From the IMG/VR virus record IMGVR_UViG_3300031992_000052, positions 31,164 to 95,163 of that record: DNA of 64,000 nt. One strand, written 5' to 3'. The stretch comes from a virus (taxonomy: Duplodnaviria; Caudoviricetes). The position numbers were made by a program, and so were the translations under genes. The notes below the pieces were generated by a model. It had not been told where the DNA came from. It searched no databases and saw nothing but the letters and a program-made list of their open reading frames with translations. Positions within the stretch are counted from its first letter, which is position 1, and each line of letters opens with the position of its first letter. This document shows positions 1 through 64,000 of this stretch, piece by piece.

Positions 1-2999
1 AATAATGCACGGCTGTCGCGCGGCGGGGTGAAGGTCTCTTCGGGGTATTGCAGGAACAGCTGGCAGCACTGCAGCAGCAGGTTGCGGGCGTCGTTCAGAA
101 TTTGCGGCGGCAGGTTGTGGGCTACCTCCTTCACGCCCTCGCTGCGGAAGTCGTCGGCAGGGGTGTGGGCTGGGCGTGAGCCGTCCATCGAGCGGGGGTG
201 ATACCAGTCGCCCACAAGTATCTGGTAGGCGCGGCGGTTTGTCGAGTCACTGGAGAGGTCTATCTGTTCGTTGCTGGCCAGTACAAACTTCGGCAGGTCG
301 TCGCCTGTCAACTTAACGGAGCCTTTATAGAGGCCGCGAGAGGTGACGGAGAGCGGATAGTTATACATCTTCTTGGGATTGAAGCCCTGCGGCAGTTCGT
401 CGATGCAGACCACGTTGTGCAGACCGGGGACGACTTTGCCCAGCTCCTGCTCCATCACGATGTTGCCTCCTTCGAGCGCCTTGCCGTCGATGCCGAGGGT
501 GCGGCGCACGAGGGCGAAGAGTTCGAGTATGGCGGTCTTGCCCGTGCCGCCGCTGGCAAGATCCTCGCGGCGGGTGCCGTTGTCGGTGATGTGGATGAAC
601 TGCTGACGGTTGGCCGAGCGGTGGCGCACCAGTGCCGAGCCGATAGCGTGGAGCATGGCGATGAAGTACATGTCCTGCGTCTGCCGTTCGGTCTTGGTGA
701 GTTCCTGTATCTGCTCCTTCTCCCAGAAGATGCGGCACGTATTATATAGGAAGCGGAAGTGCAGCGGCATTTCCTCTAACGGCTTATCCATCACGAGACG
801 GTAGCGCCAGAGCTGCTGCCACTGGTCCCAGCGCATGTTCTCCTGCTTGATCTCCTCCTCCACCTTCGCCGCGCTGAGTATCGCCTCGTGCTTGGCCAGC
901 TCGGATGGATAGAAGCCTGCCTCCTCCACGTGCCACAGGCGGTCGGTAATGGTGAAGTCGCCGTCGAGGATGGCATCCTGATTGGTCCACCATTTCATCT
1001 GTGAGTATGGCACGAGGCTGATATCATCCTTCGTCACACGGACGGCGGTGTTATGGAAGAAGAAATGGTCAAAGTCCTCGCCGAAGCTCTTCTCGTCGAA
1101 GTCCATCGTCTCTATCGACTCCATGATGCCCTGCTCGAGCTTGGCTCCATAGATGGCACGCGAGAGCGCACCTTTCTTATCATTAAACTCAGAGTGCGCC
1201 CGTAGCCATTCGGCCATGATGTCGCGTATCTGTGGCACCAGCTTATTGCTGCCCTTCTGACCCACGAACAGTTCGCTGTAGGTGTGGTCGTTGCCTAAGA
1301 GGAAGAAGCGGCTGAACGACTCGTCGCCACTCTGCATAACGCGGCGCACGATGCCACGGGCACGAAGGAACACGGGGGTGTTCCGCAGGTCGAACTTATA
1401 GCGGGCACGGCTGCTGCCGTCCTGCTCCTTACGCTCGCTCTCCCACTGCCAGAACTTGCAGGTCGGCGTGTCGAACATCGCGTTGTCGAACCATTCCGTC
1501 GGGTCGTCGTGCTGCAGCTCGGCGGGCATCAGCCGCTCCACCTCGGCGAAGTGCTGAATGAAGTCGGTGACATCCTTCAGTGATTTACTATTTACGGAAT
1601 TACTATTTACGATTTGATTCAGCTCCTTCGGCAGCCGGAGCCAATGCACGGCAGGGTTACTCAGGGCGATGGCCTGACTGGCCTTCAGTCCTGTCTCGTC
1701 CTCGTCGTAACAGACGTACAGCCCGCCCTCCACGCAGACGCTCTGGAGCTTCCTCAGCAGCGCCCGTAGCCAGCGGCTAGGGCGCATGGTGCCGCCCTTG
1801 CCGTCGAAGCCTGCCATCTCGGAGTTGAGCCAGACGACGTGCGCGTCGCTGTGGCTATAGACGGCTATCGCATCGCGTGGGCCGGAGCAGAGCACGATGC
1901 GGCCGAAGCGGATCTGTTTCGTCTTCTTCTCCTTATCCTCTATCTCCACGTAGGGATGGCGCTTGTCCTGTTCGGGAATCACACCGTCCTTCAGGAAGTC
2001 CTCCAGGTCAGCGTCAGCATACCATTGTCGGCCTACGTCCACACTCTCGTCCACGTCCTTCCATGCCCACTTGTAGCCGTAGATATTCTTCGGCTCATAC
2101 TTCTTTGTGCCGAACGGATAGCAGAACATGAAGATGGGATAGTTGCGCGTGGCCTTGACTATCTGCACGTAGAAGCCACCTTTCTCCTTGTTCTCCTTGC
2201 GGCTGATGACGCGGGCTACGGGCTGCACGTGGAACAGCCGTTCCACCTCCCTACCCCACTCGCTCACGGTCTTGGTCTCGGCTTTCAGAGGGTTGCCGTA
2301 GAAGCCTGCGCCTAAAGAGCAGCGGTAGAGGGGTTCGCCCGTGTCGGGGTCGAAGTCGGTTATCAGGTCGCCTATCTTGATTTCGGCGGGGGCAGTGCCG
2401 CTGTGGTAGGCGGCCGTAGCACTTTGTTCGGTCGCTGCCCCGCCGATGTCTCTTATATCGTCCTTATTGGCCTTGTGGGTTGACATCTCCACCTTCAGTC
2501 CCAGTGCCCTCAGTCCCTCCACGGTCCAGTCGCCGCGCTCCAATAGCGGCTCGTCGCCCGTCCAGTCGGCATACTGCAGCTCTGTCTTGCGGAACTCCGT
2601 CCACCCTACCCTATCCATGCGCAGCGAGCGTTGCCACTTGCGACCATCTTCGTCGGTCTCTTCCTCCAGGTTCACGTCGCAGCGCGTGGCCAGTTCGCTC
2701 ATCACCTCCTGCATCTCGCCCGCAGGGATGGCTCCTGCCGGTTTACCCATCAGCCGCGCGGCGAGCTGAATGGCTCCGTAGCCCGTGGCTCCGCACGCGT
2801 AGCACTTGAACATCGGCGCCGTGGCTCCCATCCTTGCGTCGCGTTCCACATGCAGCGACGGATCATGGTCGTCGTGCCAGGGGCAGAGGTAGTAGGCCAC
2901 GGTGCCTTTCGCATTCTGCCGCTGCATCGTGTGTCCCCATCCCGCCATTACTTCCACGAGAGGTATCTGGTCTAATATGTTGCGATTATTCTCGTTCAC
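1..2999 (-). CDS. DNA primase-helicase (CHC2 zinc finger, TOPRIM-like, P-loop), truncated by the window edge
   Basis: Absent from the ORF track, presumably because it has no stop in the window. GTG at 2999 overlaps the upstream TGA. Manual translation gives YLCPWHDDHDPSL..FKCYACG (CHC2), KDVTDF and an in-frame Walker A SGGTGKT near 535-555. Confidence 0.85.
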   Translation of the reverse strand, partial: MNENNRNILDQIPLVEVMAGWGHTMQRQNAKGTVAYYLCPWHDDHDPSLHVERDARMGATAPMFKCYACGATGYGAIQLAARLMGKPAGAIPAGEMQEVMSELATRCDVNLEEETDEDGRKWQRSLRMDRVGWTEFRKTELQYADWTGDEPLLERGDWTVEGLRALGLKVEMSTHKANKDDIRDIGGAATEQSATAAYHSGTAPAEIKIGDLITDFDPDTGEPLYRCSLGAGFYGNPLKAETKTVSEWGREVERLFHVQPVARVISRKENKEKGGFYVQIVKATRNYPIFMFCYPFGTKKYEPKNIYGYKWAWKDVDESVDVGRQWYADADLEDFLKDGVIPEQDKRHPYVEIEDKEKKTKQIRFGRIVLCSGPRDAIAVYSHSDAHVVWLNSEMAGFDGKGGTMRPSRWLRALLRKLQSVCVEGGLYVCYDEDETGLKASQAIALSNPAVHWLRLPKELNQIVNSNSVNSKSLKDVTDFIQHFAEVERLMPAELQHDDPTEWFDNAMFDTPTCKFWQWESERKEQDGSSRARYKFDLRNTPVFLRARGIVRRVMQSGDESFSRFFLLGNDHTYSELFVGQKGSNKLVPQIRDIMAEWLRAHSEFNDKKGALSRAIYGAKLEQGIMESIETMDFDEKSFGEDFDHFFFHNTAVRVTKDDISLVPYSQMKWWTNQDAILDGDFTITDRLWHVEEAGFYPSELAKHEAILSAAKVEEEIKQENMRWDQWQQLWRYRLVMDKPLEEMPLHFRFLYNTCRIFWEKEQIQELTKTERQTQDMYFIAMLHAIGSALVRHRSANRQQFIHITDNGTRREDLASGGTGKTAILELFALVRRTLGIDGKALEGGNIVMEQELGKVVPGLHNVVCIDELPQGFNPKKMYNYPLSVTSRGLYKGSVKLTGDDLPKFVLASNEQIDLSSDSTNRRAYQILVGDWYHPRSMDGSRPAHTPADDFRSEGVKEVAHNLPPQILNDARNLLLQCCQLFLQYPEETFTPPRDSRAL

Positions 3000-3295
3000 G
3001 ATTTGTTAGTAGTTTCCTTCGCCTGTTTCGTGTACTCACGGTATTCCTTCTTTAGTTGGTCGATGACGGCATCCTTGTCGGCGATGCGCTCACGCAGATT
3101 TTCTACGAGCTGCTGCAGCGAGGCCACCTGCTTGTCGCCCTGCGCCCACTTCTCACAGGCCGCACAGTATATGTCGCGCAACCGCTCTACGTTCTCTGCG
3201 GCCTGCTCCATCTGCCGACGCAGGTCATCGAGCTCCGCCTCGTAGGGATTGTTTCCCAGCAGAGCAGAAAGAAGATTCTTGAAGTATCGTCTCAT
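2996..3295 (-). CDS. hypothetical coiled-coil protein
   Basis: 99-aa ORF translationally coupled (GTGA) to the primase. Confidence 0.75.
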   Translation of the reverse strand: MRRYFKNLLSALLGNNPYEAELDDLRRQMEQAAENVERLRDIYCAACEKWAQGDKQVASLQQLVENLRERIADKDAVIDQLKKEYREYTKQAKETTNKS

Positions 3296-3307
3296 GCCGA
3301 AAGCCTC

Positions 3308-3499
3308 CTACATGGTTCGTGTGATACATACAGCCGGTACGCTGGGGTCCGTGCGCACCTCATACTCCTTGTCCTCCAGCTTCATGTCGTGTACCTGAAC
3401 CTTAACCGACTTGATCTTCTTTTTGTCGGCAAGGGTGAAGATACGCGACTGCCTGACGCGCATACCTCTTAACTCTTCTTTGCTCACAGTCTCCTGCAT
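3308..3499 (-). CDS. small basic protein, cro/xis-like first gene of the leftward operon
   Basis: ATG at 3499 (MQETVSKEELRGMRV), divergent from the repressor; function inferred from position. Confidence 0.55.
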   Translation of the reverse strand: MQETVSKEELRGMRVRQSRIFTLADKKKIKSVKVQVHDMKLEDKEYEVRTDPSVPAVCITRTM

Positions 3500-3559
3500 A
3501 ATTGTCTGAAAATCTCTTAAATTATATGCGTTAATAACACAAAAACGGGAGAAAAACCT

Positions 3560-3567
3560 TACCTTTG
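3560..3567 (+). promoter_or_regulatory. Bacteroidetes -7 promoter element for the repressor
   Basis: TACCTTTG matches TAnnTTTG and points to 3751. Confidence 0.6.
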
Positions 3568-3676
3568 CAAGTGTTTCAAGTTCGCAAGGCGACGCACGGC
3601 TCTCCGCTGAGAGGCGCTTCACTGCGCCTGCAGGTTTCCCTTGACCCGTCGGTGAGTTAATTAACTAACTCGGTTG

Positions 3677-3684
3677 CAAAGGTA
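3677..3684 (-). promoter_or_regulatory. Bacteroidetes -7 promoter element for the leftward (lytic) operon
   Basis: CAAAGGTA on + is TACCTTTG on -, pointing to 3499. Confidence 0.6.
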
Positions 3685-3750
3685 AAAAAGAAATCCGAAA
3701 GTCGTGTTGATTGCTGTTGATTATTAACGTAATTTAATTATAGTTTCAAC

Positions 3751-4308
3751 ATGGCAAAGAAAGAGAAGAACAATTTCACACGCGCCGTGGAATGGCTCAT
3801 AACCAACGGCGTAGTTAAGAATCAGAAGGATATGGCCGAGCGTATGGGTACGACGGAGAATACCATATCTCGCAACAAGCACGGTGGCGTCAAGCGTCCT
3901 GATGACGACACACTGCGCAAGTTCAACGAACAGTTTGGCAGCATCATCAACATCGACTACCTGCGTGGCGAGAGCAAGGTAATGCTGGTGAAAGACCTTG
4001 CCACACGTCAGTCTGCCAAACCTGCAGATAAAACAGCGTCACTCCTCGCTGCGAAAGATGAAACTATCGCCGCAAAGGACGAGGTGATTGCTGCCTTGAA
4101 AGGCAAACTCTCCAGCATGGATGAGACTATTGTCACTCTGAACGGGCGCATCGCTGACAAGGAAAAGATCATCAACACACAGGACAAACTCATCAGTACC
4201 CTTCGGCAACAGATAGACGACCTGCACCAGCAGGCCGCCTCGGAAAAGGGGCTCCACTCTGGCCATTCCCACTCGGAAGCTGCTGACCGTGGAACCGCGC
4301 ACACCTAA
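3751..4308 (+). CDS. XRE-family HTH repressor (CI-like) with coiled-coil C-terminus
   Basis: NQKDMAERMGTTENTISR HTH, INIDYLRGE motif, heptad-rich C-terminus. Confidence 0.8.
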   Translation: MAKKEKNNFTRAVEWLITNGVVKNQKDMAERMGTTENTISRNKHGGVKRPDDDTLRKFNEQFGSIINIDYLRGESKVMLVKDLATRQSAKPADKTASLLAAKDETIAAKDEVIAALKGKLSSMDETIVTLNGRIADKEKIINTQDKLISTLRQQIDDLHQQAASEKGLHSGHSHSEAADRGTAHT

Positions 4309-4393
4309 ATATATATAGGGCAACTGAATGCTACAACGAAAAAGTGAACTACCACGGAGTCTTTAGCTGCGTGGTAGTAACTCGGCTGCTGTA

Positions 4394-4417
4394 AAAGGCT
4401 CGCCGCTGCGAGCCTTT
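4394..4417. terminator. probable bidirectional terminator between the repressor and the tail gene
   Basis: AAAGGCTCG-N6-CGAGCCTTT inverted repeat. Confidence 0.55.
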
Positions 4418-4533
4418 GGAACTGCGACGTCATCGACAACGGCGCGTTCGCGAAATAATTGTTACTTCCTTGAATCAAAACCAAAAACTATGAAAAACTA
4501 AACAAATTAAACTATTAAAACAACTTATGAACA

Positions 4534-7500
4534 TTATGGATTGATGTTTGCATAACACACGAGCCAGCCGTAGTTGTAAGCCTCGCTACCTCCCTGGCCG
4601 TGGTAAAAAGCCTTTGCTTTCAGTTCGCGGAACTTCTGCAACGTCACGATGCTGTTGGAGCGCAAACTCGTAGCCTGCGACGGCACAAGCAGGTTGCAGA
4701 AGTAGGCTCCAGATGCCGACGAACCAGTCACGCCGGAGCCGTTAATCTCGATGGTGCCGGTCGTGGCGTTGAAAATATTAATCTCGCAACCCAACATGTC
4801 GGACGTTATGCGCGGCAGACGGATGGTGATACCGCTGACTTCCACCTGAAGGTTATTGCTGGCCGATTCGAGGTTGACAACATCCTGGCCGTAAAAGTTC
4901 GTCACCGTGTAGTTGCTGATGTTAGATGACGTTAGCCGCAGATACGGCAGAAAGAGGTTACCGCGCAGCACAGCGTCCTGCGTGATGAGCGTGCCTTTCG
5001 TCGGGTCGATGCTCACCTTGCCGCTCACCGTGCCGTCGCTGTTGCTGAAAGTCACGCGGTCGGCACGCAAATTAATCAGGCCGCGCTCGATGTCGATACC
5101 CGTGCGCCGGCGTTGGTATGCCTCCAGCTCGCCAGCTATTTCGCGGATGCCGGGCTTGCGCTCAGGCGACACGCCTACCGCCCAGATGCTGCGTACACGA
5201 CCCTGGCTTTCCAGAATCCATTTTAGGGACGCAAAGTCCGAAAGGCTGATGTCGTTACCTAATGCGTCACCAATAATCAGGTCGTTGCCGTAGGTCGTCA
5301 CCTCATAGCGCCGCCACAACACGCGCCAGCCTTGCGGCGTGTCATAGTAGCCGTAGTCTCTGTCATCAGCAGAGGTGTCGCCACTGTAGAGCATTTCATG
5401 TTCATCACCATCTGGGTTTACGGCCATTACGTCCATATACGTATTATTCCCCTCGTCGGCATCAACTGCGCTGACCACCGCCCATGTATAGAGGTACTTG
5501 CCTACCAGGCTGGCGTCGGGCTGCTCTGCCGAGAAGACCAGCGAATCCAAGAACGTTGTGTTTTTTGGGCGCAAGGAAAATACTCGTCCGAACGGCTGAA
5601 TACGTTCCCAAGCACCACGGACAAGGCTCATGCCGCAGATTTCCAACGTGCCTGTAATGCCGCTCATAATACGCCAGAGAGCCCGGCATACGCCACTAAA
5701 GCTGTTCTTGGTCCAGAATGTGATGGTATGGCGCACATAGTCGGAACTTGCGCCGAACGTTGTCGAAGCATCGCCACTCGGACTGCTTACCCTCGTCACC
5801 TCGTCTATCAGAAGGCCCTTTGATGCGTCGATGAACGGATAACCGGAGGTGGAGCCATAGATGTAGACAACGTAAGAGCACGTAGACCGCGACCACCACG
5901 ACAGTGTATAATACTGTCCTGCGCTGATAGCGTAATTCGTCTGTCCGCTGTTTGTCCCATAGAGCAGATATTGCAGCACTTCCTTGATGTTGCTTCCGTC
6001 GGAATAAGCCCTGTAGCCATCCATGCCGTTGAACATATTCGTGACAGCCGTGCCGCCGATGGTTATCGGTGTCGTAGGCAGCAGCTCGCCAAGCACTGCG
6101 TCAGCCGCCATGCCGTTAGTCAGGTAGTTGCGGTAGGCTACGTCGGTAGGACATGGAATCCACGGTGTCGATGCCTCACCCTCTTCCAGCTTTATCCAGT
6201 CTACCGTAGCCGTGCCAACGCCGGGGCTGTCTTCATCGTCAAAGTACACTTCAACAACCCATGTGTCTTTATTGCTGGCCACGGTAAACGTCCTGCTTTC
6301 CGTCTGACGTTCCTCCGACTTGATGACTACAGCATACTTCTCCACAGAGTCCGTAGAGCGCACACGTACCGTCAGCATATTGTTATTGTCGGTAGCGTCG
6401 TGGTCGGTGCATCCTCTTACCGTCAGCGTGTAGGTATTGCCCTGCGTCAGCTTCGACAGTGTCCGTTGGTGCTTGCTGCCGCTGCTGGCATTGATGTTCG
6501 TAGTCACCTCCATCAGCGAGTTAGGTATCAGGTTCTCGTTGGCCTGCACGCCGTCCTCAACGCCCAGCGAAATCTCGCTCACCGTCTGACGTATCTCCGA
6601 CATGCCTGTCTTTAGGCCGTTGGTGTCCTCGGTCAGGGTGGCAATATTCTCGTTCGACGAGCGGATGTATTGGCCAACGGTTTCTATGGTTTCCACTTCC
6701 GTTCCAGTGGCGGCGTAGGTGATTTTTCGTGCCACCGACTTTTCGGCGTCGCCCACAATCTTCGTGTCCCATTCGCCAAGCAGGTTCACGCCCACGGAGA
6801 TGCTGACGGGCATGGTAACGGTGTTGCCGGCGGTGTCTGTCAGTACCACGCTGCACGTTATCTTGCCGCTGGTCTTATAGGTGCCACTCTGTCTGCTGTA
6901 GCCGGTAATCTGCAGCCTGTAGTCGTTGACGCCTATGGGCGACACAGTAAGTCCGAGGTCGTTACTGACAGATGTCGGCGTACCCACCGTCACGTTATTG
7001 TCGCTGCCACGGCTTGCGGTCATCGAGATGTACAGCGGATGCTGCTGGCTGAACGGAAATGTTCCGTCGTTGATATTCTGCTCAATAATCAGTGGGCTGG
7101 GATTCACCGTCAGCGTCCAGCCGTCAAGGCCGTCCCTGCCGTCAGCACCATCAGTGCCATCAGCACCGTCAGCCCCATCCTTGCCCGTCTTTGTTGTGGT
7201 GAACATACCGTTGGCTACGTAGGCTGACAGCAGGGCTGGAGCGGTAGCGCCGCCTGGGTCTGGTTCTGCTGGCATCTGTATCTGCAGCGCATAACCCTCG
7301 GCCAGCCCCTTGTAGCCGATGAAGGCAAAGGGGTAACGCCAGGTGTCGGTGTGCTCTATGTCGCTGCCGCCGCAACCCTTCAGGGCTGCCACAAGGTTGC
7401 TGTTGAATCCTGTTGCGTCATGGCTGACCAATACCACAAACACGCTACTGTCGAGCGCGTTAATCTTTGCCGCCAACGCATTGTCTATGCCCGCAGAATC

Positions 7501-10500
7501 GAAGAAGGTATCGTAGAATCTTGGGGCGTATGACACTTCGCTGATAGTCTGCTTAACCTCCAGTGTCTGACGGTCTATAACGAACAGGGCCAATCCTCGT
7601 CGCAGCCCAGAGTCTGTATCGACAGCTATATCGGTATAGTCATACGTCACCGTCTGACTGCCGTTGAATATCTTCACCTGTGCACCGGGCAAAGTAACGA
7701 AGGACGGCGGATTACCGTGACCACGAAGCGAGATATAGGCGGCATCCTTTCCAGGGGCACCATCAGCGCCATCAGCTCCGTCAAGTTCTTCGTCGTTAGG
7801 CAGGTAGGCCGTGGCCGCCTCGCCACGCTCCAGCTTGGGCATACAGACATCGGCTTCCGAACCGGCGACTTCCCATGCAGGCGTTACCCAATACACATAG
7901 GTTGAGACAGAACTGTCGATAACACTTGCCGATTTGAAGGTGACGGTGTGGTACGTCCAGTCTTCATCATCCAGATTCCATCCAAAGTCCTTTATATAGG
8001 CATATTTGTTACCGTCAAGACAACGTCCCCAATCACGGTCAAAGGCTGCGTAGGGTATCGGCCCCTCGTCATCCCAATCACCAGGGTTTATGTCGAAAAA
8101 CAGTCGGCCTTTATTCCAGAATGACAAGGTATAGACGGTGGCAGGCTGCAAGATGTCATGACCAGCCCCAGTAATTTGCTGTTGTATCATCTGCCCCGAA
8201 CTCCCCGATGAGCCAAGGTGTATGTAGTTATGGCTGTCAAGACCGTTCACTACAATAGTGCCGGTATTAACATTCCACTTATCCATCTTCCCTGCCACAA
8301 ACCGCGTCTGCCGCAGCAGGTTCGGTTGCACCTCGCTGGCATCCTTGCCGTCTTGCCCGTCGTCGCCTTTGTCGCCTTTATCTCCTTTGTCGCCTTTATC
8401 ACCTTTTTCGCCGTCTGCACCGTCCTTGCCGTCGGCGCCGTTCCATACCGTTGCCGGACTCCAGCTGCCGCTTACCGTGCCATCGACCACCGTGGCCACG
8501 GAGGCGTATATGGTTGTCGGCACAACTACTTCCACCTGGCATTCATCTTTGCCGACGGCAACAGAACTGTCTTTAAAAAACCCTATGCAGATAAAGTGTG
8601 TGCCAGCCGACGGAACGAGCCTTATCGTGCCGGATGTTTCGCCGCTGTATTTGGTGTATTTTGTGTTCATGTCGCTGTCAACGGCTTCGTAATCGTCGGA
8701 CAACATCGAGTCATCATCAATATCGCCGATGACCAGATAATCATAGCCATCTTCTGTCGATACGTTTACATTAAGCACCACCGGAGCGTCACCTCCTGTT
8801 GTAAAGTAAATCATGCCCACAGAGTTGCCATCATCGCCTGGCGACGGTAATGTAATGACGTTACCGTCCAGTTGCCATGAGCCGTCTATATCGCCAAAGT
8901 CAACGCCCGGCGGCACCGAGCTCCAGCCGTTTCCAAAGTCGGTAGTGCCGGAGCCTATGCCCGTGGTTTTTGTTGGCAGTTGCGGAACAGTGTCGCTCAT
9001 CTTGTAGGCCGTCACCGTGCGTATGGTAAGACCGTCGTTGCCGTCTGCACCGTCTGCTGCAAAGTTGCCAAGTATCTTCGGTGTGGTGAACGGCCCCCAG
9101 TGCCCGCCTTCGTCGCTTGAACTGCTCGACGAGTCGCTGTCTGAGGCGTGTACATAGTCGCGGTAACTGCCGTACTCGTAGCGGTTGGTGGGGCTGACAC
9201 CCTGACGCTCGTCATACCAGCCCCGCGGCACCCATCCGTCCTGATTTTTATTGGTGTCGCTGCCGGTGGCCGCTCCCTCCGGGTTTACCTGTCCGCCGGC
9301 GATGTCTGCCGGTGCTGTTCCGTAGTCGTTGGTCGGCGTAGGCAGGAATATCCATTCGCGCTCCTTGGAGTCCTCGCCGTCGCGGACGAAGGCTACGGTC
9401 TGCCGGGCCAGTTCCTCGCTATTGCCAACCAGCCTGACGTTGACGGACTTCTGTCCGCTGAAGGCTGCCGTGGGCAGGATGGCGGTAGCCTCAGTGTATT
9501 CCTGGCTTAACACCAATAGTTCCCATTCGGCCGACCCTACCGCGGCGAAATAGATACGCAGAGTCATAGCCACTGCCTCTTCCCGTTTCAGCAACGACAT
9601 GCTGCCGTCCTGACTGGTGGCCCGGATGTTGATTGTTACGCCACCACCGGGTGTGTAATTGCCGTCCTGAGGGTTGTAACTGACAATAAAGTCGGACAAT
9701 ACCAGTGTGAGTATCTCCTTAGTCTCTGCAAGCACGTTGATGACGGCGGAGCCCAGAGGCTCGTAGACCTGAGCGCTGCTGGAGCTGCTTTCGGACGATG
9801 ACGAGCTGCTGTCGGACGAGCTGCTGGAACTGTCGGCATCGCCCCAGGCTGTGACGGTGAAGGCCGCAGACACGGCACCGCTGAAGTCGTCGCCGCTGCC
9901 GCGCTGGTGACTGAGGGTGATGCGGCCGTTGGCCATGGTGCGGCGGCCACTTGCGCCGTTCCACAGAGCGTCGGCGTTGGCGTCGCCTGTATTGCGGCTG
10001 ACGGTCCATAAGCTCACGCGGCTGTCGGCATTGGTGCTCCAGCCCTGTATCAGACTGGCCGTCAGCACGGCGGCCTTGCCCCATTTGACGTAGGGGGCGG
10101 CGTTGCCGGCATCCTCGTTGTCGATGGCGCAGGCCAGCTCTACGTGCAGCGGCAGTTCTTCGGGATTCCAGCTGACCTCCTCGTTATACTGGTCGGTGCC
10201 CAGGATGCCTGTGTCGAGGTTGACGGTACGCTGGCCGTTCTCTACGGCGCTGACCTCGCCCATGTAAATCCACCAGTGGTCGGGGTCGTCAACCGTACTC
10301 GGGAATCCCCGGCTGTCGTACTGTGTCGACAGCCCGTCCTGCATGACGAAGGAGTGCTTCACAAGCCACTCTCCCGCCAGTCCGTAGGGGTTATCCTGCG
10401 GGTACTGCTGCTTCGGCGCGAACACCAGATAGGCTTTGGAGTCGGCCACGTAGGCTTCGCTCTTCTCCAGACGGGCGTAGATGGTGTAAGGTCCGTTGCC

Positions 10501-10710
10501 GCCGGTCAGCCGCCGGTTGCGCCCCGAGAGCGTCCACTCGCGATACATGTTGGTGTTGGGATTGACGCCAAGACCAGACACCATCGGGCTGAAGACCTTG
10601 ATCTTCGCGCCGGTGGCAATGCTGACGGCCAGGTCGTTGGCTGAACCGTTGGCATTGGCGATGATACTGATGGCCGACGGGGCTATATAGTGGATGGGGG
10701 ATGTGCGCAT
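4534..10710 (-). CDS. large tail fibre / host-recognition protein
   Basis: 2058 aa with collagen-like GxD repeats, repeated NLL..PKLERG-type carbohydrate-binding-like modules, an ILEI-like domain and a TGIDI..I.L.AD tail motif. Confidence 0.75.
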   Translation of the reverse strand: MRTSPIHYIAPSAISIIANANGSANDLAVSIATGAKIKVFSPMVSGLGVNPNTNMYREWTLSGRNRRLTGGNGPYTIYARLEKSEAYVADSKAYLVFAPKQQYPQDNPYGLAGEWLVKHSFVMQDGLSTQYDSRGFPSTVDDPDHWWIYMGEVSAVENGQRTVNLDTGILGTDQYNEEVSWNPEELPLHVELACAIDNEDAGNAAPYVKWGKAAVLTASLIQGWSTNADSRVSLWTVSRNTGDANADALWNGASGRRTMANGRITLSHQRGSGDDFSGAVSAAFTVTAWGDADSSSSSSDSSSSSSESSSSSAQVYEPLGSAVINVLAETKEILTLVLSDFIVSYNPQDGNYTPGGGVTINIRATSQDGSMSLLKREEAVAMTLRIYFAAVGSAEWELLVLSQEYTEATAILPTAAFSGQKSVNVRLVGNSEELARQTVAFVRDGEDSKEREWIFLPTPTNDYGTAPADIAGGQVNPEGAATGSDTNKNQDGWVPRGWYDERQGVSPTNRYEYGSYRDYVHASDSDSSSSSSDEGGHWGPFTTPKILGNFAADGADGNDGLTIRTVTAYKMSDTVPQLPTKTTGIGSGTTDFGNGWSSVPPGVDFGDIDGSWQLDGNVITLPSPGDDGNSVGMIYFTTGGDAPVVLNVNVSTEDGYDYLVIGDIDDDSMLSDDYEAVDSDMNTKYTKYSGETSGTIRLVPSAGTHFICIGFFKDSSVAVGKDECQVEVVVPTTIYASVATVVDGTVSGSWSPATVWNGADGKDGADGEKGDKGDKGDKGDKGDDGQDGKDASEVQPNLLRQTRFVAGKMDKWNVNTGTIVVNGLDSHNYIHLGSSGSSGQMIQQQITGAGHDILQPATVYTLSFWNKGRLFFDINPGDWDDEGPIPYAAFDRDWGRCLDGNKYAYIKDFGWNLDDEDWTYHTVTFKSASVIDSSVSTYVYWVTPAWEVAGSEADVCMPKLERGEAATAYLPNDEELDGADGADGAPGKDAAYISLRGHGNPPSFVTLPGAQVKIFNGSQTVTYDYTDIAVDTDSGLRRGLALFVIDRQTLEVKQTISEVSYAPRFYDTFFDSAGIDNALAAKINALDSSVFVVLVSHDATGFNSNLVAALKGCGGSDIEHTDTWRYPFAFIGYKGLAEGYALQIQMPAEPDPGGATAPALLSAYVANGMFTTTKTGKDGADGADGTDGADGRDGLDGWTLTVNPSPLIIEQNINDGTFPFSQQHPLYISMTASRGSDNNVTVGTPTSVSNDLGLTVSPIGVNDYRLQITGYSRQSGTYKTSGKITCSVVLTDTAGNTVTMPVSISVGVNLLGEWDTKIVGDAEKSVARKITYAATGTEVETIETVGQYIRSSNENIATLTEDTNGLKTGMSEIRQTVSEISLGVEDGVQANENLIPNSLMEVTTNINASSGSKHQRTLSKLTQGNTYTLTVRGCTDHDATDNNNMLTVRVRSTDSVEKYAVVIKSEERQTESRTFTVASNKDTWVVEVYFDDEDSPGVGTATVDWIKLEEGEASTPWIPCPTDVAYRNYLTNGMAADAVLGELLPTTPITIGGTAVTNMFNGMDGYRAYSDGSNIKEVLQYLLYGTNSGQTNYAISAGQYYTLSWWSRSTCSYVVYIYGSTSGYPFIDASKGLLIDEVTRVSSPSGDASTTFGASSDYVRHTITFWTKNSFSGVCRALWRIMSGITGTLEICGMSLVRGAWERIQPFGRVFSLRPKNTTFLDSLVFSAEQPDASLVGKYLYTWAVVSAVDADEGNNTYMDVMAVNPDGDEHEMLYSGDTSADDRDYGYYDTPQGWRVLWRRYEVTTYGNDLIIGDALGNDISLSDFASLKWILESQGRVRSIWAVGVSPERKPGIREIAGELEAYQRRRTGIDIERGLINLRADRVTFSNSDGTVSGKVSIDPTKGTLITQDAVLRGNLFLPYLRLTSSNISNYTVTNFYGQDVVNLESASNNLQVEVSGITIRLPRITSDMLGCEINIFNATTGTIEINGSGVTGSSASGAYFCNLLVPSQATSLRSNSIVTLQKFRELKAKAFYHGQGGSEAYNYGWLVCYANINP

Positions 10711-10786
10711 CTTTTTATTTACGATTTACTATTTTCGATTTGCGATTTTTTTTTATAACGACAAATTATCAAAATCGGGTGCCTGG

Positions 10787-10835
10787 TCAAGGGCATGGCG
10801 CTGCCCTTGATTTTACGCTCGGATACAGACATATT
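10787..10835. promoter_or_regulatory. back-to-back pair of GCCCTTGA late-promoter-like motifs
   Basis: TCAAGGGC at 10787-10794 (-) and CTGCCCTTGA-N19-CATATT at 10801-10835 (+), between divergent tail genes. Confidence 0.6.
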
Positions 10836-10866
10836 AGGGCATAACGATATATCGGAAATCAACTGT

Positions 10867-13710
10867 ATGGAGCACTTAGCACTTGAAGTTTTTGATCTTA
10901 CGGGCACTGGCAGTCAGTATGCCTGGCTGCCTCGCAACGCCAGCATCACCATCAACGACACGAGCGGCATCTTCGGCAGCGGCGACGTGTGGAGCCACCC
11001 GTTCCGGCTGAACGTCTACGAGAACGCGGGCATCTTCGGCATCAGCGGCGACCTGCACGGTTCGCGGCTTCACGAGCAGATACACAAGCGGCGGGCCCGC
11101 CTGTGGGTGATGGGCCTGCCGCTGTTCCTGGGCTACCTGATGCTGGGCGACGAGGCAGAGGTGGACAAGGACGGCAATGTTGACGTAACGTTCGAGTCGG
11201 GACAGCACACGTTCGACGAGATGATAGAGGGAGCGAAGGCCAATCAGGTGCCTACGATAGGGGACGTGGAAATCGGTATGGCACTATGGCGTAAGCGGTG
11301 GACGCATTGCCGTGTGAAGCTGGAGGCATCGCTGAGACTGCCAAGCGGCTCCCCTTATCACGGTGCCACTCTGAGCGGCCCTGTGTATCATACGGTGAAC
11401 GGCGAATTGGCCGATGAGTTTGAGTTGTCGTGCGACGGCGAGGAAGACGGCAACAGCGTGCAGGAATACCCGCGCATGGTGTTCCCACGGGGCAGCTTCG
11501 ACAACACCGAGGAAGGCGGCGAAGGATGGAACAAGAACTGTATCAACACCAACCTGCCCTATACCGAGGACGAAGACGGCACGCCGACGAGCCCCTACTG
11601 CAACATAGCCCTCTGCTATCAGAAGTACGGTTACTTACAGACCGACAAGGACGGCAACACCAAACCCGACTACAGCGCGGAGCCGGTGGCCCAACGCGGC
11701 TACGAGTACATGCCCGCCGACCGCATTAACTCCGCGCCATGCTTCTATGTTGCCTACTGGGTGCGCTGTCTGATGACCCACCTCGGCATCCATATTGAAG
11801 AGAACCAGATGATGCAGGTGGAAGACCTGCGGCGGCTGTTCTTCGTGAACACCAACTGCGCCTATATAGAGCCGACGAAACTGCGTAGCGAAGACTACAA
11901 CGAACGGTTCGGCCGATACAAGCACGATGTCGTGGTAAACAACAGACTGCAGCGGCCGGTGCCGGAGTATGTTGACTCCGAGAAGAACATCGACAAGAAC
12001 GAAAGCGGATTCCACGGATCCAACGTCGAGATGACCGGTATCGAGAGCGATGTGTCTAACGTGTCGGTCAAGATTAGCGAGGTGATGCCATGGGATTTGG
12101 CGGAAAACTACGCCTATGGACTCAAGAACAACTACTACCATAAGGCTATCGCGTCGAGCGAGTGCTTCCCAGACGTTGACATCAGCGAGGTTATCAAGGC
12201 CATAGAAGACGGATTCGGCGTGCGCTTCCTGTTCAGCGACGACTACAGCAGGGTGCGCATCATACTGCTGCGCAACATTCTGCGCAGCGGCGACGTGCAG
12301 GACATTGCCTGTGAGATAGAGGACGAGAGCGTAAAAGTGGAGAACAGCATCCGTGGGTTCCGCATGACCTACGGCGACAACAAGGACAATACAGAGTTCT
12401 TCTATAAGGGTTTCGACGACAAGCTGCCGAAGAAGAAACCTTACTTTGTGGACGACAGCGACAAGCACGACTATTCGCACTGGGACCTGAATGCCGTATA
12501 TAGCAACATTATCAACAGGGTGTCGGCTTTCGACAAGACCTGCTATGTAACTCCGGTCACCGGCGATGCTTACGGCGTTAAGATTGACAAGGATGCGAAA
12601 CGCTACGACGAGCTGCACCCCTCGCTCTTCGAGTTTGCGGGCTACATGGATGCCATAGACGGCAACTGCACGGGAGAGGACAGCACCGTTCACACCGTTA
12701 ACGTGGGCTTTACGCCGGCCATTATGAACGACCTGAACATGACGCAGGAACGCGGCGGCGATTATCGGCAGCGGTTTGCGCTGTTTGTGGATGCTACCAT
12801 GCGCCCAAGGCGGGTCAACTACAACGATGTCAATGACTATGACAGCTTCAGCGACCCCACCGCGATATATGACACCGAGAAACTGTATGCCAAAGGTTCG
12901 CCAGCCAGGCAGATGATGGCAGGCGACGGCTTTGTCAAGCCGGGCGAGTTTGCCATCCTCTCTGACATGTATGCCGCCGCTACGGATGTAGTAGCTCTCG
13001 TGAGCGGCGTTGTGGGACTTACGCCTCTCACTGCCCACATTAAGTTCGATATGTCTGGCCACATTAACGAGGGTTACCGCCTCTATCTGCAAGATAATTA
13101 CGAGCCTAACGACGACGGCGTGTCGCCCATCGAGAAGAAGGAGTGGGGCCTGACGTTGGGTATCATGCGCGGCTCTGGCAGCGATGCCTACATAGACTAC
13201 CAGCGCGACCCGGAGGATGGCGAGAACAACGACACGTGGGACGTGATGCCGTGCGGCAGCGCAACAGCACACCCCGACACCTGCGACAACTACGGCAACC
13301 GGTGGGACTACAACGGCTCTGAATCTGGTATCGGCAATGCCGACGGACGTATCTCGCTGAAGTTGCGGGCGGAGAAGCTGAACCCGAACTTCGACCCGAC
13401 GCTGCCAGAGACGCACTACGACCAGGAACACCCGGAGCGGAATACAAACCCACGCTATCTCACCATCAGCAACCCGGCGCTGCGTCAGCGCGGGCTGGCC
13501 GATCAGTTCTACAAGGAGTACAGCTACTGGCTGCGCAACGCCCGCGTCGTACAGCAGCCGGTGAGGATGGAACTGGCACAGCTACTAACCATCGACAAGA
13601 CGAAGCGCGTGAGGGTGGGCGACATCATGGGGTTCATCCGCAAGATGCAGTACACCATCAGCAATGAGACTGGGCTGGGTAAGGTTACAATGGAGATTAT
13701 GTATATATAA
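10867..13710 (+). CDS. putative tail/baseplate structural protein
   Basis: ~947 aa from ATG 10867 (MEHLALEV). N-terminal WSHPFRL and C-terminal KRVRVGD..GFIRKMQYTI resemble Bacteroidetes phage minor tail proteins; context agrees. Confidence 0.6.
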   Translation: MEHLALEVFDLTGTGSQYAWLPRNASITINDTSGIFGSGDVWSHPFRLNVYENAGIFGISGDLHGSRLHEQIHKRRARLWVMGLPLFLGYLMLGDEAEVDKDGNVDVTFESGQHTFDEMIEGAKANQVPTIGDVEIGMALWRKRWTHCRVKLEASLRLPSGSPYHGATLSGPVYHTVNGELADEFELSCDGEEDGNSVQEYPRMVFPRGSFDNTEEGGEGWNKNCINTNLPYTEDEDGTPTSPYCNIALCYQKYGYLQTDKDGNTKPDYSAEPVAQRGYEYMPADRINSAPCFYVAYWVRCLMTHLGIHIEENQMMQVEDLRRLFFVNTNCAYIEPTKLRSEDYNERFGRYKHDVVVNNRLQRPVPEYVDSEKNIDKNESGFHGSNVEMTGIESDVSNVSVKISEVMPWDLAENYAYGLKNNYYHKAIASSECFPDVDISEVIKAIEDGFGVRFLFSDDYSRVRIILLRNILRSGDVQDIACEIEDESVKVENSIRGFRMTYGDNKDNTEFFYKGFDDKLPKKKPYFVDDSDKHDYSHWDLNAVYSNIINRVSAFDKTCYVTPVTGDAYGVKIDKDAKRYDELHPSLFEFAGYMDAIDGNCTGEDSTVHTVNVGFTPAIMNDLNMTQERGGDYRQRFALFVDATMRPRRVNYNDVNDYDSFSDPTAIYDTEKLYAKGSPARQMMAGDGFVKPGEFAILSDMYAAATDVVALVSGVVGLTPLTAHIKFDMSGHINEGYRLYLQDNYEPNDDGVSPIEKKEWGLTLGIMRGSGSDAYIDYQRDPEDGENNDTWDVMPCGSATAHPDTCDNYGNRWDYNGSESGIGNADGRISLKLRAEKLNPNFDPTLPETHYDQEHPERNTNPRYLTISNPALRQRGLADQFYKEYSYWLRNARVVQQPVRMELAQLLTIDKTKRVRVGDIMGFIRKMQYTISNETGLGKVTMEIMYI

Positions 13711-13714
13711 GATT

Positions 13715-14803
13715 ATGGCAGTAACAGTAACAGGAATGTTTGGCAGCGGCAGGACGTATTTTGCCGACTCGCCAGTGGTCATCACCATCAGCGGACTGGA
13801 GTGGCCCACCGATGCCGGCGGCAGTCTGGTGTCGCCGTTCAATGTGGTGAAGGTGCAGGTATTGGATAATGACAACAACAACGTGGGCGAGTTCCGTGCC
13901 GACACGGGCGGGCTGTCGGATATATCGTTCGACATCTCGTCGGCACTCAGGGCAATGTGGAGCGGATATAACTTCGGCAGTGAGGTATCAGCCGCCAGCG
14001 GGCGTAGCTCGTTCCTACGCACTTATGCACCCTACTCGCTACGCATCTGGACTGAGTACCAGGCCGCCGACGGCACATATACCACAACGACGCCATCTGG
14101 CTATGGTGGCGGACGGTGCATGCTGGGCGGACTGACGGAGCTGGAGCGGAGCCGGATATCGAACGCTGCCAATGCCGACGCCTCTCACTTGCAGAATTCA
14201 AACCTGCGCTACGGCGACGCGAGCACGAAGCCGCTGACGGTGCCGGAGCGGGTGGGACAGCACAGCATCACCTCATGGGTGGACGTTGGTGCCGACGGCA
14301 CGACGAGTTCGTTCTTTGCCGCCAGCGCCGTACCGGCAGCCGACGGCGCGGAAGCTCATGCGCCGATGGTGCTGCGCGACAGCGTGCCCTACGTGGACTT
14401 TCTGTTCGTAAACCGCCGTGGGGCTGTTGAGACATGCAGCGCACAGACGCTGGAAAGCCTGGGCATCAGCATCAAGACCGAGAACTACGGCATGACAGAG
14501 CGTCCGTCATTCAGTCCTACACGCAGCCTGACGGCACGGGCCAGCGGCGGCCTGCGGTCGTGGCAGATGTCGAGCGGCTACCTGACAAGGGAGTGGGCCC
14601 GCTGGTGGGCGCAGGAGTTCCTAATGGCTCGGCAGTGGTGGATGCGTGTTGACGATGACGGCGAACCGTCATCCGCAGCGACGGGGGGATTGTATGCGCC
14701 GGTGGTGGTCACGCCGGCCAAGGGCGACACCGGCATCTACGACCGGACGAAGCAGCAGATGCCGCACGTGGACTTTACCGTGACGCTGGCGCTGGAGGGA
14801 TGA
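13715..14803 (+). CDS. putative minor tail protein
   Basis: 362 aa; FLFVNRRGAVET and SSGYL..EW..W..EFL motifs; context. Confidence 0.55.
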   Translation: MAVTVTGMFGSGRTYFADSPVVITISGLEWPTDAGGSLVSPFNVVKVQVLDNDNNNVGEFRADTGGLSDISFDISSALRAMWSGYNFGSEVSAASGRSSFLRTYAPYSLRIWTEYQAADGTYTTTTPSGYGGGRCMLGGLTELERSRISNAANADASHLQNSNLRYGDASTKPLTVPERVGQHSITSWVDVGADGTTSSFFAASAVPAADGAEAHAPMVLRDSVPYVDFLFVNRRGAVETCSAQTLESLGISIKTENYGMTERPSFSPTRSLTARASGGLRSWQMSSGYLTREWARWWAQEFLMARQWWMRVDDDGEPSSAATGGLYAPVVVTPAKGDTGIYDRTKQQMPHVDFTVTLALEG

Positions 14804-14902
14804 TTACATTGAAGATTGAACATTAATGGCAGCTTGTCTGCCCTTGATTTTGGGCTCCGTTATAACGATATTCGGATAACAAGAAATTAACTCGAATACG
14901 AA

Positions 14903-15262
14903 ATGAACCAAGTAATGATTGACCTCTGGCCAATTCTGGTGCCTATACTCCTGGCCGCCGTGGGTTGGCAGTGGCGCGAGAACCACGCCCTGAAGATCCG
15001 CGTGGCGGTACTGGAGACTACCGTAGAAAACTTAGAGACGACGCTCTCGAACATACAGAAGCGGCAGGACTCGCAATCGAAGAAACAGGATGATATTCTC
15101 GACCGCATACAGTCGATGGAGTCGGAGGTGCTGGAGCGAATGGGCAAGACCGACAGCAGCATCTCGTCGCTGTCGGCTCAGGTGAAAGGCCTGCACGACC
15201 TGCTGGTAGTGTCGGACTTCGGTATTCACACCAAACGGAACAGTTATGGGCGAGAAGATTAA
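14903..15262 (+). CDS. membrane-anchored coiled-coil protein (lysis/holin-associated?)
   Basis: N-terminal TM LWPILVPILLAAVGW followed by a coiled coil. Confidence 0.55.
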   Translation: MNQVMIDLWPILVPILLAAVGWQWRENHALKIRVAVLETTVENLETTLSNIQKRQDSQSKKQDDILDRIQSMESEVLERMGKTDSSISSLSAQVKGLHDLLVVSDFGIHTKRNSYGRED

Positions 15263-15641
15263 GAATACGGGTAACGAACTGAAGAACCGGTGGGTGCAAC
15301 GGATGCCGCGTTTCTTCCGGATGATAGTGAAAATAGTGACAGCCATCGCGCTCACGGCAACTACCGTCAACTTCGCCGTGCCTGCCCTTGGCGGTGTGCT
15401 CTACGAATGGTGGTCCGAGGTATATACGCATATCCTCGTGGGTAGCATCTGTACGCTGATGATTTGCAAACTCACTGTGGCTGGAGGTTACAGGGAGCTG
15501 AACCCGGAGGAGCTGCTGCGCGGCAAGATGGGGCGTCACATTCAGATGGGACACGACATCGACGAACAGATAGACGGCGAACAGCCAGATATTCACCAAC
15601 AAAACATGAAAGATTATGGCAGGCAGCAGAACGCAGATTGA
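15246..15641 (+). CDS. holin-like membrane protein
   Basis: two hydrophobic segments after a basic N-terminus. Confidence 0.5.
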   Translation: MGEKIKNTGNELKNRWVQRMPRFFRMIVKIVTAIALTATTVNFAVPALGGVLYEWWSEVYTHILVGSICTLMICKLTVAGGYRELNPEELLRGKMGRHIQMGHDIDEQIDGEQPDIHQQNMKDYGRQQNAD

Positions 15642-15795
15642 CTTCGCTACCTGAAGTATAACAAGGACGAGGTAGGAAATCTTAGACAAGGCGACCATTG
15701 CAGGCTTGGCATCAGAGGCGGATGTAAAATAATGTCTGTTCGTATGTTATTATGTCTGAAAAAGTTATTATGTCTAAATAAAAAAATGGTGAATT

Positions 15796-18369
15796 ATGTC
15801 ACAAGCAATTAATATTACTAAAGGTAACGACCACCGTCTGCGCGTAGCCATGACGCGATGGTCAGAGCCGATGGCACTGTCATCGAGCAGCAATGTGCAC
15901 GCCTACGCCGTGAAGAGCGTGACGGGCGTAAGATATGCCCTCGTCGTGCGCTACTCAGCACAGGACGAGGGCGTGATGGAAGTGGACTGGCCTTCGACGC
16001 TGACGGCAGGCTGCTACGGTCTGGAGATTACTGGCACACTGGAGGGTGAGGGCCAGTGGCGCATGGCTGCCGCCAACGCCGTCAAAGTGACACAGGTAAC
16101 GGAGAAAGGCGGCGAGAGCATCACCATGACCGGCGACTCGTTCGATGTGGTGGGCGTAGTGACCGTCTGCGTAGGTTCCACCGGTGTCACCGAAGAGCTG
16201 CGCCAGGCGGTTGCCGACATGATTGAGGAGGAGTATAACGCCTCCGAACGACTGCGCGAAGAAGGCGAGTTTGTCCGTGAGACCCACGAGGACAACCGTA
16301 TACTGGCTGAAGAGGCGCGTGAGGGCAACGAGCTGACGCGAGAGAACAATGAAACCACCCGCCAGACCAATGAGACCGCACGCCAACAGGCAGAGGCGGC
16401 ACGGCAGGGAGCCGAGACGCAACGGCAGGAGGCAGAGTCGCAACGGGCAGGCAACGAGGAGTCACGCCAGCAGGTCTTCGAGACCTCGCAGACCCAACGG
16501 CAATCGTCCTACACCCAGGCCGAAATCGCCCGAGACACGGCCTACCAGACGGCAGAGACAGCACGCAATAACGCCTACAGCACCGCCGAGGGCCAGCGCG
16601 ATACCGCCTTCAGCGAAAAGCAGGCGGAGCGTCAGGCGGCGTACTCAACCGCCGAAGCCGCCCGCGATGCCGCCTTCACTGAAAAGCAGACCCAGCGCCA
16701 GACCTCCTTTGAGACGGCAGAAGCTGGAAGGGCAACAACCTTTACTGCCAACGAGCAACAGCGCGGCACGACATTCGCCACCAACGAGCAGCAGCGGCAG
16801 ACCACCTTCGCCACCAACGAGGGCACAAAGCAAGGTTCTGTAGCAGGCGACGGCAGCCGCTGGGGAATGTATAAGCAGGCAGAGTCACAGCGCGACAGCA
16901 GCTATCAGGCGGCAGAACAGCAGCGCGGCACATCCTACCAGACAGCGGAAGGACAGCGCGACAGCGACTATCAGGCGGCAGAACAGCAGCGCGGCACATC
17001 CTACCAGGCGGCAGAACAGCAGCGTAACACAGAATCGTCGGCAGCAACGTCAGCCGCCAACAATGCCGCCGCAGCCGCCAACAAGGCTGCAGAGGATGCA
17101 GAAGACAAGATAGAAGAGCTGACGGCCAAGGAGGCCACCATTGAAGACCTTGACGAGCTGGCACCCGCCATTACCGTGGCAGACCCAGCCATAGAGGTCA
17201 TCAAGGTGATACTCGCCGACAAGACTGGAGAGCAGAATCTGCAGGGACTGCCCGTCAGGCTGTACCTGTGGGATGACGAGAATGACGCGTGGGTACTTAG
17301 CGAGACAAAGACTGCCGACACCTACGGTATTGCTGTGTTCTCCGTGGAGTATGGGGTGTTGTATAAGATTACGTTTACGCAGGTGACGGGCTGTGAGGTG
17401 ATAGCCGACGTGGAACACCGGGCTGCGCTGATATGGCGTGCCGTGGAAGCTACATACAAACTGCCTGATGCCGGTGAGATACTGACGGTGGTGACACACA
17501 GCCTGAGCGGTTCGGCATACACGCCTCTGGCGGGCGTGACGGTAAGTGTGAGCTACGGATCTGTAGTGAAGAGCAAGCAGACGGACGCACAGGGACAGGC
17601 AGAGTTCACTATCCCCACGGGACAGCAGTATACCGTCAGCACAACGCCTATCGACGGCCTCTATGCCCGATACAACAAATACAGCGAGAAGCATACCGCG
17701 AGCCAGACTCGCAGGACGCAGACCTTCACATATACACCCTGCGAGACCGGCTTCTTCCTGATAGACGGCCAAGGCCGACAGTATAATATAGACGAGTGGC
17801 GTGACGCCGTTACTGCAGGAACGGTGGAAGCTGCCGATGCCAAGCTGGTGAAGATAAGTACAGAAGCCCTTGCCTCGCACGGAGGTGTGTTTGCTATAGA
17901 TATTGATATGATAGCCTACGGCACAGGGCAGCCTGCCAATCAGACATGGGCTGCATCAAACGTAAAGTTCAACTCCATTCCGGAGAACGGCAACAATACA
18001 TCGGCGAACTACTATTACGACGGCTACACAGCATCGCAGCTCATTAAACAGGAAGGTGCCGAGCGTAGCATCGCCACTCCTGCCGTAACAGCCGCCATGG
18101 CTAAGAGTGTGACCGTAGGCGATGAGACATTACCAGGATTCCTTGGCTCGATTGCCCAATGGAGTACGTTGTGGCAGAACCGTGCTGAGATAGATGCACT
18201 GATAGAAGAAGTAAGGCCAGACCACACCAACAGTATCAGCGCGAGAACGACACAGAAATGGACCAGCACACAGAGCAATGCCAACGGCGCCTGGTACTGG
18301 ACTTCGAGTGCCAACTACGGCAACGCCAAGAACAACAGCTACGCTGTCGTTCCCTTCTTCGCGTATTAA
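15796..18369 (+). CDS. DGR target protein 1 (fibre/adhesin-like, C-terminal VR)
   Basis: long ExxR coiled-coil stalk, beta-sandwich repeats, C-terminal WTSTQ..AW..YAVVPFFAY C-type-lectin-like end matching the TR. Confidence 0.9.
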   Translation: MSQAINITKGNDHRLRVAMTRWSEPMALSSSSNVHAYAVKSVTGVRYALVVRYSAQDEGVMEVDWPSTLTAGCYGLEITGTLEGEGQWRMAAANAVKVTQVTEKGGESITMTGDSFDVVGVVTVCVGSTGVTEELRQAVADMIEEEYNASERLREEGEFVRETHEDNRILAEEAREGNELTRENNETTRQTNETARQQAEAARQGAETQRQEAESQRAGNEESRQQVFETSQTQRQSSYTQAEIARDTAYQTAETARNNAYSTAEGQRDTAFSEKQAERQAAYSTAEAARDAAFTEKQTQRQTSFETAEAGRATTFTANEQQRGTTFATNEQQRQTTFATNEGTKQGSVAGDGSRWGMYKQAESQRDSSYQAAEQQRGTSYQTAEGQRDSDYQAAEQQRGTSYQAAEQQRNTESSAATSAANNAAAAANKAAEDAEDKIEELTAKEATIEDLDELAPAITVADPAIEVIKVILADKTGEQNLQGLPVRLYLWDDENDAWVLSETKTADTYGIAVFSVEYGVLYKITFTQVTGCEVIADVEHRAALIWRAVEATYKLPDAGEILTVVTHSLSGSAYTPLAGVTVSVSYGSVVKSKQTDAQGQAEFTIPTGQQYTVSTTPIDGLYARYNKYSEKHTASQTRRTQTFTYTPCETGFFLIDGQGRQYNIDEWRDAVTAGTVEAADAKLVKISTEALASHGGVFAIDIDMIAYGTGQPANQTWAASNVKFNSIPENGNNTSANYYYDGYTASQLIKQEGAERSIATPAVTAAMAKSVTVGDETLPGFLGSIAQWSTLWQNRAEIDALIEEVRPDHTNSISARTTQKWTSTQSNANGAWYWTSSANYGNAKNNSYAVVPFFAY
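16260..17030 (+). repeat. 7- and 11-residue coiled-coil coding repeats
   Basis: near-perfect 33-bp units such as YQAAEQQRGTS at about 16890-17025. Confidence 0.8.
18265..18363 (+). repeat. DGR variable repeat VR1
   Basis: 99 nt; differs from the TR only at TR adenines, plus one extra codon. Confidence 0.95.
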
Positions 18370-18417
18370 TCTCTTTAACTCTTTAACTCTTGAACTCTTT
18401 AGAACAAGCATAGGAAC

Positions 18418-19731
18418 ATGGAAAAAGAAGTATTGGAAGGATATTGGGAAAGGATGAGAGCCCAGTTTGCCAGCAAGGCCCAGATACAAGCCCTCGCCGA
18501 CCTAAAGCAAAATATGTTGACACCTGGAGCTGGCATCAGGATAAATAACGACGTGATTTCCAGCGAACCCATCACGGAGGAGTTGGTGCAGATAGGCATA
18601 ACGTCCAACGTTGCTGGTGTCAGTGTGAGTGGGCTGACCGTCAATGCCTACTACAACGGCAGTACGGAGGTGAGTGGCACAGCAACGACGGATGTTGATG
18701 GCAATGCGCTGCTGAGGGTGCCGACGGGCTATACATACAGGCTGGAGTTCCCCGTGATTGCAGGCTGTGAGGTGATTGCCGACATAGAGAAAACAGCCTC
18801 GCTGGTGTGGCGTGGCGTGAATGTGCAATACACCACGGGACTGGAGCAGGTAGAGGTGTACCTGCGCAAGCAGCTGACAAGCAGCACGGAGGCGGTGGCT
18901 GGCCAGACTGTCAGCGTGACAACGGGTGGCACAACAACCACCTACACCACAGACTCAGACGGCAAGGTGACGTTTGGCGTGACTATCGGTGACAGCTATA
19001 CGGTTTCAGCTCCGAAGCTGCGGGACTGGTATGTGAGTCGGGGAGAGTATACAAGGACTTTCGTTGCAGCCTACGAGTCTCGCGGCGTAGAGTACACCTA
19101 CAAGGCTTATGACAGCGGACTGAAGGTGGTAGACCGTGAGGGTAACGAATATACCACCGAGCAGTTTGCTGCTGCCATAGAGGCTGGCACAAAGGCACCA
19201 AACGATGCCTATCTGGTGAAGGTGGCGACTGACGCGCTGGTGTCTGGGAGCGGCTGTTTTGCCGTAAGGATAGACGATATAGTCAACAGAGGCGGCGGTG
19301 CCACATGGTCAGGCAACAATACGCTGTTCAACGACATCCCGGCCAATGGCAACAATAGCGGCAATGCGCTCTACTATAACGGGCTGCGCGCCAGCGAACT
19401 GATACAAGCAGAGGGCGATACAAGGAACATATCAACGCCTGCCGTCGATGCCTGCTTGTCGCAGAGTATTACCTTCGGCTCCGTCGAGCACAAGGGATTT
19501 TTAGGCGCCATCGGACAGTGGAGTGTCTTGTGGGCTAACAGGACAGCTGTAGATGCCATCATAGCCCTGACAAGACCCAACGCGACAAACAGCCTGAGCA
19601 ACTACACGACGCAGAAATGGACCAGCACACAGTACAGTGCCAACGGCGCCTGGAACTGGACTTCGAGTGCCAACAACGTCAGCAGCCTCAAGGTCGTCAG
19701 CTACGCTGTCGTTCCCTTCTTCGCGTATTAA
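18418..19731 (+). CDS. DGR target protein 2 (paralogue of the C-terminal half of target 1)
   Basis: shares GCEVIAD, IPxNGNN, GFLGxIxQWS and TTQKWTSTQ motifs with target 1; C-terminal VR. Confidence 0.9.
   Translation: MEKEVLEGYWERMRAQFASKAQIQALADLKQNMLTPGAGIRINNDVISSEPITEELVQIGITSNVAGVSVSGLTVNAYYNGSTEVSGTATTDVDGNALLRVPTGYTYRLEFPVIAGCEVIADIEKTASLVWRGVNVQYTTGLEQVEVYLRKQLTSSTEAVAGQTVSVTTGGTTTTYTTDSDGKVTFGVTIGDSYTVSAPKLRDWYVSRGEYTRTFVAAYESRGVEYTYKAYDSGLKVVDREGNEYTTEQFAAAIEAGTKAPNDAYLVKVATDALVSGSGCFAVRIDDIVNRGGGATWSGNNTLFNDIPANGNNSGNALYYNGLRASELIQAEGDTRNISTPAVDACLSQSITFGSVEHKGFLGAIGQWSVLWANRTAVDAIIALTRPNATNSLSNYTTQKWTSTQYSANGAWNWTSSANNVSSLKVVSYAVVPFFAY
19624..19725 (+). repeat. DGR variable repeat VR2
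   Basis: 102 nt; differs from the TR only at adenines, plus two extra codons. Confidence 0.95.
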
Positions 19732-19810
19732 TCTCTTTAACTCTTCAACTCTTTATCTCTTTAAAAAATAAGCATCGGACAAACCCTCTAAAAGTAACGA
19801 TTAAAAGAAT

Positions 19811-20206
19811 ATGCTATCAGAGAAATTGCAGATTTACCTTGACACCTACAAGCTGGTAGAAGTGCTTTACAGGCACATGAGCAATGTGCCTAAAGCCTAC
19901 CGCTATGGTGAATACGGGCGTGCATCGAGCATGTCGTTTGAGGCACTGGACATGATTTACGTGGCCAACAGCAGCCAAGAAGAACGGCCAGCAGCGCTGA
20001 CACGCTATCTGCAACTGATAGGCGGTGTGCGCAGCAGAATGCGCCTGATGAGCGAGATGAAAATCCTGCCGCCGAAGATGAGCGTCAACGTTCAGTTCCT
20101 GCTGGATAAAGTCTCGCGTCAGGCTATCGGCTGGCGCAACGCTTCGCAAAGACCAGAGCCGCTACGCCACGGCAACGCGGGAGAGTCGCATCTTGACAAG
20201 AGATGA
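19811..20206 (+). CDS. avd: DGR accessory variability determinant (four-helix bundle)
   Basis: 131-aa basic helical protein (LQIY..Y.L..PK.YRY..G ... QAIGW) directly upstream of the TR and RT. Confidence 0.85.
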   Translation: MLSEKLQIYLDTYKLVEVLYRHMSNVPKAYRYGEYGRASSMSFEALDMIYVANSSQEERPAALTRYLQLIGGVRSRMRLMSEMKILPPKMSVNVQFLLDKVSRQAIGWRNASQRPEPLRHGNAGESHLDKR

Positions 20207-20287
20207 TACGGGTCGTCGCTTTCACTCCCTGTAAAAAAAGGGGAAGAAGCAAAGGATTTGCAATACGAATATAGTAACGACACACTG

Positions 20288-20383
20288 AGCACACAGAACA
20301 ATGCCAACAACGCCTGGAACTGGACTTCGAGTGCCAACAACAACAACAAGAACAACAGCTACGCTGTCGTTCCCTTCTTCGCG
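20288..20383 (+). ncRNA. DGR template repeat (TR)
   Basis: 96 nt with 32 adenines and 11 AAY codons in the VR frame; lies between avd and the RT core. Confidence 0.95.
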
Positions 20384-21545
20384 CATCGTCAGCAAGGAGC
20401 ACGTTACTATAGAGGATATGTTCGATGCTTACCGCAACTGCCGCCGGCATAAGCGATGCAAGGACAGTGCCATTGAGTTTGAGCTGAACTACGAACTGAA
20501 CTGCTACGCACTCTACCAGCAGCTGAACAGCCAGGCCTACCAGCCCGGTACGTCGGTCACGTTCTGTGTGACGCGGCCAAAGCTGCGTGAGGTGTTCGCC
20601 GCCATGTTCCGCGACCGCGTGGTACACACGCTGCTGATGATGCGCACGGAGGCAGCCGTGGAATGCAGGCTTACCGACTGTGCCTGTGCCTGCCGCAAGG
20701 GAAAGGGCACGCACTACGCCGTCAGAAGACTGAAAGACATGCTAATGATGGCTCCGGATGGATGGACGGTAAAATGCGACATCAGCGGCTTCTTTATGGC
20801 CATCGACAAGCGCGTGCTGCTGCCCCTGTGGGAGGATGTGGTCAGAGAGGCGTGCCCTGACGATACCGACTGGTGGCTGTGGCTGACGAGGACGGTTATC
20901 ATGCACAGGCCGGAGCACGACTGTGAGATGCACGGCAACAGAAACCTGTGGAAGCGGCTGCCAGACAACAAGACACTGTTCCGTACCAACGGGCTGGGTA
21001 TGCCAATAGGCAACCTGCCCAGCCAGATTTCAGCCAACCTGTATCTTGCGGAGTTTGACAGGCAGATGACGGTGTGGCTTGGCGGCGAGATGCGCTACGT
21101 GCGCTATGCCGACGACTTTGTGATGGTACACCCCGACAGGCACGTACTGCTGCGGGTGCTGTCGCAGGCTCGCGAATGGCTGAGAGAGCACCGCAGGCTG
21201 GAGCTGCACCCGAAGAAAGTGACCATACAGCCCGTTAGCCGTGGCGTGAACTTCTTAGGCTCGTTTGTGAGAGGCGGTATTGTCACGCCCGGCAAGAGGC
21301 TGCGTGGCAATGCGCTGAGAGTGGCCGACGAGTGGGCAATGGCAGGCACACACACCGACGAAGAACGCCTGCGTGTATGCCGCCAATGGAACAGCTATGC
21401 AGGTCTGCTGCGACAGTACGACTCCTACAGAATACGGCGCAGTATGTGGCGGCGGATGGGAGATTACGAGGGCTTGAATTGTATTAACATGAATAAGATA
21501 GTATTAACCAATAAAAACAAAAATCATTATGAGACAGTTTGTTAA
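20301..21545 (+). CDS. DGR reverse transcriptase (start uncertain: 20301, 20331 or 20418)
   Basis: FRDRVVH, KCDISGFF, GMPIGNLPSQ, YVRYADDF and GVNFLG motifs. Confidence 0.95.
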   Translation: MPTTPGTGLRVPTTTTRTTATLSFPSSRIVSKEHVTIEDMFDAYRNCRRHKRCKDSAIEFELNYELNCYALYQQLNSQAYQPGTSVTFCVTRPKLREVFAAMFRDRVVHTLLMMRTEAAVECRLTDCACACRKGKGTHYAVRRLKDMLMMAPDGWTVKCDISGFFMAIDKRVLLPLWEDVVREACPDDTDWWLWLTRTVIMHRPEHDCEMHGNRNLWKRLPDNKTLFRTNGLGMPIGNLPSQISANLYLAEFDRQMTVWLGGEMRYVRYADDFVMVHPDRHVLLRVLSQAREWLREHRRLELHPKKVTIQPVSRGVNFLGSFVRGGIVTPGKRLRGNALRVADEWAMAGTHTDEERLRVCRQWNSYAGLLRQYDSYRIRRSMWRRMGDYEGLNCINMNKIVLTNKNKNHYETVC

Positions 21546-22143
21546 AAGTGTCGTACCTGCCGAGGGGTACGAGGAAGTGAAGAAAGTAGGCAGCAAGTAT
21601 GTGGTACATCTGGAGGGTGTTCCGTCGGGAGAAGCCGATGGTACTACGGCCTGCTGGGAAACAATGACCGACGGGGAGCCTGATATGGCTGCTCTGACGG
21701 AAGAGCTACAGGCATGGAAAGCCCACGTCGCAGAACTGGAGCTTACGTCTGCCGTATCGTCCAAGCAGCGCGAGATCCTGTCCTATGACAGTTCGCCATC
21801 CGTAAACAGCTTCGAGATTCGGCGTAACGGCGAGAAGATGATGGACTACTGGATAGGCCGTGACCTGCGTACCTCGCTGGAGGGCGACGTGCTGGCAGCA
21901 TCGGCCATCGGTGACACCTACAAGTTCGATATCCGCGAGCTGGGTATCACGCTGGAGCTGAACTGCACTAAGTTCTTGGCCGCCCTTACACACCTACGCC
22001 AGTATGCCTACCAGGCTTTCAATGTCACCAGCCTTCACCTGGCTAACGTGGGCCAGCTTACTACTGTAGAAGCCGTGCAGGGGTATGACTTCACCACAGG
22101 CTATCCCGCAAAGCTGGTGTTTAATCTTGAGGAGCTGACCTAA
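21529..22143 (+). CDS. DUF4376-like tail-fibre-associated protein
   Basis: YDSSPSVNSF ... YA.QAFNVT..H...V..L.TVEAV..YDFTTGYP.KL pattern. Confidence 0.7.
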   Translation: MRQFVKSVVPAEGYEEVKKVGSKYVVHLEGVPSGEADGTTACWETMTDGEPDMAALTEELQAWKAHVAELELTSAVSSKQREILSYDSSPSVNSFEIRRNGEKMMDYWIGRDLRTSLEGDVLAASAIGDTYKFDIRELGITLELNCTKFLAALTHLRQYAYQAFNVTSLHLANVGQLTTVEAVQGYDFTTGYPAKLVFNLEELT

Positions 22144-22156
22144 AAAAAGGAATGGT

Positions 22157-22258
22157 ATGAAAGATGTAATGTTCGCCGGGATGGGCATGATGTATATGCT
22201 CTCCGTCATCGTCATAGCACAGTCCCGTCTGTTGCGATACCATCGCAACAATCCCTAA
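22157..22258 (+). CDS. 33-aa hydrophobic peptide
   Basis: manual translation MKDVMFAGMGMMYMLSVIVIAQSRLLRYHRNNP; below the ORF-track cut-off. Confidence 0.4.
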   Translation: MKDVMFAGMGMMYMLSVIVIAQSRLLRYHRNNP

Positions 22259-22284
22259 TACTCTCCCCTCGGGGACGAGAGTAT

Positions 22285-22448
22285 AAAAAAGGTCCCCGAA
22301 CAACTTTTCTTCATTATGTAGCATCTGACCTCTAATAATATAGCCGCTTACGACAGCAAGTTGCCCGGGGACTAAATTGTCACCCTCGTACCGCTGCCGT
22401 AAAGCGTTTGTGCTATATCAATATAGAGGTCAGATGGGTGCAAAGGTA
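22285..22448 (-). ncRNA. candidate structured small RNA with its own -7 promoter
   Basis: TACCTTTG at 22448-22441, 13-bp perfect stem 22322-22334/22424-22436 with nested stems, U6 tail at 22290-22285. Confidence 0.55.
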
Positions 22449-22482
22449 ATAAGAATATTTTAATCTTTAACATTTTTGCACG

Positions 22483-22722
22483 ATGAAAAGAATAGATTTA
22501 GTGGAATTTAACAAGGAACTGCTTCAAAAGTTGAACGAAGCGGGCATCCGATTGGAGGATTACAAGTATTGCGACTTATACCGCGACTACCTTGAATTAT
22601 CAAAAACGATGGTCACTCGCAAGGCAGTTATCCTGACGCTGGCCGAGCGTCATCATATCAGCGACAGACAAGTTTATAACATCTTGCACCACCTTGAAAT
22701 GTCAGTAAACAGAAGACATTGA
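22483..22722 (+). CDS. small HTH DNA-binding protein
   Basis: C-terminal LAERHHISDRQVYNIL helix-turn-helix. Confidence 0.7.
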   Translation: MKRIDLVEFNKELLQKLNEAGIRLEDYKYCDLYRDYLELSKTMVTRKAVILTLAERHHISDRQVYNILHHLEMSVNRRH

Positions 22723-22798
22723 AACCGCCACTTCACGGATGAACCGTAGGCTTCGGGTGATATGCTTTCATTCACTTCATAATCAAGTGATTAGTGAA

Positions 22799-22806
22799 TA
22801 ACTTTG
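22799..22806 (+). promoter_or_regulatory. Bacteroidetes -7 promoter element
   Basis: TAACTTTG, 75 nt upstream of ATG 22882. Confidence 0.55.
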
Positions 22807-22881
22807 CCCGTGGGTTCGGATTTCCCGACCCGCGAGTTAATTCACATTATTATTCACAACCAACACAAACACTTTACAACA

Positions 22882-23961
22882 ATGAGTGACATGAAAGTTT
22901 TCTCTATTCCCGACTCGAACGGCGGCAATGGAGGTAATGCGCTTGCCAACGGCATCGTGCCCTTCATGCTCGGTGCGGGCATGAGCGGTGGTCTCGGTGG
23001 CTTCGGCTTCGGTGGCTACGGTGGCTACAACATGATGAACATGAACAACATCACTGAGTTGTTCGCCATGGGCATCCTGGCCAGCATGTTCGGCTGGAAC
23101 GGCAACGGCGGCTTCGGCGGCATGGGTGGAGCCAACGGCGTAGGATTCCTTGCCAACCAGTTGAACAACGACAACGGGCGTGACCTCATCATGCAGGCCG
23201 TCACTTCGCAGGGCGAACAGGCACGCACGGCCACCCAGACGCTGAGCACCATGCTCGGTCAGGACTTCAACCTCGTCAACAGCGGCATCCAGCTCATCCA
23301 GAGCTCGCTGTCAAGCATCGCTGCCCAGCAGGGCATGACCCCGCTGCAGATCATCAACAGCATCCAGGCAGGCAACGCAGCCCTGAGCCAGCAGCTCTGT
23401 CAGTGCTGCTGCGACAACAAGTTCGCTATCGCCGAACAGACCTCGCAGCTCCAACAGGGCATGAACACTGGCTTCAACGGTGTGCAGATGGGGCTGAACC
23501 AGGGCTTCAACGGTGTGGAGCGCGGACTCTCTGGCATCCAGACGCAGATGGCGCTCAACGCAGGCAAGGACGAGCTGGCCACCTGTCAGCAGACCTACAC
23601 CCTCACCGACGGCGCCAACCGCAATACGCAGGCCGTTCTGGCCAAGCTCGACGCCATGCAGACCCAGGCACTGCAGGACAAACTCGATGCTGCCCGCGAG
23701 AAGAACACGCAGCTGGCCGGCGAGATTTCGCAACTGAACCAGAACCAGTACATCGCTGGTGTGGTCGGTCAGACGATGGCTCCCGTAAACGCACAACTCG
23801 CAGCCCTGAACAAGGAGGTGGACGATATCAAGTGCAAGCTGCCTAACACGGTGAACGTGCAGTACCCGAACCTGGTGGCTGTCAACGCTACGCCCTACGT
23901 CAGCGGCGGCATCTATCCTAACGGAATGTTTGGCGGCTACGGCGGTAACTACGGTTTCTAA
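22882..23961 (+). CDS. Gly/Asn/Gln-rich protein with hydrophobic N-terminus, CQCCC motif and coiled coil
   Basis: 359 aa from ATG 22882; phage-like codon usage; function unknown. Confidence 0.85.
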   Translation: MSDMKVFSIPDSNGGNGGNALANGIVPFMLGAGMSGGLGGFGFGGYGGYNMMNMNNITELFAMGILASMFGWNGNGGFGGMGGANGVGFLANQLNNDNGRDLIMQAVTSQGEQARTATQTLSTMLGQDFNLVNSGIQLIQSSLSSIAAQQGMTPLQIINSIQAGNAALSQQLCQCCCDNKFAIAEQTSQLQQGMNTGFNGVQMGLNQGFNGVERGLSGIQTQMALNAGKDELATCQQTYTLTDGANRNTQAVLAKLDAMQTQALQDKLDAAREKNTQLAGEISQLNQNQYIAGVVGQTMAPVNAQLAALNKEVDDIKCKLPNTVNVQYPNLVAVNATPYVSGGIYPNGMFGGYGGNYGF

Positions 23962-23977
23962 CGGAAGGAGGTGAGCT

Positions 23978-24322
23978 ATGGCATGTAACATTAACATTCC
24001 AACTAATCAGGGCGGCATACCATACCTGCAGTCCACCAACACCACCGTTGGCACAACGGCTGTAGACATCGCCCTCGGCTTCAACCGCCGACCGCTGCCG
24101 CCCGTGGGTTACTTCACCGTGCGTCTCACCGATGCCATCCCTGCCGGAACCACGACCACGCTGCCCGTCACGCTGACCCGCAACGGCCAGACACGCCAGC
24201 TCACGCTCTTTGACGGCACGCCCGTCACGGTGGCTGAGCTGATTGGCGGCACCGGCGTGTTCCTCGTGTTCAACGACGCAGGCAATGGCATCCTCCAACT
24301 GATGAGCCGCACCGTCGTCTAA
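23978..24322 (+). CDS. hypothetical beta-rich protein
   Basis: 114 aa with GGAGG upstream. Confidence 0.75.
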   Translation: MACNINIPTNQGGIPYLQSTNTTVGTTAVDIALGFNRRPLPPVGYFTVRLTDAIPAGTTTTLPVTLTRNGQTRQLTLFDGTPVTVAELIGGTGVFLVFNDAGNGILQLMSRTVV

Positions 24323-24385
24323 TCTTCCGCAGGCTGCGGAAACTCCGCAGCCTGCTATTAACCAACACAAAAAAAGTAAAACAAC

Positions 24386-24943
24386 ATGGATTTCCAAAGT
24401 CTAAAGCAGGGTTCTCCCATCTATATCCTTCAGGAAGGCGGCACCGAACCACAACTTACCGTTGCAACGGTGGCCAACAAGCCAGAACCAAAGCCAATGT
24501 ATATGACACAGACACCTGGTGCAACGCCCGGTATCTATGCCGGCACGAACATGATGCAGCCCGTCGTGGAGATTGTGGTCCACATGGGTAATGAGGACGT
24601 CCCGTTCTCCAACCTTTCTCCGACAGCTTCGACAGCCACGTACAACAACGGACAGACTACTATCAGTTGCACGACTGAAGGCATGCTGCCCGCCGTCGAT
24701 GCAATGATGCAGAAGGCCAGAAAGCGCATCGAGGAACGGCCCTACGACGATGCGGTGATGGCGAAAGGTAAAGAGTTCCTGATGTCGCTCAACCCCCGCT
24801 ATAAAGAGGAGGAAGAGCAGAAGCAGGACATCGCCAACCTGAAAGGACAGATGGGCGACGTGGTAAACACCATGAACACCATGATGTCCATGATGCAGGA
24901 TCTTAACAAGAAGATTTCCGGCACCTCGCCGAAGGGCAAGTAG
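24386..24943 (+). CDS. hypothetical protein with Met-rich C-terminal coiled coil
   Basis: 185-aa ORF with A-rich leader. Confidence 0.8.
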   Translation: MDFQSLKQGSPIYILQEGGTEPQLTVATVANKPEPKPMYMTQTPGATPGIYAGTNMMQPVVEIVVHMGNEDVPFSNLSPTASTATYNNGQTTISCTTEGMLPAVDAMMQKARKRIEERPYDDAVMAKGKEFLMSLNPRYKEEEEQKQDIANLKGQMGDVVNTMNTMMSMMQDLNKKISGTSPKGK

Positions 24944-25006
24944 AAGTCCGTGTGCCGTGCGGTTCTGCCGCACGGATAGTAATAACCCTTTAATTCAGCA
25001 ACGACT

Positions 25007-25345
25007 ATGATTTTCGGAATAGAATTTCGTGACGAGCAAGACAAGCGCGAGCTCGTCGAACTGGCACAGACAGCCAAGGAAAACGTCTGTGACCTGTGGG
25101 AGAAGTTGGCCGAGCACATTCCCGAGCTCCAGCAGATCCAGGAGCGTGGTGGCCGCTATCGCGGCGGCTACGGCATGGGATGGCAGGGCAATGTTGGCTA
25201 CCGTAACTACGGTGGCGGTACCAACTACCGCGAAGGCTATCCTCAGCACATGATGGGTGGCTATGACCCAGCTATGGGAGGCTACGGCCCAACGTTCCGC
25301 GAGAACCCCGCCTATACCGGCGGCGGTGACCGTCGCGGTTACTAA
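25007..25345 (+). CDS. hypothetical protein with G/Y/R-rich low-complexity tail
   Basis: 112 aa; RGGRYRGGYG..YGGG. Confidence 0.75.
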   Translation: MIFGIEFRDEQDKRELVELAQTAKENVCDLWEKLAEHIPELQQIQERGGRYRGGYGMGWQGNVGYRNYGGGTNYREGYPQHMMGGYDPAMGGYGPTFRENPAYTGGGDRRGY

Positions 25346-25355
25346 TTCTCCCCTT

Positions 25356-25416
25356 GGGCGGGTGCCGGTGCCCGGCGTTTCTCCGCCGGGACAATCCCGC
25401 CGCCCGCCCGTTTTTA
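25356..25416 (+). terminator. GC-rich stem followed by a T tract
   Basis: GGGCGGG...CCCGCCC-GTTTTT. Confidence 0.5.
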
Positions 25417-25470
25417 TTATCCTAATGTCCCGTATGCTGCGCATTGTCGCAGTCCTAAAAAAGAAAGAAT

Positions 25471-25881
25471 ATGCACCAGTACGATATAATTCCAGAGGAG
25501 CTTAGAAAGTATCTCGCTCAGTTTGGTAAACACTTCAATAAAAAGCTCTGCGACTATGCCGTCTCCCTCATGATGAAGGCCGGCCCCGACGGCAAGCCCG
25601 TCCGCATCACCCCAATGACTCGCGAGGAAGTAGAAACTCTCCTGAAAACCCACGGCGTAGAACTGAAGAACAACGTCCTCTACGATCACGTGTTCGTCGC
25701 CAACATGGTAAAGTCCGACCAGCTCGGCTCCAGTATCGTCGACGCGAAGCATCACGCCCTCGCCATCAAAGACTACATCGACGATGTAGACAAGGCCGAA
25801 GGCTATCTCTTCGACCGCTGGATGTCAGACCTCTGTGGTCTCGGCCCCCATTACCTCCCATACTGGGAAGACATGATTTAA
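25471..25881 (+). CDS. conserved-type hypothetical phage protein
   Basis: 136 aa; GKHFNKKLCDYAVSLM..YDHVFVANMVKSD..WEDMI. Confidence 0.8.
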   Translation: MHQYDIIPEELRKYLAQFGKHFNKKLCDYAVSLMMKAGPDGKPVRITPMTREEVETLLKTHGVELKNNVLYDHVFVANMVKSDQLGSSIVDAKHHALAIKDYIDDVDKAEGYLFDRWMSDLCGLGPHYLPYWEDMI

Positions 25882-25920
25882 CGTTCAGTAAACGGCGGTA
25901 GTACCGCCGCCCCATTCACT

Positions 25921-26316
25921 ATGACCCGCGACTACTTAGACATAGACCGTCATTGGGGCATTCTTGCCTATTATGACGTCATCCCCTCCGACTTCGACCA
26001 GCTCGGCCCAATCCTCCGTGAGTTCTCCTGCCCCGAACAGGAGATAGAGAAAGCATGGCAAACCATCCACTACACCAACAAGGCATTCATTTTTAATGTC
26101 CCCTGGGCACGCATGTCCGTCCTTGTTGTCGGTCACGTCACTCACCCCTCGCAGTTCCTCAACTCCCTTCTGCACGAATTTGACCACCTGCAGGACGCCA
26201 TCCTGAAATACTACGACGTACCCCACGGTACCGAAGACGCAGCCTACCTCCAGGGCTACCTCGGTCAGGTGGCCTACGACGGCATCCTGCCGCTCATCTG
26301 TCCCGTCTGCCCTTGA
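25921..26316 (+). CDS. HExxH-motif putative metallopeptidase
   Basis: LLHEFDHL followed by EDAAYLQGY. Confidence 0.65.
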   Translation: MTRDYLDIDRHWGILAYYDVIPSDFDQLGPILREFSCPEQEIEKAWQTIHYTNKAFIFNVPWARMSVLVVGHVTHPSQFLNSLLHEFDHLQDAILKYYDVPHGTEDAAYLQGYLGQVAYDGILPLICPVCP

Positions 26317-26355
26317 TTTCCGTCCCGTAGTTTGCGATATTATCGCAAAAACGAT

Positions 26356-26859
26356 ATGACCAACTGCAAAGAATTTGTCCTCGACGACATTATGGCAATC
26401 TGTGCCATCCCCGTAACCGATTTCAATCCCGGCTTCTCTGGTTGGCAATTGCAGCCAGTCATCGCCGTAGCCGCTTTCTCCCCTACTCTAACCCGCGCCA
26501 TCACCATCGGCCAGCAGGCCGCCACCACCGGCGGCATCCTAATCCCCATCATGCGCCTCACGGGCAAGGCCAAAGACGACGAAAGCGACCAAACTGCTGG
26601 CCGCTTACATAAGGTGACAGTAAACTGTCAGATAGACGACCGAGACATGAGTGCCGATGGGAACGGGATGACCGTCCTTGATCATCTGCTCACGCTGGAA
26701 CGCACCCCCAGCCATCTGCGGCTCACCTTCCGCGACCAGAGCCGCGCCTTCGTGCAAGCCAGCAAAGACACCTACCTCTGCACCGTCGACCGTGACGGTG
26801 CAAAGACCTCCGTGCAGTTCCGCATCGAATGCCTGATGGGTATTCAGATGCTTGTCTGA
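26356..26859 (+). CDS. hypothetical, probably virion protein
   Basis: 167 aa preceded by a GCCCTTGA motif. Confidence 0.6.
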   Translation: MTNCKEFVLDDIMAICAIPVTDFNPGFSGWQLQPVIAVAAFSPTLTRAITIGQQAATTGGILIPIMRLTGKAKDDESDQTAGRLHKVTVNCQIDDRDMSADGNGMTVLDHLLTLERTPSHLRLTFRDQSRAFVQASKDTYLCTVDRDGAKTSVQFRIECLMGIQMLV

Positions 26860-26861
26860 GT

Positions 26862-27563
26862 CTATCGGCTGAAGCGCATCCGTTTAGTAGAGTCGCCATC
26901 TGCGCGTCTCGCCATCGGCGGTGCGACGGGCAGTGTCTTAGCAGTATCTTTAGCCACAGAGCCCGCCGCTTCATCGGCGGGCTGACCGTTCTCCTCCGTT
27001 TCTACAGTTTCAGGCATATTTCCGCCTTCTGCCTTGGGTGCATTCTCCACCATCCCCTTGTACTTCGTCCACAGCCCATCCACGTCCTCGCGCTTGCCGT
27101 AAGCCGTGGCCGTGAAGTGCCGCCCGTAGCGCATGTTCACAGGTCCCTCGATGGCGAAGTCTGGCAGCAGTATCGCCGTCGCGTCTTGCTGAATGTCATG
27201 CAGCACCAGCCGCTCTCCGTAGGGATTGTCTTTCTGCCACGCCGAGGCATCAGGAGAAACAGCCTCCGACAGGTCGCTGACGATGGTCAGGCGGGCTATC
27301 ACGTTCACGTTTCCGCAACCGTCCATGCGTGCCCACTGTTTCCGCATCCATGTGGCGATAATCTCTGCCGCCTGGTCGGGCAGCGACGGGGCGGATATCA
27401 GCATCTCCGCGTTGCTGTAGCGTGTAAGCAGGGCAGGCAGCAGTTCCGTCAGGCTCAGGTCGCCATAGCCTTCCATCTGCGCCGTACCTTCCTTTTCCAG
27501 TATGTTGCGCAGCTCGCGCAGTTGTTTCTGTGCGCAACAAGGTTCTATCAGTTTCGTAACCAT
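26862..27563 (-). CDS. hypothetical protein
   Basis: 233-aa ORF at the end of the capsid operon. Confidence 0.7.
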   Translation of the reverse strand: MVTKLIEPCCAQKQLRELRNILEKEGTAQMEGYGDLSLTELLPALLTRYSNAEMLISAPSLPDQAAEIIATWMRKQWARMDGCGNVNVIARLTIVSDLSEAVSPDASAWQKDNPYGERLVLHDIQQDATAILLPDFAIEGPVNMRYGRHFTATAYGKREDVDGLWTKYKGMVENAPKAEGGNMPETVETEENGQPADEAAGSVAKDTAKTLPVAPPMARRADGDSTKRMRFSR

Positions 27564-27602
27564 AACTCTTAATTCTTAACCATTAGCTCTTAACTAAAAA
27601 GA

Positions 27603-27638
27603 CAAGGCTCCGGCTCACGTTCGGGAGCCAGAGCCTTG
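27603..27638. terminator. stem-loop downstream of the tail-tube-like gene
   Basis: CAAGGCTC.GGCTC..GAGCC.GAGCCTTG. Confidence 0.45.
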
Positions 27639-27669
27639 CATTGCATGTGAGAGAATCAGGCAGTGACGC

Positions 27670-28233
27670 TTATGCGGCATCGGCCTGGTTGATGACACCG
27701 TACCACTTGGTTACAGGATATTTCATGTAACCGCAGGAAACCGTGAAGGTCTGTCCATGATCGTCGGTGCGTGCCGTGCCCGAATCGAAGGTCACCTGAA
27801 TCTCGGCCTCGCCGTTCTCGTTGCCGATGACGATATACTCGTCGAGGAACGTGCCCTCGGTTGTGCCTGCCTTCTTGTTGCCGGTGGCAACGAAGTAGAG
27901 GTTCTTGTCAGAGTTGTGCAGCACGCGAGCGGTGAAGGCCATGTCGTCCTCACTCATCTCCACACGACCAGTGGTCGATCCGGTCCAGCCCTTGCCGGTA
28001 CCGTTGTCCTCACTCGTCACCTGACCCGTCTGCGACTTGTAGTCGATGCGGTAGCCCTGCAGGGCATCCTGATTAGTGGGCAGAGTGATATTGTACTGGT
28101 TCTTCGCGTCGTCAGCCACGATAGAACCGACATTAGCCAGAGGCACGACAAACATGTGGTTGCTCACGCCTGAAGGGTTCTCCTGGCAGCTGGCGCTGCT
28201 GAGAACGCTCTTGGGAATACATGATAATGGCAT
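27670..28233 (-). CDS. putative major tail (tube) protein
   Basis: 187 aa; C.ENPSG, Q.TSE..G.GKG and FDSGTA..DD.G.TFTV motifs; follows the capsid gene. Confidence 0.5.
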   Translation of the reverse strand: MPLSCIPKSVLSSASCQENPSGVSNHMFVVPLANVGSIVADDAKNQYNITLPTNQDALQGYRIDYKSQTGQVTSEDNGTGKGWTGSTTGRVEMSEDDMAFTARVLHNSDKNLYFVATGNKKAGTTEGTFLDEYIVIGNENGEAEIQVTFDSGTARTDDHGQTFTVSCGYMKYPVTKWYGVINQADAA

Positions 28234-28376
28234 AATCGTTATAAATTTTGTGTTTGTGTTGGTTTTGTGTTCAGTATGCTGCCGTATCACGGCAGCGTTA
28301 GAGAGGAAATCAGAGGGCGGCAGCGCAGGCGGCGATATGACTACTTACCCGCGCCGCCGCAGCACCCCCGATGGGT

Positions 28377-29786
28377 TTAGCCCTTCGTGTAGTAGGTCTT
28401 GCCAGACGCTACCTCGGTGTCCTCCGTCAGAGTGTACACGTCGCCGTCCTTCTCATACCAGCCCTGCCCAGCGGGATTGCCAGAGGGGTTAGTTACGGCT
28501 GTGTAGGTGGGAGTCTCCTCCTCCTCAGCAGCCTCGGTTGCCGACATGAACTTGGCCTTCAGCTCGTACACGCCACCGGGGAAGGTGAAGTTATACGTCT
28601 CAGAAGTGCCGCCGTCGCTCCAGTTCACGAAGATGTAGCCCGGCTTCGGCGTGGCCTTCACCTGAATCAGGTCGCCTGCCTGGAAGAGCTCCTTCTCGGT
28701 CATCACCTGCACGGTACCCATCTTCTCGTTCTCGCTGACTGCGGTGAAGATCTCGGTGAGGTACTCGCCGGCAGGCATCTTGGGAGCCACGTTCTGCACG
28801 TCGTTCACGGCGAACACCTGCGGGTCGAAGTCGCGGATGCGGACGGTAGCGCGGACGTTGGCCTGGAAGTCGAAGACGCGCAGGTCCTTGTTCACCTGGC
28901 CGATAGAAATCAGAGCCTGGTCCTCGCGCTTGTCGCACAAGAACTCAATGTTCTTTTCAAGCGTTGCGATGATCTGGCCTCCGGATCCGAGGGCGGCGCT
29001 GGTGGCAATCACCAGGTTAGGCATCTCGGCGAACTTCCATCCAGCCTGCAGCACGGTGGGAGCGAGCTGGTTGAAGGTCAGCATGTAGCCCTTTATCATC
29101 TTGCGACCGAACTCGGGGCTGACGATGAAGTAGAGCTTCTCCTCGGGCTTCTTCAGGGCAGGCGACAGCTTGTCGTAGAAGTTTACAGCCAGGTCGTAAA
29201 CCTGGTCGGGTTCCAGATTGGTGATGTCGCCGGTCGGAATCAGGTTGCCGTTCTTCTCGCTGATGGTACCGTCTGTACGGCGCATGGCGATGATGGTGTA
29301 GAAACCGTTGAACAGGCTCAGGCCCTTCTTCACGGCATTCTCGGGAGTTTCCTCCAGCTTGCGGAAGGCCATGTTTCCGAAAGGAATGTTGGCGCGGATG
29401 TCCTCGGCGAGGTTGCCAGAGAGCGTGTTCAGGAGGAGCTGAGTGTGCTCAGTGTTCTCAGCAACGTTGGTTGCGTCGAACGGGCCCTTCTCCTTGTATC
29501 GCTCAATGGAGTCGCTGGTGTGGAGGTAGATAGGTTCAACCTTGGCAGGATTGTCAACGAACTTACCAAGCTCGCTGTCTTTCACATTGCCGACAAAATA
29601 CGGACGAGCCTGCAGGCCCTTACGGCTGAAAAGGTAACAGGTGTCGATGTTCTCGACATCCGTAGTCACCATCATACCCAGGTCACTGAACATGCTGTCG
29701 GTGAGCAGATAGGTGTGCGCTATAAGCTCAGGATGGATCACTTCCTTTACGGAGTTGATCTGTGCTACAGATAATGCGTAAGCCAT
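28377..29786 (-). CDS. putative major capsid protein with C-terminal accessory domains
   Basis: 469 aa directly downstream of the protease/scaffold; LFNGFYTII..I....GNLI motif; strongly biased codons. Confidence 0.7.
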   Translation of the reverse strand: MAYALSVAQINSVKEVIHPELIAHTYLLTDSMFSDLGMMVTTDVENIDTCYLFSRKGLQARPYFVGNVKDSELGKFVDNPAKVEPIYLHTSDSIERYKEKGPFDATNVAENTEHTQLLLNTLSGNLAEDIRANIPFGNMAFRKLEETPENAVKKGLSLFNGFYTIIAMRRTDGTISEKNGNLIPTGDITNLEPDQVYDLAVNFYDKLSPALKKPEEKLYFIVSPEFGRKMIKGYMLTFNQLAPTVLQAGWKFAEMPNLVIATSAALGSGGQIIATLEKNIEFLCDKREDQALISIGQVNKDLRVFDFQANVRATVRIRDFDPQVFAVNDVQNVAPKMPAGEYLTEIFTAVSENEKMGTVQVMTEKELFQAGDLIQVKATPKPGYIFVNWSDGGTSETYNFTFPGGVYELKAKFMSATEAAEEEETPTYTAVTNPSGNPAGQGWYEKDGDVYTLTEDTEVASGKTYYTKG

Positions 29787-29932
29787 AATGTTTGTGTTTG
29801 TGTTGATTGAGGGGTTATTACTATTGTTTACTGTTTCTGTGTTGTTATGATAATGCGCTACCGCGTCGCGGTCAAGGGCAGTCCGCCGCTTGTTCCGTAT
29901 GCTGCGATATTATCGCAGCCATCCAGCGCGAG

Positions 29933-31753
<1,821 letters not shown>

Positions 31754-31914
31754 AATCTCTTTCGTCGTTAAATGTTTCTGTGTTGCATTATAATGGCAGG
31801 CGCTCTGATAATCAAGGGCAGGTTTTACGATGTCTGAAGGCTGAGGGCTGAAGGCTGAGGGGCAAGCGTCGGCGGTGGGATACACATCATCCATCATCCA
31901 TCATCCATCAGCCA

Positions 31915-33195
31915 TCACTTTATCTCCGGTGTCCGATGCGTAGCAGGGAAAGCAGTGAACAGCCGCTTGCGGCTCTGATCGCATGCCGCCTTCCTGCGCC
32001 GTGCCTCTGCCGCACAGGCGCACGCCTTCTCGCGCTCCGCCTGCGCTTCCCTCTCGCGCGCGATATTATATATAGGTGTATCTACCGCTGCCTCGCCCAG
32101 CGCATCCAGGTTCTCGGCGATATAGTCGCAAGCCATTGCCATTGCCTGCTGCGCGTCGGTCATGCTGTCGCGCCGTGCCAGCCGTTCTTCTTTTTCGATG
32201 CTGCTGCCGGTGCCCCTTGCCGATGTGCTCACCGTCAAGCTCGTGCGCGTGATAGTCGTCCGTCGGCTCTCGACATAGAAAGCCAGGGCTATGCGGAGCA
32301 ATTCGAGCAGTTCCTCGAAATGCTCAGCGCTCCCCGCCGTCGCCCCCTCGCCGTCCTGTCCCGTTTGCTGCGATAGTATCGCAGCCTCCCCGTCGTTGGC
32401 AAAGGCCACCACGGCCTTCAGCAACTTCGCCCCAATCCTCGGCTTCAGGTAAGTATTCTGACAGAAGCGGATATCCCTCACCAGCGAGACATACGCCATG
32501 CGCTGATTCTTGATGTCAAGGAACTTGTCGAGCACCGTCGCCGTCTGGAACAGCAGGTCTTTGTTCAGGTAGAAGGCGTCGGCATCCTGCCACATCTCGG
32601 TAAACAGTTTCTCTCCCTTTGCGTCGGCTTCGAGGAACAGCAGCAGCGAGTCCGTCGCCCTGCCCGCGCTCATCCAGGCGTCCTTTACCACCCTGTCCTT
32701 CGCCTTCTCGTCAGCGGGGTCGTAGCTCTCGCCGGAAGACACATTCATGCCCCCGCCCTCGTTGAACGATACCGTCAGCAGTCCAGCCTTGTGCGCCAGC
32801 ATCCTGTACCACTCTATCTGCTGACAGATGCGGACGAGACGTATAGCAGCCATATCCTCAGCTGGCACGTCGAACTCCTCCGGCGGCAACATACAATGCG
32901 GCGATATAGGTCCGCAAGAATGTATCCTGTCAAGTTGTTCCGTCACGTCGGCGTATGGCACTCCCGGGTCTTCTTTCGCCTTGCCAGTCGGTTTAACGGT
33001 CGTCGCAGTGATGTCTACATACTGGGCTTTAAGTCGCTCGTATTCGGCACACACGTGCTGAAAGAGCGTCGTGCCCAATAGCGGTTCCAGTGCCACCCGC
33101 TCCTCCTCCTCCAGATAGCCGAACAACACCTGCGGCTTGTCCCACCGCGCCGTAGGCATCAGGCTCTGGATCTCATTCTGTGTCGTAACTAACAT
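31915..33195 (-). CDS. putative head-tail connector-like protein
   Basis: 426 aa with an internal duplication-like pattern (LEPLLG..LF / LKPRIGAKL); context. Confidence 0.55.
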   Translation of the reverse strand: MLVTTQNEIQSLMPTARWDKPQVLFGYLEEEERVALEPLLGTTLFQHVCAEYERLKAQYVDITATTVKPTGKAKEDPGVPYADVTEQLDRIHSCGPISPHCMLPPEEFDVPAEDMAAIRLVRICQQIEWYRMLAHKAGLLTVSFNEGGGMNVSSGESYDPADEKAKDRVVKDAWMSAGRATDSLLLFLEADAKGEKLFTEMWQDADAFYLNKDLLFQTATVLDKFLDIKNQRMAYVSLVRDIRFCQNTYLKPRIGAKLLKAVVAFANDGEAAILSQQTGQDGEGATAGSAEHFEELLELLRIALAFYVESRRTTITRTSLTVSTSARGTGSSIEKEERLARRDSMTDAQQAMAMACDYIAENLDALGEAAVDTPIYNIAREREAQAEREKACACAAEARRRKAACDQSRKRLFTAFPATHRTPEIK

Positions 33196-33394
33196 GGTCG
33201 TATCGTTTTCCCCAATATCGTGCGAAAGGGTTGGGAAATCAAGGGCAGGTTCTATGGTCGCTCCGCTCGAAATTTGATTTAAAATTTATATTTAAAATTA
33301 AGTTTAAAATTATTCCTTCGGCGACAGCCCATTCTAAATAGAATTCTAAATACTAATTCTAAATATAATTTCAGGCGAAGCGCCCAATGAAAGA

Positions 33395-36300
33395 CTACAG
33401 GTACTTCTCGCCGTGCCTTTGCGCCTCCTTCTGCATCTTGTTATACATAGCCGGGATGCCGTCGCTGCCCGTCCATTTGTTGACGGCCTTGATGCCGTTC
33501 ACGAGGGCGCTCTCCAGGAGGTCGCTCTGGCGGTCGATGCTGGCCTGCAGCGAGGCAAGCATCTCGATGCTCATGCCGCCCGTTCCCTCAGCCGTCAGCC
33601 CTCCGCCATCAGCCATCTCCTCGAACTCCCCGATGTTGCCGTCGGCAAAGGCTCTCACGCCAGTGCCGCGACGGCGGCGGGTGCTCAGCCCCGCGATGCT
33701 GCCGCCGTTGTAGAGCGTCTGTATGTCGCGCCAGATGCCGGTCTCGTTCATCTGCAGCAGGCGGGTGGTCTTGGCGTCGATGATCGCCTCTCGCCCTGCC
33801 TCGCCCACGAGGTGGAACTCCGGCCCGTTGGTGATGTGCGTCTTGGCGTCCTTGCCCATGTACTTTGCGCGGTAGGTCTTGCCGTCGGCCCCGTCCACGT
33901 TGTACTGTCTGCCAGGTGTCAGCGAAGCAGGGTCGGTCAGCTCGTTCACGTTACCCTCTGCGTAGGTCAGCATACCCGTGGAGAGGCGGCCAGCACCTAC
34001 CGATGCGCCGGTGGCTTGGGCGATCTCCGACTTCGACTTGGCAATCTTCGACGTAGCCAGTCCCATCAGTCCGCCGATAAGGGCGGTGAATACGCCGACG
34101 GCCACAGGGCCACCGATAGGACCGAGTTCTTTCAGCGTCTTTGATATCCACGAAGGAGCATTGGCAGCAGTCTCACCCGTCGATGCAGCCATTGATGCGG
34201 TCAGCATCGAGATAGCGGCCTGACCAGCTGCCTGCACAATCATCATCTGAACCTTCTGCGACGTGTCGAGGTTGTCGTTGCTCATTGTTTGGTAAGCAAT
34301 GCCGTACATGTTTGCGGCGGCAGTCATGGCGGCAAACGACGATTTGTTGGTCTTTACCATCTGCTGGTCGTTCTGCTGCTCGCTCTTCTTCACCATCTCC
34401 TGAGCCTGCATCTTCGCTTGGGCGGTCTCGGTACTTGCGGCGATCTCCTTCTGCTTCAGTGCGTCCAGTTTCTCACCCGTAGCCTCTATCTGTTCGTCGG
34501 TGATGGATAGCGGCGACGGTACGTACCCTGGCAATTCAGTCAGCATCTCAGTCTTCTCTGTCTCGGCAGCGATAGCCTGCTCCTTATATGTCTGCCACAG
34601 CAGCCCCATGTTCTCCTGACTCTTGGCTACTTCCTCGTCGGTCATCTGCCAAGGGGCTTTCGGAACACCCTCGCCGCTCGGCGTTTCGCCCGTTGGCTGT
34701 ACGGGAGCGATAATCTGTCCCTGCTCGTCCACGGCGAATCCCTCGGCATTGCGCTTGTAGCCGTCGCCTGAACCGCTGCCGCCCGCTGCGCCCATTGAGG
34801 CATAGAGCGCTTCGGTGTTCTTGATGACCGCCTGTGTGTTGGCATCAATGACAGAGTTCTGCAACAGGGCGTTGAGCTGGTCGGTGATGGTTTCGCTCAT
34901 CTTCATGTTGATGTCGTCCCAGAGTTTCTTCCACGCCTCGGCCTGGGCGTTTTGCACTTCTATCTCATGCTGCCTTTCCAGTGCCTGGCTCTCGTCCAGA
35001 TATTCATAGTGCGCCTTTGCGTCGCTGGTGCCTGCATCGTCTATCACCACGTAGGTGCCGGCTCCGGGGCCGCCTTTGCCCGTCAAGTCCAACTTCGCCC
35101 GCTCGTTGTAATACTCCGCGTCACCCGCATGGCTCGCCTCGAATACTCCCTGCAGCGAGCTTGTCAGCAGGTCGGCCCACTCCTTCAGTTCGGTGTACAG
35201 GCGGTTTTGCGATTCCTCCGTGCGGGCAATAATCTCCTCGCGCTGCTTGGCCAGTTCGGTCTCCTCCTTGGCCAGCGAGAGGTTGAGCGACATCTGGGCG
35301 TGCTTGGCATCCAGCCGCAGACGTTCGGCTTCGTTGGTCTTGCCCTCATCCTCGCGCAACTTGGCTTCACGCAGCAGGTCATCGACGCGCTGCTGTCCCG
35401 TCTTGCGTACCAGGTTGTAGTAGTGCTCCTGCATCCGCAGTTGCAGTTGCAGTTGCTTGATGGCCAGTTTGTCGGCCACGCGCTCCGAGGCCACCCCTGC
35501 ACCTATCAGGTTGTTGGCGCGGCTCACGCTGCTCTGCTGCACGCCCAGGGCGCTGATGGCTGCCTCGTAGGTGGCCTTCATGCTCTTGCCGTTGGGCAGT
35601 ATGGCGTCGTTCCATGCGATGTCCACCTGCTTCTTCACCTGCGAGGCTTCCTTCTTGATGGCATCCTGAACCTGGTCGTACACCTCATGCAGCTGTGCTA
35701 TGATGGCCCGCTTCTCCTTGTCGGCGTTCTCGCTATTGATGATGGCGTCTGCCCATGAGCCAAGCCCGTTCTTGCGCATGTCCTCGGCCAGCTGGTCGAA
35801 GGTCAGGCTGTAGGCGTTCTCTGCCTCCTTCAGCAGGAATGTCAGTCGCTTGGTGTTCTCCTCCATGAACTTGCCGTCCTCGGGCACGCCGTCCTTGAAC
35901 AGCAGCCCCATCTTCGTCAGGTTGTTCTGCAGGTTGTCCGTGATGCCGTTGAACGGGCGCTCCTTGGCGATGATGGCCTCTATCTCCTTCAGTTGCTTCA
36001 CAACGATGGCCTGCATGGCGGTCAGGTCTTTCTGCGCCTCGCGGTTGTTATACTTGCGGTCGCGCTCCCAGGCGGCAATCCACTCGGCCTCGATGGCCGT
36101 CCACGACACCTCGTCGAGTTCCTTGACCGATGCCCACCACTGGCGGAACTGCTGAATGAACTGCTTGTCCTCGCTGGTGAACGTCTGGCGCAGTTCCGAC
36201 CGCTTCGTCAGGTGCTCCTGCTCCAGCGCATCCAGCCGGCGGTTATACTCCGCCTCGGTCATCTGCTCGTTGGCGCGGGCTTCCTCTATCAGTTCCTTGC

Positions 36301-39300
36301 GCTCCGAGTAGTAGCGGTCCAGTTCGGCAATGGCTCCCTCGCTCTCCGGGGTCTTGGGTTTCTTCTTCGACCTGCCGCCTTTCTCAGGGTTCTTCCAGTC
36401 GCCTGTCGGTGTCAGGTTACGGGCATCAAGCTCCTCCTGAATCTTCAGTCGCTCCTCGTTGTACCAGGCTATGGCGTCGCGCATGTTCTTGATACCCTTG
36501 CGGGTGGCTTCGTCCATGAACTTCTTATCCATCGACAGGACTTTCTGTACATCGGCACCGCCAGCCAAGGCACGCACACGCTCCAGCATCTCCTTGCGGC
36601 GCTTCACCAGGGCGTTGGCATCCCACTGCTCGTAGGGGTCAACACGCTTGTCGTAGTTGCCGTAGGGGCCACGGTGGTTGAGAGGGTCGTCGTTATCGTT
36701 GTTATTGTTGTTGTAATTGTTATTACCTACGTCTTGATTAACTCGCTGCCTTTGTGTCTCGCGCGTCTGACTTAGGCGGTTCTGATCAATAGACGGCATT
36801 ATCATCCAAGGGAGGTAAGCAGACTGAGCGTCTTTGACAGTTGGTTGCGGCAGGAGTGGAACTTGGATTTCCTTTGGCGTTGGGGCGTTTCTTAATTCTT
36901 CTGCAAGGGTCTGCAGTCCGTTAATTGCTCCAGCCAGGTTTTCGTAGGCTTTGGCGATGTCCTCTTCTGAAGAGTTGACAGCCGTAATAACTTTTACAGC
37001 CCTTTCTCCTTGTTCCTTAAAATTGTTTATCATTTCCTGCGTATCTTCGACACGCCTCTTTTCTGCCGACGATATCTGAGCATTGATGTCTTCTGATGCC
37101 TTTCCTATCTCTTTGGTCATTTCAAGATAGGTTTTCGTGTATTCTGTTCTGAAGTTCTTGATAGTATTACCTACCCAGCCCCATTCACCTGACATACGAG
37201 ATCCAACACCCGTAATGTTAGGTAACAAACCCGTTTCTGTGATTTGTGGAAAAGTTTCCTCCAGATATTTATATACCCATGTAGCAATCAAAACCTCTGC
37301 GTTCTCGGATGCTTCTTTCGGATTGTCCACACCTTTCGACTGAAGATACTGTTCAATCTTGTTAGGGTCGATAGCATCCGTAGGAATTTGGAAGGAATCG
37401 GAGTTGGGATTATAACTGATTTGCCTGAGTGTTTCCTTGATGTCGTTCCTGGCACGGGCAATCTGCTCGGCACTCAGGCCAGCGTCGCGTAAATCATCAA
37501 CAAAACCAATCCACTCTTCCGCCAGATTCTCACTGTAGTGCTCCTTTACCCTCGACTCTACCTGCGTTTTTTCCCTTTGCAACATCTCTGCTTCGAGGGC
37601 AGCAGCTATACGCTCGTGCGCTAACGCCACAAGGTTAGAGTTCTCAGCGTCAGTCAGTAAGAAGCCAAGATACTGACTGTACTTCTGATTGATTTCGTTC
37701 ATCAGATTCTTACGCTTCTCCATATTGCCGTATGCAGCATAGTACGATTTTACGAGTTTGTCAAGTTTGTCTTTTTCCTCGTCAATCTTAGCATTCAATT
37801 CCTCAACCGCTTTCGTGGAAATGTCAACTTCTCCAACCCATGTTGACAAAGCATAGACAGCATAAAGAATAGCCGTCGCCAGAGCCATCCATATATTGGC
37901 CATCATTTCCTTGTTGAGCGCCTTCGTAGCCATCTTGGCCCTTATCGTTGCCACACTTTGTGCTGCTGTTGCTCTTTCCGCCTCGGTCATAGCAGCAGCC
38001 TCTGCTAACTTGGCATTACGGAGGGACTTGCTAAGCATTATATACTCTTGCGTATTTGCTATTAGTCCCTTCAGACCAGTGCCCATAGCCTTCAGTCCGC
38101 TTATAGACTTAAAGAAGATACCCTCGCCAAGACCAATTTTCAAGAGGCCCCAATAAACGATAAATGTTTTCAAAAGAACTGAAACGGCTTTCAGCGCAGG
38201 GCTCACATTGCCTGACAGCAGATTCACTAATCCGCGCAAAAGATCGATGATGACGCCGAGGGCTCTCTGCGCTTCATCTCCAATCCACATTTCTTCAAAC
38301 TCATTTTTCAGCCGCTCCCACTTTGCCGCCGTCGTCTCGTTCATCTTGTCGAACTCCTGCTGTATGGCAATATTCTCCTCATACGCCTCGCTGGCTACGC
38401 CCAATTGTCTTTCCAGCTCCTCAACATTCTGACTCAGGCCTGCGAACACAATACCTGCACGGGCACCCTGCTGGTTCAGTTCCTTCATTATGTCCTGGAA
38501 ACCGGCAGCCTCCATCATTTTCTCCACCTTGTCGGCCACGCCGTCTGCATCGTTTTCAATGCCTTCTGCCGTGATGCCGCTACGCTCGCGGATGGCCTTG
38601 AACAGGTCGATGATGACGGTCATGCCCTGCCCCTCAGCAAAGCGTCGCTTGATGTCCTCTTCGGTTTTCCCAATAATTGCGCCTATCTCGTAAGCGTTAT
38701 TCCTGATAGCCGGAATCATTCGCGACAGGGCAGTAGCAGACATCTCAACTCTCATACCCAGGCTGCTGATCGTCGAACCCAGTGCGGCCACCTGGTCGAT
38801 GGTGATGCCGCTCTGTGCGCCCACGGCTCCCACGCGCTTCACGAGGTCGGTGATTTCGGGGGCGGTCGAAGCACTCGTGGCACGCAGACGGTCGATGGTC
38901 GATGCAATCTTCTCCATGGCGACGGCCGTTGCCGACGAGCCCTCGATGGTGCCCTCCTGCAACTGCTTGCGTATCTTGTCCACCTCGCCCGTGGCGATGG
39001 CCACACGCATCATCTCCGTAGCGGCCTCGCGTCCCATTTCGGGCAGGGCAATCATCAGTTTGTTTGCAGCCTCGGTGAAGCCCTGCACGTCCTCCAGGGT
39101 CTTCAAGCCCAGCTGTCCGGCACTGGCGGAAATTTCCATGAGTGAGGTCAAACTGGTCCTGACGTCCATTTTCTTCAGGTTCTCCGACAGGCGCCCCACC
39201 TCGTCGGCGGTGAAGCCCGTGGTCTTGCGCACCTCACCCATGCGGTCGGAGAGGTCCATGAGGTCGCGGGCGGTGTTGCTCACCTTCTGCCACAGTTCGT

Positions 39301-42300
39301 TGAACCCCATGTACATCACGACGTAGGTCTTCAGGCGGTTGAAGGCTTTCTCCCAGGCGGTGGCACTGGCCTTGGCCTGTCCCTCCATTTCCTTCATCAC
39401 GTTCTTGGCGTTGCGCACCTGTTCGGCGAAGCGTTTGTACTCCGAGCTGTTCTGGCCGAGCGACTGCTGCATCTGGCGCAGCTGTCCGTCGGCACGCTTG
39501 ATGGCGGCGCGCAGCTCGTCGAGGTTCACGGCGTTGGCAGGGGTCTCGATGAGCGTGCGCATCTTCTCCTGCGACATGTTGACGTTATCCTGCTCGAACT
39601 TCAGCGAGCGCAGCTTCTTCGTCAGGTCGTCGAGTTCCTTCTCCTGAGCGTCCACGGCGTTGCCAAGGTCGCGCTCGGCCCTTATCTGCTTGATTAGTTC
39701 CTCGCGGCGGCGCTCCAATGCCTGCGTGGCCTGCTGTATCTCTTGCGCACTGGCGGAGAAACCTTTCTTGCCAGCGCCCTCGGCAATCTTCTGCGCGTCG
39801 GCCAGCTTCATCCACTCGCCCGTGGCCTCCTTCAGTTCCTGGTTCATCTCGCCGATGGTCTTGCGCAGTTCCTCCCACCGCTTCTGCCCGTCGGCGGTAG
39901 AGCGGTCCTGAGCCATCGCCTCGGCCTCCAGCACCTTGATACCCTCCTGCATCTCATCGCGGGTCATGCGGCGTGCTTTCTGCAACTGCTCCTCCACCTC
40001 CACCAGTCCGAGGGCTTCGGCCTTCTGCTGCTTGTAGTAGTCGAGAACGTCTTGGGTGGTTTGCTTCTGCCTGCTTAGCCATTCCACCTGTCCTTTCTGA
40101 CCTGTGCGGGTGGTGGTGCCGTCGTCGAGTATAAGGGTCTCGCCCTCGATGGCATCTCGCAAACCCTCAATCCTGTAGCCCTCGCGCTTATACTCACTCG
40201 TCTGCTTGCGGAACCACGAGCTGTTAGCGTGCTTCTTTTCCAGTTCGGCCAGTTCCTTCTCCATACGTTCGAGTTCGTCAGTAGCCTCCTTGATCTGCTG
40301 CTCGTAGTAATCCACGTTCTCTGCAGTTCGTTTAATATCATCATCAAACACCGACGTGTGCTGACTCAGCTGCTCGTCTATCGACTGCCCCGGCGTGGTG
40401 ACCACCGTGCCTTTCATGTGCTCACTGAACCGCTTCATCACCTCGTCGGCATCGGCGAACCCCGTGCTTATCTTTGCCAGTGCGGTTTCGAACCGTGCCA
40501 GTTCCTGCCGCTCGTCAGCGGTAGCGTCGCCGTCGCGCTCCTTCTCGTGGATCAGACTTACCAGCGTTTCGCGCTGCCGTTGTAGGGCTTCGGTGGCTTT
40601 CTTCGTCTCTGCGTCGGTGGTCACGAATCCCTCGGTGCCTATGCTATCGGCATACTTCATGGCATCTGCCACGGTCATCCATTCCCCGCGCAACTCTGCC
40701 GACTGCTTCTTCAGTTCTTCGAGGCGGAGGGTGAGCTGGCCGATGGCGCGTTCGCCGCGCTCCCACTCTTCCTTGTCGATGGTGGGGTCGAGCTTGCGGT
40801 TCGACTCACGGAGGCGGGCCAGTGCCTGCTCCATCTTGTCGATGCTGCCGGAGCGCAGTCGGTCGGCCTCGCGGGTGGCTTCCTGCTCGGTGGTGATGTT
40901 GCGCTGCATGGCGGCGGTATCGGCGTTGATTTCCTCGGTGAGGTGGCTGTATGCCTGGCCATTCTTCAGCTGTTCGTCGGTGAGTCCGCGCAGTTCGTCT
41001 TCCACTTTCTTGACGGCCTCGCCCTCGTGCTTCTTGGCTTCGGCCTGTGCGTTGCGGGCGTCGGTCTGTTCCTGTTCGGCCCTGGCTAAGCGCTGGTTGG
41101 CGGTCACGGTCTCGTCCACCATGCCGTTCAGCTTGTCTTGCTGCTGGTTCAGCTCGGCGGTCTTCTGCGAGAGTTGTTCCTGCTTCTGTGCCAGCTGCTC
41201 GGAGGACTGAGCGGACTGCTGCTGGGCGGTGGCGGACTGCTGCTGGGCGGTGGCGAGTTTTCCTTCTGTTTCCGTTATGTCAGTAAGGACTTTCCCTTTT
41301 TCCTTAACGGCAGCAAGCAGCGCATTGGTGGCCTCTGTTGACTTCTCAGTCAGTTCGGTCATCCTATCGGAATTGTCGGGCGTTTCCAGAGCAGACTTGT
41401 ATTTCGCTTCAAGTGTTTCGATTTGCTTGATGGCAGACTCGTACTCTTTGATAAGAGCCTTGTAGTAGTCGATAGCGGCCTGAACACCCTGCTTGGACTG
41501 GCCATCCTCGTTATAGAGGGATTTCTTCCAGTCGGTATCTTTTAGGGCTTTCTTGTATTCATCCTGCAGTTTCTTCATCTGCTCCAGGTTGAACTTCAGG
41601 TCGTCAAGGCTCGTGGATTTGCCCTGATCTGTAAAGCTCGCTGCCCTCTCATAAAGGTAGGCTCTTGCGTTTTCAAGATTACGCTGTACGGATGCTTTGA
41701 AGTCTGTTTCTGATACAGAATGGCGGCTCATCATCTGGACATCTGCCGCACCGATGGTATCAGCATATCCGTTATAAGGTATGAAGTGGTCTTGTGGAAG
41801 TTTCTCCAAAGAAGACTTCATTTTGTCGCGGAACTTTGCATAAGCCTGCTCGAACTTTTTCATTTTGTCTCTTGGAGTCGGCAACTTGCTAAGCTCTTCA
41901 AATTCGGCATGGTAACGGTCGGATAATTCACCCTGCGTCTTGATAACTCCATCAAGCTCGTCCCTCTTGGCCTTTAGGCTTTCCAGCTTTGCCTTCAACT
42001 CATCTATCCCGCTCGTGTCAATCTTCGGCTCCGCCTTCACCTCCCCCATCTTCCTGATATCGTCGGTCAGCCCCTGCACTTCGGTGCGCAGTTTCTCCAC
42101 GGTCTGCTTCTGCTCGTCGTAGGCCTGCTGTTGGGTCTTGGCGGCACGGCGGGCGGCGTTCAGCTCCTTGTTGGCATCGTCCACGCGCTGGTTGCGTATG
42201 GCGCGGTCCTCCTTCTCCTGTGCTTTCAGTTCGTCGCGCCGGTCCGTGAGCGTCTGCTGCTGGATGCTATTGTTTTCCATCTTCTGCTCCAGCTCGCGGC

Positions 42301-43117
42301 GCTGCTGCTGCTTCAGGTCGAGCCGCTGGCGCAGCTCGTCGTTCTCGCGGCGTGCGGCATCGGCGCGTGCCTCGGCATCGTGTATGGCCTGCTGGCTGCC
42401 GTCGTGGTCGGTGGCGTAGGCTATGCGCATGGCTTCCTCGCGGTCGGCCACCTCGCCGCGCAGACGGCGGTTCTCCACGGCCACGGCCTCGATGGCCGCC
42501 CCCACCTTCTGCCAGTAGTTGGTCAGCTCGTTCTTCTCGGCCTCGGTCTCGGCGGTCTGCATCAGGTCGGCCAGCCCGTCGCGAGTGCGCTTCAGGGTCT
42601 GCTCGGTGACGGTGCCGCCCCGGGCTATCTCCTCCACCACGTGCTGGTAGTCGGTCTTGAAGCGCTTCACCACCACGTCGGCCTCGGTGGTGATGGCCTC
42701 TATCAGTCGCATCTCTTCAGCGTCGCCCGGGTCGCCGCCAGCTTTCAGGTTGTCGTACCGCTTCTTCATGCCGTTCACGCCGGCACGTATGGCCTTGATG
42801 CTCATGTCCTCGATGTTGCCCATGGCGTAGTGGCGGTAGAGTTCGCCCGCTGCCTTCACGCCACGGGTATAGTCCTTCATCGTGGTGTTCACGTCCTTCA
42901 GGTCGCTGTTCAGCCGTCGCAGCTGCTTGCGGTATTCCTGCAGTGCGGAGTTGTCGTCGGGCACGTCGCCGAGGGCCTTGATGCTGGCGTTCACTTCGGC
43001 TACCTGCTGGTTCAGTTTCTCGGCATGCGTCTGCAGGGCCTGCATCGTAGCGTTGGCCATGCGGGAGTCTACCTCGAATCTTACTCTTGACACTAAGTCT
43101 TGATTTCGTCTGCTCAT
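33395..43117 (-). CDS. tail tape measure protein
   Basis: 3240 aa, helical; LSDRMGEVRKTTG..L.KMDVRTS..AGQLG core; C-terminal GPEFHLVGEAGREAIID. Confidence 0.92.
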   Translation of the reverse strand: MSRRNQDLVSRVRFEVDSRMANATMQALQTHAEKLNQQVAEVNASIKALGDVPDDNSALQEYRKQLRRLNSDLKDVNTTMKDYTRGVKAAGELYRHYAMGNIEDMSIKAIRAGVNGMKKRYDNLKAGGDPGDAEEMRLIEAITTEADVVVKRFKTDYQHVVEEIARGGTVTEQTLKRTRDGLADLMQTAETEAEKNELTNYWQKVGAAIEAVAVENRRLRGEVADREEAMRIAYATDHDGSQQAIHDAEARADAARRENDELRQRLDLKQQQRRELEQKMENNSIQQQTLTDRRDELKAQEKEDRAIRNQRVDDANKELNAARRAAKTQQQAYDEQKQTVEKLRTEVQGLTDDIRKMGEVKAEPKIDTSGIDELKAKLESLKAKRDELDGVIKTQGELSDRYHAEFEELSKLPTPRDKMKKFEQAYAKFRDKMKSSLEKLPQDHFIPYNGYADTIGAADVQMMSRHSVSETDFKASVQRNLENARAYLYERAASFTDQGKSTSLDDLKFNLEQMKKLQDEYKKALKDTDWKKSLYNEDGQSKQGVQAAIDYYKALIKEYESAIKQIETLEAKYKSALETPDNSDRMTELTEKSTEATNALLAAVKEKGKVLTDITETEGKLATAQQQSATAQQQSAQSSEQLAQKQEQLSQKTAELNQQQDKLNGMVDETVTANQRLARAEQEQTDARNAQAEAKKHEGEAVKKVEDELRGLTDEQLKNGQAYSHLTEEINADTAAMQRNITTEQEATREADRLRSGSIDKMEQALARLRESNRKLDPTIDKEEWERGERAIGQLTLRLEELKKQSAELRGEWMTVADAMKYADSIGTEGFVTTDAETKKATEALQRQRETLVSLIHEKERDGDATADERQELARFETALAKISTGFADADEVMKRFSEHMKGTVVTTPGQSIDEQLSQHTSVFDDDIKRTAENVDYYEQQIKEATDELERMEKELAELEKKHANSSWFRKQTSEYKREGYRIEGLRDAIEGETLILDDGTTTRTGQKGQVEWLSRQKQTTQDVLDYYKQQKAEALGLVEVEEQLQKARRMTRDEMQEGIKVLEAEAMAQDRSTADGQKRWEELRKTIGEMNQELKEATGEWMKLADAQKIAEGAGKKGFSASAQEIQQATQALERRREELIKQIRAERDLGNAVDAQEKELDDLTKKLRSLKFEQDNVNMSQEKMRTLIETPANAVNLDELRAAIKRADGQLRQMQQSLGQNSSEYKRFAEQVRNAKNVMKEMEGQAKASATAWEKAFNRLKTYVVMYMGFNELWQKVSNTARDLMDLSDRMGEVRKTTGFTADEVGRLSENLKKMDVRTSLTSLMEISASAGQLGLKTLEDVQGFTEAANKLMIALPEMGREAATEMMRVAIATGEVDKIRKQLQEGTIEGSSATAVAMEKIASTIDRLRATSASTAPEITDLVKRVGAVGAQSGITIDQVAALGSTISSLGMRVEMSATALSRMIPAIRNNAYEIGAIIGKTEEDIKRRFAEGQGMTVIIDLFKAIRERSGITAEGIENDADGVADKVEKMMEAAGFQDIMKELNQQGARAGIVFAGLSQNVEELERQLGVASEAYEENIAIQQEFDKMNETTAAKWERLKNEFEEMWIGDEAQRALGVIIDLLRGLVNLLSGNVSPALKAVSVLLKTFIVYWGLLKIGLGEGIFFKSISGLKAMGTGLKGLIANTQEYIMLSKSLRNAKLAEAAAMTEAERATAAQSVATIRAKMATKALNKEMMANIWMALATAILYAVYALSTWVGEVDISTKAVEELNAKIDEEKDKLDKLVKSYYAAYGNMEKRKNLMNEINQKYSQYLGFLLTDAENSNLVALAHERIAAALEAEMLQREKTQVESRVKEHYSENLAEEWIGFVDDLRDAGLSAEQIARARNDIKETLRQISYNPNSDSFQIPTDAIDPNKIEQYLQSKGVDNPKEASENAEVLIATWVYKYLEETFPQITETGLLPNITGVGSRMSGEWGWVGNTIKNFRTEYTKTYLEMTKEIGKASEDINAQISSAEKRRVEDTQEMINNFKEQGERAVKVITAVNSSEEDIAKAYENLAGAINGLQTLAEELRNAPTPKEIQVPLLPQPTVKDAQSAYLPWMIMPSIDQNRLSQTRETQRQRVNQDVGNNNYNNNNNDNDDPLNHRGPYGNYDKRVDPYEQWDANALVKRRKEMLERVRALAGGADVQKVLSMDKKFMDEATRKGIKNMRDAIAWYNEERLKIQEELDARNLTPTGDWKNPEKGGRSKKKPKTPESEGAIAELDRYYSERKELIEEARANEQMTEAEYNRRLDALEQEHLTKRSELRQTFTSEDKQFIQQFRQWWASVKELDEVSWTAIEAEWIAAWERDRKYNNREAQKDLTAMQAIVVKQLKEIEAIIAKERPFNGITDNLQNNLTKMGLLFKDGVPEDGKFMEENTKRLTFLLKEAENAYSLTFDQLAEDMRKNGLGSWADAIINSENADKEKRAIIAQLHEVYDQVQDAIKKEASQVKKQVDIAWNDAILPNGKSMKATYEAAISALGVQQSSVSRANNLIGAGVASERVADKLAIKQLQLQLRMQEHYYNLVRKTGQQRVDDLLREAKLREDEGKTNEAERLRLDAKHAQMSLNLSLAKEETELAKQREEIIARTEESQNRLYTELKEWADLLTSSLQGVFEASHAGDAEYYNERAKLDLTGKGGPGAGTYVVIDDAGTSDAKAHYEYLDESQALERQHEIEVQNAQAEAWKKLWDDINMKMSETITDQLNALLQNSVIDANTQAVIKNTEALYASMGAAGGSGSGDGYKRNAEGFAVDEQGQIIAPVQPTGETPSGEGVPKAPWQMTDEEVAKSQENMGLLWQTYKEQAIAAETEKTEMLTELPGYVPSPLSITDEQIEATGEKLDALKQKEIAASTETAQAKMQAQEMVKKSEQQNDQQMVKTNKSSFAAMTAAANMYGIAYQTMSNDNLDTSQKVQMMIVQAAGQAAISMLTASMAASTGETAANAPSWISKTLKELGPIGGPVAVGVFTALIGGLMGLATSKIAKSKSEIAQATGASVGAGRLSTGMLTYAEGNVNELTDPASLTPGRQYNVDGADGKTYRAKYMGKDAKTHITNGPEFHLVGEAGREAIIDAKTTRLLQMNETGIWRDIQTLYNGGSIAGLSTRRRRGTGVRAFADGNIGEFEEMADGGGLTAEGTGGMSIEMLASLQASIDRQSDLLESALVNGIKAVNKWTGSDGIPAMYNKMQKEAQRHGEKYL

Positions 43118-43171
43118 AGTGGTATGCTGTGTCTATGTGTTGTTTGCTGTGTTGTGGGGATGATGGCGGGC

Positions 43172-43711
43172 TCAGGCGCGGCCCTCGTCGAGCAGGCGCT
43201 GTATGAGCCTGCGGTTCTGCACCGAGGGTCCGAGGGCATAGACCATGAGGGCCAGTCCGTGGTAGGAGTAGCGGTCTTCGAGCATGGTGATGAACTTCGA
43301 TGCCTGCTTGCGCATCTCGGTGGGTATCGAGGGCTTGGCGCGGCGCGGGCGACCGTCGGGCATGCGGATGGGCTGCCACTTGCGCCCGGCGATGGCTGGA
43401 GGCAGCCCGATGAACGGCATGCTGCGCCCGAGGGCCAGCTCGACGAACTTGGAGTAGTAGAGATACTTAGCCTCGAACACCTGGCGGTTGCCGCCGCAGT
43501 CGTTCCATGTGCGCCACTTCACGGATCGCAGCAGTGCGCCCGACTGTATGGCTCGCTGCCGCTGGATGTTGCCCTTGGAGTCGAGTTCGCCGAACTCCGT
43601 GAACTTGGCTATCCACTTCATCACGCGCTCGTCGCGCCAGTCGAACTTCATCAGTTCGATATTCTCGCCGTAGGGGTCGTGCTGCAGGGCCGTTGGTCTG
43701 TTGTCTGCCAT
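43172..43711 (-). CDS. putative neck/tail-completion protein
   Basis: basic 179 aa; SGALLRS and YSKFVELALGR motifs; precedes the tape measure gene. Confidence 0.5.
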   Translation of the reverse strand: MADNRPTALQHDPYGENIELMKFDWRDERVMKWIAKFTEFGELDSKGNIQRQRAIQSGALLRSVKWRTWNDCGGNRQVFEAKYLYYSKFVELALGRSMPFIGLPPAIAGRKWQPIRMPDGRPRRAKPSIPTEMRKQASKFITMLEDRYSYHGLALMVYALGPSVQNRRLIQRLLDEGRA

Positions 43712-43809
43712 AGTCGTTTTTTTTGTGGGGAAGATAGGGTTATGTGTCGTCAAAATCAAGGGCGAGAGGGGATGATGGATGATGGATGATGGAAGATGGA
43801 AGAACGAAG

Positions 43810-43850
43810 AAAGCCCGCCGTCCGGATGCTGATGCCGGATGACGGGCTTT
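43810..43850 (-). terminator. terminator after the HU-like gene
   Basis: AAAGCCCG.C.TCCGG..CCGGATGACGGGCTTT inverted repeat. Confidence 0.6.
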
Positions 43851-43875
43851 GGTGTGAGAGGGTGAGCGGGCGGGC

Positions 43876-44439
43876 CTACTCATTAGGGTCGGACGGGTCG
43901 TCGCCCTCGCCGCCGGTGTTGTCGGTGGAGCCGCCGTCGGTCTTCTTGGCCACGTAGGCCACCTCCTTGGTGCCCTTCACCTCGTACTTGGGGTTGAAGG
44001 TGCCGAGCAGTTCGTGGAACTTCTGCTTCACCTCCAGATAGGGGCGCAGCGATACGCCTGCCAGTGCGATGAGCTCGCCGGCGTGCTTGACCATCGACTC
44101 TTCGTCGGTGACCACTCCGGGCATCAGCTCCTTGGCCTTGGCCAGGTTGATGCTCTGACACTTCAGACGGGCGTCGGTGTACTGTCGCCAGAGCACGTCG
44201 CCTGCGGTGTTGGTGAACTGGATGGCAAAGCCCTCTGCCATCAGGCGTGCTGCCACGTCGCTGAAGCCCGTGAGCACTTGCGAGATGACGTCGGAGGGCA
44301 CGAGGGGCATGCGGTGGTGCAGCTCCTCGGCAACGAACTGGAGCGAGATGTTCTTAGGCTCCTCGTTGACGGTGATGGTCTTGGCGGTGGTGCCGAGGTT
44401 CTCGTTGCCGTTGTTGATAAAGATGTTGATATCAACCAT
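43876..44439 (-). CDS. HU/IHF-like Bacteroidetes DNA-binding protein
   Basis: ISL..VAEEL..SDVISQVL......L.EG pattern with an acidic Gly-rich tail. Confidence 0.55.
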   Translation of the reverse strand: MVDINIFINNGNENLGTTAKTITVNEEPKNISLQFVAEELHHRMPLVPSDVISQVLTGFSDVAARLMAEGFAIQFTNTAGDVLWRQYTDARLKCQSINLAKAKELMPGVVTDEESMVKHAGELIALAGVSLRPYLEVKQKFHELLGTFNPKYEVKGTKEVAYVAKKTDGGSTDNTGGEGDDPSDPNE

Positions 44440-44516
44440 AGTGATATTGCCGTTTAGCCCATCGGCCGGGGGTCTTAATGAAACAATATGTCGTGATGCC
44501 CGAAGGCGTCGTAAAA

Positions 44517-44612
44517 GTGGTCTCTCAATCCACCTGCAAGGTGATCTATTAAAGCACCTGCAAGGTGATCTCTCAATGCAGTTGCAAGGTGATCTATTAA
44601 AGCAGTTTCAGG
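44517..44612. repeat. 4 x 24-bp tandem repeat
   Basis: GTGRTCTMTYAAWSCASYTKCARG units in an ABAB pattern. Confidence 0.9.
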
Positions 44613-44618
44613 GGCGGT

Positions 44619-45269
44619 TTAATCCGTTGTCGTGTTCGGGTCGGCGGGCGACTCCCTCTCCTCCTCCATCCGCCTGACGATGACGTTGGCGAGGCAGTGC
44701 TGCCAGCGGCGTTTTAGCTCGCCGTATACGCGCTCAATGGTGTCGATGCGCTTGTAGAGTTCTGCTTCCATCTGTGCAAGAGACCCCTTGCCTTCTATGG
44801 GCAGGTCAGGCTTCTCAAGCTCCTGCTCGCACCATGTTACGAAGCGCATCGTGCGCAATGTCGCCTGGTCCCGTGCAAGACGAATACGTTCAGCCAGACG
44901 TCGGTAGTAGGCTGCGTCGCGTACTGATGGCTGATGGCTTTTCGATGGCTGATGGCTGATGGCTGAAAGGCTACGGGTAGGCGCGTCAGCGGGAATTGGC
45001 TGATGTGCGTCGTCGGCAGACCCTCTTACATCTTCCTTCTTACTTCTTACATCGCACATCGACTCTAAGAGCGCCTGTGCCGCCAGCTCCGCGTCGTCGG
45101 GCTCAGGGGTGAGCGGTGCGGGCTTCACGCCCTCGATGCGGAGGGGAACAGGCTCCACCCCCTGCCCCATTCCCGACGTGCCGTCGCCTACCCGTAGCCT
45201 TTCCTGCTGAGGGGCCTGGGTGGCAGCCTTGTGTCGGAAGTATTTCTGTATTTTCTCTTTCAGTGTCAT
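44619..45269 (-). CDS. hypothetical protein (first gene after a GCCCTTGA motif)
   Basis: 216-aa ORF. Confidence 0.7.
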   Translation of the reverse strand: MTLKEKIQKYFRHKAATQAPQQERLRVGDGTSGMGQGVEPVPLRIEGVKPAPLTPEPDDAELAAQALLESMCDVRSKKEDVRGSADDAHQPIPADAPTRSLSAISHQPSKSHQPSVRDAAYYRRLAERIRLARDQATLRTMRFVTWCEQELEKPDLPIEGKGSLAQMEAELYKRIDTIERVYGELKRRWQHCLANVIVRRMEEERESPADPNTTTD

Positions 45270-45586
45270 GCCCGCAAGATATGTCGCGGGGCTGCGGGGT
45301 TCAAGGGCAGAGGGTATCGGCTGTCGCCGAGAAATGGTCTAAAAATGAATACTAAAAATTGTCTATAAATATTTTTAATCCCATTTTTATTTCCATTTCT
45401 TGCGAAGCAATCCTAAGAGATTAAAGGACTGCTATCGGCTGTCGCCGAGAAATTGCGAGACTGCCGGCTGTCGCCGGGAAATTATACAAATTTAATTCAG
45501 AATTTCTCAAAAAGAAGATTTGAATAATTTGAAACCAATTTGAAAAATTTCCGCCCGTCAGGGCGCAGAAACCTTGAACCTTAAAC

Positions 45587-46063
45587 TCACTCGCCCCACA
45601 TCGCCCGGTCGAGCTCTTCGATGAACGGGTCTGGGGGTGGCTGCAGGAAACGCTCGGGGATGGGGGCGGCCTTCAGGAGATAGAGCGGGAGCCACGCTTC
45701 CTCGCTGACACACTGGTAGAGGTCGGCAAACTTCAGGCGCAGAAAGTCGTGACGCGAGCCGACGTACTGGCCCGTGCGCCCGCCCCACCGCTCTACGAGC
45801 TGCTGCAGGGCGCGGCTGTAGTCGGCCAGGTCTTCGTAGCCGTGGCTGGAGTGGTCGCGCAGGTTGATGCCGTCGATGGTGTCGCTGACGCGGAAGAAGC
45901 CCGTGGCCTTCTCCTCCAGCCGGTAGCAGTCCTCGTCCTCGCGCAGGCAGAAGCCCCCGCCCTCGAAGTAGTAGGCCGTCGCGCTGATGTCGTGGACGGT
46001 CTCTATTGGACCGCCCGCCTTGCGGCGTATGCGGTCGCCGTAAATGAATTTAGGTTTGGTCAT
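45587..46063 (-). CDS. hypothetical protein
   Basis: 158 aa, ATGA-coupled. Confidence 0.75.
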   Translation of the reverse strand: MTKPKFIYGDRIRRKAGGPIETVHDISATAYYFEGGGFCLREDEDCYRLEEKATGFFRVSDTIDGINLRDHSSHGYEDLADYSRALQQLVERWGGRTGQYVGSRHDFLRLKFADLYQCVSEEAWLPLYLLKAAPIPERFLQPPPDPFIEELDRAMWGE

Positions 46064-46872
46064 TTGTTCTTTTGTGATTTACGATTTTCCCATTGTCTTC
46101 GCAACTGTTCACTGCGATACTCGCGGGTTTTCTTCAGTCCGAGCCGGTGGGCCATCCGTTTTACATACTCAATGCTGATACCAAGCCGACGGGCCAATTC
46201 ATCGTTATCGGCAGTGGCATACTCGCGTTGCACCACGGCTTCAAGCTGGCGGGTCTTTTCGTGTTTCAGTTTTCCTTCAGCGGCCAGCCGTTTACTGATT
46301 TCACCTATTTTCTGCTGATGACGACGGATGCACTCTTCTGAACGGCGGATGCCATATTTTCCCGCAATCACCTGAATAGAACTGAAACTATAGCCTGTGC
46401 GCCTTACAAGCTCCTCGTCGTGCAGACCGTCGGGGTAGAGTTCGCGGATGGTGGCCACCAGCTGGAACCGCTGTTCGGGCGTCATGCCGTGTCTGGCGGC
46501 ACGGTGCATCCTTACCCAGTCGCTGTCCTTGCGCAGCGCGAGCCTGTCGGCCCAGCGGCGGATGGTACGGTCGTTCACCTGGAAGTGGGCGGCCAGCACA
46601 CGGTTGTCGGTCGTGGCATAGTGGCTGCGCAGGTATTCCGTCACCTCTGCCGAGAGTTTTGCGCCCTCGCCTTTCGGACGGTGACTCCAGTTGCGCTCCA
46701 TGCTGCCGTTGATGGCACTGAAGCCCTGCCGGAAATCTTCATGCTTCTTCAGTCCAAGGCTGGCTGCCCACCGGCACACGGTGCGGTAACTCACGCCCAA
46801 CGCGGCGGCCAGCCGGTCTGTCCGCGTGTCGGCGAAATGTCTGCGTAGAAAGTTTTCTTGTTCGGCTGTCAT
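46060..46872 (-). CDS. multi-HTH-repeat DNA-binding protein
   Basis: four HTH-like repeats: LAAALGVSYRTVCRWA, LAAHFQVNDRTIRRWA, LVRRTGYSFSSIQVIA, LARRLGISIEYVKRMA. Confidence 0.75.
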   Translation of the reverse strand: MTAEQENFLRRHFADTRTDRLAAALGVSYRTVCRWAASLGLKKHEDFRQGFSAINGSMERNWSHRPKGEGAKLSAEVTEYLRSHYATTDNRVLAAHFQVNDRTIRRWADRLALRKDSDWVRMHRAARHGMTPEQRFQLVATIRELYPDGLHDEELVRRTGYSFSSIQVIAGKYGIRRSEECIRRHQQKIGEISKRLAAEGKLKHEKTRQLEAVVQREYATADNDELARRLGISIEYVKRMAHRLGLKKTREYRSEQLRRQWENRKSQKNK

Positions 46873-47360
46873 GTCGGATTTTCCTTTTCTGTGTAGTCGA
46901 TGGCTTCGATGGTGTCAACGGTGCGCCATGCCGTGCGCCATGAGCGCTTCTGCTGGAGCAGCAGGGTGATCAGCAGGTCGTGGGGGTAGTCCTCCTTGAC
47001 CACGTGGACGGCGAATGGTTGCGAGAAGTAGGCGGTCAATTCCTCGATGGGAATGACGGGTATCTCAGCATCGGGGTCGTTTATGTCGACGGGATGCTGC
47101 TGGCCGACGGCTGGGGCCCAGCGGTAGGCGGCGTAGACGCGGAGGCGCGAGAGGATGTCGGCGAGATTGGACAGTTTCTGCGGCACAGCAGCAGACTGAA
47201 CATCGTCCGCGTCAATGCCGGCAAGGGTCAGCAGGGCGGCGCGGGTCACGTATGCCTCGTGCTCCTTGGGGTTCATTTGCAGGAAGCCTTTGGCCTCGTA
47301 CTGCTGCAACATCTTGAAGTAGTCGAGCCAGGGCTGGAGGTTAGTTTTCTTCTTTGCCAT
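46869..47360 (-). CDS. hypothetical protein
   Basis: 163 aa, coupled. Confidence 0.75.
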   Translation of the reverse strand: MAKKKTNLQPWLDYFKMLQQYEAKGFLQMNPKEHEAYVTRAALLTLAGIDADDVQSAAVPQKLSNLADILSRLRVYAAYRWAPAVGQQHPVDINDPDAEIPVIPIEELTAYFSQPFAVHVVKEDYPHDLLITLLLQQKRSWRTAWRTVDTIEAIDYTEKENPT

Positions 47361-47532
47361 GATTGCGGGGCTTTAAGTCTTGGATCACTGCGCCCACGAT
47401 GATGAGCGTGAGCAGTTGGATAACGGCCTGTATGCCTACCATCAGACGGATTGGAAGCAACCAGGCAAGGGCCATCGGTACGGCCACGAAGAGCAGCGCC
47501 AGGACTAAGTAATAGATGATTTTCTGAGTCAT
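47341..47532 (-). CDS. small two-TM membrane protein
   Basis: 63-aa hydrophobic ORF. Confidence 0.65.
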   Translation of the reverse strand: MTQKIIYYLVLALLFVAVPMALAWLLPIRLMVGIQAVIQLLTLIIVGAVIQDLKPRNHGKEEN

Positions 47533-47583
47533 TGTTTCGTTGTTTTTTGAGTCGGCTTGCAGCCGAGAAATTAGTATTAAAAT

Positions 47584-48486
47584 TCATTCTGCCTTATTGT
47601 GTCGCTTGCCGCGATACCGCTCAGCTTCCGCCTCAATAGCCTTGTAGTCGAAGTCGGGTTGCAGTTTTCGCAGTTCGCGTCGTAGCAGGCGTATCTCCTG
47701 ATGGTCGATGCCTGCGTCGTGCTCATACTGGTAGTAGAGCGTGCGGTAGTGGTCGAGTTGTTCAGACTTAAACTGCAGTTCCTGCTCCAGACTCTCCCAC
47801 GTGCGGTCGTGTCCTTGGCGGTCGAGTTCGCGCTGCAGCCGCTTCTGTACGTCGTCGTACAGTTTGGCCAGTTCTCGATGGTTTCGGCGGGCGGTAGCCC
47901 AGTTATAGTAAAACTTCTCGCCGAGGTTGAGTTGTGCGTCGGTGTACTTCTCGCGGTGCAGCCGTGGAGCCTCGCGGACGATACGGAACGACTGCGCTAC
48001 GTAACGGTACTCAGCGTCGATGTATATCAGTCCCGCATAGTCGGGCACCTCGTCGGGCTCTATCAGTCCCGTCGGCACGGCATAGTAGAAGTAGTTGGGT
48101 CGGCGGTGGTTGGCACGAAACTCCATGCTGTTGGGTGAGAGTGTGGCTCTGTAGTCGTCAACCGTCGCATATCGCTTATGATTATAACGCTCGTAATGCT
48201 CGTAGAAGCATGGCATCATCTGTTCTTCAGCCGTCGGACCCTGTAATATGGCGTGCTTGTGTGCCTTGTGCTTGAAGTCGTTCTTAAAGTCGGCGCGGCT
48301 AATCTTGATTTCAAATTCGTAGATGTAGCCGGCCTTCGTCCAGATGAGTTTGTCGCTCTCCCACTCGAACACATACAGTCCGTCGGCATAGTACTTGTGC
48401 GAGGCGAAGAAGTGGTTGAGCCGCTTCTGGATAGTCGCCTCGGTCAGTTCCTCGCGGATGGGTGGTCGTGATATAATGCATGTCAT
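47584..48486 (-). CDS. PD-(D/E)xK nuclease-like (MmcB-like) protein
   Basis: WESD..YIYEFEIKISRADFKND..PNYFYYAVP..P.YAGL. Confidence 0.7.
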   Translation of the reverse strand: MTCIISRPPIREELTEATIQKRLNHFFASHKYYADGLYVFEWESDKLIWTKAGYIYEFEIKISRADFKNDFKHKAHKHAILQGPTAEEQMMPCFYEHYERYNHKRYATVDDYRATLSPNSMEFRANHRRPNYFYYAVPTGLIEPDEVPDYAGLIYIDAEYRYVAQSFRIVREAPRLHREKYTDAQLNLGEKFYYNWATARRNHRELAKLYDDVQKRLQRELDRQGHDRTWESLEQELQFKSEQLDHYRTLYYQYEHDAGIDHQEIRLLRRELRKLQPDFDYKAIEAEAERYRGKRHNKAE

Positions 48487-48525
48487 TTTATTCTTGTCTT
48501 TATTGGGTTAAACATTCGTTGAGTG

Positions 48526-48945
48526 TTACCAGATGGCCATGTCGGGGAGGTTGTCGGGAGGAGTATCAGACCCCACCCCTGCCCCTCCCCTTGATGGGAG
48601 GGGAGCGGCTGCGCCATCGTGTGCGCTGATAGTGCGGCAGTTGTCGCGGCGGTCTGTGCGGTAGCCGCTCCCCACCCCTGTAGGGGCGGGGCTGGGGGCG
48701 GGGTCAGTATCTGCTTCATCCTCCCACCGTCGGTGGTTCAGATACCCTTGGGCATACATGCGCTGGATGCCCCGTGTCTCGCAGTCGTCGCGGTAGCGCT
48801 GGATGCCGGCGAGGGCGGCGCGGCGGTCGCCCTTCGACAGCTTCCGCCACGCCCGCTCGGCGGCCACACGGTCGCGCTTCAGGCCGTATGCGTCCCAGAA
48901 CTTCTGGAACTCCTGGTCAATAGGTGTTGATGTTTTCCTTGTCAT
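48526..48945 (-). CDS. phage replication-protein-like small helical protein
   Basis: FQKFWDAY..K.....A.RAW.KL..YLNHRRWED; start inferred at GCGATATG. Confidence 0.6.
   Translation of the reverse strand: MTRKTSTPIDQEFQKFWDAYGLKRDRVAAERAWRKLSKGDRRAALAGIQRYRDDCETRGIQRMYAQGYLNHRRWEDEADTDPAPSPAPTGVGSGYRTDRRDNCRTISAHDGAAAPLPSRGGAGVGSDTPPDNLPDMAIW
48565..48708. repeat. bipartite GC-rich REP-like palindromic element
   Basis: GACCCCACCCCTGCCCCTCCCC..GGGAGGGGAGCGGC ... GCCGCTCCCCACCC..GGGGCGGGGCTGGGGGCGGGGTC. Confidence 0.7.
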
Positions 48946-48973
48946 ATCGCTAATATATATTATATGTGTGCGG

Positions 48974-49777
48974 TCAGTCCGCCGCCGTGATGTGTCCGCT
49001 GTCGTCGATGCCCAGGGCCTGCATGTCCTCCTCGGAGGCATACTTGCGGGCGGTGTCGAGGTTTAGCTCGATGGCGTGCTTGCCGATGCGGTTGAGCACG
49101 TCGCTGTCGGAGAGCTTGCGGGCCAGCACGTCGGCGGCCAGTCGCAGGTTGGGGTCGTCGTTCAGGTCGATGAAGTCTGCAGGGTCGTCGGTCTTCACGT
49201 AGATGGCGCAGAGCTGCCGCCAGGTGTGCAGCGGCTGGTCGTAGCGGCCACGGGCGAAGAGCGGCGAGTAGTCGGCCCCGAACTTCTCCTTCAGGTCCTG
49301 CATCAGCGCGTCGTACTGTCCCACGGCCAGCTCGGCGCAGATGAGCCCGCACTCCAGCCGTGCCTTCAGTTCGGTGTCCTTCTGCTTGTGGCGGTCGAGG
49401 ACCATCTTCACGGCCATATACACGTTGAAGATATGGCGGCGGTACTCGTCCTCGGTGCCGTCGAGATAGTCGAGCCACATCTTCAGACGGTCGCCGAAGT
49501 TGCTGTTGTGGATAGCCTCGTAGTGCTCCTGGCGGCGGAACGTCTCGCGGCAGAGCTGCTTCGTCTTCTGGCGGTACAGCCCGGCCTGCTTGATGGCGTC
49601 GATGCCGTCGCTGATGGCGATGCGTGCCACTTCGTTGGCAATGCCGATCATCGTGTTCACCAACGAGTTCGCCCGGTCGTAGCCCTCCATGTAGAGCTCC
49701 TGCGTCATCTTCGGGTTCGCCATCTTCAGCTCGGCAGAGTATCGCTTCTGGTATAGGAATGGATTTGTCATAGTCAT
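48974..49777 (-). CDS. hypothetical protein
   Basis: ~267-aa ORF with phage-like codon bias. Confidence 0.8.
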   Translation of the reverse strand: MTMTNPFLYQKRYSAELKMANPKMTQELYMEGYDRANSLVNTMIGIANEVARIAISDGIDAIKQAGLYRQKTKQLCRETFRRQEHYEAIHNSNFGDRLKMWLDYLDGTEDEYRRHIFNVYMAVKMVLDRHKQKDTELKARLECGLICAELAVGQYDALMQDLKEKFGADYSPLFARGRYDQPLHTWRQLCAIYVKTDDPADFIDLNDDPNLRLAADVLARKLSDSDVLNRIGKHAIELNLDTARKYASEEDMQALGIDDSGHITAAD

Positions 49778-49799
49778 ATCGCTCTTTAGAATGTTCACT

Positions 49800-50213
49800 T
49801 TAGAATGGCAGGTCGTCGGCTGAGCCCTGGCCCTGCACGGGCTGACCGTTGGAGTTCACCTGCGGCGGGAAGGGCGACTGCGATGGCTGAGGGCTGACGG
49901 CTGACGGCTGAGCCTGTTGCTGATACGGCTGCTGCCCTACGGAGCGGAGCACGTTGTAGCAGCGGATTTCGTTGAACCAGCGGCCGTTGTACTCGTGGGC
50001 GTCGATGTCGAACTGTATGGTGACATTCTGTTCGCCCTGCTGAATGTTGAATTGCTTGATGCGGTCTTCGCCGAAGATGCGGAAGACCATGCGCTTCGGA
50101 TACTGCGCCGGCACTTCCAATACATAATCCTGCGACATCCATGGATTGCCGCTACGCTGAGAGACGCCCGACTGCGCGGGCATCACTACTGTGATTGTTC
50201 CTGTAAGATCCAT
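49800..50213 (-). CDS. DUF3127-like putative ssDNA-binding protein
   Basis: SGVS..SGNPW..QDYV..YPK..FG.D.I..FDIDAHEYNGRWFN; C-terminal DDLPF. Confidence 0.85.
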   Translation of the reverse strand: MDLTGTITVVMPAQSGVSQRSGNPWMSQDYVLEVPAQYPKRMVFRIFGEDRIKQFNIQQGEQNVTIQFDIDAHEYNGRWFNEIRCYNVLRSVGQQPYQQQAQPSAVSPQPSQSPFPPQVNSNGQPVQGQGSADDLPF

Positions 50214-50217
50214 TTTG

Positions 50218-50643
50218 CTATTCTTTGTTCGTTGTTTCTAATTTATGTTTCTTCTTGTTCTTCTGAAAGGGCATGAGCTTCTGCTGCTTCGGGTCGTAGG
50301 TGTGACTTCGGACGATGCCCAGTCGGAAGGCGAAGCCCTCCTCAATCTTTGCGCCCCTCGACAGTTGCCAGCCGTCTATCATGCAGATGTTGTCGGAGCG
50401 GGACAGCAGCCAGAGGTCATAGACGAGCACCGTGCGGTAGGCACCGTCCTCGCCCAGCAGGCGCTCCAGCAGGCGGTAGATACGCGGGTGCTTGCAGGGT
50501 AAAACATTTGCCGGGTTCACGGGTCGGCAGCCCGAGGCCCGCAGCAGCGTGGCACAGTCGTGGAACGCCTGCACGTTCCGCGCCTGCTCCTCGCTGTCGC
50601 TCGAAGTCATCGGGCCAGAGATATAGATACGTTGCTTCTTCAT
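50218..50643 (-). CDS. DUF4406-like (nucleoside deoxyribosyltransferase-like) protein
   Basis: RIYISGPMT..VNP..D.I.M.DGW..SRGA.IE. Confidence 0.8.
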   Translation of the reverse strand: MKKQRIYISGPMTSSDSEEQARNVQAFHDCATLLRASGCRPVNPANVLPCKHPRIYRLLERLLGEDGAYRTVLVYDLWLLSRSDNICMIDGWQLSRGAKIEEGFAFRLGIVRSHTYDPKQQKLMPFQKNKKKHKLETTNKE

Positions 50644-51263
50644 GCCTCGTTCTCGTTAGGTATTTGTCCGTTCTCGCGCATGGCGGTGAGCTTGCCGATG
50701 AGTTGCTGGCGAAGTTCTGGCGTAGCGGTCTTGACATACTTGTCTGCTATCTCCTCGACTGTCTTGCTGCGGTCTTTCAGTTCCTCTGCCATGCGACCCA
50801 TCAAGTCGGCAGCCTTATCTTGAGCATACTCGAACACGTCGATAATCTTGGTCTCGGCGATGTTCGACTTCTCGTAGTCTATCATCGTGCCGTCCATCAC
50901 TTCGTTGATGTTCTTGACGGCACCGTCGAGCGTGGCGGCCTGCACCAGGTAGGTGACGGCGCTGCGCTTCTCCTTCTCCGTCTTCTCGTCGATGGTGATG
51001 AACATGAGCTTGGCCTTGTAGTAGCGGTCGTCATTCGCCGCGTCGCTGAAGAACACTTCCTTGTACTGTGCCTTCTTCACGTCAGTGATTTCAAACTCGC
51101 CGCTGATGTATGCGGACATTTCCTCGATGATGCGCTTCTCGGCCTCGCTGAACGAGAGGGCATCCACCACATACTGTTCTGTCACTTTCTTCTGCAAGCC
51201 GTTCTCCATGACTTTCTCATAGCGGACCTTGCACTCAAACCATGTTGCTGTTCTTGATCTCAT
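50640..51263 (-). CDS. DUF4494-like protein
   Basis: WFECKVRYEKVMENGLQKKVTEQYVVDALSFSEAE. Confidence 0.85.
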   Translation of the reverse strand: MRSRTATWFECKVRYEKVMENGLQKKVTEQYVVDALSFSEAEKRIIEEMSAYISGEFEITDVKKAQYKEVFFSDAANDDRYYKAKLMFITIDEKTEKEKRSAVTYLVQAATLDGAVKNINEVMDGTMIDYEKSNIAETKIIDVFEYAQDKAADLMGRMAEELKDRSKTVEEIADKYVKTATPELRQQLIGKLTAMRENGQIPNENEA

Positions 51264-51316
51264 TGTTGTTGATGTTTTATTGGGTTATTAACTGTTCGGG
51301 CTTTCGCCCTCGAAAT

Positions 51317-51751
51317 TCACTCTATCGGTTTCCCTCTGAAGGTGACGCCCTCGTCATCCTCCGTCCAGCTGCCCAGCAGTGTGACCGAGTGGCGCTGCTG
51401 CCATCGTGCGGCCTTGCGCTTCCACTTGGTGTCGCGGTGGTATCGCTGGCCCTGGCGCAGGGATTTCTTCATCTTGCGGGGCAGGGAGCTGCCGTCGGGT
51501 GTGAGCGTCACCATGCTATCTGAATCGTGGAGCAGACGGGAGATGCTGTTCAAGGCTTCCTCGTCGCCATTGGTTGTCGTGGTTATCGTTGCCGTTCCTG
51601 TCATGGTGAAGCCTTTCGGCAACTGATAGGTGCCACTTTCTTCTTCCGGCGCAACGCTTATCTGGTCGCTGCTGATGATAAGTGGTTCCGGGTTCAGCAA
51701 CGCAGCGGTATTTATTCCGTAAACCGGCAGTGCTACTTTTTCCTTCTCCAT
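51317..51751 (-). CDS. hypothetical protein
   Basis: start at ATG 51751; LPRKMKK motif. Confidence 0.7.
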   Translation of the reverse strand: MEKEKVALPVYGINTAALLNPEPLIISSDQISVAPEEESGTYQLPKGFTMTGTATITTTTNGDEEALNSISRLLHDSDSMVTLTPDGSSLPRKMKKSLRQGQRYHRDTKWKRKAARWQQRHSVTLLGSWTEDDEGVTFRGKPIE

Positions 51752-51812
51752 AATCGTTCTTGTTTTTAAGCCGTCTTTCGACGGGAAATTATTATTAAAA
51801 TTGTTATTAAAA

Positions 51813-52208
51813 TTATTCTGCATAGCCGTCTTTGAGGGCTTGCTGCAGCAGGTCAATCATCTGCTGCACCTCCTGACGCGAGTAGATGGCAAAGCCCACC
51901 TCGTCGTTGTCCTCGAACATGCCGTCGCGTCCCGTCCAGTGCTCAAAGGGGTATTCCTTGCCCAGGTGTTGCTCCATGTCTGTGAGGATGTCGTCGTTCT
52001 CCGAATCAGACTGTGCGGCGCAGGCGTCAAGGTTGCCTACCTCCGTGCTGTAGAAGTCCACGTCCCATGGCCCGTCGAGTATGCAGGGCGTCTGTATGCT
52101 GAACAGATAGTTGTCGTAGCTGTTCGTCTGCTTGTTCAGCCTTGGGAACTTGCAGAACACGGTGCCTTTCGGCATCCGCTTGAATGTCTCGCGGTTTATA
52201 ATCTTCAT
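51813..52208 (-). CDS. hypothetical protein
   Basis: MKIINRETFKRMPKGTVF; ATGA-coupled. Confidence 0.75.
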   Translation of the reverse strand: MKIINRETFKRMPKGTVFCKFPRLNKQTNSYDNYLFSIQTPCILDGPWDVDFYSTEVGNLDACAAQSDSENDDILTDMEQHLGKEYPFEHWTGRDGMFEDNDEVGFAIYSRQEVQQMIDLLQQALKDGYAE

Positions 52209-52771
52209 ACGCCGTCCTCCTTTTTCGTCTTCTCTGCCATCTTCCTGAACATACGCTTTATCTCGTTGAGTGCTGCATTGTCCTCCAACAGGCACACGTC
52301 TGCCTCGCGGAGTGGAGTGGCCCAGCGGTCGCCTCCGATGCCGAGGAAGTGGAAATAGTCGGTGTTGCCCTCGCGCTCGATGCCGGCGCAGTAGGCCAGC
52401 ACGTACTCGTTGCCGCGCATTGTCGTCACCAGCCGGCCTATGTAACCGTTCTCGCGCCGTATCGGCACCTCGTTCTCGTCGCGCCAGCCGGGGTGTGCCC
52501 GGTCGATAAGGTAGTAGCATTTCAGCGTCCAGGCGTCGAGGTCCATCACGTAGCCGTAGTACACGTAGTCAGGCTGCTCGTCGGTCAGTTCAACTTCCGG
52601 CACCGACTTGATAATCAGCTGCACCACGCCTGACAGCGTGAGTCTTCTTGACGAGGTGTCCATAAGCTGCTGTAGCTCCAGCCCCAGTCTGTTCTCGTGG
52701 CCTTCGGCATGGCGGTAGAACCACGCCGTGCGCCCTCCCTTGGTAATCTTGATTGCTGCTTTTGTGCTCAT
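52205..52771 (-). CDS. hypothetical protein
   Basis: 188 aa; MST.A.I..FYRH.EG..LG motif. Confidence 0.75.
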   Translation of the reverse strand: MSTKAAIKITKGGRTAWFYRHAEGHENRLGLELQQLMDTSSRRLTLSGVVQLIIKSVPEVELTDEQPDYVYYGYVMDLDAWTLKCYYLIDRAHPGWRDENEVPIRRENGYIGRLVTTMRGNEYVLAYCAGIEREGNTDYFHFLGIGGDRWATPLREADVCLLEDNAALNEIKRMFRKMAEKTKKEDGV

Positions 52772-52798
52772 AATCGTTTTGCTTTGTTGTTATTACTC

Positions 52799-53194
52799 TT
52801 ACTCCTCTGGCTCCTCGCTGTAGGCTCCCGGTCGGAGCTGCCACAGGTGGAAGCAGTTCTCATGCAGGTTGACGAACGACTCGCGGCGGGGGAATATCTG
52901 TGCCACGGTCATGTTGTCGGGCATGAACTCGTAGCGCAGTTCCTTCAGTTCGTAGTAGCCCAGCGTGTGGTTCGAAGACGCTGATAGATGCCACAGTCCG
53001 TCGTCGATGGTGATGATGATCTGCTTGCCTTTGTAGTGGAACATGCCGGTGGAATAGACACCGTGCTCGTCCTCGATGTACTGCGGCGTGAGCAGTCCCT
53101 CGCCGCCCTCGTAGCCCACCAGGGCTGCGGTTGCTGCCATTGCCATCGGTGAAGGCTTCACGCGGCAGCGCTCCAGTTCTTCTCTTGTCTTCAT
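52799..53194 (-). CDS. hypothetical phage protein
   Basis: WHLS.S..QIFP..FVNLHENCFHLW. Confidence 0.8.
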   Translation of the reverse strand: MKTREELERCRVKPSPMAMAATAALVGYEGGEGLLTPQYIEDEHGVYSTGMFHYKGKQIIITIDDGLWHLSASSNHTLGYYELKELRYEFMPDNMTVAQIFPRRESFVNLHENCFHLWQLRPGAYSEEPEE

Positions 53195-53364
53195 TGTTTA
53201 GTGATTATGTCCTTATATTCCGTCTCGATATACTCTTTCAGCCCATAGAACGTGCGGCGTTCCATGAGCGAGGATGAAACAATCATGCGGCGCAGCGACT
53301 CGATGTCCTGGCCGGTGACGATAATTTGCAGTTCGTCGTCCTGCGTTTTTCCAAAATGTACCAT
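53191..53364 (-). CDS. 57-aa hypothetical protein
   Basis: manual translation MVHFGKTQDDELQII..; ATGA-coupled to the next gene. Confidence 0.6.
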   Translation of the reverse strand: MVHFGKTQDDELQIIVTGQDIESLRRMIVSSSLMERRTFYGLKEYIETEYKDIITKQ

Positions 53365-53469
53365 CTTTGTAATTTACGATTTGACGATTTACTATTTACT
53401 ATTTATTTACGATTTACCATTTACTATTTCTGAGCGGTAGCAAATTATTCACTATTCACTATTCACTTT

Positions 53470-55485
53470 TCACTTAAAAAAGCTCCAGTCCTTGCCGACG
53501 GCATTTGGGTAGTCGTCGAAAATCTTGTGCAACTCGTCGTCGGTGAACAGGCGGTGCTTGCCGGTGCCGCCAATGAAGTCACGGAACGACTGCTTCCAAT
53601 ACACCGTGGCGCGGTCTCGCGTCTGCTGCATCACGTCCTGCACGAAGGCGAGGCACTCGGCAGGGTCGTAGGGCCTGAACTCCTGGCCGCCGAGCGTGAA
53701 CCCCTTGCGGCATACCTTCGTGCGCTCGGTCATCAGTCCGATCTTGAAGTGCTGGCAGCCCGCGTCGAGCGCCTGCTGTATCATGCGGAAACTGGAGTCG
53801 AAGTCAATGACCGGCTCGATGCTGGCCCACGTCTTGAAGTGCATCTCTGTCAGTTGCATCATGGTCTTGATGCGCTTGGCGTTGGGGTCGGCGTGTGGTT
53901 CCAGTTCGTCGTGCCCCGTCAACGTGAATCCGAATGCTATGGGGTCGGGGTCGCTGGTAAAGTGCGGGTTGTCGATGAAGTCGAGCCGTCCGTGGCCTGT
54001 ATGATAGAAGGGGATACTGCGGCTCCATTGTTCTGTTTTGTCAAATCCAAATATTTGCTCGGTAAATGAATCGAGGATGAGAAAAGTAGCATCCTTGGTA
54101 AGCAACATCACGGGGATGCGCATTTGGTGGGCGGCATCGTGGGCGATGGTCAGCGACAGGTTGCGCGTATTCGGCAGGCACGGGTCACTGGTGAAGGTGA
54201 AGAACAACCCGCCGTCGCGGATGATTTCGTCCTTGTGTTCGATGATTTCGGTCATCGCCAGGTGATAGGCATGGTCGTTACTCACCACGCCCTTCTTCAG
54301 CACGGGGTGATCTTGTCCGAGGTATTTGCCCGACGGGCCTTTCCGCAGATAGCAGTTATGCGCCACAAAGCCGTTGGCAAAGAAGTTGCCCGTGGTGGTC
54401 TCTATGTCGATAAGCCGTGCAGGGTTCGTCAGTTTCTTCTTTTCTGTCATGTACACGCTGTTGTTGTCGAATTTCAGCCGAGAACCCTCGAAGTCAAACA
54501 GCGACGTGATGGCCGGACGGCAGGCACGCACAAAGAGAAGGCTCGTCAGCAGTCCACCCTTCAAGCGTACTATCTTCAACACTTTCCCGCTTGGCTCCTG
54601 CTTTGGCTTGTCGAAGGTATAGGGGATGCCAAACTCGTCGAGTGCCGTGCAGTATGTGCTGATGATTCGGTCGTTGCAGTTAGACATACGCTTTGCCCGC
54701 CTCTTGCCGCCCTCAGCGTCATAAATGCCAGCCATAAAGCCGCGCAGCCACTCCCGGCTGTCGCCCCATTCTATGAGCGAGGTTATCTTCTGATAGTTAT
54801 AAATGCCTCCTTTTCGGATGGCCTTATGCACGACGACCTCCTTTGTAGTCCTGTCAATCATAGGAAAGTCCGTCTCGTTTACCTCAATGCCGAAATGCAA
54901 CAGATACTCACGTGTGCGGTCGATGGCTTCATGTTCCTTCAGTGCCAGCCGGAAGGGGTACTCGCTGTAATTGTCATAGTGGTATTCGGCCAGGTTGGCA
55001 TCGCCGCGAATGATTCCCGACAGATACCCACGGCGGTAGTCGTCGGTGATGTCAAAGTCCGAGACTGGGTACTGCGGTATGCACACCATGCGGTTGTTCA
55101 CCGTCAGGAACGGACGGCGGTGGAAGCCGCGCTCCGTGCCTGATGTGTACTTCCATCCGCGCTCGGTCAGGAAACGGTGGTCGCCGGAGCATACTATCTG
55201 CTGTCCGTTAGAAAACGTCAGCCGCCAAGGTTTCTTTGTCACCTCGGCCCTTGCCGTCACCTTGGCTCGTGTGATGGCGTACTTTCCTGTGTTCTGCTTC
55301 TCCACTCCGTAGATTTCGTCACCCACCTGCACGTCATCAATGCGTTTCGATGAACCGTCGGCCATAAATACATGCGTGTCTGGAGCGACACAGTAGTTAC
55401 ACTGGTTGCTGCATCCGACATACGGGTTCACAGCCCATCTGCCATACTCCTCGGCATTCTTCTTGGGTCTTGATAAGATTTTCAT
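53470..55485 (-). CDS. radical SAM protein (SplB/Rv2578c-like) containing an intein
   Basis: NPYVGCSNQCNY|intein|CYLR, plus F.SDP, LLTK and TWASIEP motifs. Confidence 0.88.
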   Translation of the reverse strand: MKILSRPKKNAEEYGRWAVNPYVGCSNQCNYCVAPDTHVFMADGSSKRIDDVQVGDEIYGVEKQNTGKYAITRAKVTARAEVTKKPWRLTFSNGQQIVCSGDHRFLTERGWKYTSGTERGFHRRPFLTVNNRMVCIPQYPVSDFDITDDYRRGYLSGIIRGDANLAEYHYDNYSEYPFRLALKEHEAIDRTREYLLHFGIEVNETDFPMIDRTTKEVVVHKAIRKGGIYNYQKITSLIEWGDSREWLRGFMAGIYDAEGGKRRAKRMSNCNDRIISTYCTALDEFGIPYTFDKPKQEPSGKVLKIVRLKGGLLTSLLFVRACRPAITSLFDFEGSRLKFDNNSVYMTEKKKLTNPARLIDIETTTGNFFANGFVAHNCYLRKGPSGKYLGQDHPVLKKGVVSNDHAYHLAMTEIIEHKDEIIRDGGLFFTFTSDPCLPNTRNLSLTIAHDAAHQMRIPVMLLTKDATFLILDSFTEQIFGFDKTEQWSRSIPFYHTGHGRLDFIDNPHFTSDPDPIAFGFTLTGHDELEPHADPNAKRIKTMMQLTEMHFKTWASIEPVIDFDSSFRMIQQALDAGCQHFKIGLMTERTKVCRKGFTLGGQEFRPYDPAECLAFVQDVMQQTRDRATVYWKQSFRDFIGGTGKHRLFTDDELHKIFDDYPNAVGKDWSFFK
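54355..55392 (-). mobile_element. 346-aa intein with LAGLIDADG homing endonuclease
   Basis: starts CVAPDTHVFMADGS, has block B SGDHRFLT, YLSGIIRGDAN and FMAGIYDAEGG, ends NFFANGFVAHN followed by Cys. Confidence 0.93.
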
Positions 55486-55499
55486 ATCGCTTAATGTAA

Positions 55500-55943
55500 T
55501 TACTTGTTCCACAATCTATCCCATAGCGAGCGGTTCTTCAGGCGAAAGACTTCCTGCTCTAAATCTATCTTCTGCCGTTGACACGCTTCGAGGGTCTTTT
55601 CCGATTGTTCCAGTTGATCCTCCATGTTTTGGGCCTCCTGTTTCCATCCGCGCTCCACCTCGGCAATCTTCTCGTCGAGTTCGCTGGTCACGTCCTCCAT
55701 GTTGATTAGCTTGTCCTCAATGATTTCTTGCTGACCGAGGGCACGGGGATTGGTAGTTAGTTCCGTCACCTTGATAATCTGCCGACGTACTCGCACCTTG
55801 TTCTCGTCACAAACGTTGTCAAGAATTTGGGTCAGCGTGTCGTTCTGTTCCTCCAAATCCTTGATTCGGTCGCGCATCTCATTGTATTCCTTCAGCGAAA
55901 GTCTTACTTCGCCAAAGTCTGGAATGTTAATAATCTCTGCCAT
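55500..55943 (-). CDS. hypothetical coiled-coil protein
   Basis: 147-aa ORF. Confidence 0.75.
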   Translation of the reverse strand: MAEIINIPDFGEVRLSLKEYNEMRDRIKDLEEQNDTLTQILDNVCDENKVRVRRQIIKVTELTTNPRALGQQEIIEDKLINMEDVTSELDEKIAEVERGWKQEAQNMEDQLEQSEKTLEACQRQKIDLEQEVFRLKNRSLWDRLWNK

Positions 55944-55959
55944 AGTCTTAAATATTTTT

Positions 55960-57567
55960 TTATTGGTTCATACTCTTAATCTTTCTGCATAGGGCTTCGC
56001 AGAGCACGCGGCTCATGTTCACCTCCACGGCATTGCCGATGTATTTCTTCTGTTCGGCCTGGGTGCCGATGAGCACGTAGTCGGTGGGGAAGCCCATGAT
56101 GCGCTTCAGCTCGCCGATATTCAGCATACGCATACAGATGTCAACGATGCCGTATGCGGCCATGAACTCCTTCACCTTGCGCGTCCAGGGGCTGTCGCTC
56201 TCATAGATGGCGATGCCCACCGCGCCCTCCTTGGTGGTAATCAGGTAGGGCGGCATCTTGTCCATCCGCGCTATCAACGTGAAGCAAGGGTTGTCGATGC
56301 TGCCGCCGTTGCTCTGGTACTGAGGGTTCATCAGGTATTGCGCCGACACAATCTTCTGCTTGGGATTGTTGACAAGCGTCGGCGCTGGCCCGTCGATAGA
56401 TGACGGCTTACTCTTGCCGTACTGGTTATCCATGAACTTTGTCGTCACCAGCGAAATCCTGTCCTTGGTGGTGACGGTAGGCGCAGGACTGTCAATCGAC
56501 GAGTTGAATCCGTTGCCGTAGTATGCTGTCACGAAGGCATGGTGGTCGATGGTGGTCACGGTGCCGGCGGGCTGCTCTATGTCGATGTTCTTGCTGTCGG
56601 GGTCGCCACTGAACTGCTTCGAGAGGAACTGGCACTTCACCAGTCCGAGCCTGTTCTGGCACGCCACCGTGGGGCACGGCTCGTCGATGGACGGCGCATT
56701 GTGGTGGTTCTGCTGGTTCATCGAGTTGTACTTCAATATCCACGCCTCGTGCTGTTTCTTGCCCCCCGCCACGAACTTCACCAGTCCGGCATAGATGCGC
56801 TCCAGCGTTTTCTCGCACAGCGGCTTGCGGCGCACAAAGATGCTCTCGCCGTCGTCGTCGAGGTCGAGCACTTCGCGCACGGGTCGCCACTTCTTGTACA
56901 TCTTGAACATGCCGCCCTCGTCGCCGTTCTTGGCGTGGGTCTGCTGTGGGAAGGCTATCGGCAGCCCCTTCCTGGCAAACTGCCCGAAGTACCGCTTGCG
57001 CGAGGTGTAGGCCCCGAAGTCGGCAGCGTTCAGGATGCGCCACCCGAAGTCGTAGCCGTAGTCGCAGACGTGCATCACCCAGCGCATGTAGTCAATCCCC
57101 TTGCGCTTGCTGATGGGCTTGCCGTGCTCGTCCAGTTCGCCCCAGCACATAAACTCCTCCACGTTCTCTATTTGTATGTAATCGGGCTGCAGCGCCTCGA
57201 TGTAGCGGAACAGGTGCTCGGCCAGCGTCCGGCTGTCGGCATCGCGGGGCTGTCCGCCCTTCGCCTTACTGAAGTTGGTGCATTCAAGCGAAGCCCACAG
57301 CACCACCTTTGCCTTGGGGTACTGCCGACGCTTCTTCTCCAGATGCTTCACCATCGGCGACAGCTCCAGCGTGCGGATGTCCTCGGTGAAGTGGAGTGTG
57401 TGCGGGTGGTTGGCCTTGTGCGACTTGATGGCATTCGCGTCGTGGTTGACGCACGCCACCACCTCGGCACACTTCCTCCCGTCCAGCCGCGCATACTCCA
57501 CGCCGCTCGACGTGCCGCCTGCCCCGCAGAACAGGTCGATGTATAATGCTGTTATATTGTTGCTCAT
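55960..57567 (-). CDS. C5 DNA cytosine methyltransferase
   Basis: DLFCGAGG, LECTNFS, IENV, TSRKRYF and IGNAV motifs. Confidence 0.92.
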   Translation of the reverse strand: MSNNITALYIDLFCGAGGTSSGVEYARLDGRKCAEVVACVNHDANAIKSHKANHPHTLHFTEDIRTLELSPMVKHLEKKRRQYPKAKVVLWASLECTNFSKAKGGQPRDADSRTLAEHLFRYIEALQPDYIQIENVEEFMCWGELDEHGKPISKRKGIDYMRWVMHVCDYGYDFGWRILNAADFGAYTSRKRYFGQFARKGLPIAFPQQTHAKNGDEGGMFKMYKKWRPVREVLDLDDDGESIFVRRKPLCEKTLERIYAGLVKFVAGGKKQHEAWILKYNSMNQQNHHNAPSIDEPCPTVACQNRLGLVKCQFLSKQFSGDPDSKNIDIEQPAGTVTTIDHHAFVTAYYGNGFNSSIDSPAPTVTTKDRISLVTTKFMDNQYGKSKPSSIDGPAPTLVNNPKQKIVSAQYLMNPQYQSNGGSIDNPCFTLIARMDKMPPYLITTKEGAVGIAIYESDSPWTRKVKEFMAAYGIVDICMRMLNIGELKRIMGFPTDYVLIGTQAEQKKYIGNAVEVNMSRVLCEALCRKIKSMNQ

Positions 57568-58400
57568 ACTCCTCCTTCCTCCTTCTTCTCTATCAGCACC
57601 GACATGTCGTCGTGGATATTACCCACGTAGAGGAATCCCTTGCCGGAACCCTCCAGCATATAGTCCGAATAGAAGTGCTTGTCGTCAACGAAGCTCAGTT
57701 CTCCGTCGCGCTCCACGTAGCCGCGTGTCGGGGTGTAGAGCAGCTTGCGCCAACCCTTCGGTGTGGCCACATAGACACCGGCATCGCCGCTGTCAACGTA
57801 GCTGTAGAACACGCGGTCGTTCACGTTGCCGTAGAGCAGGTAGATGTCACCATCGAAGTACTGGAACTTCTCACGCCCCTGCCCCTTTATCTCTCCCTTC
57901 AGGTAGCCCAGGTGTTCGCTCACGCCCGTTATCTTCACCCCGTCGCGCTGCAGCAGCTCAGCCAGCAGCGATATGCCGAATCGGCTGCCCATATCTACGT
58001 TGAGCGTCCCTCGCCGTCCATCCTCGGTGTAGTAGTAGCGGCGCCTGTCGCTCTGGCGGTACTGGTTATGCTCGATGTGCGGCACGTGCTCCTGCTCCCA
58101 GTCGTCCGGCTTCATGGCGTATGCTGCCTCGGCTATCTCGATGGTCTTGGGCAAGTGGTCGATATACTCCGGCAACCATCGGCAACGCCGTGCTTCCTCA
58201 CTGTCGAAGAGTGCGATACTGTGTATCATCTTAGGAGTCATGTTCAGCAGTCCGTACATGACATCAATCTTCCTCTCGTTCGTGATGCCGAAGCGGGTCT
58301 GTGCAACCATGGCGAAGCGATCCTTCGTCACGTAGTTGCGGATTTCGTTGACGCGGTCGAAGACTTTCGCCGCCTGTTTCAATTCGTCGAATGTAATCAT
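57564..58400 (-). CDS. hypothetical protein
   Basis: 278 aa from ATG 58400. Confidence 0.75.
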   Translation of the reverse strand: MITFDELKQAAKVFDRVNEIRNYVTKDRFAMVAQTRFGITNERKIDVMYGLLNMTPKMIHSIALFDSEEARRCRWLPEYIDHLPKTIEIAEAAYAMKPDDWEQEHVPHIEHNQYRQSDRRRYYYTEDGRRGTLNVDMGSRFGISLLAELLQRDGVKITGVSEHLGYLKGEIKGQGREKFQYFDGDIYLLYGNVNDRVFYSYVDSGDAGVYVATPKGWRKLLYTPTRGYVERDGELSFVDDKHFYSDYMLEGSGKGFLYVGNIHDDMSVLIEKKEEGGV

Positions 58401-58467
58401 AATCTGTGTAGCTTTAAATTGTAATCTCTTGTTAATGATTCTTGTTTCTGTTGTTATAAATTGTCTG

Positions 58468-59424
58468 TCATTCTTCCTCCTCAAACTCCAGTCGCTGCTG
58501 CTGTCGCTCCTGGCGCAGGCGCTCCAGACAGAGGGCGTGATAGTCGGGTGACAGCTCGAAGCCAACATAGTGGCGGCTGATGCGGTAGGCGGCGACGGCA
58601 GTGGTGGCCGTGCCCATGAAAGGGTCGAGCACCAGACCGCCTTGCGGACAGCCGAGGGCGATGCACTGCAGGGGCAGCTCCACGGGGAAGGTGGCGTGGT
58701 GGCCCTCATAGCCGGGCTTGACCAGTATTGGCCACACGTCGCGCTTGTTACGGAAGCCGTCGCTCTGATTGCCGCCACGAAACTGCACATTCCGGTGACC
58801 GTGCACGGTAAACTTCACCTTGCGGTGATTATACTCGTGGGCACGGATGCCGGTGTTGGCAGGCTCGCGCAGCGCATCGACGCTGAAGTAGTAGCGAGGA
58901 CGCTTGGTGAGCAGGAAGATGTGCTCGTGCGACTTGGTGCAGCGGCATTTCACGCTCTCTGGCATCGGGTTAGGCTTCTGCCAGATGATGTCCTGCCGCA
59001 GATAGAAGCCCATGTCGCGCAGGGCAAAGGCCAGCATCCATGGTATGCCTATCAGGTCTTTGTCTTTCAGATTCTTGCATTCCAGCCCGAAGCCCGATGG
59101 ACGGGCAGGGTGCCCGCTTTCTCCAGCGAACTTCGTGTCGTAATATTGGCGGGTGGTGGCACCACGGTAACAGTTGTAGGTGTCGCCGATGACCACCCAG
59201 CATGTCGCCTCGGGCTTCATCACGCGCAGCACCTCGCGGAACACGTCGCAGAGCCGGGCGATGTACTCCTCCGGCGACTGCTCCAGTCCTATCTGTCCCT
59301 CGCAGCCATAGTCGCGCAGGGCGAAGTAGGGCGGCGACGTGACGCAGCAGTCCACCGTAGCGTCCTCCATCTGCCGCAGTCCTTCGAGGCAGTCTATGTT
59401 GTAGATGTTGTCGGGTTCAATCAT
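58468..59424 (-). CDS. beta-class N4-C/N6-A DNA methyltransferase
   Basis: N-terminal VTSPPY and C-terminal HHATFP..VLDPFMGTATT. Confidence 0.92.
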   Translation of the reverse strand: MIEPDNIYNIDCLEGLRQMEDATVDCCVTSPPYFALRDYGCEGQIGLEQSPEEYIARLCDVFREVLRVMKPEATCWVVIGDTYNCYRGATTRQYYDTKFAGESGHPARPSGFGLECKNLKDKDLIGIPWMLAFALRDMGFYLRQDIIWQKPNPMPESVKCRCTKSHEHIFLLTKRPRYYFSVDALREPANTGIRAHEYNHRKVKFTVHGHRNVQFRGGNQSDGFRNKRDVWPILVKPGYEGHHATFPVELPLQCIALGCPQGGLVLDPFMGTATTAVAAYRISRHYVGFELSPDYHALCLERLRQERQQQRLEFEEEE

Positions 59425-59445
59425 TGTTGTAATGTCTTTTGTTTG

Positions 59446-59874
59446 TTACCTTACCTCTGGCACGAGACGGTGGATGAACTCGGTTTCGGCCTTGACATAT
59501 TCCTCGATGTATTCCTTGTCGGCCTCCATGTCGAGCTGGAAGTCAGGGTCGCCGATGGGGATGCCAAGCATCCAGCCGAGGATGCCGACGGCAAAGAAAC
59601 TGGAGAGGGAGTCCATCTTCGGGGCGGTGCCTTCGTTTGGTGTCGTTGCGCCCGTCGTGTCCGCATTGCATTGCTGCATGGTCTGCTGCGTCATCGTAAG
59701 CCCCTGGCTCACTTGTTCGCGCACCCTCTGGAATGCCCCGGTGATGTAGTCATACACCCGTTTGTAGCCCTCGCTCTCGCGGCACCGCCGCTCGTGATAG
59801 GCCATGCGTTCAGCTTCCACCTGCGCATTGTGCTCGGCAGCCGTCATTGGTCTTTTGTCGGTCATATATGTCAT
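59446..59874 (-). CDS. hypothetical protein
   Basis: 142-aa ORF. Confidence 0.7.
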   Translation of the reverse strand: MTYMTDKRPMTAAEHNAQVEAERMAYHERRCRESEGYKRVYDYITGAFQRVREQVSQGLTMTQQTMQQCNADTTGATTPNEGTAPKMDSLSSFFAVGILGWMLGIPIGDPDFQLDMEADKEYIEEYVKAETEFIHRLVPEVR

Positions 59875-59891
59875 ATCGCTCTTATGAATAA

Positions 59892-60185
59892 CTAAATGTG
59901 TGATTCGTCTGTCAGTTGCTTTAGGGTTTTTTTCTTTTGCCAGTCGTCATCGTTCTCATAGACGAGCTCGAAGGGCCGTGCCTGTTGCCAGTCTTTCCAG
60001 TCGAGCAGGTCGGGATCAACATCATCGCAACAGTGACTGTGGGCCTCCAGGAACTCGTTCAGTTCCCTGCCTTTGGCTTCGTCGGCTTTTACGAAAAACC
60101 AGTCCATCCAATTCCCTCCCATTTTTGCGAGCATCATCTCTGCTCCGCATCCCTTGCATCTGAGGTACATTCTGTTGTCTGCCAT
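59892..60185 (-). CDS. small Cys-containing protein
   Basis: MADNRMYLRCKGCG. Confidence 0.7.
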   Translation of the reverse strand: MADNRMYLRCKGCGAEMMLAKMGGNWMDWFFVKADEAKGRELNEFLEAHSHCCDDVDPDLLDWKDWQQARPFELVYENDDDWQKKKTLKQLTDESHI

Positions 60186-60243
60186 ATCGCTCTTTTGTTT
60201 TTTGGGGTTTAACACGAATTGTCAGTAATTTAACACGAATTTT

Positions 60244-60588
60244 TCACAAATCTTTCTTTGGCAGGTCAACGACGGTTGCCGCTGGCCTTGCGTCGCGTTC
60301 ATGCTTCATGCGGGCCACAGAGTTCTGATAGGGCTGGCGGTTGATGTTCACGACGGCAGGGTTAAAGTCGGCAAGAGCCTCGATGAACTTGTCCTTCTTC
60401 TTGTACACCTTGCCCTCTATGTGCCAGTGGCGGTAGGTGCGGCCAAAGGTGCCGTCCTTGCGCAGGAGAGTGTGGTCGCAGAATCCAAGCCGTCCGTCTT
60501 CGCTCTCGTAGGTCAGCGTGTGCTCGTCCTCCATCGAGAGGGAGCAGACGAAGTGGAATGGTATCTTCTGGAGTTCTTCGGTGGTCAT
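60244..60588 (-). CDS. hypothetical protein
   Basis: 114-aa ORF. Confidence 0.7.
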   Translation of the reverse strand: MTTEELQKIPFHFVCSLSMEDEHTLTYESEDGRLGFCDHTLLRKDGTFGRTYRHWHIEGKVYKKKDKFIEALADFNPAVVNINRQPYQNSVARMKHERDARPAATVVDLPKKDL

Positions 60589-60591
60589 CGG

Positions 60592-61035
60592 TCAGTCCTC
60601 CTTCTCTATCTGTTCAACCATCGTCAGCACTTCGTTCAGCGTAGAGATAACGCCGCCCCAGTACATGCCTTTTCCGTCGTGGCTGGCATCACTCTCTTCG
60701 CCCCGCTTCGTGTATTTCTCTTTCTTCTCCATCAGTCCGGCCTTGATGCGCTTGATGGCGGACGGCTTGCTCTCTGCCGGAACGGGCAGCATCCGTTGGT
60801 ACTCCTCACGCAGATTGCCGTCTTTGTCACAAACCCAGTCCAACACCTCCTGCCATGAACTCGGGCGGGCGTCGCTATCACAGCACCCGCAAGACGATGA
60901 GTAAGCAACTTCGTATGGTGGCCACCGCTCAAAGAGATACCATCCCGTAGATTGCCCGCATAAACCACACTCATGGTGAGGAATAAAGCTCACGCCGTTG
61001 GCGCGGCAAAGTTCTTTTAATTCTTGTTTTGTCAT
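60592..61035 (-). CDS. Cys-rich hypothetical protein
   Basis: HECGLCG..SSCGCC. Confidence 0.7.
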   Translation of the reverse strand: MTKQELKELCRANGVSFIPHHECGLCGQSTGWYLFERWPPYEVAYSSSCGCCDSDARPSSWQEVLDWVCDKDGNLREEYQRMLPVPAESKPSAIKRIKAGLMEKKEKYTKRGEESDASHDGKGMYWGGVISTLNEVLTMVEQIEKED

Positions 61036-61061
61036 ATCGCTCTTATAAATAATTAAATGTT

Positions 61062-61685
61062 TTACTCGTTATCTATCTCGCGAAACTTCTCGCGGTTCTT
61101 GTGGTAGACCACGAGCCAGCCGATGTTGTCGATGCCGCAGCACAGACCCCACACGAACATGGCGACCTTCAGCGACGGCATGAACAGCAGGGCGCAGAGG
61201 TAGCCGACGATGCAGTAGATGCCGCACACCACGTCGTTGTTGTTGTCGTACACCTCGCGCTCCTTCTCGTTCCACAACTTCGGGCGGAAGGTCATCAGGC
61301 ACTTTCCGATGAACTCCGACACCAGCGTGCCGTAGAGCAGGCAGGCGATGGCGAGCACCCAGACATTGTACTCCACGAAGCAGAGCCACATGCCGACGAG
61401 GAAGCCTGCCGCCGACTCGATGACGCAGAGCACGGTAAACCAGCGGATGGCCCAGCGGCGCACCATGCCCTTCCATATCATGCCGATGAACAGGCCGACG
61501 ACGCTGTAGACGAGCGACTGGAACGCAAGCCATTCGGCAGGCAGTTCCGTCACCCATGCCTTAGAGATGGCGGGGCCGACGTAAGCATCGAGCAGCCCGA
61601 CGATGAACAGCGTCGAGAGCGTCCACCGCTGATTCTTGTCGGGGTGGATGTTGAAGAAGTCGAGTGTCTTGCGCAGTAGTTTCAT
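61062..61685 (-). CDS. multi-pass membrane protein
   Basis: about six hydrophobic segments in 207 aa. Confidence 0.8.
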   Translation of the reverse strand: MKLLRKTLDFFNIHPDKNQRWTLSTLFIVGLLDAYVGPAISKAWVTELPAEWLAFQSLVYSVVGLFIGMIWKGMVRRWAIRWFTVLCVIESAAGFLVGMWLCFVEYNVWVLAIACLLYGTLVSEFIGKCLMTFRPKLWNEKEREVYDNNNDVVCGIYCIVGYLCALLFMPSLKVAMFVWGLCCGIDNIGWLVVYHKNREKFREIDNE

Positions 61686-61700
61686 GCGGCTCAGTCCTCC

Positions 61701-62057
61701 TTATCTACAATCCCAATAATCAAACAGTTCCTCCAGCTTGGCTCTGGCCGAGATAAAGGCTGCAGCATGGCCTCTGTCGTAGTGGCTTCCCTCGCTGCTG
61801 GCGTTGTCGGCTTTCGCCTGCTCCTGAAAGCGTTCGGTCTCCTCTACGAGCCACTGGCGGAACCGCATGAGTTTGTCAATCTCAGGATACTCAACCTTGG
61901 CGTTCAGCAGGAACACGTCGGTAAATTGGTTGAAACTTGTGATGTCGGCCATCGTGTACGACTTGGCATCGTCGCCGAAATTCACGCGGACGCTGACGGG
62001 CAGCGTCGGCTTTGCATTCATGTTGGTCACTATTGACCGTAAATCTTGTACGTTCAT
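61701..62057 (-). CDS. hypothetical protein
   Basis: 118-aa ORF. Confidence 0.7.
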   Translation of the reverse strand: MNVQDLRSIVTNMNAKPTLPVSVRVNFGDDAKSYTMADITSFNQFTDVFLLNAKVEYPEIDKLMRFRQWLVEETERFQEQAKADNASSEGSHYDRGHAAAFISARAKLEELFDYWDCR

Positions 62058-62109
62058 ATCGCTCTTATGCTTTGGCCTGCTTGCGCAGGGAAATTATTAA
62101 AAAATTGGG

Positions 62110-62469
62110 TTAAAAATTCGTTAGGCGTTTCTTTGTCTTCAGTTGATACTTTGCGCCGCAGGCTGTGCAGACTACCCGCAGCGAGCCGGAGCGCGACTGC
62201 CGCATATCGCCGCCGCACTTGCGGCACTTGTTCTTCGTGCAGAAGTCGGCCACCAGCGTGTCGTACTTCTCGCTGGGCTTGCGCATCATCGGCAGGTCGC
62301 GCCACTTGTCGGGCTCCAGCCGCGCCAGGGCCTTGACGATGCGGCGGTACTCGCGGTTCAGTTCGCGCCGCGTGGCTCCCCATTCGTCGTCCTCGGCTAT
62401 CATCTGCCCGCATTTGTCGAGCTGCTGGTAGAGCCAGTGGATTTCCTTGCGTTTCTCTTCGTCGGTCAT
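62110..62469 (-). CDS. zinc-ribbon protein
   Basis: CRKCGG..VCTACG. Confidence 0.75.
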   Translation of the reverse strand: MTDEEKRKEIHWLYQQLDKCGQMIAEDDEWGATRRELNREYRRIVKALARLEPDKWRDLPMMRKPSEKYDTLVADFCTKNKCRKCGGDMRQSRSGSLRVVCTACGAKYQLKTKKRLTNF

Positions 62470-62473
62470 GCGG

Positions 62474-63292
62474 TCAGTCTATCTTGTCGTTATACATCCA
62501 TTCCTCACGCAGGAACTCTTCGTGTACTTCGGGGAAACGCATGATAACCTTGGCGTACTCCTGCGAATCCTTTGAAACCGTCGGCATCTCTTTGACGGTC
62601 ATCTTCCCGTCGTAATACATCTCGTCCATCTTCTGGTAGGTCTGCCAGATGATTTCCCATGCGCTCATCACGCTCCGCTTGACAGTCATGCCCATCATTT
62701 TTTCGTCGCGCATGTCGAGGAATCCGTTATCGGCCAGGATCTTGTCGATAGACTCCTTTATCTGCTCCATTGTCCGATGGTCGGTCGAGGGGTCGAATGC
62801 CACGTCGGGATAGGCATGTTTCAGGCGGTGGATGATGACATAGAGGCGGCAGTCGTCGGGTATCTCGATGGAGAATTTCTTGCCGGGCTGCTCGGGGATG
62901 TAAGCATCGTAGCACCACTCCTTGCGGAATCCCTCCATGTAGCATGGCGCTATCCTCTCGCCCTTGTGCTCCACCATGCTGTGACTGAGGCAGTCGCTCG
63001 GTAGGAAGCCTTTGGGCAGCGGCTCGTAGTCGTCGGGTATCTCTACGCTCACCTTCCAGTCGTAGAAGTTGCAGCGCATAATCAGCTTGATGCCGTTGCG
63101 CAGCTTCAGGAAATACACTGGCAGCTCGCACGACTTGGAATGGTGTGTGCTTACCACGAAGCCGTGGGTATGCAGCAGGTTGCCGCAAATCTGACTGCGG
63201 ACAAAAGCGGCTTACTCCTGTCCAGCCTTCTTGTAAATGAGATTGTCGTCCAGCTCCCATTTACGGATCCAATACATTAGTTCTTGTTTCAT
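62474..63292 (-). pseudogene. hypothetical gene interrupted by an in-frame TAA
   Basis: ATG at 63292 with the AAGAGCGATATG start motif; codon 27 (63214-63212) is TAA; the same frame continues into the 227-aa ORF. Confidence 0.65.
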
Positions 63293-63307
63293 ATCGCTCT
63301 TTTGGTT

Positions 63308-63652
63308 TTATCGTTTGCCATTATTCTCTTTCATCCATTGCTCAGCCTGCTTGCACCAGTCCTGGCCATGCGGACTGCGGCTGTACTCCGGTTGTCCCTT
63401 GGGGAAGCAGTCGGGGCAGAAGTACGCCCCTGCGGGGTTGGCTTCGTGGGTGGTGACGTGCCACCCGTGATGGATGAGCCACTGTACGATGAGCACGGTC
63501 GTGGCGCAGCAGTAGGGTTTCAGCACGGCGTTTCGCTCTTTCTCTGAATACATATTGGGTATTTCGAGTGTCTTGCCGCATTTGTGGCATTTCACTTGTC
63601 CCACGCGGCTATCCATGCCAAGTCGCTTGCGTAGTTCGCTGATTTTCGTCAT
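63308..63652 (-). CDS. zinc-finger-like protein
   Basis: KCHKCG..GW..FCPDC. Confidence 0.75.
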   Translation of the reverse strand: MTKISELRKRLGMDSRVGQVKCHKCGKTLEIPNMYSEKERNAVLKPYCCATTVLIVQWLIHHGWHVTTHEANPAGAYFCPDCFPKGQPEYSRSPHGQDWCKQAEQWMKENNGKR

Positions 63653-63655
63653 AGC

Positions 63656-64000
63656 TCAGTCCTCCTTCTGTTTTGCCGACACGCTATTGTCGCGGTTGAT
63701 ACTGCCGGTGGCAATCTTCTTCACCTCGCGCCCGTCGTCGTAGATGCTCATGATCTGTCCGTCTTTGCGCGGCTCCAGTTTGCGGGTCAGCTGCGGGCCT
63801 CGGTACTCCACGTAGAGTTCGTTGGCACACATCTTCTTGCGGCCTCTCCTGCTGTCAACGAGGATGATAATCCCCTTACTCTCGATGATGTCAGCACGAT
63901 GGAAGCGGGCATTGTCGTAGGCCCACTTGTCGAGAGCCAGTCCTTTGCGTTTGCGGAAGGCTTCTTTTACGCGCTGGATTTCCTCGTCGCACTGCTTGTC
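63656..64000 (-). CDS. partial hypothetical protein (5' end outside the window)
   Basis: open frame from the window edge to TGA at 63658-63656. Confidence 0.6.
   Translation of the reverse strand, partial: DKQCDEEIQRVKEAFRKRKGLALDKWAYDNARFHRADIIESKGIIILVDSRRGRKKMCANELYVEYRGPQLTRKLEPRKDGQIMSIYDDGREVKKIATGSINRDNSVSAKQKED

Follow-up and report, generated by a model that had tools for sequence, protein, structure and literature searches.

We know of no described mechanism that times gene expression in Bacteroidales phages, and our literature searches, on the motif described here and on late promoters of Bacteroidota phages, returned nothing relevant. T4 middle promoters join a host-type -10 element to a phage box that lies a fixed distance away, overlies or replaces the -35 element and is read by a phage factor (MotA/AsiA). 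In P1 (Lpa), Mu (Mor/C) and lambda (CII), a phage element at or next to -35 accompanies a host -10 element, and one small phage protein activates scattered late operons. The late promoters of SPO1, which depend on gp33/gp34, have a -10 element that starts with GATATT, and T4 has the late sigma factor gp55. The E. coli sigma-32 (RpoH) promoter consists of the -35 element CCCTTGAA and the -10 element CCCCATnT. Promoters read by the primary sigma factor of Bacteroidota carry TTTG at -33 and TAnnTTTG at -7, and the -33 element is low in information (PMC7366714). A class with TAnnTTGY at -12 to -5 (SM5) was identified by mapping of transcription start sites in F. psychrophilum and validated by mutagenesis at one operon, with no sigma factor assigned to it (PMC9723704).

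The window analysed here is the final 64 kb of a 95-kb viral contig (95,163 bp; about 80% complete). It contains nine two-part sites, each with a host-style downstream box and an invariant upstream word, TGCCCTTGA, that is lacking in host chromosomes; the sites front nine blocks of tail, head and other virion-module genes. Judging from the sequence, we consider it rather probable that they are active promoters of a virion, presumably late, gene module and that a phage protein reads them. With Bacteroidota promoters they share the position of the TA..TTG box (about -12 to -5), a TTG some 20 nt before it (PMC7366714) and A-rich leaders free of Shine-Dalgarno sequences, and their TAnnTTGC box is of the SM5 form (PMC9723704). 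They differ in that the -33 TTG is embedded in an invariant 9-10-bp YTGCCCTTGA, and nothing like it has been described for host promoters. By analogy, the sites may be set beside T4 middle promoters, whose hybrid design they share (a host-type box with a phage box a fixed distance away, at about -30/-35), but no MotA/AsiA homologue is present here, the phylum and the box sequence are different, and the phage word keeps the host -33 TTG. Unlike the P1, Mu and lambda elements, which are dyads or direct repeats, the word is single and asymmetric, and no homologue was found. As in the SPO1 and T4 late systems, the sites would form a dedicated late class, and several boxes in the window begin with GATATT, but no sigma-like gene is detectable in this phage family.

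Motif copies and the genes behind them

An earlier note on this DNA had listed nine motif copies, eight with identical spacing and one shifted, lying upstream of mostly virion-associated genes and pointing into them; our counts bear this out. The window has nine copies of the 8-mer GCCCTTGA, versus 2.16 ± 1.45 in shuffled sequences, and none of 100 shuffles reached 9. The extended form GCCCTTGA-N19-NATHWT occurs 8 times, with 0.00 expected, and the hexamers are exactly those listed (CATATT, GATATT, GATATT, TATCAT, TATAAT, GATATT, TATCTT and TATCTT). The coordinates given earlier lie 2 nt beyond the 8-mer because they mark the 10-mer YTGCCCTTGA (10801 versus 10803, and 29881 versus 29879). In the ninth copy (10787-10794, minus strand), the spacing is N18 and the downstream box is TAATTTGT; the orthologous spacing is N19 in relative G003 and N20 in relatives G007 and G009. 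All nine copies are intergenic and oriented into the next gene, with a predicted +1 at 0-66 nt upstream of the start codon. The whole contig contains one extra GCCCTTGA (genome position 9128, minus strand), which is intragenic and without a second box, and a search allowing one mismatch gave one additional candidate, outside the window. Just 7.3% of the contig is intergenic, so that intergenic placement of at least 9 of the 10 copies has P = 6e-10. In four genomes compared, boxed copies are likewise intergenic or merely touch the end of a called gene, barring two inside gene calls that appear to begin too far upstream (one was checked), and every copy without the -7 box is intragenic.

The predicted promoters (P1-P9) and other features are listed in Table 1; the downstream genes include a tape-measure gene, a head-maturation protease gene and a fibre-like gene. 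P1 and P2 stand back to back, and a divergent pair also occurs in relatives. P3 would drive a 119-aa membrane (spanin-like) gene and a 131-aa gene, and probably also the DGR target genes and reverse transcriptase further downstream. In P4, the TGA of the box doubles as the preceding gene's stop codon, and orthologous promoters were found in L004, L019, G007 and G009. The 469-aa gene under P5 is the putative major capsid protein gene, for which a profile search of the PDB gave no match. At P6, the box is kept in 27/27 orthologous promoters while flank identity is at random level, and at P9 the predicted +1 coincides with the A of the ATG at 45269.

Table 1. Predicted promoters, genes and hairpins in the window (window coordinates).
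Feature	Position	Strand	Details
Predicted promoter P1	10761..10796	-	box 10787-10794, N18, -7 box TAATTTGT; predicted +1 10756
P1 target, 2058-aa tail-fibre-like gene	4534..10710	-	collagen repeats
Predicted promoter P2	10801..10837	+	CTGCCCTTGA-N19-CATATTAG; predicted +1 10842; 947-aa and 355-aa core genes
Predicted promoter P3	14838..14874	+	CTGCCCTTGA-N19-GATATTCG; predicted +1 14879
Predicted promoter P4	26307..26343	+	CTGCCCTTGA-N19-GATATTAT; target 167-aa core gene
Predicted promoter P5	29845..29881	-	CTGCCCTTGA-N19-TATCATAA; targets 469-aa, 206-aa and 233-aa genes
Predicted promoter P6	31785..31821	-	CTGCCCTTGA-N19-TATAATGC; target head-maturation protease/scaffold gene
Head-maturation protease/scaffold gene (P6)	29933..31714	-	phrog_53, E 3.5e-36
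Predicted promoter P7	33212..33248	-	CTGCCCTTGA-N19-GATATTGG; target 426-aa core gene
Predicted promoter P8	43729..43765	-	TCGCCCTTGA-N19-TATCTTCC; targets 169/179-aa gene and 3221-3240-aa tape-measure gene
Tape-measure gene (P8)	33395..43117	-	Pfam PhageMin_Tail
Predicted promoter P9	45274..45310	-	CTGCCCTTGA-N19-TATCTTGC; first of minus-strand virion block; targets 216-aa and 187-aa genes
Gene C (163 aa)	46869..47360	-	candidate trans factor, by position only
Gene D (158 aa)	45587..46063	-	candidate trans factor, by position only
73-aa HTH protein	22501..22722	+	weaker candidate
185-aa Xre-type HTH and coiled-coil protein	3751..4308	+	weaker candidate
270-aa protein, three HTH motifs	46060..46872	-	weak sigma-70 region 4 match; not core
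Terminator-like hairpin	33371-33387		just upstream of P7
Terminator-like hairpin	45552..45565	-	between gene D and P9

Conservation of the site and its two halves

The predicted promoter class is peculiar to a single family of siphovirus-like rumen Bacteroidales phages with genomes of about 100-145 kb, in which the regulon comprises about 9-14 promoters per genome. Among the at least 119 stretches listed in a scan of IMG/VR, multi-copy matches fall nearly all on members of this family. No near-identical DNA was found among GenBank phages, and searches of PHROG and Pfam gave no annotation for most family genes. The consensus of 35 sites from four genomes is YTGCCCTTGA-N19-TAnnTTGC followed by a conserved A, and the sequence logo reads YTGCCCTTGA-YY-N-TAtaTTGC-N4-A-rich; the last positions of the -7 box are G in 22/35 and then C in 20/35. 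The conserved A lies 5 nt past the -7 box in 29 of the 35 sites and is likely the +1, which places the -7 box at about -12 to -5 and the word at about -41 to -32. The 9-10 bp of the word are invariant across phages of 47-63% GC, and across 27 orthologous promoters identity drops from 0.95 (box) and 0.74 (-7 box) to 0.28-0.36 (flanks).

The earlier note had called the motif non-host, which applies to the upstream word alone, as the geometry and the TAnnTTGY box are of Bacteroidota type. The TTG of the word is 20 nt before the TA in 34/35 sites, at the usual position of the host -33 element, and the preceding base is C, giving CTTG. Ahead of intergenic TAnnTTTG boxes in these phages, TTG-N20-TA is likewise the most frequent arrangement, with a few special sites counted among those boxes; the host-type promoters of the phage's early regions share it. 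TAnnTTTG itself is readable in at most 3 of the 35 sites, and thus the primary-sigma -7 box is not matched; the form present is TAnnTTGY, in which one base fewer separates TA from TTG than in the primary consensus. The RpoH-type resemblance suggested earlier did not hold: the phage sites share CCCTTGA with sigma-32 promoters in letters only, have a longer spacer, and carry TAnnTT(G/T) at all sites in place of CCCCATnT. No RpoH above the family cut-off was found in five rumen Bacteroidales metagenome-assembled genomes (MAGs), where TIGR02392 was not reached and the best scores (about 160 bits versus a cut-off of 323) belonged to primary-type sigma factors of about 290 aa.

These MAGs, with chromosomes of 2.3-3.5 Mb, are candidate hosts solely through the phage contigs binned into them; a search for the CRISPR-like repeat of the phage gave no exact match in 185k species genomes. 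In the MAGs, the word with its box is almost confined to the binned phage contigs: 53 of the 81 matches are on seven contigs, five with the phage protease gene and two more with clustered sites. Of the other 28, most lack the T-A start of the box; several are found in more than one MAG and so are suggestive of coding sequence. A class conserved in the family and missing from host-type chromosomes fits a reader supplied by the phage, and because the word is private to the phages, a phage factor probably co-activates these genes.

It is unlikely, in our estimate, that host machinery alone is responsible, whether the primary sigma factor, to which the sites would be very strong promoters, or an alternative sigma factor or activator of the host. 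The geometry is that of host-type promoters, the TAnnTTGY class is known from a Bacteroidota host, and two of the MAGs have a second sigma-A-like paralogue; moreover, the F. psychrophilum TAnnTTGY promoters work without such a word, so the phage sites might fire by host polymerase alone. However, a host regulator normally has host targets, and word plus box is essentially absent from the MAG chromosomes, while 9-10 bp of invariance over 47-63% GC does not resemble the host -33 element, which is low in information (PMC7366714).

Candidate readers of the word

Of the dedicated late regulon under a phage or alternative sigma factor or an activator, as proposed in the earlier note, the dedicated and conserved promoter class before the virion module stands, whereas the sigma-like gene was not found. 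Sigma70_r2 (PF04542) had no match at E <= 1 in six genomes, and a host sigma-A HMM run against six-frame ORFs of four genomes gave nothing better than E = 0.9, searches that a divergent gp55-like protein could escape; hhalign comparison of candidate families with host sigma-A gave probabilities of 3.7% or less. MotA/AsiA (PF09114, PF09010) had no match at E <= 1 in five family genomes, which lowers the case for membership of that system but not for functional analogy. T7-type polymerase (PF00940) had no match in five genomes, nor in the control genomes, and the bipartite host-like geometry argues against promoters of a T7-type polymerase of the phage's own.

Two universal genes of the family, C and D, lie at the early/late junction in 27/27 genomes examined and are positional candidates for the reader; C sits beside D. 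Gene D, found in each family genome that we examined, invariably comes last before a virion block. Neither product has a sequence match in Pfam, PHROG or the PDB, and a DNA-binding signature was not found in either; with their models, Foldseek gave nothing at E <= 0.001 and the ESM Atlas was uninformative. The AF2 model of C (pLDDT 78.5) is alpha/beta, with Z of at most 3.8 in fold comparison (VIA-align). The core of the D model (residues 52-134) is an SH3-like barrel that matches generic barrels only (VIA-align, Z at most 7.2), and its family comprises 258 clusters, none of them named. For DUF4494 (gene A), neither literature nor a solved structure was found.

Three HTH proteins were considered as well, one of them rejected and two rated weaker candidates. 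The first candidate, the 270-aa protein, was dropped because it is absent from G007, G009 and most relatives, occurring only in the window's phage (G000) and G003 of the four genomes compared and in 2 of 18 further relatives. The 73-aa protein is the sole obvious DNA-binding protein in all four, but its recognition helix differs in G003, where the box is identical. The 185-aa protein is present in three of the four and missing from G009.

A complete but highly divergent phage sigma factor, or a two-protein one such as T4 gp55/gp33 or SPO1 gp33/gp34, might instead replace the host sigma factor in reading the two boxes. A high-information -35-type word with a rigid spacer is typical of alternative sigma factors, the -7 box conforms to a consensus of its own (TAnnTTGC) and is not a random decay of TAnnTTTG, and C and D are family-private small proteins at the junction. 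Given the negative sigma searches above, and since the models of C and D are not sigma-like helical domains, we regard this as improbable. We give similarly little credence to the word as an operator, with promoters read by the host and a phage repressor over -33 that silences the virion genes early or in a carrier or plasmid state. The word does overlap the -33 position and the phage encodes several HTH proteins, but typical dimer operators are unlike this asymmetric, mostly single-copy word, its strict N19 register with the -7 box suits a partner of the polymerase and not a blocker, and phage late genes are as a rule under positive control. The idea that the sites are not promoters but a repeat element, or serve recombination or packaging, has nothing in its favour beyond the repetition and is very improbable, as the flanks of the copies are unrelated to one another, the boxed copies all face genes at 0-66 nt before the start codon, and orthologous positions are retained where the neighbouring DNA has diverged to random level.

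In the reading we prefer, a phage-encoded factor probably switches the nine virion blocks on jointly. The host core RNA polymerase with a primary-type sigma factor would read the -7 box; a phage-encoded factor would read the private word and either recruit sigma region 4 or substitute for it, acting as an activator that overlaps -35 or as an appropriator of sigma like T4 MotA/AsiA; and gene blocks of both strands would then fire together. More tentatively, a specificity factor of a new family, perhaps the pair C and D, may redirect the host polymerase to the 10-bp word over -33, which would be analogous in function to the sigma appropriation of T4 but independently evolved, in a phylum where the primary sigma factor recognises promoters in another way. 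The motif offers a clean, family-wide and testable handle on the timing of phage expression, with a predicted start for each promoter, and a practical marker for the virion modules of an almost unannotatable phage family in rumen metagenomes; it also leaves a short list of universal, unannotated phage genes among which to look for the reader. Should one phage protein prove to be the reader, word and factor would form an orthogonal expression switch for Bacteroides/Prevotella, where genetic tools are scarce.

RNA coverage around P5 and P9

The phage is present in sheep-rumen RNA libraries, which we analysed as assembled contigs, from which 5' ends and expression levels cannot be read. Among the matches listed, no RNA contig ends at a predicted +1, and the contigs that cover the P5 block also bridge its promoter. 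Depth is very uneven, with maxima just below P5 and P9; at P9, the summed contig depth is 14-102 in the bin just below and 0.25-2.2 in the bin just above. This pattern is a weak hint in favour of promoters, as neither uncovered stretches nor depth steps in assembled contigs are proof of starts. The upstream, non-virion transcription unit would terminate at the hairpin that separates gene D from P9.

Abundance, placement and conservation of the motif

The upstream word GCCCTTGA was observed nine times in the window against 2.2 expected, and the full pattern, with a downstream box at N19 spacing, eight times against 0 expected. The eight hexamers were identical to those reported in the earlier note, and the ninth site, described there as having shifted spacing, has its box at N18; the sites had been numbered from the 10-mer YTGCCCTTGA, which begins two bases upstream of the 8-mer. 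When genes were called on the basis of codon usage, all nine sites (the predicted promoters P1–P9) proved to be intergenic and oriented into the following gene, as had been claimed. Intergenic sequence makes up only 7.3% of the contig, which gives P = 6e-10 for this placement. The tenth GCCCTTGA of the contig, outside the window, is intragenic and has no second box. At P4 the promoter word and coding sequence overlap, and the P9 mRNA would either be leaderless or have its real start codon farther downstream. A one-mismatch variant in the early block (see the table) could either belong to the promoter class as a weak site or be there by chance.

The box was found upstream of the head-maturation protease gene in 18/18 viral relatives, with protein identity down to 45%, and also in 8 copies of this gene in metagenome-assembled genomes (MAGs). 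An alignment of 27 orthologous promoters with 26 different sequences, anchored on the 8-mer, gave pairwise identities of 1.0 for the 8-mer itself, 0.95 for the 10-mer and 0.74 for the downstream box, against 0.28–0.36 for the upstream flank, spacer and leader. To judge from these alignments, the motif is a conserved functional element. Its placement also held in a comparison of four genomes (our contig, two phage contigs from MAGs and G003, which is a 145-kb relative): all copies without a box were intragenic, and those with a TA..TT box were intergenic or just touched the end of a called gene, with two exceptions inside gene calls that apparently start too far upstream, one of which was checked against the sequence. 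The logo of the 35 boxed sites reads Y-T-GCCCTTGA-Y-Y, spacer, T-A-t-a-T-T-G-C, four bases and an A-rich run, and the spacing was N19 in 34 of the 35. Five complete relatives carried 11–14 copies of the 8-mer per genome versus 2–7 copies of the reversed control word. A scan of IMG/VR for the word plus box returned at least 119 stretches; among the matches listed, about 45 were family members, often with several sites, and about 70 lacked family genes and had just one copy, as would occur by chance.

A phage-private word on a host promoter frame

The motif had been described as non-host, a description that fits the upstream word, which is phage-private, and fails for the downstream box and the TTG-N20-TA geometry, which are host-like. 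In several relatives the box is TAAATTTG, TAATTTTG or TACATTTG, i.e., the Bacteroidota −7 box, whose consensus is TAnnTTTG (PMC7366714). The family consensus, TAnnTTGC, corresponds to the SM5 promoter class of Flavobacterium psychrophilum, whose TAnnTTGY box was mapped to −12 to −5; there the TA-TTG gap is one base shorter, the diagnostic bases are G (−6) and a pyrimidine (−5), and the class is backed by mutagenesis at one operon, its sigma factor having been left unassigned (PMC9723704). Counted in the SM5 register, +1 is an A conserved in 29/35 sites, and the word's TTG occupies −35 to −33, which is where the host −33 element lies. The predicted +1 positions of P1–P9 are window 10756, 10842, 14879, 26348, 29840, 31780, 33207, 43724 and 45269. 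Ahead of the intergenic TAnnTTTG boxes of these phages, a set with a few of the special sites in it, the most frequent spacing was again TTG-N20-TA (N20 in 17 cases, N19 in 8). Based on this geometry and the SM5-like box, we infer that the promoter frame is that of the host. The phage-special parts are the invariant YTGCCC before the TTG and the A-Y-Y after it.

We also searched for GCCCTTGA-N19-NANNTT in five MAGs of 2.3–3.5 Mb each. Of 81 matches, 53 lay on seven contigs, five with the phage protease gene and two with clustered sites. The other 28 mostly lacked the T-A start of the box, and several recurred between MAGs, which suggests that the off-phage matches are coding sequence. The reversed control pattern was found about as often (0–4 per genome); therefore, no host regulon of this type is visible in the five MAGs. 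The proposed resemblance to RpoH-type promoters was not borne out: the −10 element is wrong, and none of the MAGs had a match reaching the RpoH family cut-off; those obtained were primary-type sigma factors of about 290 aa. Among the five rumen Bacteroidales MAGs, G007 and G009 each carry two primary-type sigma genes of about 286 aa (L191, L193; L192, L194). The host-like frame would suit reading by the host machinery by itself, which we consider unlikely beside an upstream word private to the phages.

Candidate readers of the upstream word

On sequence grounds, the motif appears to be a real and strongly conserved promoter class of the virion module, private to this phage family and built on the host promoter frame. 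We moderately favor a reading in which the host polymerase would act with a putative phage factor specific for the upstream word. Phage late promoters that have their own reader are a classical type of system; what is new is this hybrid promoter, its phylum and the absence of a recognizable reader among the proteins searched.

The sigma-like gene suggested earlier did not emerge, as no sigma region 2 was found in six family genomes and no ORF like the MAG sigma-A in four genomes (HMM at --max, six frames). MotA and AsiA were not found in five family genomes, and a T7-type polymerase had no match in five genomes, the control genomes giving none either. The sole weak match to sigma region 4 was a 270-aa three-HTH protein a little upstream of P9, which was dropped as a candidate reader because it is missing from most relatives. 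It is improbable that a cryptic phage sigma factor reads the promoters. The word might also be an operator for negative control, a doubtful reading that its position at the −33 element would allow and that the fixed spacing to the box speaks against. A non-promoter element is very hard to reconcile with the orientation of the boxed copies into genes.

Proteome comparison revealed a conserved cluster of small genes, A-B-C-D, in which A is DUF4494, B is similar to the C-terminal part of replication-initiation proteins, and C (163 aa) and D (158 aa) matched no family. C and D were found in 27/27 family genomes examined; in the 22 with gene order read, D closes its block and a virion block comes next, and in the remaining five both were located, adjoining in most. 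Between D and P9 the window has a terminator-like hairpin. The AF2 models were usable (pLDDT 78.5 for C and 75.0 for D). For C, neither Foldseek (E > 0.1) nor VIA (Z ≤ 3.8) gave a fold match, and the conserved core of D is modeled as an SH3-like barrel with generic matches (NdhS, L21e and KOW domains) at Z ≤ 7.2, within the tool's stated background. The D family comprises 258 clusters, none named, with sources all of Prevotella/Bacteroidaceae type. As modeled, neither protein resembles a sigma factor or a classical DNA binder; for this reason and for want of a family match, C and D are leads by position and universality only.

Gene content, rumen transcripts and other features

The IMG/VR viral contig, of which the window covers bases 31164-95163, is linear, 95,163 bp long, about 80% complete and 56% G+C. 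Recognizable virion proteins include a 3240-aa tape-measure protein, the head-maturation protease and a 2058-aa collagen-repeat fibre-like protein; a primase-like protein, a DNA methyltransferase and, in the window, a DGR-type reverse transcriptase were also recognized, and most remaining genes matched nothing. Leaders before start codons are A-rich and lack a Shine-Dalgarno sequence. The relatives are viral contigs of 100–145 kb from rumen-type metagenomes. Within GTDB genomes, the protease gene occurred only in rumen Bacteroidales MAGs (labeled Bacteroidaceae, Prevotellaceae or Prevotella), on contigs of 110–126 kb, evidently phage genomes that were binned with the MAGs.

The DGR cassette and the virion module are probably transcribed together. 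The 671-aa protein probably contains an intein that includes a homing endonuclease, since its homologues in three relatives have just 283–325 aa. A search of 185k species genomes gave no exact match to the 26-nt core of the CRISPR-like repeat.

The phage was present in sheep-rumen metatranscriptome runs from two samples, with some contigs 100% identical. Depth summed over assembled contigs, which gives neither starts nor levels and includes contigs of other organisms, was tens to >100 over 27.3–30.0 kb (the inferred capsid block under P5), 14–102 over 44.7–45.3 kb (the first gene under P9), about 4 at most over most of the tape-measure gene and 0.25–2.2 immediately upstream of P9. The higher figure in the 30.0–30.7 kb bin sits on a repeat; at window 30200-30233, unrelated RNA contigs inflate the depth. 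Some RNA contigs span P5. The uneven depth is a weak hint that fits strong late transcripts starting at these promoters.

Coordinates of individual features in the window, the whole contig (genome) and the relative G003
Feature	Position	Strand	Observation
One-mismatch variant ctGCCCTTGT-N19-GAAATT	genome 5652	+	Outside window; before 129-aa gene; only boxed one-mismatch variant in an intergenic gap
CRISPR-like repeat with end ATTGAAAC	genome 13074-13150	-	Outside window; driven by host-type promoter CTTG-N20-TATCTTTG; followed by Cas12a-type repeat
DGR cassette	window 15796-21545	+	3' of P3; reverse transcriptase PHROG E 1.6e-85
Gap before 73-aa HTH gene	window 22285-22500		Minus-strand TACCTTTG box and hairpins in 4/4 genomes (own, G003, G007, G009); in G007 a private promoter faces the gap, then a GGGGAC...GTCCCC hairpin
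P4 box	window 26309-26316	+	Its TGA is the stop codon of upstream gene 25921-26316
Acidic tail of protease/scaffold gene	window 30200-30233		Attracts many unrelated loose-ended RNA contigs
P9 predicted +1	window 45269	-	A of the ATG of a 216-aa gene; counterparts in relatives 176-187 aa
671-aa protein	window 53470-55485	-	Hint/intein and LAGLIDADG matches
Core 192-aa protein of G003	L021:11356-11934	-	Tad2-like (anti-Thoeris) domain, E 8e-22; in genome part absent from own contig

Follow-up and report, generated by a model that had tools for sequence, protein, structure and literature searches.

Anatomy of a two-target DGR in a rumen phage

Two adjacent genes that end in variants of one short repeat raise the question of whether a single template diversifies both of them, whether both are still being rewritten, and what distinguishes the VR that receives the cDNA from the TR that supplies it. 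The locus lies in a 64-kb stretch of DNA, hereafter the window, which forms part of a 95-kb record. Its source is a phage with a long tail that infects bacteria of the ruminant gut. A crAss-like phage, an idea that came from the very large ORFs, was dropped because the phage encodes a head maturation protease and a 3240-aa protein with matches to tape measure families. The protease/tape-measure module occupies 29933-43117, and the DGR cassette, comprising two targets, avd, TR and RT, is on the opposite strand from it. The features of the region, in window positions, are as follows.

15796..18369, + strand: target gene 1, 857 aa; predicted N-terminal beta domain, helices, two beta-sandwich domains and C-terminal C-type-lectin-like domain
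18265-18363, + strand: VR1, 99 nt; differs from the TR by 9 A-templated substitutions and one additional NNC codon
18418..19731, + strand: target gene 2, 437 aa; predicted short N-terminal helices, disordered linker, two beta sandwiches and C-type-lectin/DUF1566-like domain
19624-19725, + strand: VR2, 102 nt; differs from the TR by 14 A-templated substitutions and two additional NNC codons
19811..20206, + strand: avd (accessory variability determinant), 131 aa; matches PHROG 3206 'Avd protein of DGR' with E 7.9e-11
20288-20383, + strand: TR, 96 nt; 10 AAC codons and one AAT codon, with an (AAC)4 tract at 20336-20347
20418..21545, + strand: DGR reverse transcriptase, 375 aa; likely start ATG 20418, just past the TR
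21529..22143, + strand: 204-aa gene, a conserved phage neighbour outside the DGR

The initial annotation had proposed a complete two-target DGR with one TR, of the kind known from Bordetella phage BPP-1, and this was borne out by the family matches of RT and avd together with A-only differences between TR and VRs. The RT matched PHROG 1423 (E 1.6e-85) and Pfam RVT_1 (E 1e-13, 52 bits, cut-off 29.6), and its motifs IGNLPSQ and YADD fit the DGR-clade patterns [ILV]GxxxSQ and YxDD. Its identity to any GenBank phage RT was below 40%. The match of avd to Pfam bAvd (E 1.8e-5) scored 25.6 bits, under the curated 40-bit cut-off. An RT start at 20301, belonging to an ORF that overlaps the TR, was dropped in favour of 20418 because the PHROG 1423 alignment does not start until ORF residue 36 and an MFDAY-type N-terminus is shared with relatives. 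The 204-aa gene was placed outside the DGR because it directly follows the target gene in relatives that have no avd-TR-RT. The cassette had no megablast match among GenBank phages, and single-protein searches for related loci in IMG/VR found none.

The coordinates originally assigned to TR, VR1 and VR2 proved exact, and these are the only three copies of the repeat in the whole 95-kb record. Both VRs are C-terminal and in frame at the 3' ends of their ORFs (15796-18369 and 18418-19731). The three copies can be aligned only with gaps, VR1 exceeding the TR by 3 nt and VR2 by 6 nt. Outside the AAC tract, VR1 was changed at 4/24 A sites and VR2 at 8/24, with 0/60 non-A sites changed in either. 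Within the tract, 5/10 A-derived positions were changed in VR1 and 6/12 in VR2, whilst all codons had the form NNC and the third-position C was changed in 0/11. When both VRs were pooled, all 23 substitutions fell at TR adenines (23/70 A sites versus 0/131 other sites, Fisher p = 1.8e-12), and this confinement is true of VR1 and VR2 separately. The codon changes previously listed, AAC to AGC, GGC, TAC or GTC and AAT to AGT, were all recovered, along with GCC and CTC. Homology ends where it had been placed, after a GCG that is followed by TAT TAA in both VRs and by CAT CGT in the TR. The last 21 nt of the TR are A-free and identical in all three copies, forming the putative IMH/IMH* core. Beyond this segment the VRs continue with TAT TAA and a set of octamers and the TR with CAT CGT CAG. 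The exact pattern of the IMH segment had no match in viral and metagenome contig sets that contain no records close to the window's genome, a result that is silent on its rarity.

This organization resembles the BPP-1 DGR (mtd-avd-TR-brt) in its order of target, avd, TR and RT, in its adenine-specific differences and in the A-free 3' segment common to VR and TR. It differs in having two targets rather than one, VR and TR of unequal length, and four 8-nt direct repeats after the VR where BPP-1 has a GC-rich hairpin. By analogy with BPP-1, the TR would be transcribed and the RT, with Avd, would reverse-transcribe it with errors at template adenines; the resulting cDNA would then replace the last ~100 nt of either adjacent target gene. 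The two VRs are rewritten independently, on the same tip module carried by different bases. The RT starts just 34 nt past the TR, so a spacer RNA element, if any, would have to overlap the RT gene.

Two targets occur in 13% of DGRs (Wu et al. 2018, PMC5758913). The two-target DGRs of that survey and of the gut phages of Baykov et al. 2023 (PMC10743442) share with the present one a single TR, two VRs and adjacent target genes, both targets having a C-lec domain that bears a hypervariable surface element. In the phages of Baykov et al. the target topologies differ and include 'tentaclins' with an N-terminal C-lec domain, whereas the targets described here are paralogous, one C-terminal module being mounted on either a long or a short base. 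AAC-linked indels, C-lec targets and cassettes with two targets have all been recorded before, and as a DGR the locus offers little that is new.

Variation at both VRs between near-identical genomes

Activity at the two VRs was assessed by comparison between genomes. The target proteins P0001 and P0029 of a 55-kb sibling contig, which was compared via contig difference tables and protein sequences, were 100% identical to the window targets outside the VRs and differed only within them. Contigs of run X3, from a second sheep-gut sample, were identical to the window across the 6.5 kb of 15700-22200, TR included, except for one SNP and the two VRs. Here VR1 displayed 9 differences and a 3-nt gap and VR2 12 differences and a 3-nt gap, against 0 differences in the TR contigs. 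Run X3 represents another sample and study, of the same year and habitat as the window sample, and may share a campaign with it. In run X4, two different VR1 contigs were present in one sample. All runs were compared as assembled contigs, in which within-population A-specific variation is seen only as alternative contigs, and where the contigs of runs X5 and X6 leave gaps (e.g. 17002-18303 in X6), absence cannot be concluded.

A near-identical genome with the same TR, a different VR1 and a different VR2 supports the original suggestion that the two VRs are varied independently. The proposed check for A-specific variation across related phages was also positive, with both VRs differing at A-templated positions between near-identical genomes. 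On this comparative evidence, the sequences indicate ongoing mutagenic retrohoming. The same differences might instead have arisen via recombination between strains, with only the anatomy of an inactive DGR surviving, and the examination of runs as contigs leaves some room for this. Such a history is nonetheless at odds with an intact RT and avd with catalytic motifs present, with otherwise identical genomes that differ only at A-templated VR positions whilst their third-position C's are kept, and with the two VR1 alleles in the single X4 sample. We regard it as highly improbable and conclude with high confidence that this is a complete, currently active DGR with two paralogous targets, both active, in a rumen phage.

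One earlier proposal gained no support from the comparison. Both VRs of the window carry AAC>GGC at the same codon, which had been taken as a possible sign of selection or shared ancestry; the sibling has AAC there in VR1 and TAC in VR2, and homologues display no preference for Gly, so selection for Gly is not supported. The chance of the shared codon under independent mutagenesis is p about 0.01, a value judged post hoc.

The VRs also vary in length, through the number of codons that precede AAG: (AAC)4 in the TR, five codons in VR1 and six in VR2. Neither these codon-number differences nor the octamer arrays described below featured in the initial annotation. Near-identical orthologues carry VR1 alleles with 4 or 5 tract codons, and the sibling VR2 allele has 5. 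Across alleles the numbers are 5, 4, 4 and 5 for VR1 and 6 and 5 for VR2, all changes being gains, and the window and sibling genome together display four VRs with 4, 5, 5 and 6 tract codons beside the same TR. The RT may slip by three bases while copying the (AAC)4 tract of the template, and slippage in three-base steps would give the loop between a conserved Ala and Lys 4, 5 or 6 diversified codons. Indels beside AAC and a slippage model have been described (Wu et al. 2018, PMC5758913, Fig. 4C-D; PMC12875486); as here, the in-frame indels of Wu et al. adjoin TR AAC codons, and they were attributed to RT template slippage. The present case differs in that the evidence comes from two nearly identical genomes with the same TR, and in that the DGR is in a phage, whereas the in-frame indels of that survey (PMC5758913) clustered in DGR lineages that phages probably do not carry.

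Length differences could also originate in the TR itself, were it to gain and lose AAC units by replication slippage so that each VR records the TR length at its last rewriting. The tract is a short trinucleotide repeat, as this would require, and the alleles of P0031 and P0033, known from proteins, may have been copied from a TR of another length. However, the TR is identical, with 4 units, in the window and X3, whose VRs have 5, 6, 4 and 5 tract codons and whose sequences differ by one SNP over 6.5 kb. With the same 4-unit TR and almost no divergence, changes in TR length would have to have occurred several times and ended in a return to 4. Four units make a short array for frequent replication slippage. 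We consider this origin distinctly unlikely and favour slippage of the RT during copying as the probable source of the indels.

Target proteins and their possible place on the virion

The paralogy of the two targets, part of the original description, was confirmed by 41% identity over 392 aa (E 4e-83; target 1 residues 467-857). Common to both is a tip module of two beta-sandwich domains and a C-type-lectin-like domain, of which the VR forms the last 33-35 residues. In the AlphaFold model of target 1 (mean pLDDT 68), the N-terminal beta domain comprises about residues 14-98; long helices are predicted at 133-342 and 355-442 and are built from 11-residue repeats (33-nt DNA repeats). The predicted model of target 2 (mean pLDDT 85) contains transthyretin/CnaB-like sandwiches at 52-139 and 142-232 and a C-type-lectin/DUF1566-like domain at about 235-437. 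The models agree with the long-stalk and short-stalk pair envisaged beforehand, since the predicted helical stalk of target 1 is ~300 residues long, against only about 50 N-terminal residues, and almost no stalk, in target 2. Prediction of the C-terminal folds, suggested earlier as a check, gave a C-type-lectin-like domain in both models.

Structure comparison of the target 2 model returned the Bacteroides ovatus type V pilus tip protein BACOVA_04982 (4eps, Z 13.5 over 338 residues), the C-terminal domain of Legionella Lcl (8q4e, Z 9.3, 126/131 residues) and 8oks (Z 8.4), and the VR-bearing C-terminal domain matched 4eps, Lcl-C (DUF1566-type) and Bd2740-C. BACOVA_04982 and Lcl differ from the targets in being bacterial surface proteins, not phage proteins, and their sequence similarity to the targets is undetectable. 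A profile of the target family had no match among PDB sequences, tblastn of target 2 against GenBank phages likewise gave none, and a search for further VR alleles with a short C-terminal fragment returned one distant protein.

The C-type-lectin-like fold, together with a BppU_N-like lead in target 1, suggests that the targets may be virion receptor-binding proteins conferring combinatorial tropism. Pfam and PHROGs gave no tail-fibre assignment for either target. The N-terminal domain of target 1 is BppU_N-like, a weak lead (0.87), and resembles the N-termini of phage proteins whose distal modules vary (collagen, LRR, DUF285), whilst P0032 has an orthologous anchor and stalk with a different tip. 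This modular build of anchor, stalk and tip is a pattern typical of fibres and is a lead in that direction. DGR targets of the decoration or 'tentaclin' kind have been discussed (PMC10743442), and the present targets could similarly be decoration proteins or adhesins located elsewhere on the virion (capsid or neck, Hoc-like 'tentaclins') that bind a non-receptor ligand. The lack of tail-fibre family matches, a cassette on the strand opposite the protease/tape-measure module and the presence of the cyanophage neck-fibre domain 8keg (Z 8.3) among the sandwich-domain matches would all suit that placement. It accords less well with the N-terminal domain of target 1, with its likeness to modular phage proteins and the BppU_N lead, or with the fibre-typical modularity of P0032, and we judge it unlikely; a putative receptor-binding role is the reading we carry forward.

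Octamer arrays downstream of the VRs

Because the A-free 3' segment does not differ between TR and VRs, the mark that identifies a VR as recipient must lie just downstream. Four CTCTTTAN octamers were found 3' of each VR, and the TR is without such an array.

18371..18402, + strand: octamer array 1, CTCTTTAA, CTCTTTAA, CTCTTGAA, CTCTTTAG; begins 1 nt past the target 1 stop codon
19733..19764, + strand: octamer array 2, CTCTTTAA, CTCTTCAA, CTCTTTAT, CTCTTTAA; begins 1 nt past the target 2 stop codon

Six of the seven CTCTTTAN matches in the 64-kb window fall within the two arrays (expected 0.24). Identity between the paralogues is 84% over the 45 nt past the TR homology, compared with 60-62% for the preceding coding DNA and 47% for sequence lying further 3'. 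Relatives with RTs 30-52% identical to this one have the same array behind the stop codon of the VR, and arrays were located downstream of VRs at no fewer than 30 further DGR loci of viruses, accounting for 30/58 non-low-complexity motif matches in IMG/VR and never found at a TR. The C-terminal sequences of the VRs that they follow are of at least seven unrelated kinds. When the 90-110 nt 3' of each VR were folded, no hairpin emerged (z-scores +0.7 and +0.8), and the BPP-1-like GC-rich inverted repeat past the IMH, a feature of only 34% of DGRs, was not found here. No description of direct repeats downstream of VRs was found in the literature searched, the cover of which was incomplete, and their novelty is unproven. 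These observations make the four CTCTTTAN octamers the best candidate for the recipient mark of the VR.

The arrays might, on the other hand, be a 3'-UTR or intergenic signal, such as a terminator substitute or a signal for translation of the following gene, carried along with the target family and not a cis element of the DGR. They are intergenic, a shortened array persists after the target gene in relatives without a DGR, and in several relatives (L006, L009 and L014) a GC-rich hairpin follows a shorter array. A signal of this sort would not readily account for arrays behind so many unrelated C-terminal sequences and such divergent RTs, for their occurrence nowhere else in the window, for an array region far better conserved between the paralogues than coding DNA of about 60% identity, or for their consistent absence from the TR. 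We find it doubtful, and retain a role in marking the VR as the preferred reading, although the arrays could also be kept for expression of the next gene or as a relic of the duplication.

Two VRs are followed by four octamers each and by no hairpin, and the TR matches them as far as the base that precedes the array, which makes the locus a compact test case for the open question of VR/TR discrimination. We tentatively propose, with rather less than even confidence, that in a large clade of phage DGRs an octamer array after the VR marks the cDNA recipient, replacing or complementing the BPP-1 hairpin, and that (AAC)4 slippage is a built-in second mode of diversification that varies the length of the loop (4-6 codons, so far by gains alone) in each of two fibres that differ in reach, independently of the other. 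A pair of almost identical phage genomes with one TR and four different VRs of three lengths constitutes a clean natural experiment, and it is stronger evidence than a single TR/VR alignment for live targets in both genes and for variation of loop length in retrohoming. The target family is known from metagenomes only and is common in ruminant gut samples, which makes it usable for work on the host range of rumen phages.

Composition and activity of the two-target DGR

All three repeat coordinates in the initial annotation were confirmed in the window, and exactly three copies of the repeat, namely the template repeat (TR) and the variable repeats of targets 1 and 2 (VR1 and VR2), occur in the entire 95-kb virus record. 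The gene order is target 1, target 2, avd, TR and reverse transcriptase (RT).

VR1: 18265-18363, plus strand, 99 nt; in frame at the end of the target 1 ORF, 15796-18369 (857 aa)
VR2: 19624-19725, plus strand, 102 nt; in frame at the end of the target 2 ORF, 18418-19731 (437 aa)
avd: 19811-20206, plus strand; PHROG 3206 Avd (E 7.9e-11), Pfam bAvd match under the cut-off
TR: 20288-20383, plus strand, 96 nt
Reverse transcriptase ORF: 20301-21545, plus strand; PHROG 1423 (E 1.6e-85), Pfam RVT_1 over the cut-off
204-aa gene: 21529-22143, plus strand; conserved neighbour 3' of RT, outside the DGR

The RT carries the DGR-type motifs IGNLPSQ and YADD; its start was taken as 20418, because the family alignment begins at ORF residue 36 and an in-frame ATG lies at this position, right after the TR. 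With avd, TR and RT found and the targets 41 % identical over 392 residues (E 4e-83), the proposal of a complete DGR serving two paralogous targets from one template was right. The 204-aa gene was not considered part of the element, since it directly follows the target gene in relatives without avd-TR-RT, an arrangement showing that avd-TR-RT acts, within this group of phages, as an insertion/deletion cassette. Eight related contigs (L005, L008, L010-L013, L015 and L016) had no avd-TR-RT within the flanks covered and carried the 204-aa gene directly 3' of the target. Their target 3' ends still differed mutually in the manner of VRs and kept 1-1.5 octamers and a small hairpin, reflecting either a DGR acting from elsewhere in the genome or relics.

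Codon-by-codon reading placed every change relative to the TR on a TR adenine (9 positions in VR1, 14 in VR2), with 0 of 131 non-A positions changed (Fisher p = 1.8e-12), bearing out the A-only substitutions first described. Homology ended as annotated, at GCG|TAT TAA in the VRs versus GCG|CAT CGT in the TR. The 5' flank of the TR (20274-20287) contains a 9-mer, AACGACACA, with an exact copy before VR1 (18247-18264) and a version with two mismatches, CACGACGCA, before VR2 (19606-19623). The gap between this 9-mer and the repeat is 3 nt at the TR versus 10 nt at the VRs, which looks like the trace of a 7-nt loss from a once longer TR. On its 3' side (20384-20417), the TR is flanked by a motif conserved with relatives (GAGCACGTnACnATAGAGGA; 8901-8931 in related locus L004); more distant relatives carry ACGTGACGATA. 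The motif sits immediately before the RT start or overlaps it. This motif may be the counterpart of the spacer/priming region of Bordetella phage BPP-1, a comparison confounded by coding constraint on the RT N-terminus.

A sibling 55-kb contig encodes proteins P0029 (856 aa) and P0001 (436 aa), which are identical to the window targets except in the VRs:

Target 1 VR segment: window ...STQSNANGAWYWTSSANYGNAKNN... versus sibling ...STQYIANNAWYWTSSASNNNKNN...
Target 2 VR segment: window ...YSANGAWNWTSSANNVSSLKVV... versus sibling ...YSANYAWRWASSADNYTSKTF...

We also aligned Logan contigs from four public metagenome runs (X3-X6) to window positions 15700-22200. X3 is a sheep gut run from a different sample and study from the probable source, albeit both sheep studies may share one campaign. 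Its contigs across the TR (19716-20367 and 20354-20614) showed 0 differences and the remainder of the region a single SNP (20963), whereas the contigs ending in VR1 and VR2 displayed 9 and 12 differences, respectively, each along with a 3-nt gap. The VR2 differences listed fell on A-templated positions and reproduced P0001. X4 spanned both target genes and the avd-TR-RT cassette and yielded two distinct VR1 contigs within one sample; X5 and X6 covered parts of each. The stretch occurred in 13 gut studies, which sampled sheep, cattle and goats among others. At the level of contigs, with the sibling compared via its proteins and contig difference tables, both VRs were A-specifically polymorphic between otherwise identical genomes; neither target is inactive, in line with the independent variation first proposed.

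Both VRs carry GGC at one of seven shared AAY codons, previously attributed to selection or shared ancestry. If the two VRs mutated independently at the rate observed (0.33 per A), the same double mutant would arise at one of these codons with p of about 0.009. The changes were biased in base (14 G, 7 T, 2 C), and correction for the G bias left p near 0.01 in what is a post hoc test. The sibling has AAC and TAC at this codon and homologues display no Gly preference, leaving selection unsupported. Apart from this codon, nothing links VR1 and VR2.

Target proteins and phage context

Structure prediction gave a mean pLDDT of 85 for target 2 (24-sequence alignment) and 68 for target 1.

Target 2, residues 1-31: N-terminal helices, then a disordered linker
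Target 2, residues 52-139 and 142-232: two beta sandwiches matching transthyretin/CnaB/carboxypeptidase-regulatory domains (Z 9-11)
Target 2, residues about 235-437: C-terminal domain matching the Legionella Lcl C-terminal domain (8q4e, Z 9.3, 126/131 residues) and Bdellovibrio Bd2740-C (8oks, Z 8.4)
Target 1, residues 14-98: beta domain, extra relative to target 2
Target 1, residues 133-342 and 355-442: two long predicted helices, extra relative to target 2, encoded by 33-nt repeats

The whole target 2 model resembles a Bacteroides ovatus pilus tip protein (4eps, Z 13.5, 338 residues). 'Fibre-like', with a long and a short stalk, was a fair description of these predictions. If extended, the approximately 300 helical residues would measure roughly 45 nm (estimated at 0.15 nm per residue). 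The stalk is encoded at 16490-17051 by 33-nt (11-residue) repeats, and target 1 orthologues P0031 and P0033 (827 and 749 aa versus 857 aa) have indels inside this region, one of exactly 11 residues; judged from these sequences, stalk length varies among closely related phages. One target 1 orthologue has a different N-terminal domain, and another, P0032, carries an unrelated tip on the shared anchor and stalk. The target 1 N-terminal domain resembles the N-termini of phage proteins with collagen, LRR or DUF285 modules, BppU_N being a weak lead. The targets may be receptor-binding and would then give combinatorial tropism, as first proposed.

A (G)TTATTATGTCT-type motif occurs three times at 15731-15822, immediately 5' of the target 1 start codon and overlapping with it. 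Many unrelated contigs piled up on 15737-15778 in all four runs (summed depth 162 in X3), indicating that the motif is widespread among the phages or hosts sampled; possible roles are a promoter or a leader element.

Elsewhere in the window, one ORF was unusually long:

3240-aa ORF: 33395-43117, minus strand; tape measure families, PHROG 28 (E 8.5e-16)

Together with a head maturation protease, this tape-measure-like protein indicates a long-tailed phage; the size of the ORF would mean a very long tail, provided that the usual length rule applies. Among GenBank phages there was no close relative, with RTs below 40 % identity and the target family without a match.

Loop length under a constant template

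The TR, VR1 and VR2 cannot be aligned without gaps, a feature absent from the initial annotation. Between GAG TGC C and AAG, the TR has four AAC units, VR1 five codons (AAC TAC GGC AAC GCC) and VR2 six (AAC AAC GTC AGC AGC CTC). Under the same four-unit TR, X3 has four codons in VR1 and five in VR2; two further target 1 orthologues have four (P0031) and five (P0033). All tract codons in the window are NNC, with each third-position C among the unchanged non-A positions, which argues that the extra codons were templated by AAC units and then mutagenized, rather than being random or post-homing insertions. The simplest reading is RT slippage, whereby the enzyme would slip back one or two units while copying the (AAC)4 tract. 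Alternatively, the TR itself could have gone through another length before reverting to four units, but this is less economical than slippage and we consider it improbable. Among 26 other DGR loci, two had TR/VR gaps (L017, 3 nt; L031, 1 nt). Wu et al. (2018; PMC5758913) reported that 7 % of DGRs have a TR and VR of unequal length, mostly through differences adjoining AAC, and proposed a slippage model, which is cited in PMC12875486. AAC-linked indels are thus already known; the new part is the comparison of loop lengths with the TR held constant.

Octamer arrays 3' of the variable repeats

The TR, VR1 and VR2 end in the same 21 nt, which contain no A, so whatever distinguishes VR from TR must lie downstream. 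No hairpin was found 3' of VR1 or VR2. Instead, each VR is followed, one base after the stop codon, by tandem 8-nt direct repeats:

Octamer array after VR1: 18371-18402, plus strand; four tandem CTCTTTAA-type units
Octamer array after VR2: 19733-19764, plus strand; four tandem CTCTTTAA-type units

Six of seven double-unit matches in the whole window fell in these arrays (0.24 expected). Nucleotide identity between the paralogues was 60-62 % in coding DNA upstream of the VRs, 85 % in the VRs, which are homogenized by the TR, 84 % in the 45 nt past the end of TR homology and 47 % in the following 45 nt. Single-target relatives identified with a family profile (RT 43-52 % identical) have the same array 3' of the VR, and in some of them a GC hairpin comes next.

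An IMG/VR pattern scan returned at least 116 loci, those listed comprising 42 A/A-type, 16 mixed and 58 T/T low-complexity matches. Among these listed matches, 27/42, 3/16 and 0/58, respectively, lay directly 3' of a DGR VR; the VR C-termini with arrays formed at least seven unrelated groups, with RTs down to 30 % identical to that of the window, and arrays numbered 2-5 units with the TR lacking one in every case. Loci L057/L117 have five octamers after the VR versus four in L066/L079, which share the sequence flanking the array, indicating that copy number changes on short time scales. The literature searched contained no description of octamer arrays after VRs. We hypothesize that the array acts in target recognition. 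DGR-less relatives retain a shortened array, an observation compatible with a relic as well as with another function.

Two-target DGRs made up 13 % of the 2018 survey (Wu et al., PMC5758913), and two-target phage DGRs have already been described (PMC10743442). In sum, the finding is real: a complete DGR that varies two paralogous targets independently from one template. Its added value is the constant-TR comparison, in which loop length is seen to vary at both targets; its two VRs without a hairpin also provide a clean setting in which to probe the role of the octamer arrays.

Follow-up and report, generated by a model that had tools for sequence, protein, structure and literature searches.

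Both target genes of a two-target DGR in a phage of the Caudoviricetes are followed, from the first base past the stop codon, by an array of four tandem 8-nt units, whereas the template repeat (TR) lacks the array. Comparative data indicate that this array is a real, non-random and conserved element that marks the VRs of a large DGR clade. On balance, we lean toward the reading that it is a cis-acting part of DGR recipient-site recognition, which works with or without a hairpin. The main questions about the DGR mechanism concern how the system tells a target gene from the template and how it installs the cDNA, and nearly all experiments have been done with BPP-1. Two thirds of DGRs have no hairpin such as that of BPP-1, and the array would be a concrete, mutable candidate for the missing "mutate here" signal. 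Such a signal is relevant to DGRs as targeted-mutagenesis tools and to the annotation of true DGR targets, including remote ones and those left after DGR loss.

Octamer arrays in a two-target DGR

The window analyzed here is a 64,000-nt stretch of a 95-kb virus record (IMGVR_UViG_3300031992_000052) and contains a complete DGR (targets, avd, TR and RT), with all parts on the plus strand. Target gene 1 (ORF 15796-18369, TAA at 18367-18369) carries VR1 (18265-18366) at its 3' end, and target gene 2 (ORF 18418-19731, TAA at 19729-19731) carries VR2 (19624-19728). Downstream are avd (accessory variability determinant, 19811-20206), the TR (20288-20386), the DGR reverse transcriptase (RT, 20418-21545; frame open from 20301; Pfam RVT_1, E = 1.1e-13) and, next after the RT, the conserved phage gene ORF204 (21529-22143). 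The Avd-type gene matched Pfam bAvd (PF22296) at E = 1.8e-5, a score below the curated cut-off, and has syntenic homologs in relatives. As expected of a DGR cassette, TR, VR1 and VR2 could be aligned with differences mainly at TR adenines, and the RT and the accessory gene are adjacent to them. The DGR region had no match in a DNA search of the INPHARED phage collection, no Rfam family was found in 18000-22500, and a single-protein pattern scan of viral contigs gave no match.

VR1, VR2 and TR share, without a mismatch, a final 27 nt that runs up to TTCTTCGCG, and they diverge from there on. This adenine-poor end (AGCTACGCTGTCGTTCCCTTCTTCGCG) lies at 18337-18363 in VR1, 19699-19725 in VR2 and 20357-20383 in the TR. 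It is GC-rich and is followed by VR-specific sequence, as in BPP-1-type systems, and is a candidate IMH/IMH*. Past TTCTTCGCG, both VRs read TATTAATCTC, that is, TATTAA and then the array. Array 1 (18370-18401, plus strand) consists of TCTCTTTA ACTCTTTA ACTCTTGA ACTCTTTA and array 2 (19732-19763, plus strand) of TCTCTTTA ACTCTTCA ACTCTTTA TCTCTTTA; each begins 6 nt past the end of the TR/VR homology. A first-pass annotation of this DNA had described four 8-bp units behind both VRs, a TR without them and no hairpin at the VR flanks. On re-reading, the units were exact (consensus WCTCTTNA), the TR continued with CATCGTCAGC in place of TATTAA and the array, and DNA folds of the two VR flanks gave z = 0.0 and +0.8 relative to shuffles.

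Tandem Repeats Finder reported both arrays with a period of 8 and 4.4-4.5 copies. The two-unit pattern WCTCTTNAWCTCTTNA, with at most 2 mismatches allowed, had 6 matches in the 64-kb window, all within the two arrays; shuffled sequences had 0.87 matches on average and none of 100 reached 6. A three-unit pattern occurred nowhere else in the whole 95-kb record, nor behind any other gene. The stretch formed by TATTAA and the array, no part of which is templated by the TR, is identical at 35 of 38 positions (92%) between the two paralogous flanks. Identity elsewhere between these paralogs was 57-65% in the coding DNA before the VR and 54% in the 30 nt past the array (binomial P ~0.001-0.007).

Two further features were observed near the arrays. 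Four nt past the VR2 array, ATAAGCATCGGACAAACCCTCTAA (19768-19791) could pair with ATAGAGGATATGTTCGATGCTTAC (20409-20432), which spans the RT start codon, in a long-range helix around avd and the TR. Duplex energies are predicted at -25 to -32 kcal/mol for the window and for eight relatives. Compensatory changes are present, and in one relative (L020) both strands differ markedly in sequence. By this prediction, the helix may delimit the DGR RNA. Behind array 1, positions 18406-18417 (AAGCATAGGAAC) are a decayed copy of the helix strand found upstream of avd, which implies that the duplication giving rise to the second target carried along the array and ~15 further bases.

Conservation in related phages and in cellular DGRs

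The first-pass annotation had suggested looking for the array in related DGRs; it was found behind homologous and distantly related targets and never behind templates. For homologs of target 2 (24 proteins), loci were taken from IMG/VR and metagenomes. Targets with 33-55% protein identity have 2-4 units directly past the stop codon. For example, the flank in L001 reads TGA ACTCTTTA TCTCTTTA TCTCTTTG CCTCTTGG, that in L003 reads TAA TCTCTTTA TCTCTTTA TCTCTCCG and continues with a 10-bp GC stem, and L019, L023 and L015 have four units apiece. When 293 kb of these loci were searched on both strands, 23 of 24 tandem matches lay directly behind target-gene stops. The single exception was a fourfold reverse complement of AAAGGGTT just 5' of an ATG in L028. 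In the homolog loci where the TR could be located, no array was found behind it. The gene next to the array may be target 2, avd or an unrelated ORF204 homolog, and lies 16 to >700 nt away, whereas the distance to the target stop is fixed. The variation of the downstream gene suggests that the array is tied to the VR and not to the next gene.

An RT alignment (A4) yielded 79 further phage DGR loci, with RTs 33-52% identical, in which whatever lay 5' of the RT served as the TR and blastn was used to locate the VRs. Most of the VR flanks have 2-4 or more units with a period of 8, also where the target ends differ (FFAY, VFAC, VYAC, VSAF), and DGRs with RTs 34-62% identical and different target C-termini likewise carry the array. 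Loci without it have a GC hairpin immediately past the stop. A self-match score, which assumes no motif, averaged 14.8 of 24 in VR flanks, as compared with 10.9 in TR flanks and 10.4 in random windows. In a quick RT tree, at least 3 units were present in 37 of the 40 rows of one clade, and the rows without arrays formed two hairpin-only clades plus singles. The trait was clustered on this tree, with 8 changes versus 15.7 in shuffles, and none of 500 shuffles was as low.

In several lineages (L050, L052, L063 and L069; L051 and L073; L068 and L072; L076) the conserved FFAC end of the target is not followed by a stop, and the ORF extends 22-29 codons through the array, which is therefore translated; the same is probably true of L077, which is near-identical to L076. 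These lineages argue against a role that needs untranslated RNA.

The same alignment, used against one genome per GTDB species, retrieved 80 cellular DGRs from Bacteroidota, Alpha-, Beta- and Gammaproteobacteria (including Legionella), Chlorobiaceae, Actinomycetota, Spirochaetes, Chlamydiae and several CPR phyla. Arrays were seen in DGRs of Bacteroidota, Proteobacteria, Legionella, Chlorobiaceae, Actinomycetota, Spirochaetes and CPR phyla. Examples of cellular flanks are TAAC TATTTATC AATTTAAC CATTTAAC followed by CGC GTAG CGG, AACTTTATCCCTTTAACCCTTTAA followed by a hairpin, and GACTCTTAGTCTCTTTGTCCCTTTGACTCTTTG. With the threshold for an array set at a period-8 self-match of at least 13 of 16, 45% of 65 unique cellular flanks scored, versus 0.9% of random windows and 1.7% of AT-rich windows, and about half of the cellular flanks fell under the threshold. 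The period was 8 in 27 of the 29 scoring flanks (p = 3.5e-25). Among 140 VR/TR pairs from phages and cells, the threshold was reached by 63 VR flanks and by no TR flank (Wilcoxon p = 3e-21). Among described phages, Burkholderia phage Magia and Pseudomonas phage Cruim01 have period-8 YTTCA/TTTA units, and Bacteroides phage F2 has two weak units and a hairpin with a GAAA loop.

Pooling of 56 phase-aligned arrays gave the unit W-C(92%)-T(75%)-M-T(100%)-T(92%)-T(74%)-A(82%), and the units of the window (TCTCTTTA, ACTCTTTA, ACTCTTGA and ACTCTTCA) fit this matrix. We provisionally define a class of octamer-array-flanked DGR targets, in which 2-3 or more units repeat in tandem on the sense strand with a period of 8 (in rare cases 7 or 9) and the first unit begins no more than ~10 nt past the point where TR/VR homology ends. 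Both targets of the window belong to it by placement and period, by the unit W-C-T-M-T-T-T-A, and by a TR that has no array. We found no description of these repeats, or of their strings, in the literature that we could consult, which covers the key DGR papers incompletely.

Hairpins, array-only targets and relatives without a DGR

In the first-pass annotation the array was thought to stand in place of a hairpin. This is true of the phage studied here and of L015, L020, L023, the L037 group and L085, whose flanks have z >= 0, but not of most relatives, in which array and GC-rich hairpin occur together. In most lineages the array comes first and then the GC hairpin (for example, the flanks of L003 and L019 have clear hairpins, with z = -5.5 and -3.2), and sister clades without the array have the hairpin only. 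In some lineages, the pyrimidine array itself pairs with a downstream purine-rich arm. The co-occurrence suggests that the array is a separate element that is able to stand alone, rather than simply a substitute.

The BPP-1 target site comprises the IMH (a GC-rich block plus 21 bp) and a downstream GC hairpin/cruciform with a GRNA loop, and stems of this kind have 7-10 GC-rich bp and lie 4-34 bp from the VR (Guo et al. 2011, PMC3240598). DNA folds of the two window flanks contained no such hairpin (GC-rich, 7-10 bp, 4-nt GRNA loop, 4-34 bp 3' of the VR). The array occupies exactly the spacer between VR and hairpin in that scheme. Like the BPP-1 site, it is VR-specific, lies directly 3' of the last TR-shared bases with no copy at the TR, and, at 0-34 bp from the VR, takes up the position in which the hairpin is required in BPP-1; both array and GC hairpin are present in many relatives, and the loops in cellular DGRs are often GAAG, GTAG or GGAG. 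Unlike the BPP-1 site, the array is made of direct repeats with no inverted repeat, its 8-nt unit is base-specific and present in 2-4 copies, no structure is predicted in this phage, and its function is a proposal from sequence. BPP-1 has Avd and the known hairpin and no array, so the element is not universal.

High-confidence GC inverted repeats were reported in only 34% of DGRs, with 66% lacking them, and where IMH equals IMH*, recognition must reach downstream (Wu et al. 2018, PMC5758913). The DGR of the window, whose shared end is identical in VRs and TR, falls in this majority class. No downstream element was named in that survey (PMC5758913); the octamer array offers a concrete candidate.

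Targets that have only the array appear to be active. In P0001, a 98% relative that was compared with target 2 as protein, the first 409 residues are identical and differences occur only inside VR2, where there are 9 changes including one indel. In the L037 group, five near-identical phages with four units, no hairpin and the avd ATG directly after the array, the flanks are nearly invariant, and nearly all VR differences are at TR adenines; L078 has one change elsewhere, and two of the phages carry 3-nt indels. These patterns indicate that array-only targets are still being diversified.

Some relatives have the ORF204 homolog directly after the target gene, without avd-TR-RT between them. The RT is absent from complete genomes with terminal repeats (L005, L007 and L010) and from two genomes that are 98-99% complete (L008 and L012), whereas the same search gave matches at E ~1e-190 in the positive controls L003 and L006. 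All five RT-less phages keep TAA TCTCTTT(A/T), one degenerate unit and the hairpin, which is one unit fewer than in DGR-bearing sisters. The formerly variable C-terminus is retained in these sister phages, and four of the RT-less phages have non-adenine substitutions in the former VR. As judged from these genomes, sister phages are polymorphic for the presence or absence of the DGR cassette. L030 has two units, and no units are seen in L028 and L029, which are more distant. Phages with a DGR have 3-4 or more units and those without have 0-3, a difference that is suggestive only, since few independent lineages are involved. The first unit is invariant even in the DGR-less phages. In complete RT-less genomes, 1-3 units and the hairpin are retained, so an array can be kept where no DGR is present in cis; this persistence could reflect another function, recent loss or diversification in trans.

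A proposed role in recipient-site recognition and alternative explanations

A target-recognition role had been suggested for the array in the initial annotation. The part of this proposal that stood is a conserved VR-specific element that is due neither to chance nor to mere co-duplication; the role itself is what we infer from sequence. A plain pyrimidine-rich or unwinding element, as also suggested there, accounts less well for a unit that is base-specific (W-C-T-M-T-T-T-A) across phyla, and this consensus fits a sequence-specific reading better than mere AT-rich unwinding.

Because the adenine-poor ends of VR and TR are identical here, the discriminator of recipient and donor must lie in the flank. 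In the model we propose, an array of 8-nt units a few bases past the VR/TR divergence would mark the VR, and not the TR, for installation of the mutagenised cDNA. Either the RT-Avd particle or a conserved host factor would read the units base-specifically. A spacing of 8 nt does not match the helical repeat, and this suggests that an oligomer would do the reading on locally opened or single-stranded DNA. Where a GC hairpin/cruciform is present, it and the array would act jointly; where it is absent, as in this phage, the array would act alone. Both the need of the array for homing and the identity of its reader are what we infer under this model.

Arrays of short repeats that are read by oligomeric proteins include plasmid iterons and the GAG/UAG repeats that wrap the TRAP ring. 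By analogy, the octamer array would resemble these in having several close copies of a short base-specific unit in variable number. It differs in that its 8-nt spacing is far shorter than that of iterons, and in that iterons and TRAP repeats have known binders, whereas the array has only candidate readers. A link to the pentameric Avd is speculation. A bolder version of the proposal, which is possible but which we regard as rather doubtful, is that the array is the main recipient/donor discriminator in a large cross-phylum DGR clade, is read base-specifically by RT-Avd, perhaps with each Avd protomer taking one unit of unwound DNA, and can replace the cruciform entirely. If this were true, a portable tag of ~32 nt behind a TR-like sequence would suffice to make any gene a DGR target.

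Several alternatives were weighed against recipient-site recognition. The units might be a mechanistic scar, a by-product of repeated retrohoming (through slippage or microhomology duplication of the 3' junction) that has no role of its own, accumulates while a DGR is active and decays after its loss. Such an origin would fit the copy number, which differs between close relatives (1-4 units) and is higher in DGR-bearing than in DGR-less phages, as well as the resemblance of the units to the last bases of the gene and its stop (in cellular DGRs, GCTTTTTAAC and then TATTTAAC-type units). In the window, the 8-nt register of the array also takes in the CTT of the shared end. We nevertheless consider a scar improbable, since a base-specific consensus is kept across phyla, the paralogous arrays are 92% identical amid flanks of 54-65%, and the first unit does not vary even after the DGR is gone. 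Moreover, the same period and letters would not be expected where the junctions differ (FFAY, VFAC and VSAF ends). A neutral repeat that was simply co-duplicated with the target, which was the fallback in the first-pass annotation, is extremely unlikely. The duplicated stretch does run beyond the array, into AAGCATAGGAAC at 18406-18417, but comparative data contradict this reading: the array is conserved at 33% protein identity and across RT clades and phyla, with a fixed period and consensus.

It is also conceivable, with a small probability similar to that of a scar, that the array works at the RNA level as a 3' element of the target mRNA. It would then form a single-stranded tract rich in U and C, which a purine-rich arm and hairpin further downstream often close, and would serve processing, stability, termination or uncoupling from the avd-TR-RT transcript. 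The pyrimidine-rich strand is always the sense strand, many lineages pair the array with a purine-rich arm around the GC hairpin (often through G-U pairs, which favor RNA), and the array persists in RT-less phages. However, the flanks of the window, L015, L020, L023, the L037 group and L085 have no structure beyond that of shuffles, the array is translated in several lineages, a U-tract terminator architecture is missing, and the pattern is found behind no other gene of the 95-kb phage. In addition, the motif is common to phyla with very different RNA-decay and termination machineries, for which a DGR-borne reader fits better. A promoter or leader element for the downstream gene, similar to the other 7-8-nt arrays of this phage just 5' of start codons, is very unlikely. 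Tandem heptamer arrays do occur in leaders of the window (10717-10748, 53372-53474), L028 has AAAGGGTT x4 directly 5' of an ATG, and only 16 nt separate the end of array 1 from the ATG of target 2. These observations are outweighed by the varying distance and identity of the next gene (16 to >700 nt; target 2, avd or ORF204) at a fixed distance from the stop codon, by the composition of the leader arrays, which are A-rich on the coding strand whereas the VR array is T/C-rich, and by the hairpin that often lies between the array and the next gene.

Other ideas were tested and dropped. If the array paired with the DGR RNA as an RNA guide, it should form favorable duplexes near the TR, but duplex energies with the 130 nt 3' or the 150 nt 5' of the TR were no better than those of shuffles (mean z = +0.4, +0.3 and -0.4 for the array in sense or antisense, n=51), and reverse complements of array 6-mers were not enriched in the 5' region of avd-TR-RT (55 observed, 46.5 expected). 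A purine tract 5' of the window TR, considered as a partner of the array, was not conserved in relatives. An 8-nt period might close all three reading frames after indels in the VR; this was the case within 36 nt in 12-17% of flanks, versus 3-7% of shuffles, and each window flank has two frames closed, so a three-frame stop was dropped as a general explanation. A -7/-33 promoter was rejected because the spacing did not fit and the distance between array and avd is not fixed in relatives. Similarly, an intrinsic terminator (a GC hairpin and then a T-run) was rejected, as the window flanks have no hairpin and the T-rich units of relatives precede their hairpins rather than follow them. The array is also not one of the leader or regulatory arrays of this phage, as its motif is confined, within the 95 kb, to the ends of the two VRs and the other arrays have different, A-rich units.

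These other arrays have a period of 7 nt and are found in intergenic leaders at 1582-1615, 10717-10748, 27553-27595, 53372-53429 and 53446-53474. Their units are ATTTACG, TATTCAC and TAACTCT-like, and, read on the coding strand, they are heptamers rich in A that immediately precede start codons, such as the ATG at 10710 on the minus strand. Tandem short repeats appear to be a general feature of regulatory regions in these phages. A hexamer run (AACGTG, AACGTC, AACGAT) was seen in the avd-TR spacer of L023 (~1040-1160), and other relatives lack it. In L001, an intergenic region at ~3730-4010 contains facing arrays of AAAGATTT and AATCTTNA units, that is, inverted tandem repeats, and is possibly an origin or operator region.

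Follow-up and report, generated by a model that had tools for sequence, protein, structure and literature searches.

Genes g2–g7 (22882–26316, + strand) of a 64,000-nucleotide stretch of tailed-phage DNA (hereafter the window, whose positions are used throughout) form a real, separately transcribed operon, and these six genes travel as a unit among unrelated Bacteroidales phage backbones (crAss-like, long-tailed and prophages). The cassette, with its genes in the same order, is present in thousands of Bacteroidales phages of gut and rumen. It is portable and accessory, and close relatives lack g2–g7 or have another cassette instead. Its predicted product is most likely an optional coiled-coil fibre or envelope stalk. 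The reading that we prefer, tentatively and at rather less than an even chance, is an accessory operon whose products, made late, build an optional fibre-like structure assisted by helper proteins. If this is true, the product would alter adsorption or host-surface interaction and would be dispensable for particle assembly.

A portable operon with its own promoter

The first-pass annotation had described a six-gene block here, with its own HTH regulator and a host-type promoter. All the listed genes are present on the + strand, and the three hairpins that it marked are real. The six co-oriented genes lie 3' of g1 and of a Bacteroidota sigma-A type -7 box, TAACTTTG (22799–22806, +), which is the sole exact copy within the window. 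The degenerate motif TAnnTTTG is depleted in the window (8 copies versus 15.6 expected), yet of 28 other loci, 20 have it 57–87 nt 5' of the g2 ATG. Because of this conservation, the box is more than a chance match, and the cassette has its own host-RNA-polymerase promoter. Since the TTG at 22804, listed as the start of g2, falls inside the box, it was rejected, and the ATG at 22882 is the real start. An inverted repeat directly 3' of the box (22806–22837, +; dG -17.4, z -2.9) could be an operator or a 5' stem in the mRNA; some relatives, not all, have comparable stems (z -4.2 in L008 and -2.7 in L019), and RNAalifold found no consensus structure. Farther downstream, a hairpin with a 12-bp perfect stem and no U-tract follows g3 (24329–24355, +; dG -25.5, z -6.5), a 9-bp stem follows g4 (24955–24975, +), and a long, GC-rich hairpin follows g5 (25356–25416, +, with the stem reaching 25409; dG about -50 and z -4.0 for the region). 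Since a U-tract (UUUUU) comes immediately 3' of this last stem, it looks like a terminator or attenuator within the operon, and RNA contigs become sparser past it, a weak hint.

The motif GCCCTTGA, which precedes virion genes, is enriched in the window (9 copies versus 2.2 expected, a number reached in 0 of 100 shuffles). The claim that the block lacks it holds for the interior, but one copy (26309–26316) overlaps the g7 stop codon, where it serves the next gene, g8. That the cassette of the present phage has a host-type box instead of GCCCTTGA counts against a fibre.

Gene order is fixed. A search seeded with g2 found the arrangement g2-g3-g4-(g5)-g6-g7 in 40 viral contigs, down to 35% identity, and an independent one seeded with g6 found it at 28 of 35 genome loci. 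The synteny search thus bears out the suggestion that this gene set is co-conserved and recurs in gut phages, and shows that the set forms a unit served by a host-type promoter of its own. Among the carriers are crAss-like phages, prophages and two cultured Bacteroides/Parabacteroides phages; Bacteroides phage C3_41T2LP and the crAss-like cr109_1 are examples. Co-conservation and shared order count in favour of the fibre-like assembly. Its optional nature is supported by absence from the complete relatives G052, G053 and G055, where a positive control was run, and by replacement in four loci (L086, L089, L093 and L094), in which the same slot, flanked by the homologues of g1 and g8, is taken by a different conserved cassette of eight genes. 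This alternative points to the envelope rather than to a fibre, because its head protein has a clear transmembrane helix and it also includes a protein with three transmembrane segments. A slot with such alternative contents recalls the variable hotspots known from other phages, such as those of P2/P4.

The regulator is less settled. The 79-aa product of g1 (22483–22722, +; from the ORF list) has a C-terminal HTH, matches phrog_17790 (E 1.6e-16) and, weakly, the late transcriptional activator family phrog_836 (E 0.016), while all HTH hits in Pfam fell below the cut-off. Homologues stand before g2 in at least nine viral loci. The assertion that the cassette has its own HTH regulator therefore stands insofar as g1 is HTH-like and precedes g2, but g1 homologues also head the alternative cassette in the four loci above, and in other lineages unrelated small genes fill its place, one with a DnaA-type HTH. 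We regard g1 as a candidate regulator tied to the cassette slot.

The head protein and its partners

The head protein of the cassette, g2 (22882–23961, +; 359 aa), matches phrog_16490 (E 1.6e-35) and gives only coiled-coil-type noise in Pfam; its family comprises 3714 clusters at E ≤ 0.001, none of which carries a name or a Pfam family. Residues 1–110 are rich in Gly (25%), Asn (14%) and Met (10%), the middle is Q/A/L-rich with a long Q/N-rich coiled coil bearing CQCCC, and the protein ends in a Gly/Tyr/Phe tail (G 24%, Y 15%). Cysteines occur at 173, 175, 176 and 177 (the CQCCC motif), 235 and 318, with C175, C176 and C177 nearly invariant or invariant. The long coiled coil suits a fibre, and other annotators have labelled g2-type proteins "viral fiber." Of the hydrophobic N-terminal segments claimed earlier, a stretch is present, but it is short and weak (best 19-residue Kyte-Doolittle window 1.3; 0.8–1.8 among g2-type proteins). 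It is Trp/Phe-rich and lies between Gly runs, which is atypical of fibres. The residue composition described for g2, g4 and g5 was confirmed, as was the all-beta nature of g3.

A pointer to a fibre also comes from g3 (23978–24322, +; 114 aa), for which AlphaFold2 (AF2) gave an all-beta model with a pLDDT of 83.6. When this model was compared to the PDB, one match stood out, residues 214–338 of the Pa193 tail fibre gp47 (Foldseek E 0.048; VIA Z 6.1, rmsd 4.0 over 103 residues), with the next match at Z 2.9. This is a moderate match, and the gp47 chain is itself a fitted AlphaFold model. In BFVD, there were 28 hits at E ≤ 1e-3, and the named ones outside its own family were mostly tail fibre, receptor-binding or tail proteins. 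As modelled, g3 has a beta domain of the type found in tail fibres and receptor-binding domains.

The remaining genes encode small proteins. g4 (24386–24943, +; 185 aa, 17 of them Met) looks strand-rich by eye in its N-terminal half and has a C-terminal coiled coil with a conserved LNP motif; it matches phrog_28898 (E 1.6e-18) and has homologues in C3_41T2LP (E 1e-55), cr109_1 (gp62, E 1e-17) and PD691P3 (E 2e-5). g5 (25007–25345, +; 112 aa) combines an N-terminal amphipathic helix with an Arg/Gly/Tyr low-complexity tail (G 32%, Y 15%, R 11%), and no PHROG or Pfam family was found for it; most loci have a small protein of the same layout in this place, the sequence of which drifts fast. g6 (25471–25881, +; 136 aa) belongs to Pfam DUF7841 (PF25223; E 1.5e-21, 77 bits versus a cut-off of 25) and matches phrog_38431 (E 8e-32). 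Its family falls into 931 clusters at the 50% identity level; of the 150 best, almost all are stand-alone proteins of about 100–160 aa. Finally, g7 (25921–26316, +; 131 aa) is a candidate small zinc peptidase. Like zincin/gluzincin metallopeptidases, it has HExxH and a Glu 16 residues later, and W12, H85, E86, H89, E105 and G112 are invariant in 19 homologues; it is also homologous to a C3_41T2LP gene annotated as a PolyVal metallopeptidase (hhalign 99.7%). Unlike small zincins, it has no Pfam peptidase family (no Pfam hit at E ≤ 1, PF18818 included), no match among PDB sequences, and no fold match above background (best Z 4.8) for an AF2 model of pLDDT 94.3 in which two long helices pack against a beta sheet.

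A self-assembling, multi-protein product is plausible because the cassette combines a coiled coil in which a CCC cluster is almost invariant, tails rich in Gly/aromatic or Arg/Gly/Tyr residues, and a small protein bearing a metallopeptidase motif. In the fibre-like assembly, g2 would oligomerise via its long coiled coil and the CCC cluster would staple the oligomer by disulfides or metal; g3 might be a knob and g4 an adaptor, both binding g2; g5, g6 and g7 would help in assembly, g7 by acting as a processing peptidase; g2 may stick in a generic way to the virion or cell envelope through its Gly/aromatic ends; and g1 may tune the promoter. No virion proteome or structure contains any cassette member, and crAss001, the virion of which has been solved, has no cassette homologue in its first 50 kb, where the structural genes are located. 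A fibre would also require a docking site, yet the cassette shifts among unrelated backbones with no conserved neighbour.

The same low-complexity tails could instead drive cytoplasmic phase separation or gel formation, concentrating assembly or replication factors in an intracellular scaffold or condensate, which we consider very improbable. The drivers would be the two ends of g2 (Gly/aromatic) and the tail of g5 (Arg/Gly/Tyr), which have a sticker-and-spacer composition; the layout at the g5 position persists across loci despite its drift, and no signal peptide or hydrophobic segment was found in g3–g7, as would suit proteins that are not exported. However, composition is the sole basis for this idea. 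The most conserved parts are folded (the g2 coiled coil with its CCC, g3, g6 and g7), the low-complexity parts vary or are missing, as in the PD691P3 and T5 head proteins, which have no tail, and the fibre-type fold of g3 would be unaccounted for.

Known accessory fibres offer a comparison for the preferred reading. Lambda Stf/Tfa side fibres, T4 fibritin (wac) and phi29 head fibres (gp8.5) are dispensable for particle assembly. They are coiled-coil or beta-structured, made late and encoded close to tail-fibre genes, and they often need small chaperones. The likeness is the fold of the g3 model, which is found in tail fibres. The cassette is unrelated in sequence to any of these systems, and it differs from them in a head protein with a hydrophobic Gly/aromatic N-terminus and a CCC cluster, in having six genes that include a metallopeptidase motif, and in its own host-type promoter.

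Neighbouring genes and expression timing

The neighbours of the cassette are consistent with a fibre. In the present phage it lies just after a DGR, in Paraprevotella clara it follows a Phage_fiber_rpt protein, in PD691P3 it comes after large unannotated, presumed tail proteins, and in cr109_1 it is between tail and virion genes. It also adjoins lysis genes in at least six lineages, not including the present one. A holin-like gene and a phrog_435 endolysin are its neighbours in L038, a LysB-like gene, a hol-like gene and an endolysin in L030, and a 98-aa two-TM protein, an endolysin and a 207-aa protein with a lipobox and a C-terminal TM in L013. PD691P3 has a holin, an endolysin and a spanin-like gene directly after the g6-like gene, cr109_1 has a holin and a LysB-like gene directly before the cassette, and in L018 lysis genes are at most 3.7 kb away.

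This adjacency raises an alternative that we consider unlikely, an envelope stalk tied to lysis or egress, whose complex would modulate envelope breakdown or release. Here, g2 would be a type II inner-membrane protein with a short cytoplasmic N-terminus and one hydrophobic helix, its Cys-bearing coiled coil would be periplasmic and its Gly/aromatic tail would reach the wall or outer membrane, while the soluble g3–g7, like endolysins, would gain access to it through the membrane opened by the holin. Known parallels are the two-component spanins (lambda Rz/Rz1) and the unimolecular ones (T1 gp11). As in an i-spanin, an N-terminal hydrophobic stretch in g2 precedes a Cys-conserved coiled coil, and the conserved cysteines suit an oxidising compartment. 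Basic residues come before the hydrophobic stretch in T5.077, the PD691P3 protein and the head protein of the alternative cassette, and recoded TAG codons are enriched in lysis genes (PMC10136315). Unlike spanins, however, g2 is two to three times longer and has no lipoprotein partner, since g3 has neither a signal peptide nor a lipobox. In the present lineage the Amidase_2 endolysin is 20–80 kb from the cassette, and L013, L030 and PD691P3 already have separate spanin candidates beside the endolysin. Proteins g3–g7 have no export signal and the g2 stretch is short, complete relatives manage without the cassette, and the tail-fibre-type fold of g3 would be left unexplained. Lysis-gene adjacency also suits a fibre, because tail-fibre and lysis genes commonly neighbour each other.

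Expression in lysogens, which the first-pass annotation had proposed, is unsupported for the present phage. Neither tyrosine integrase nor serine recombinase was found in the 95-kb contig, nor these or an rve transposase in five complete relatives of 122–142 kb. A host-type promoter does not imply lysogeny, because crAss-like late genes are likely transcribed by host RNA polymerase (PMC10136315). Structural and lysis genes are marked by recoded codons (PMC10136315), and in cr109_1 in-frame TAG is confined to a late block that contains the cassette homologues, with gp62 showing the highest TAG density in the genome. Translation of this block requires the phage's own suppressor tRNA. Seven further contigs have 7–14 in-frame TAG codons within cassette genes, and sheep rumen RNA contigs cover g2–g5, with the capsid region far deeper in the same runs, which is weak evidence. 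These findings favour use in the lytic cycle. Of the earlier picture, the co-conserved unit and the plausibility of self-assembly remain, but not lysogen expression.

Some carriers are temperate. In L024 an integrase comes right 3' of g7; in L060, the end of a prophage within a Bacteroides contig, 460 bp separate the cassette from the host asnA. Because of these, an exclusion or conversion role is conceivable, and the corresponding reading, which we also judge doubtful, is a moron that would exclude superinfecting phages, serve defence or change the host surface, much as the first-pass annotation had suggested. It would act on incoming phages or on the receptor and, with temperate carriers, its own promoter would drive it in the lysogen. 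Among phages, morons and variable hotspots are autonomous units, each with a promoter and terminator, that have been inserted among conserved genes. The cassette resembles them in its conserved promoter box and terminator-like hairpins, in a carriage that varies among close relatives, in sharing its slot with an alternative cassette and, in temperate carriers, in its prophage-end location. However, classic morons have one or two genes and are prophage-expressed, six structural-looking proteins are many for exclusion, and the cassette has no similarity to any named family. The missing integrase and recombinase and the dependence of the TAG-recoded block on the phage's suppressor tRNA also argue against it.

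The T5 early region has a mini-operon of the same layout, T5.077–T5.079, which fits a moron as well. It has no relatives of g3, g4, g6 or g7. T5.077 (321 aa) belongs to another PHROG (8119), with a weak, local link to phrog_16490 (E 0.007, 17 bits), and the g2 profile scores it at noise level. Nevertheless, like g2, it has a charged N-terminus, a Gly-flanked hydrophobic stretch and a Q/A-rich coiled coil that bears an ECCCE motif, with "KLP" close to the end; the two small proteins encoded after it are low-complexity or Cys-rich, and the unit is equipped with a promoter and a terminator of its own.

Gene content and transcription signals

All seven ORFs that the first-pass annotation had listed were found, in the same orientation: an HTH-like gene, g1 (22483-22722), and six plus-strand genes, g2 to g7 (22882-26316), which we call the cassette. 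The cassette encodes a head protein with a coiled coil and a CCC motif (g2), a beta protein (g3), a Met-rich coiled-coil protein (g4), a protein with an Arg/Gly/Tyr tail (g5), a DUF7841 protein (g6) and an HExxH protein (g7). The compositional features previously ascribed to these proteins were confirmed, as were three hairpins between cassette genes, the one 3' of g5 bearing a U-tract.

The listed start of the large first ORF, TTG 22804, falls within TAACTTTG (22799-22806), the Bacteroidota -7 box before g2. The true start of g2 is ATG 22882, and a CA-rich leader of 75 nt remains. The pattern TAnnTTTG is rarer than expected in the window (8 versus 15.6 occurrences), yet in 20 of 28 other loci it lies 57-87 nt upstream of the g2 start. 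Because of this recurrence, the box at g2 is more than a chance occurrence, and the proposed host-type promoter stands. RNAalifold detected no conserved structure in the 5' UTR, where folds of single sequences were significant in only some loci. The phage motif GCCCTTGA, which is found before virion genes, occurs nine times in the window versus 2.2 expected, a number reached in 0 of 100 shuffles. Of its nine copies (at 10787, 10803, 14840, 26309-26316, 29872, 31812, 33239, 43756 and 45301), most lie on the coding strand directly 5' of genes for fibre, head or tape-measure proteins, and the motif is probably a late-promoter or activator site of the phage. As had been claimed, the block itself is free of it, the lone adjoining copy (26309-26316) overlapping the g7 stop codon and preceding the next gene, g8. 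Upstream of the block, a near-consensus -7 box with one mismatch, CATTTTTG (22471-22485), ends 4 nt 5' of the g1 start codon, and the g1 mRNA may therefore be leaderless or nearly so; TACCTTTG lies on the opposite strand at 22441-22448, directed away from g1.

Conservation and variable carriage of the cassette

Similar gene sets had been said to recur in gut phages, and a synteny search bore this out together with their co-conservation. With g2 as the seed, 40 viral loci were recovered, in which g2, wherever the contig allows, is succeeded by g3, g4, a small protein of the g5 type, g6 and g7 in unchanged order, down to 35% g2 identity. With g6 as an independent seed, 185,579 species genomes gave 35 loci, mostly phage contigs binned into MAGs, and g2, g4 and g6 occur in order at 28 of them. 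Carriers span 29-56% G+C, with the gene order of the six-gene unit maintained. They include 1) the cultured Bacteroides phage C3_41T2LP, in which an unrelated 180-aa gene stands between g2 and g4 and a 77-aa gene between g4 and g6, with g7 last, 2) the crAss-like phage cr109_1, in which gp65, gp64, gp63 and gp62 are g6-, g2-, g3- and g4-like, respectively, and 3) the Parabacteroides phage PD691P3, whose g2-like protein is short but retains the CCC motif, and which has g4-like and g6-like genes. The g2 family comprises 3714 clusters at 90% identity and DUF7841 comprises 931 clusters at 50% identity, from gut and rumen samples. Among their sources are crAss-like phages, which are the most abundant viruses of the human gut, and neither family has named members. 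Profile matches were obtained to PHROG families 16490 for g2 (E 1.6e-35), 31654 for g3 (E 1.5e-12), 28898 for g4 (E 1.6e-18), 38431 for g6 (E 8.1e-32) and 17790 for g1 (E 1.6e-16), all annotated "unknown function", while g5 and g7 matched no PHROG family. No match was returned when the phage collection was searched with the DNA of the block, or by tblastn with the capsid gene, and the paper library searched contained neither papers on C3_41T2LP, PD691P3, DUF7841 or the T5 gene T5.077 nor a proteome of a carrier phage. A six-gene unit that keeps its order while moving between unrelated phage backbones is a well-defined target, for which there are two cultured carriers, C3_41T2LP (host Bacteroides uniformis) and the PD691P phages (host Parabacteroides distasonis).

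Four IMG/VR contigs of 2.6-2.8 kb (L023, L026, L031 and L034), with ~30% G+C and 12-14 in-frame TAG codons, contain the cassette and nothing else. Lacking a terminal overlap, they are not circles but pieces of TAG-recoded phages with low G+C. The cassette borders seem to be where assemblies break, which would be expected were the cassette shared by several co-occurring phage genomes.

The 95,163-bp viral contig that holds the window has no bacterial flanks and a CheckV completeness of 80%; its close relatives in IMG/VR measure 122-142 kb, and the sequencing runs in which the sequence occurs are of gut samples from sheep, goats and cattle. Upstream of the block is a diversity-generating retroelement (DGR), with Avd (phrog_3206) and a reverse transcriptase. 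Downstream, on the opposite strand, are head genes, namely those for an S49 protease with a coiled-coil tail and for the probable capsid protein, of 469 aa. A 3240-aa ORF on the minus strand (33395-43117) matches the tape-measure families phrog_28 (E 8.5e-16) and phrog_167 (E 3.3e-15) and, if a true tape measure, would imply an extremely long tail. Replication genes occupy the far right end of the window.

Using the capsid gene as the seed, we found the cassette adjoining that gene in three relatives, as it does here, ~9 kb from it in another (L085) and ~45 kb from it in one further relative. No g2 was found anywhere in three complete relatives (G052, G053 and G055, of 145, 128 and 144 kb) by a search that, as a positive control, found g2 once in each of four genomes. 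Four relatives without g2 to g7 (L086, L089, L093 and L094) carry, in the slot bounded by their g1 and g8 homologues, another conserved set of eight small genes (in L089, 13767-17417, minus strand), hereafter the alternative cassette. Its head protein combines a clear transmembrane helix and a coiled coil with a basic N-terminal end and a Cys/Gly tail; its other genes include those for a Cys-rich 157-aa protein and a protein with three transmembrane segments, and its last gene is weakly g6-like (hhalign 35%). The head and Cys-rich proteins have no detectable homology to g2 and g3. From this swap it follows that g8 belongs to the backbone, that the cassette is g2 to g7, and that g1 goes with the slot or with both payloads. 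The notion that the module has its own HTH regulator thus holds only in part: g1 does precede the cassette here, but its homologues also border the alternative cassette, and unrelated small genes take its place in other lineages, one of them with a DnaA-type HTH. None of the small upstream genes of L062 (a Paraprevotella clara element), C3_41T2LP or L060 (a Bacteroides contig) is a g1 homologue.

The cassette is a real, autonomous, mobile and optional unit, and the presence of an alternative in the same slot points to selection for variety. Its own promoter, its terminator-like hairpins and its variable carriage among close relatives are features of a moron, or accessory transcription unit. 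That it is a moron serving exclusion in particular strikes us as unlikely.

Structural models and a candidate fibre-like assembly

Only one PDB match to the model of g3 (pLDDT 84) stands out, that to the Pa193 tail fibre gp47 over its residues 214-338 (Z 6.1, against 2.9 for the next match), a chain that is itself a fitted AlphaFold model. In BFVD, the g3 model retrieves first its own family and then domains of many tail fibre, receptor-binding and tail proteins, with E values of 1e-4 to 5e-3 for those named tail fibre or receptor-binding protein. On these model comparisons, g3 is, with moderate confidence, a predicted beta-structured fibre or knob domain. Another BFVD entry, A0A8S5LXP6, is a 294-aa crAss-like protein annotated as DUF7841-containing that matches the g3 model (TM 0.67 over 98 columns); it may be a g3-g6 fusion which, if true, would link the two proteins.

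Our tentative first choice is that the cassette would build an optional fibre-like assembly, placed first because it is the sole reading with direct structural support. Behind it we rank, as equals, an envelope or lysis-linked stalk and an exclusion moron. Last comes a condensate, to which the first-pass annotation had related the low-complexity composition of the proteins and which we consider very improbable. An optional fibre would bear on the host range and persistence of gut phages.

The assignment of g6 to Pfam DUF7841 (PF25223) is clear, with 77.2 bits against a cut-off of 25.2 (E 1.5e-21), and g6 homologues carry a precomputed DUF7841 annotation too. A g6-g7 fusion was sought in a 247-aa relative and not found. 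As for g7, described earlier as an HExxH protein, residues H85, E86, H89 and E105 are invariant in 19 sequences, corresponding to the HExxH motif and a putative third-ligand Glu on the next helix. The model (pLDDT 94) consists of a sheet and two long helices bearing these elements, and g7 is a putative zincin of the gluzincin type by motif and model. It matches no Pfam family, a Foldseek search of the PDB gave nothing at E <= 0.001, a PDB profile search found nothing, and the best score in a wide VIA search (independent of Foldseek) was Z 4.8, to unrelated proteins. Assignment to PolyVal MPTase (PF18818) was rejected, with no Pfam match for g7 at E <= 1; nor was the PolyVal label on its C3_41T2LP homologue reproduced at E <= 0.1.

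In the head protein g2, a long coiled coil, the CCC motif is nearly invariant. The hydrophobic stretch of g2 is conserved in position but short, its best 19-residue window scoring 1.3 here and 0.8-1.8 in relatives. Searches of the PDB by sequence (with single proteins, and with profiles of g2, g3, g4, g6 and g7) yielded only sub-threshold coiled-coil matches (viral fusion proteins, SNAREs and Vipp1), all of which were treated as composition noise. An ESM Atlas search with g3 and g2 brought up no clusters other than their own, which are unnamed. A comparable layout is found in phage T5, where T5.077 to T5.079 (L083 3065-4672, corresponding to T5 38064-39671) form a mini-operon with its own promoter and terminator. 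Its head protein, T5.077, is laid out like g2, with a hydrophobic stretch flanked by Gly and an ECCCE motif in its coiled coil, and its small proteins are a Q-rich one of 138 aa and a Cys-rich one of 64 aa. Homology of T5.077 to g2 was not accepted: the layouts are alike, but the sequences share a weak local match alone.

Neighbouring genes and timing of expression

Lysis genes adjoin the cassette in L013, L030, L038/L039, PD691P3 and cr109_1, and lie within 3.7 kb of it in L018; tail-fibre genes precede it in several genomes. Fibre and lysis genes are usual neighbours at the ends of late operons, and adjacency alone therefore cannot separate a fibre from a lysis reading. For an envelope or lysis-linked stalk, the closest known system is the two-component spanin, which the cassette resembles in the coiled coil of g2 and in its holin/endolysin adjacency in L013, L030, L038, PD691P3 and cr109_1. 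It differs in lacking an o-spanin partner, g3 to g7 being devoid of signal peptide, lipobox and hydrophobic segment, and in not sitting beside holin and endolysin genes in this phage lineage, where the endolysin (Amidase_2) is 20-80 kb away. The clear transmembrane helix in the head protein of the alternative cassette keeps this reading alive, improbable as we judge it. A further reading, likewise doubtful, is that both cassettes would represent a new class of Bacteroidota phage envelope machine: a membrane-anchored, Cys-stapled stalk of coiled-coil type, with a small zinc peptidase of its own and soluble partners, acting at the cell surface during infection (in egress, rival exclusion or receptor masking) and existing as "alleles" that replace one another under arms-race selection. 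If it serves the envelope or exclusion, the cassette would be a new kind of phage-host interface in Bacteroidota.

Directly 3' of the cassette in L013 (9769-11530) is a compact set of lysis genes, for a 98-aa holin-like protein with two transmembrane segments, an endolysin of 273 aa and a 207-aa protein. The last of these has a lipobox at its N-terminus and a transmembrane helix at its C-terminus, the layout of a unimolecular spanin. The P. clara element L062 has a Fic/DOC-family gene (5279-6427) between the tail-fibre gene and the cassette.

The cassette had been proposed to be expressed in the lysogen, which is not supported for this phage. Neither a tyrosine integrase nor a serine recombinase was found in the 95,163-bp contig, and five complete relatives yielded no tyrosine integrase, serine recombinase or rve transposase. 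The in-frame TAG codons of cr109_1 are restricted to its late plus-strand block (terminase to virion polymerase genes), with almost none in replication genes; the cassette lies within this recoded block, with the highest TAG density in gp62. Recoded codons mark structural and lysis genes (Crassvirales review, PMC10136315), and the cassette genes of seven further contigs contain 7-14 TAG codons. The host-type box is uninformative on lysogeny, because crAss-like late genes are likely transcribed by host RNA polymerase (PMC10136315). Temperate carriers of the cassette do exist: an integrase is found directly 3' of g7 in L024, the cassette ends 460 bp before the host gene asnA on a 275-kb Bacteroides contig (L060), and the isolate Paraprevotella clara YIT 11840 carries it.

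In four sheep metatranscriptome runs (two samples), RNA contigs modestly cover g2 to g5 and cover the capsid region far more deeply. This coverage is compatible with lytic activity, a weak hint given that contig depth cannot rank genes. At 30200-30233, inside the protease gene, RNA contig depth spikes in all four runs, to as much as 946 compared to 25-66 alongside, and the loose ends of dozens of RNA contigs coincide with 30200/30201 and 30232/30233. This stretch looks like a 32-nt element common to many other transcripts or genomes.
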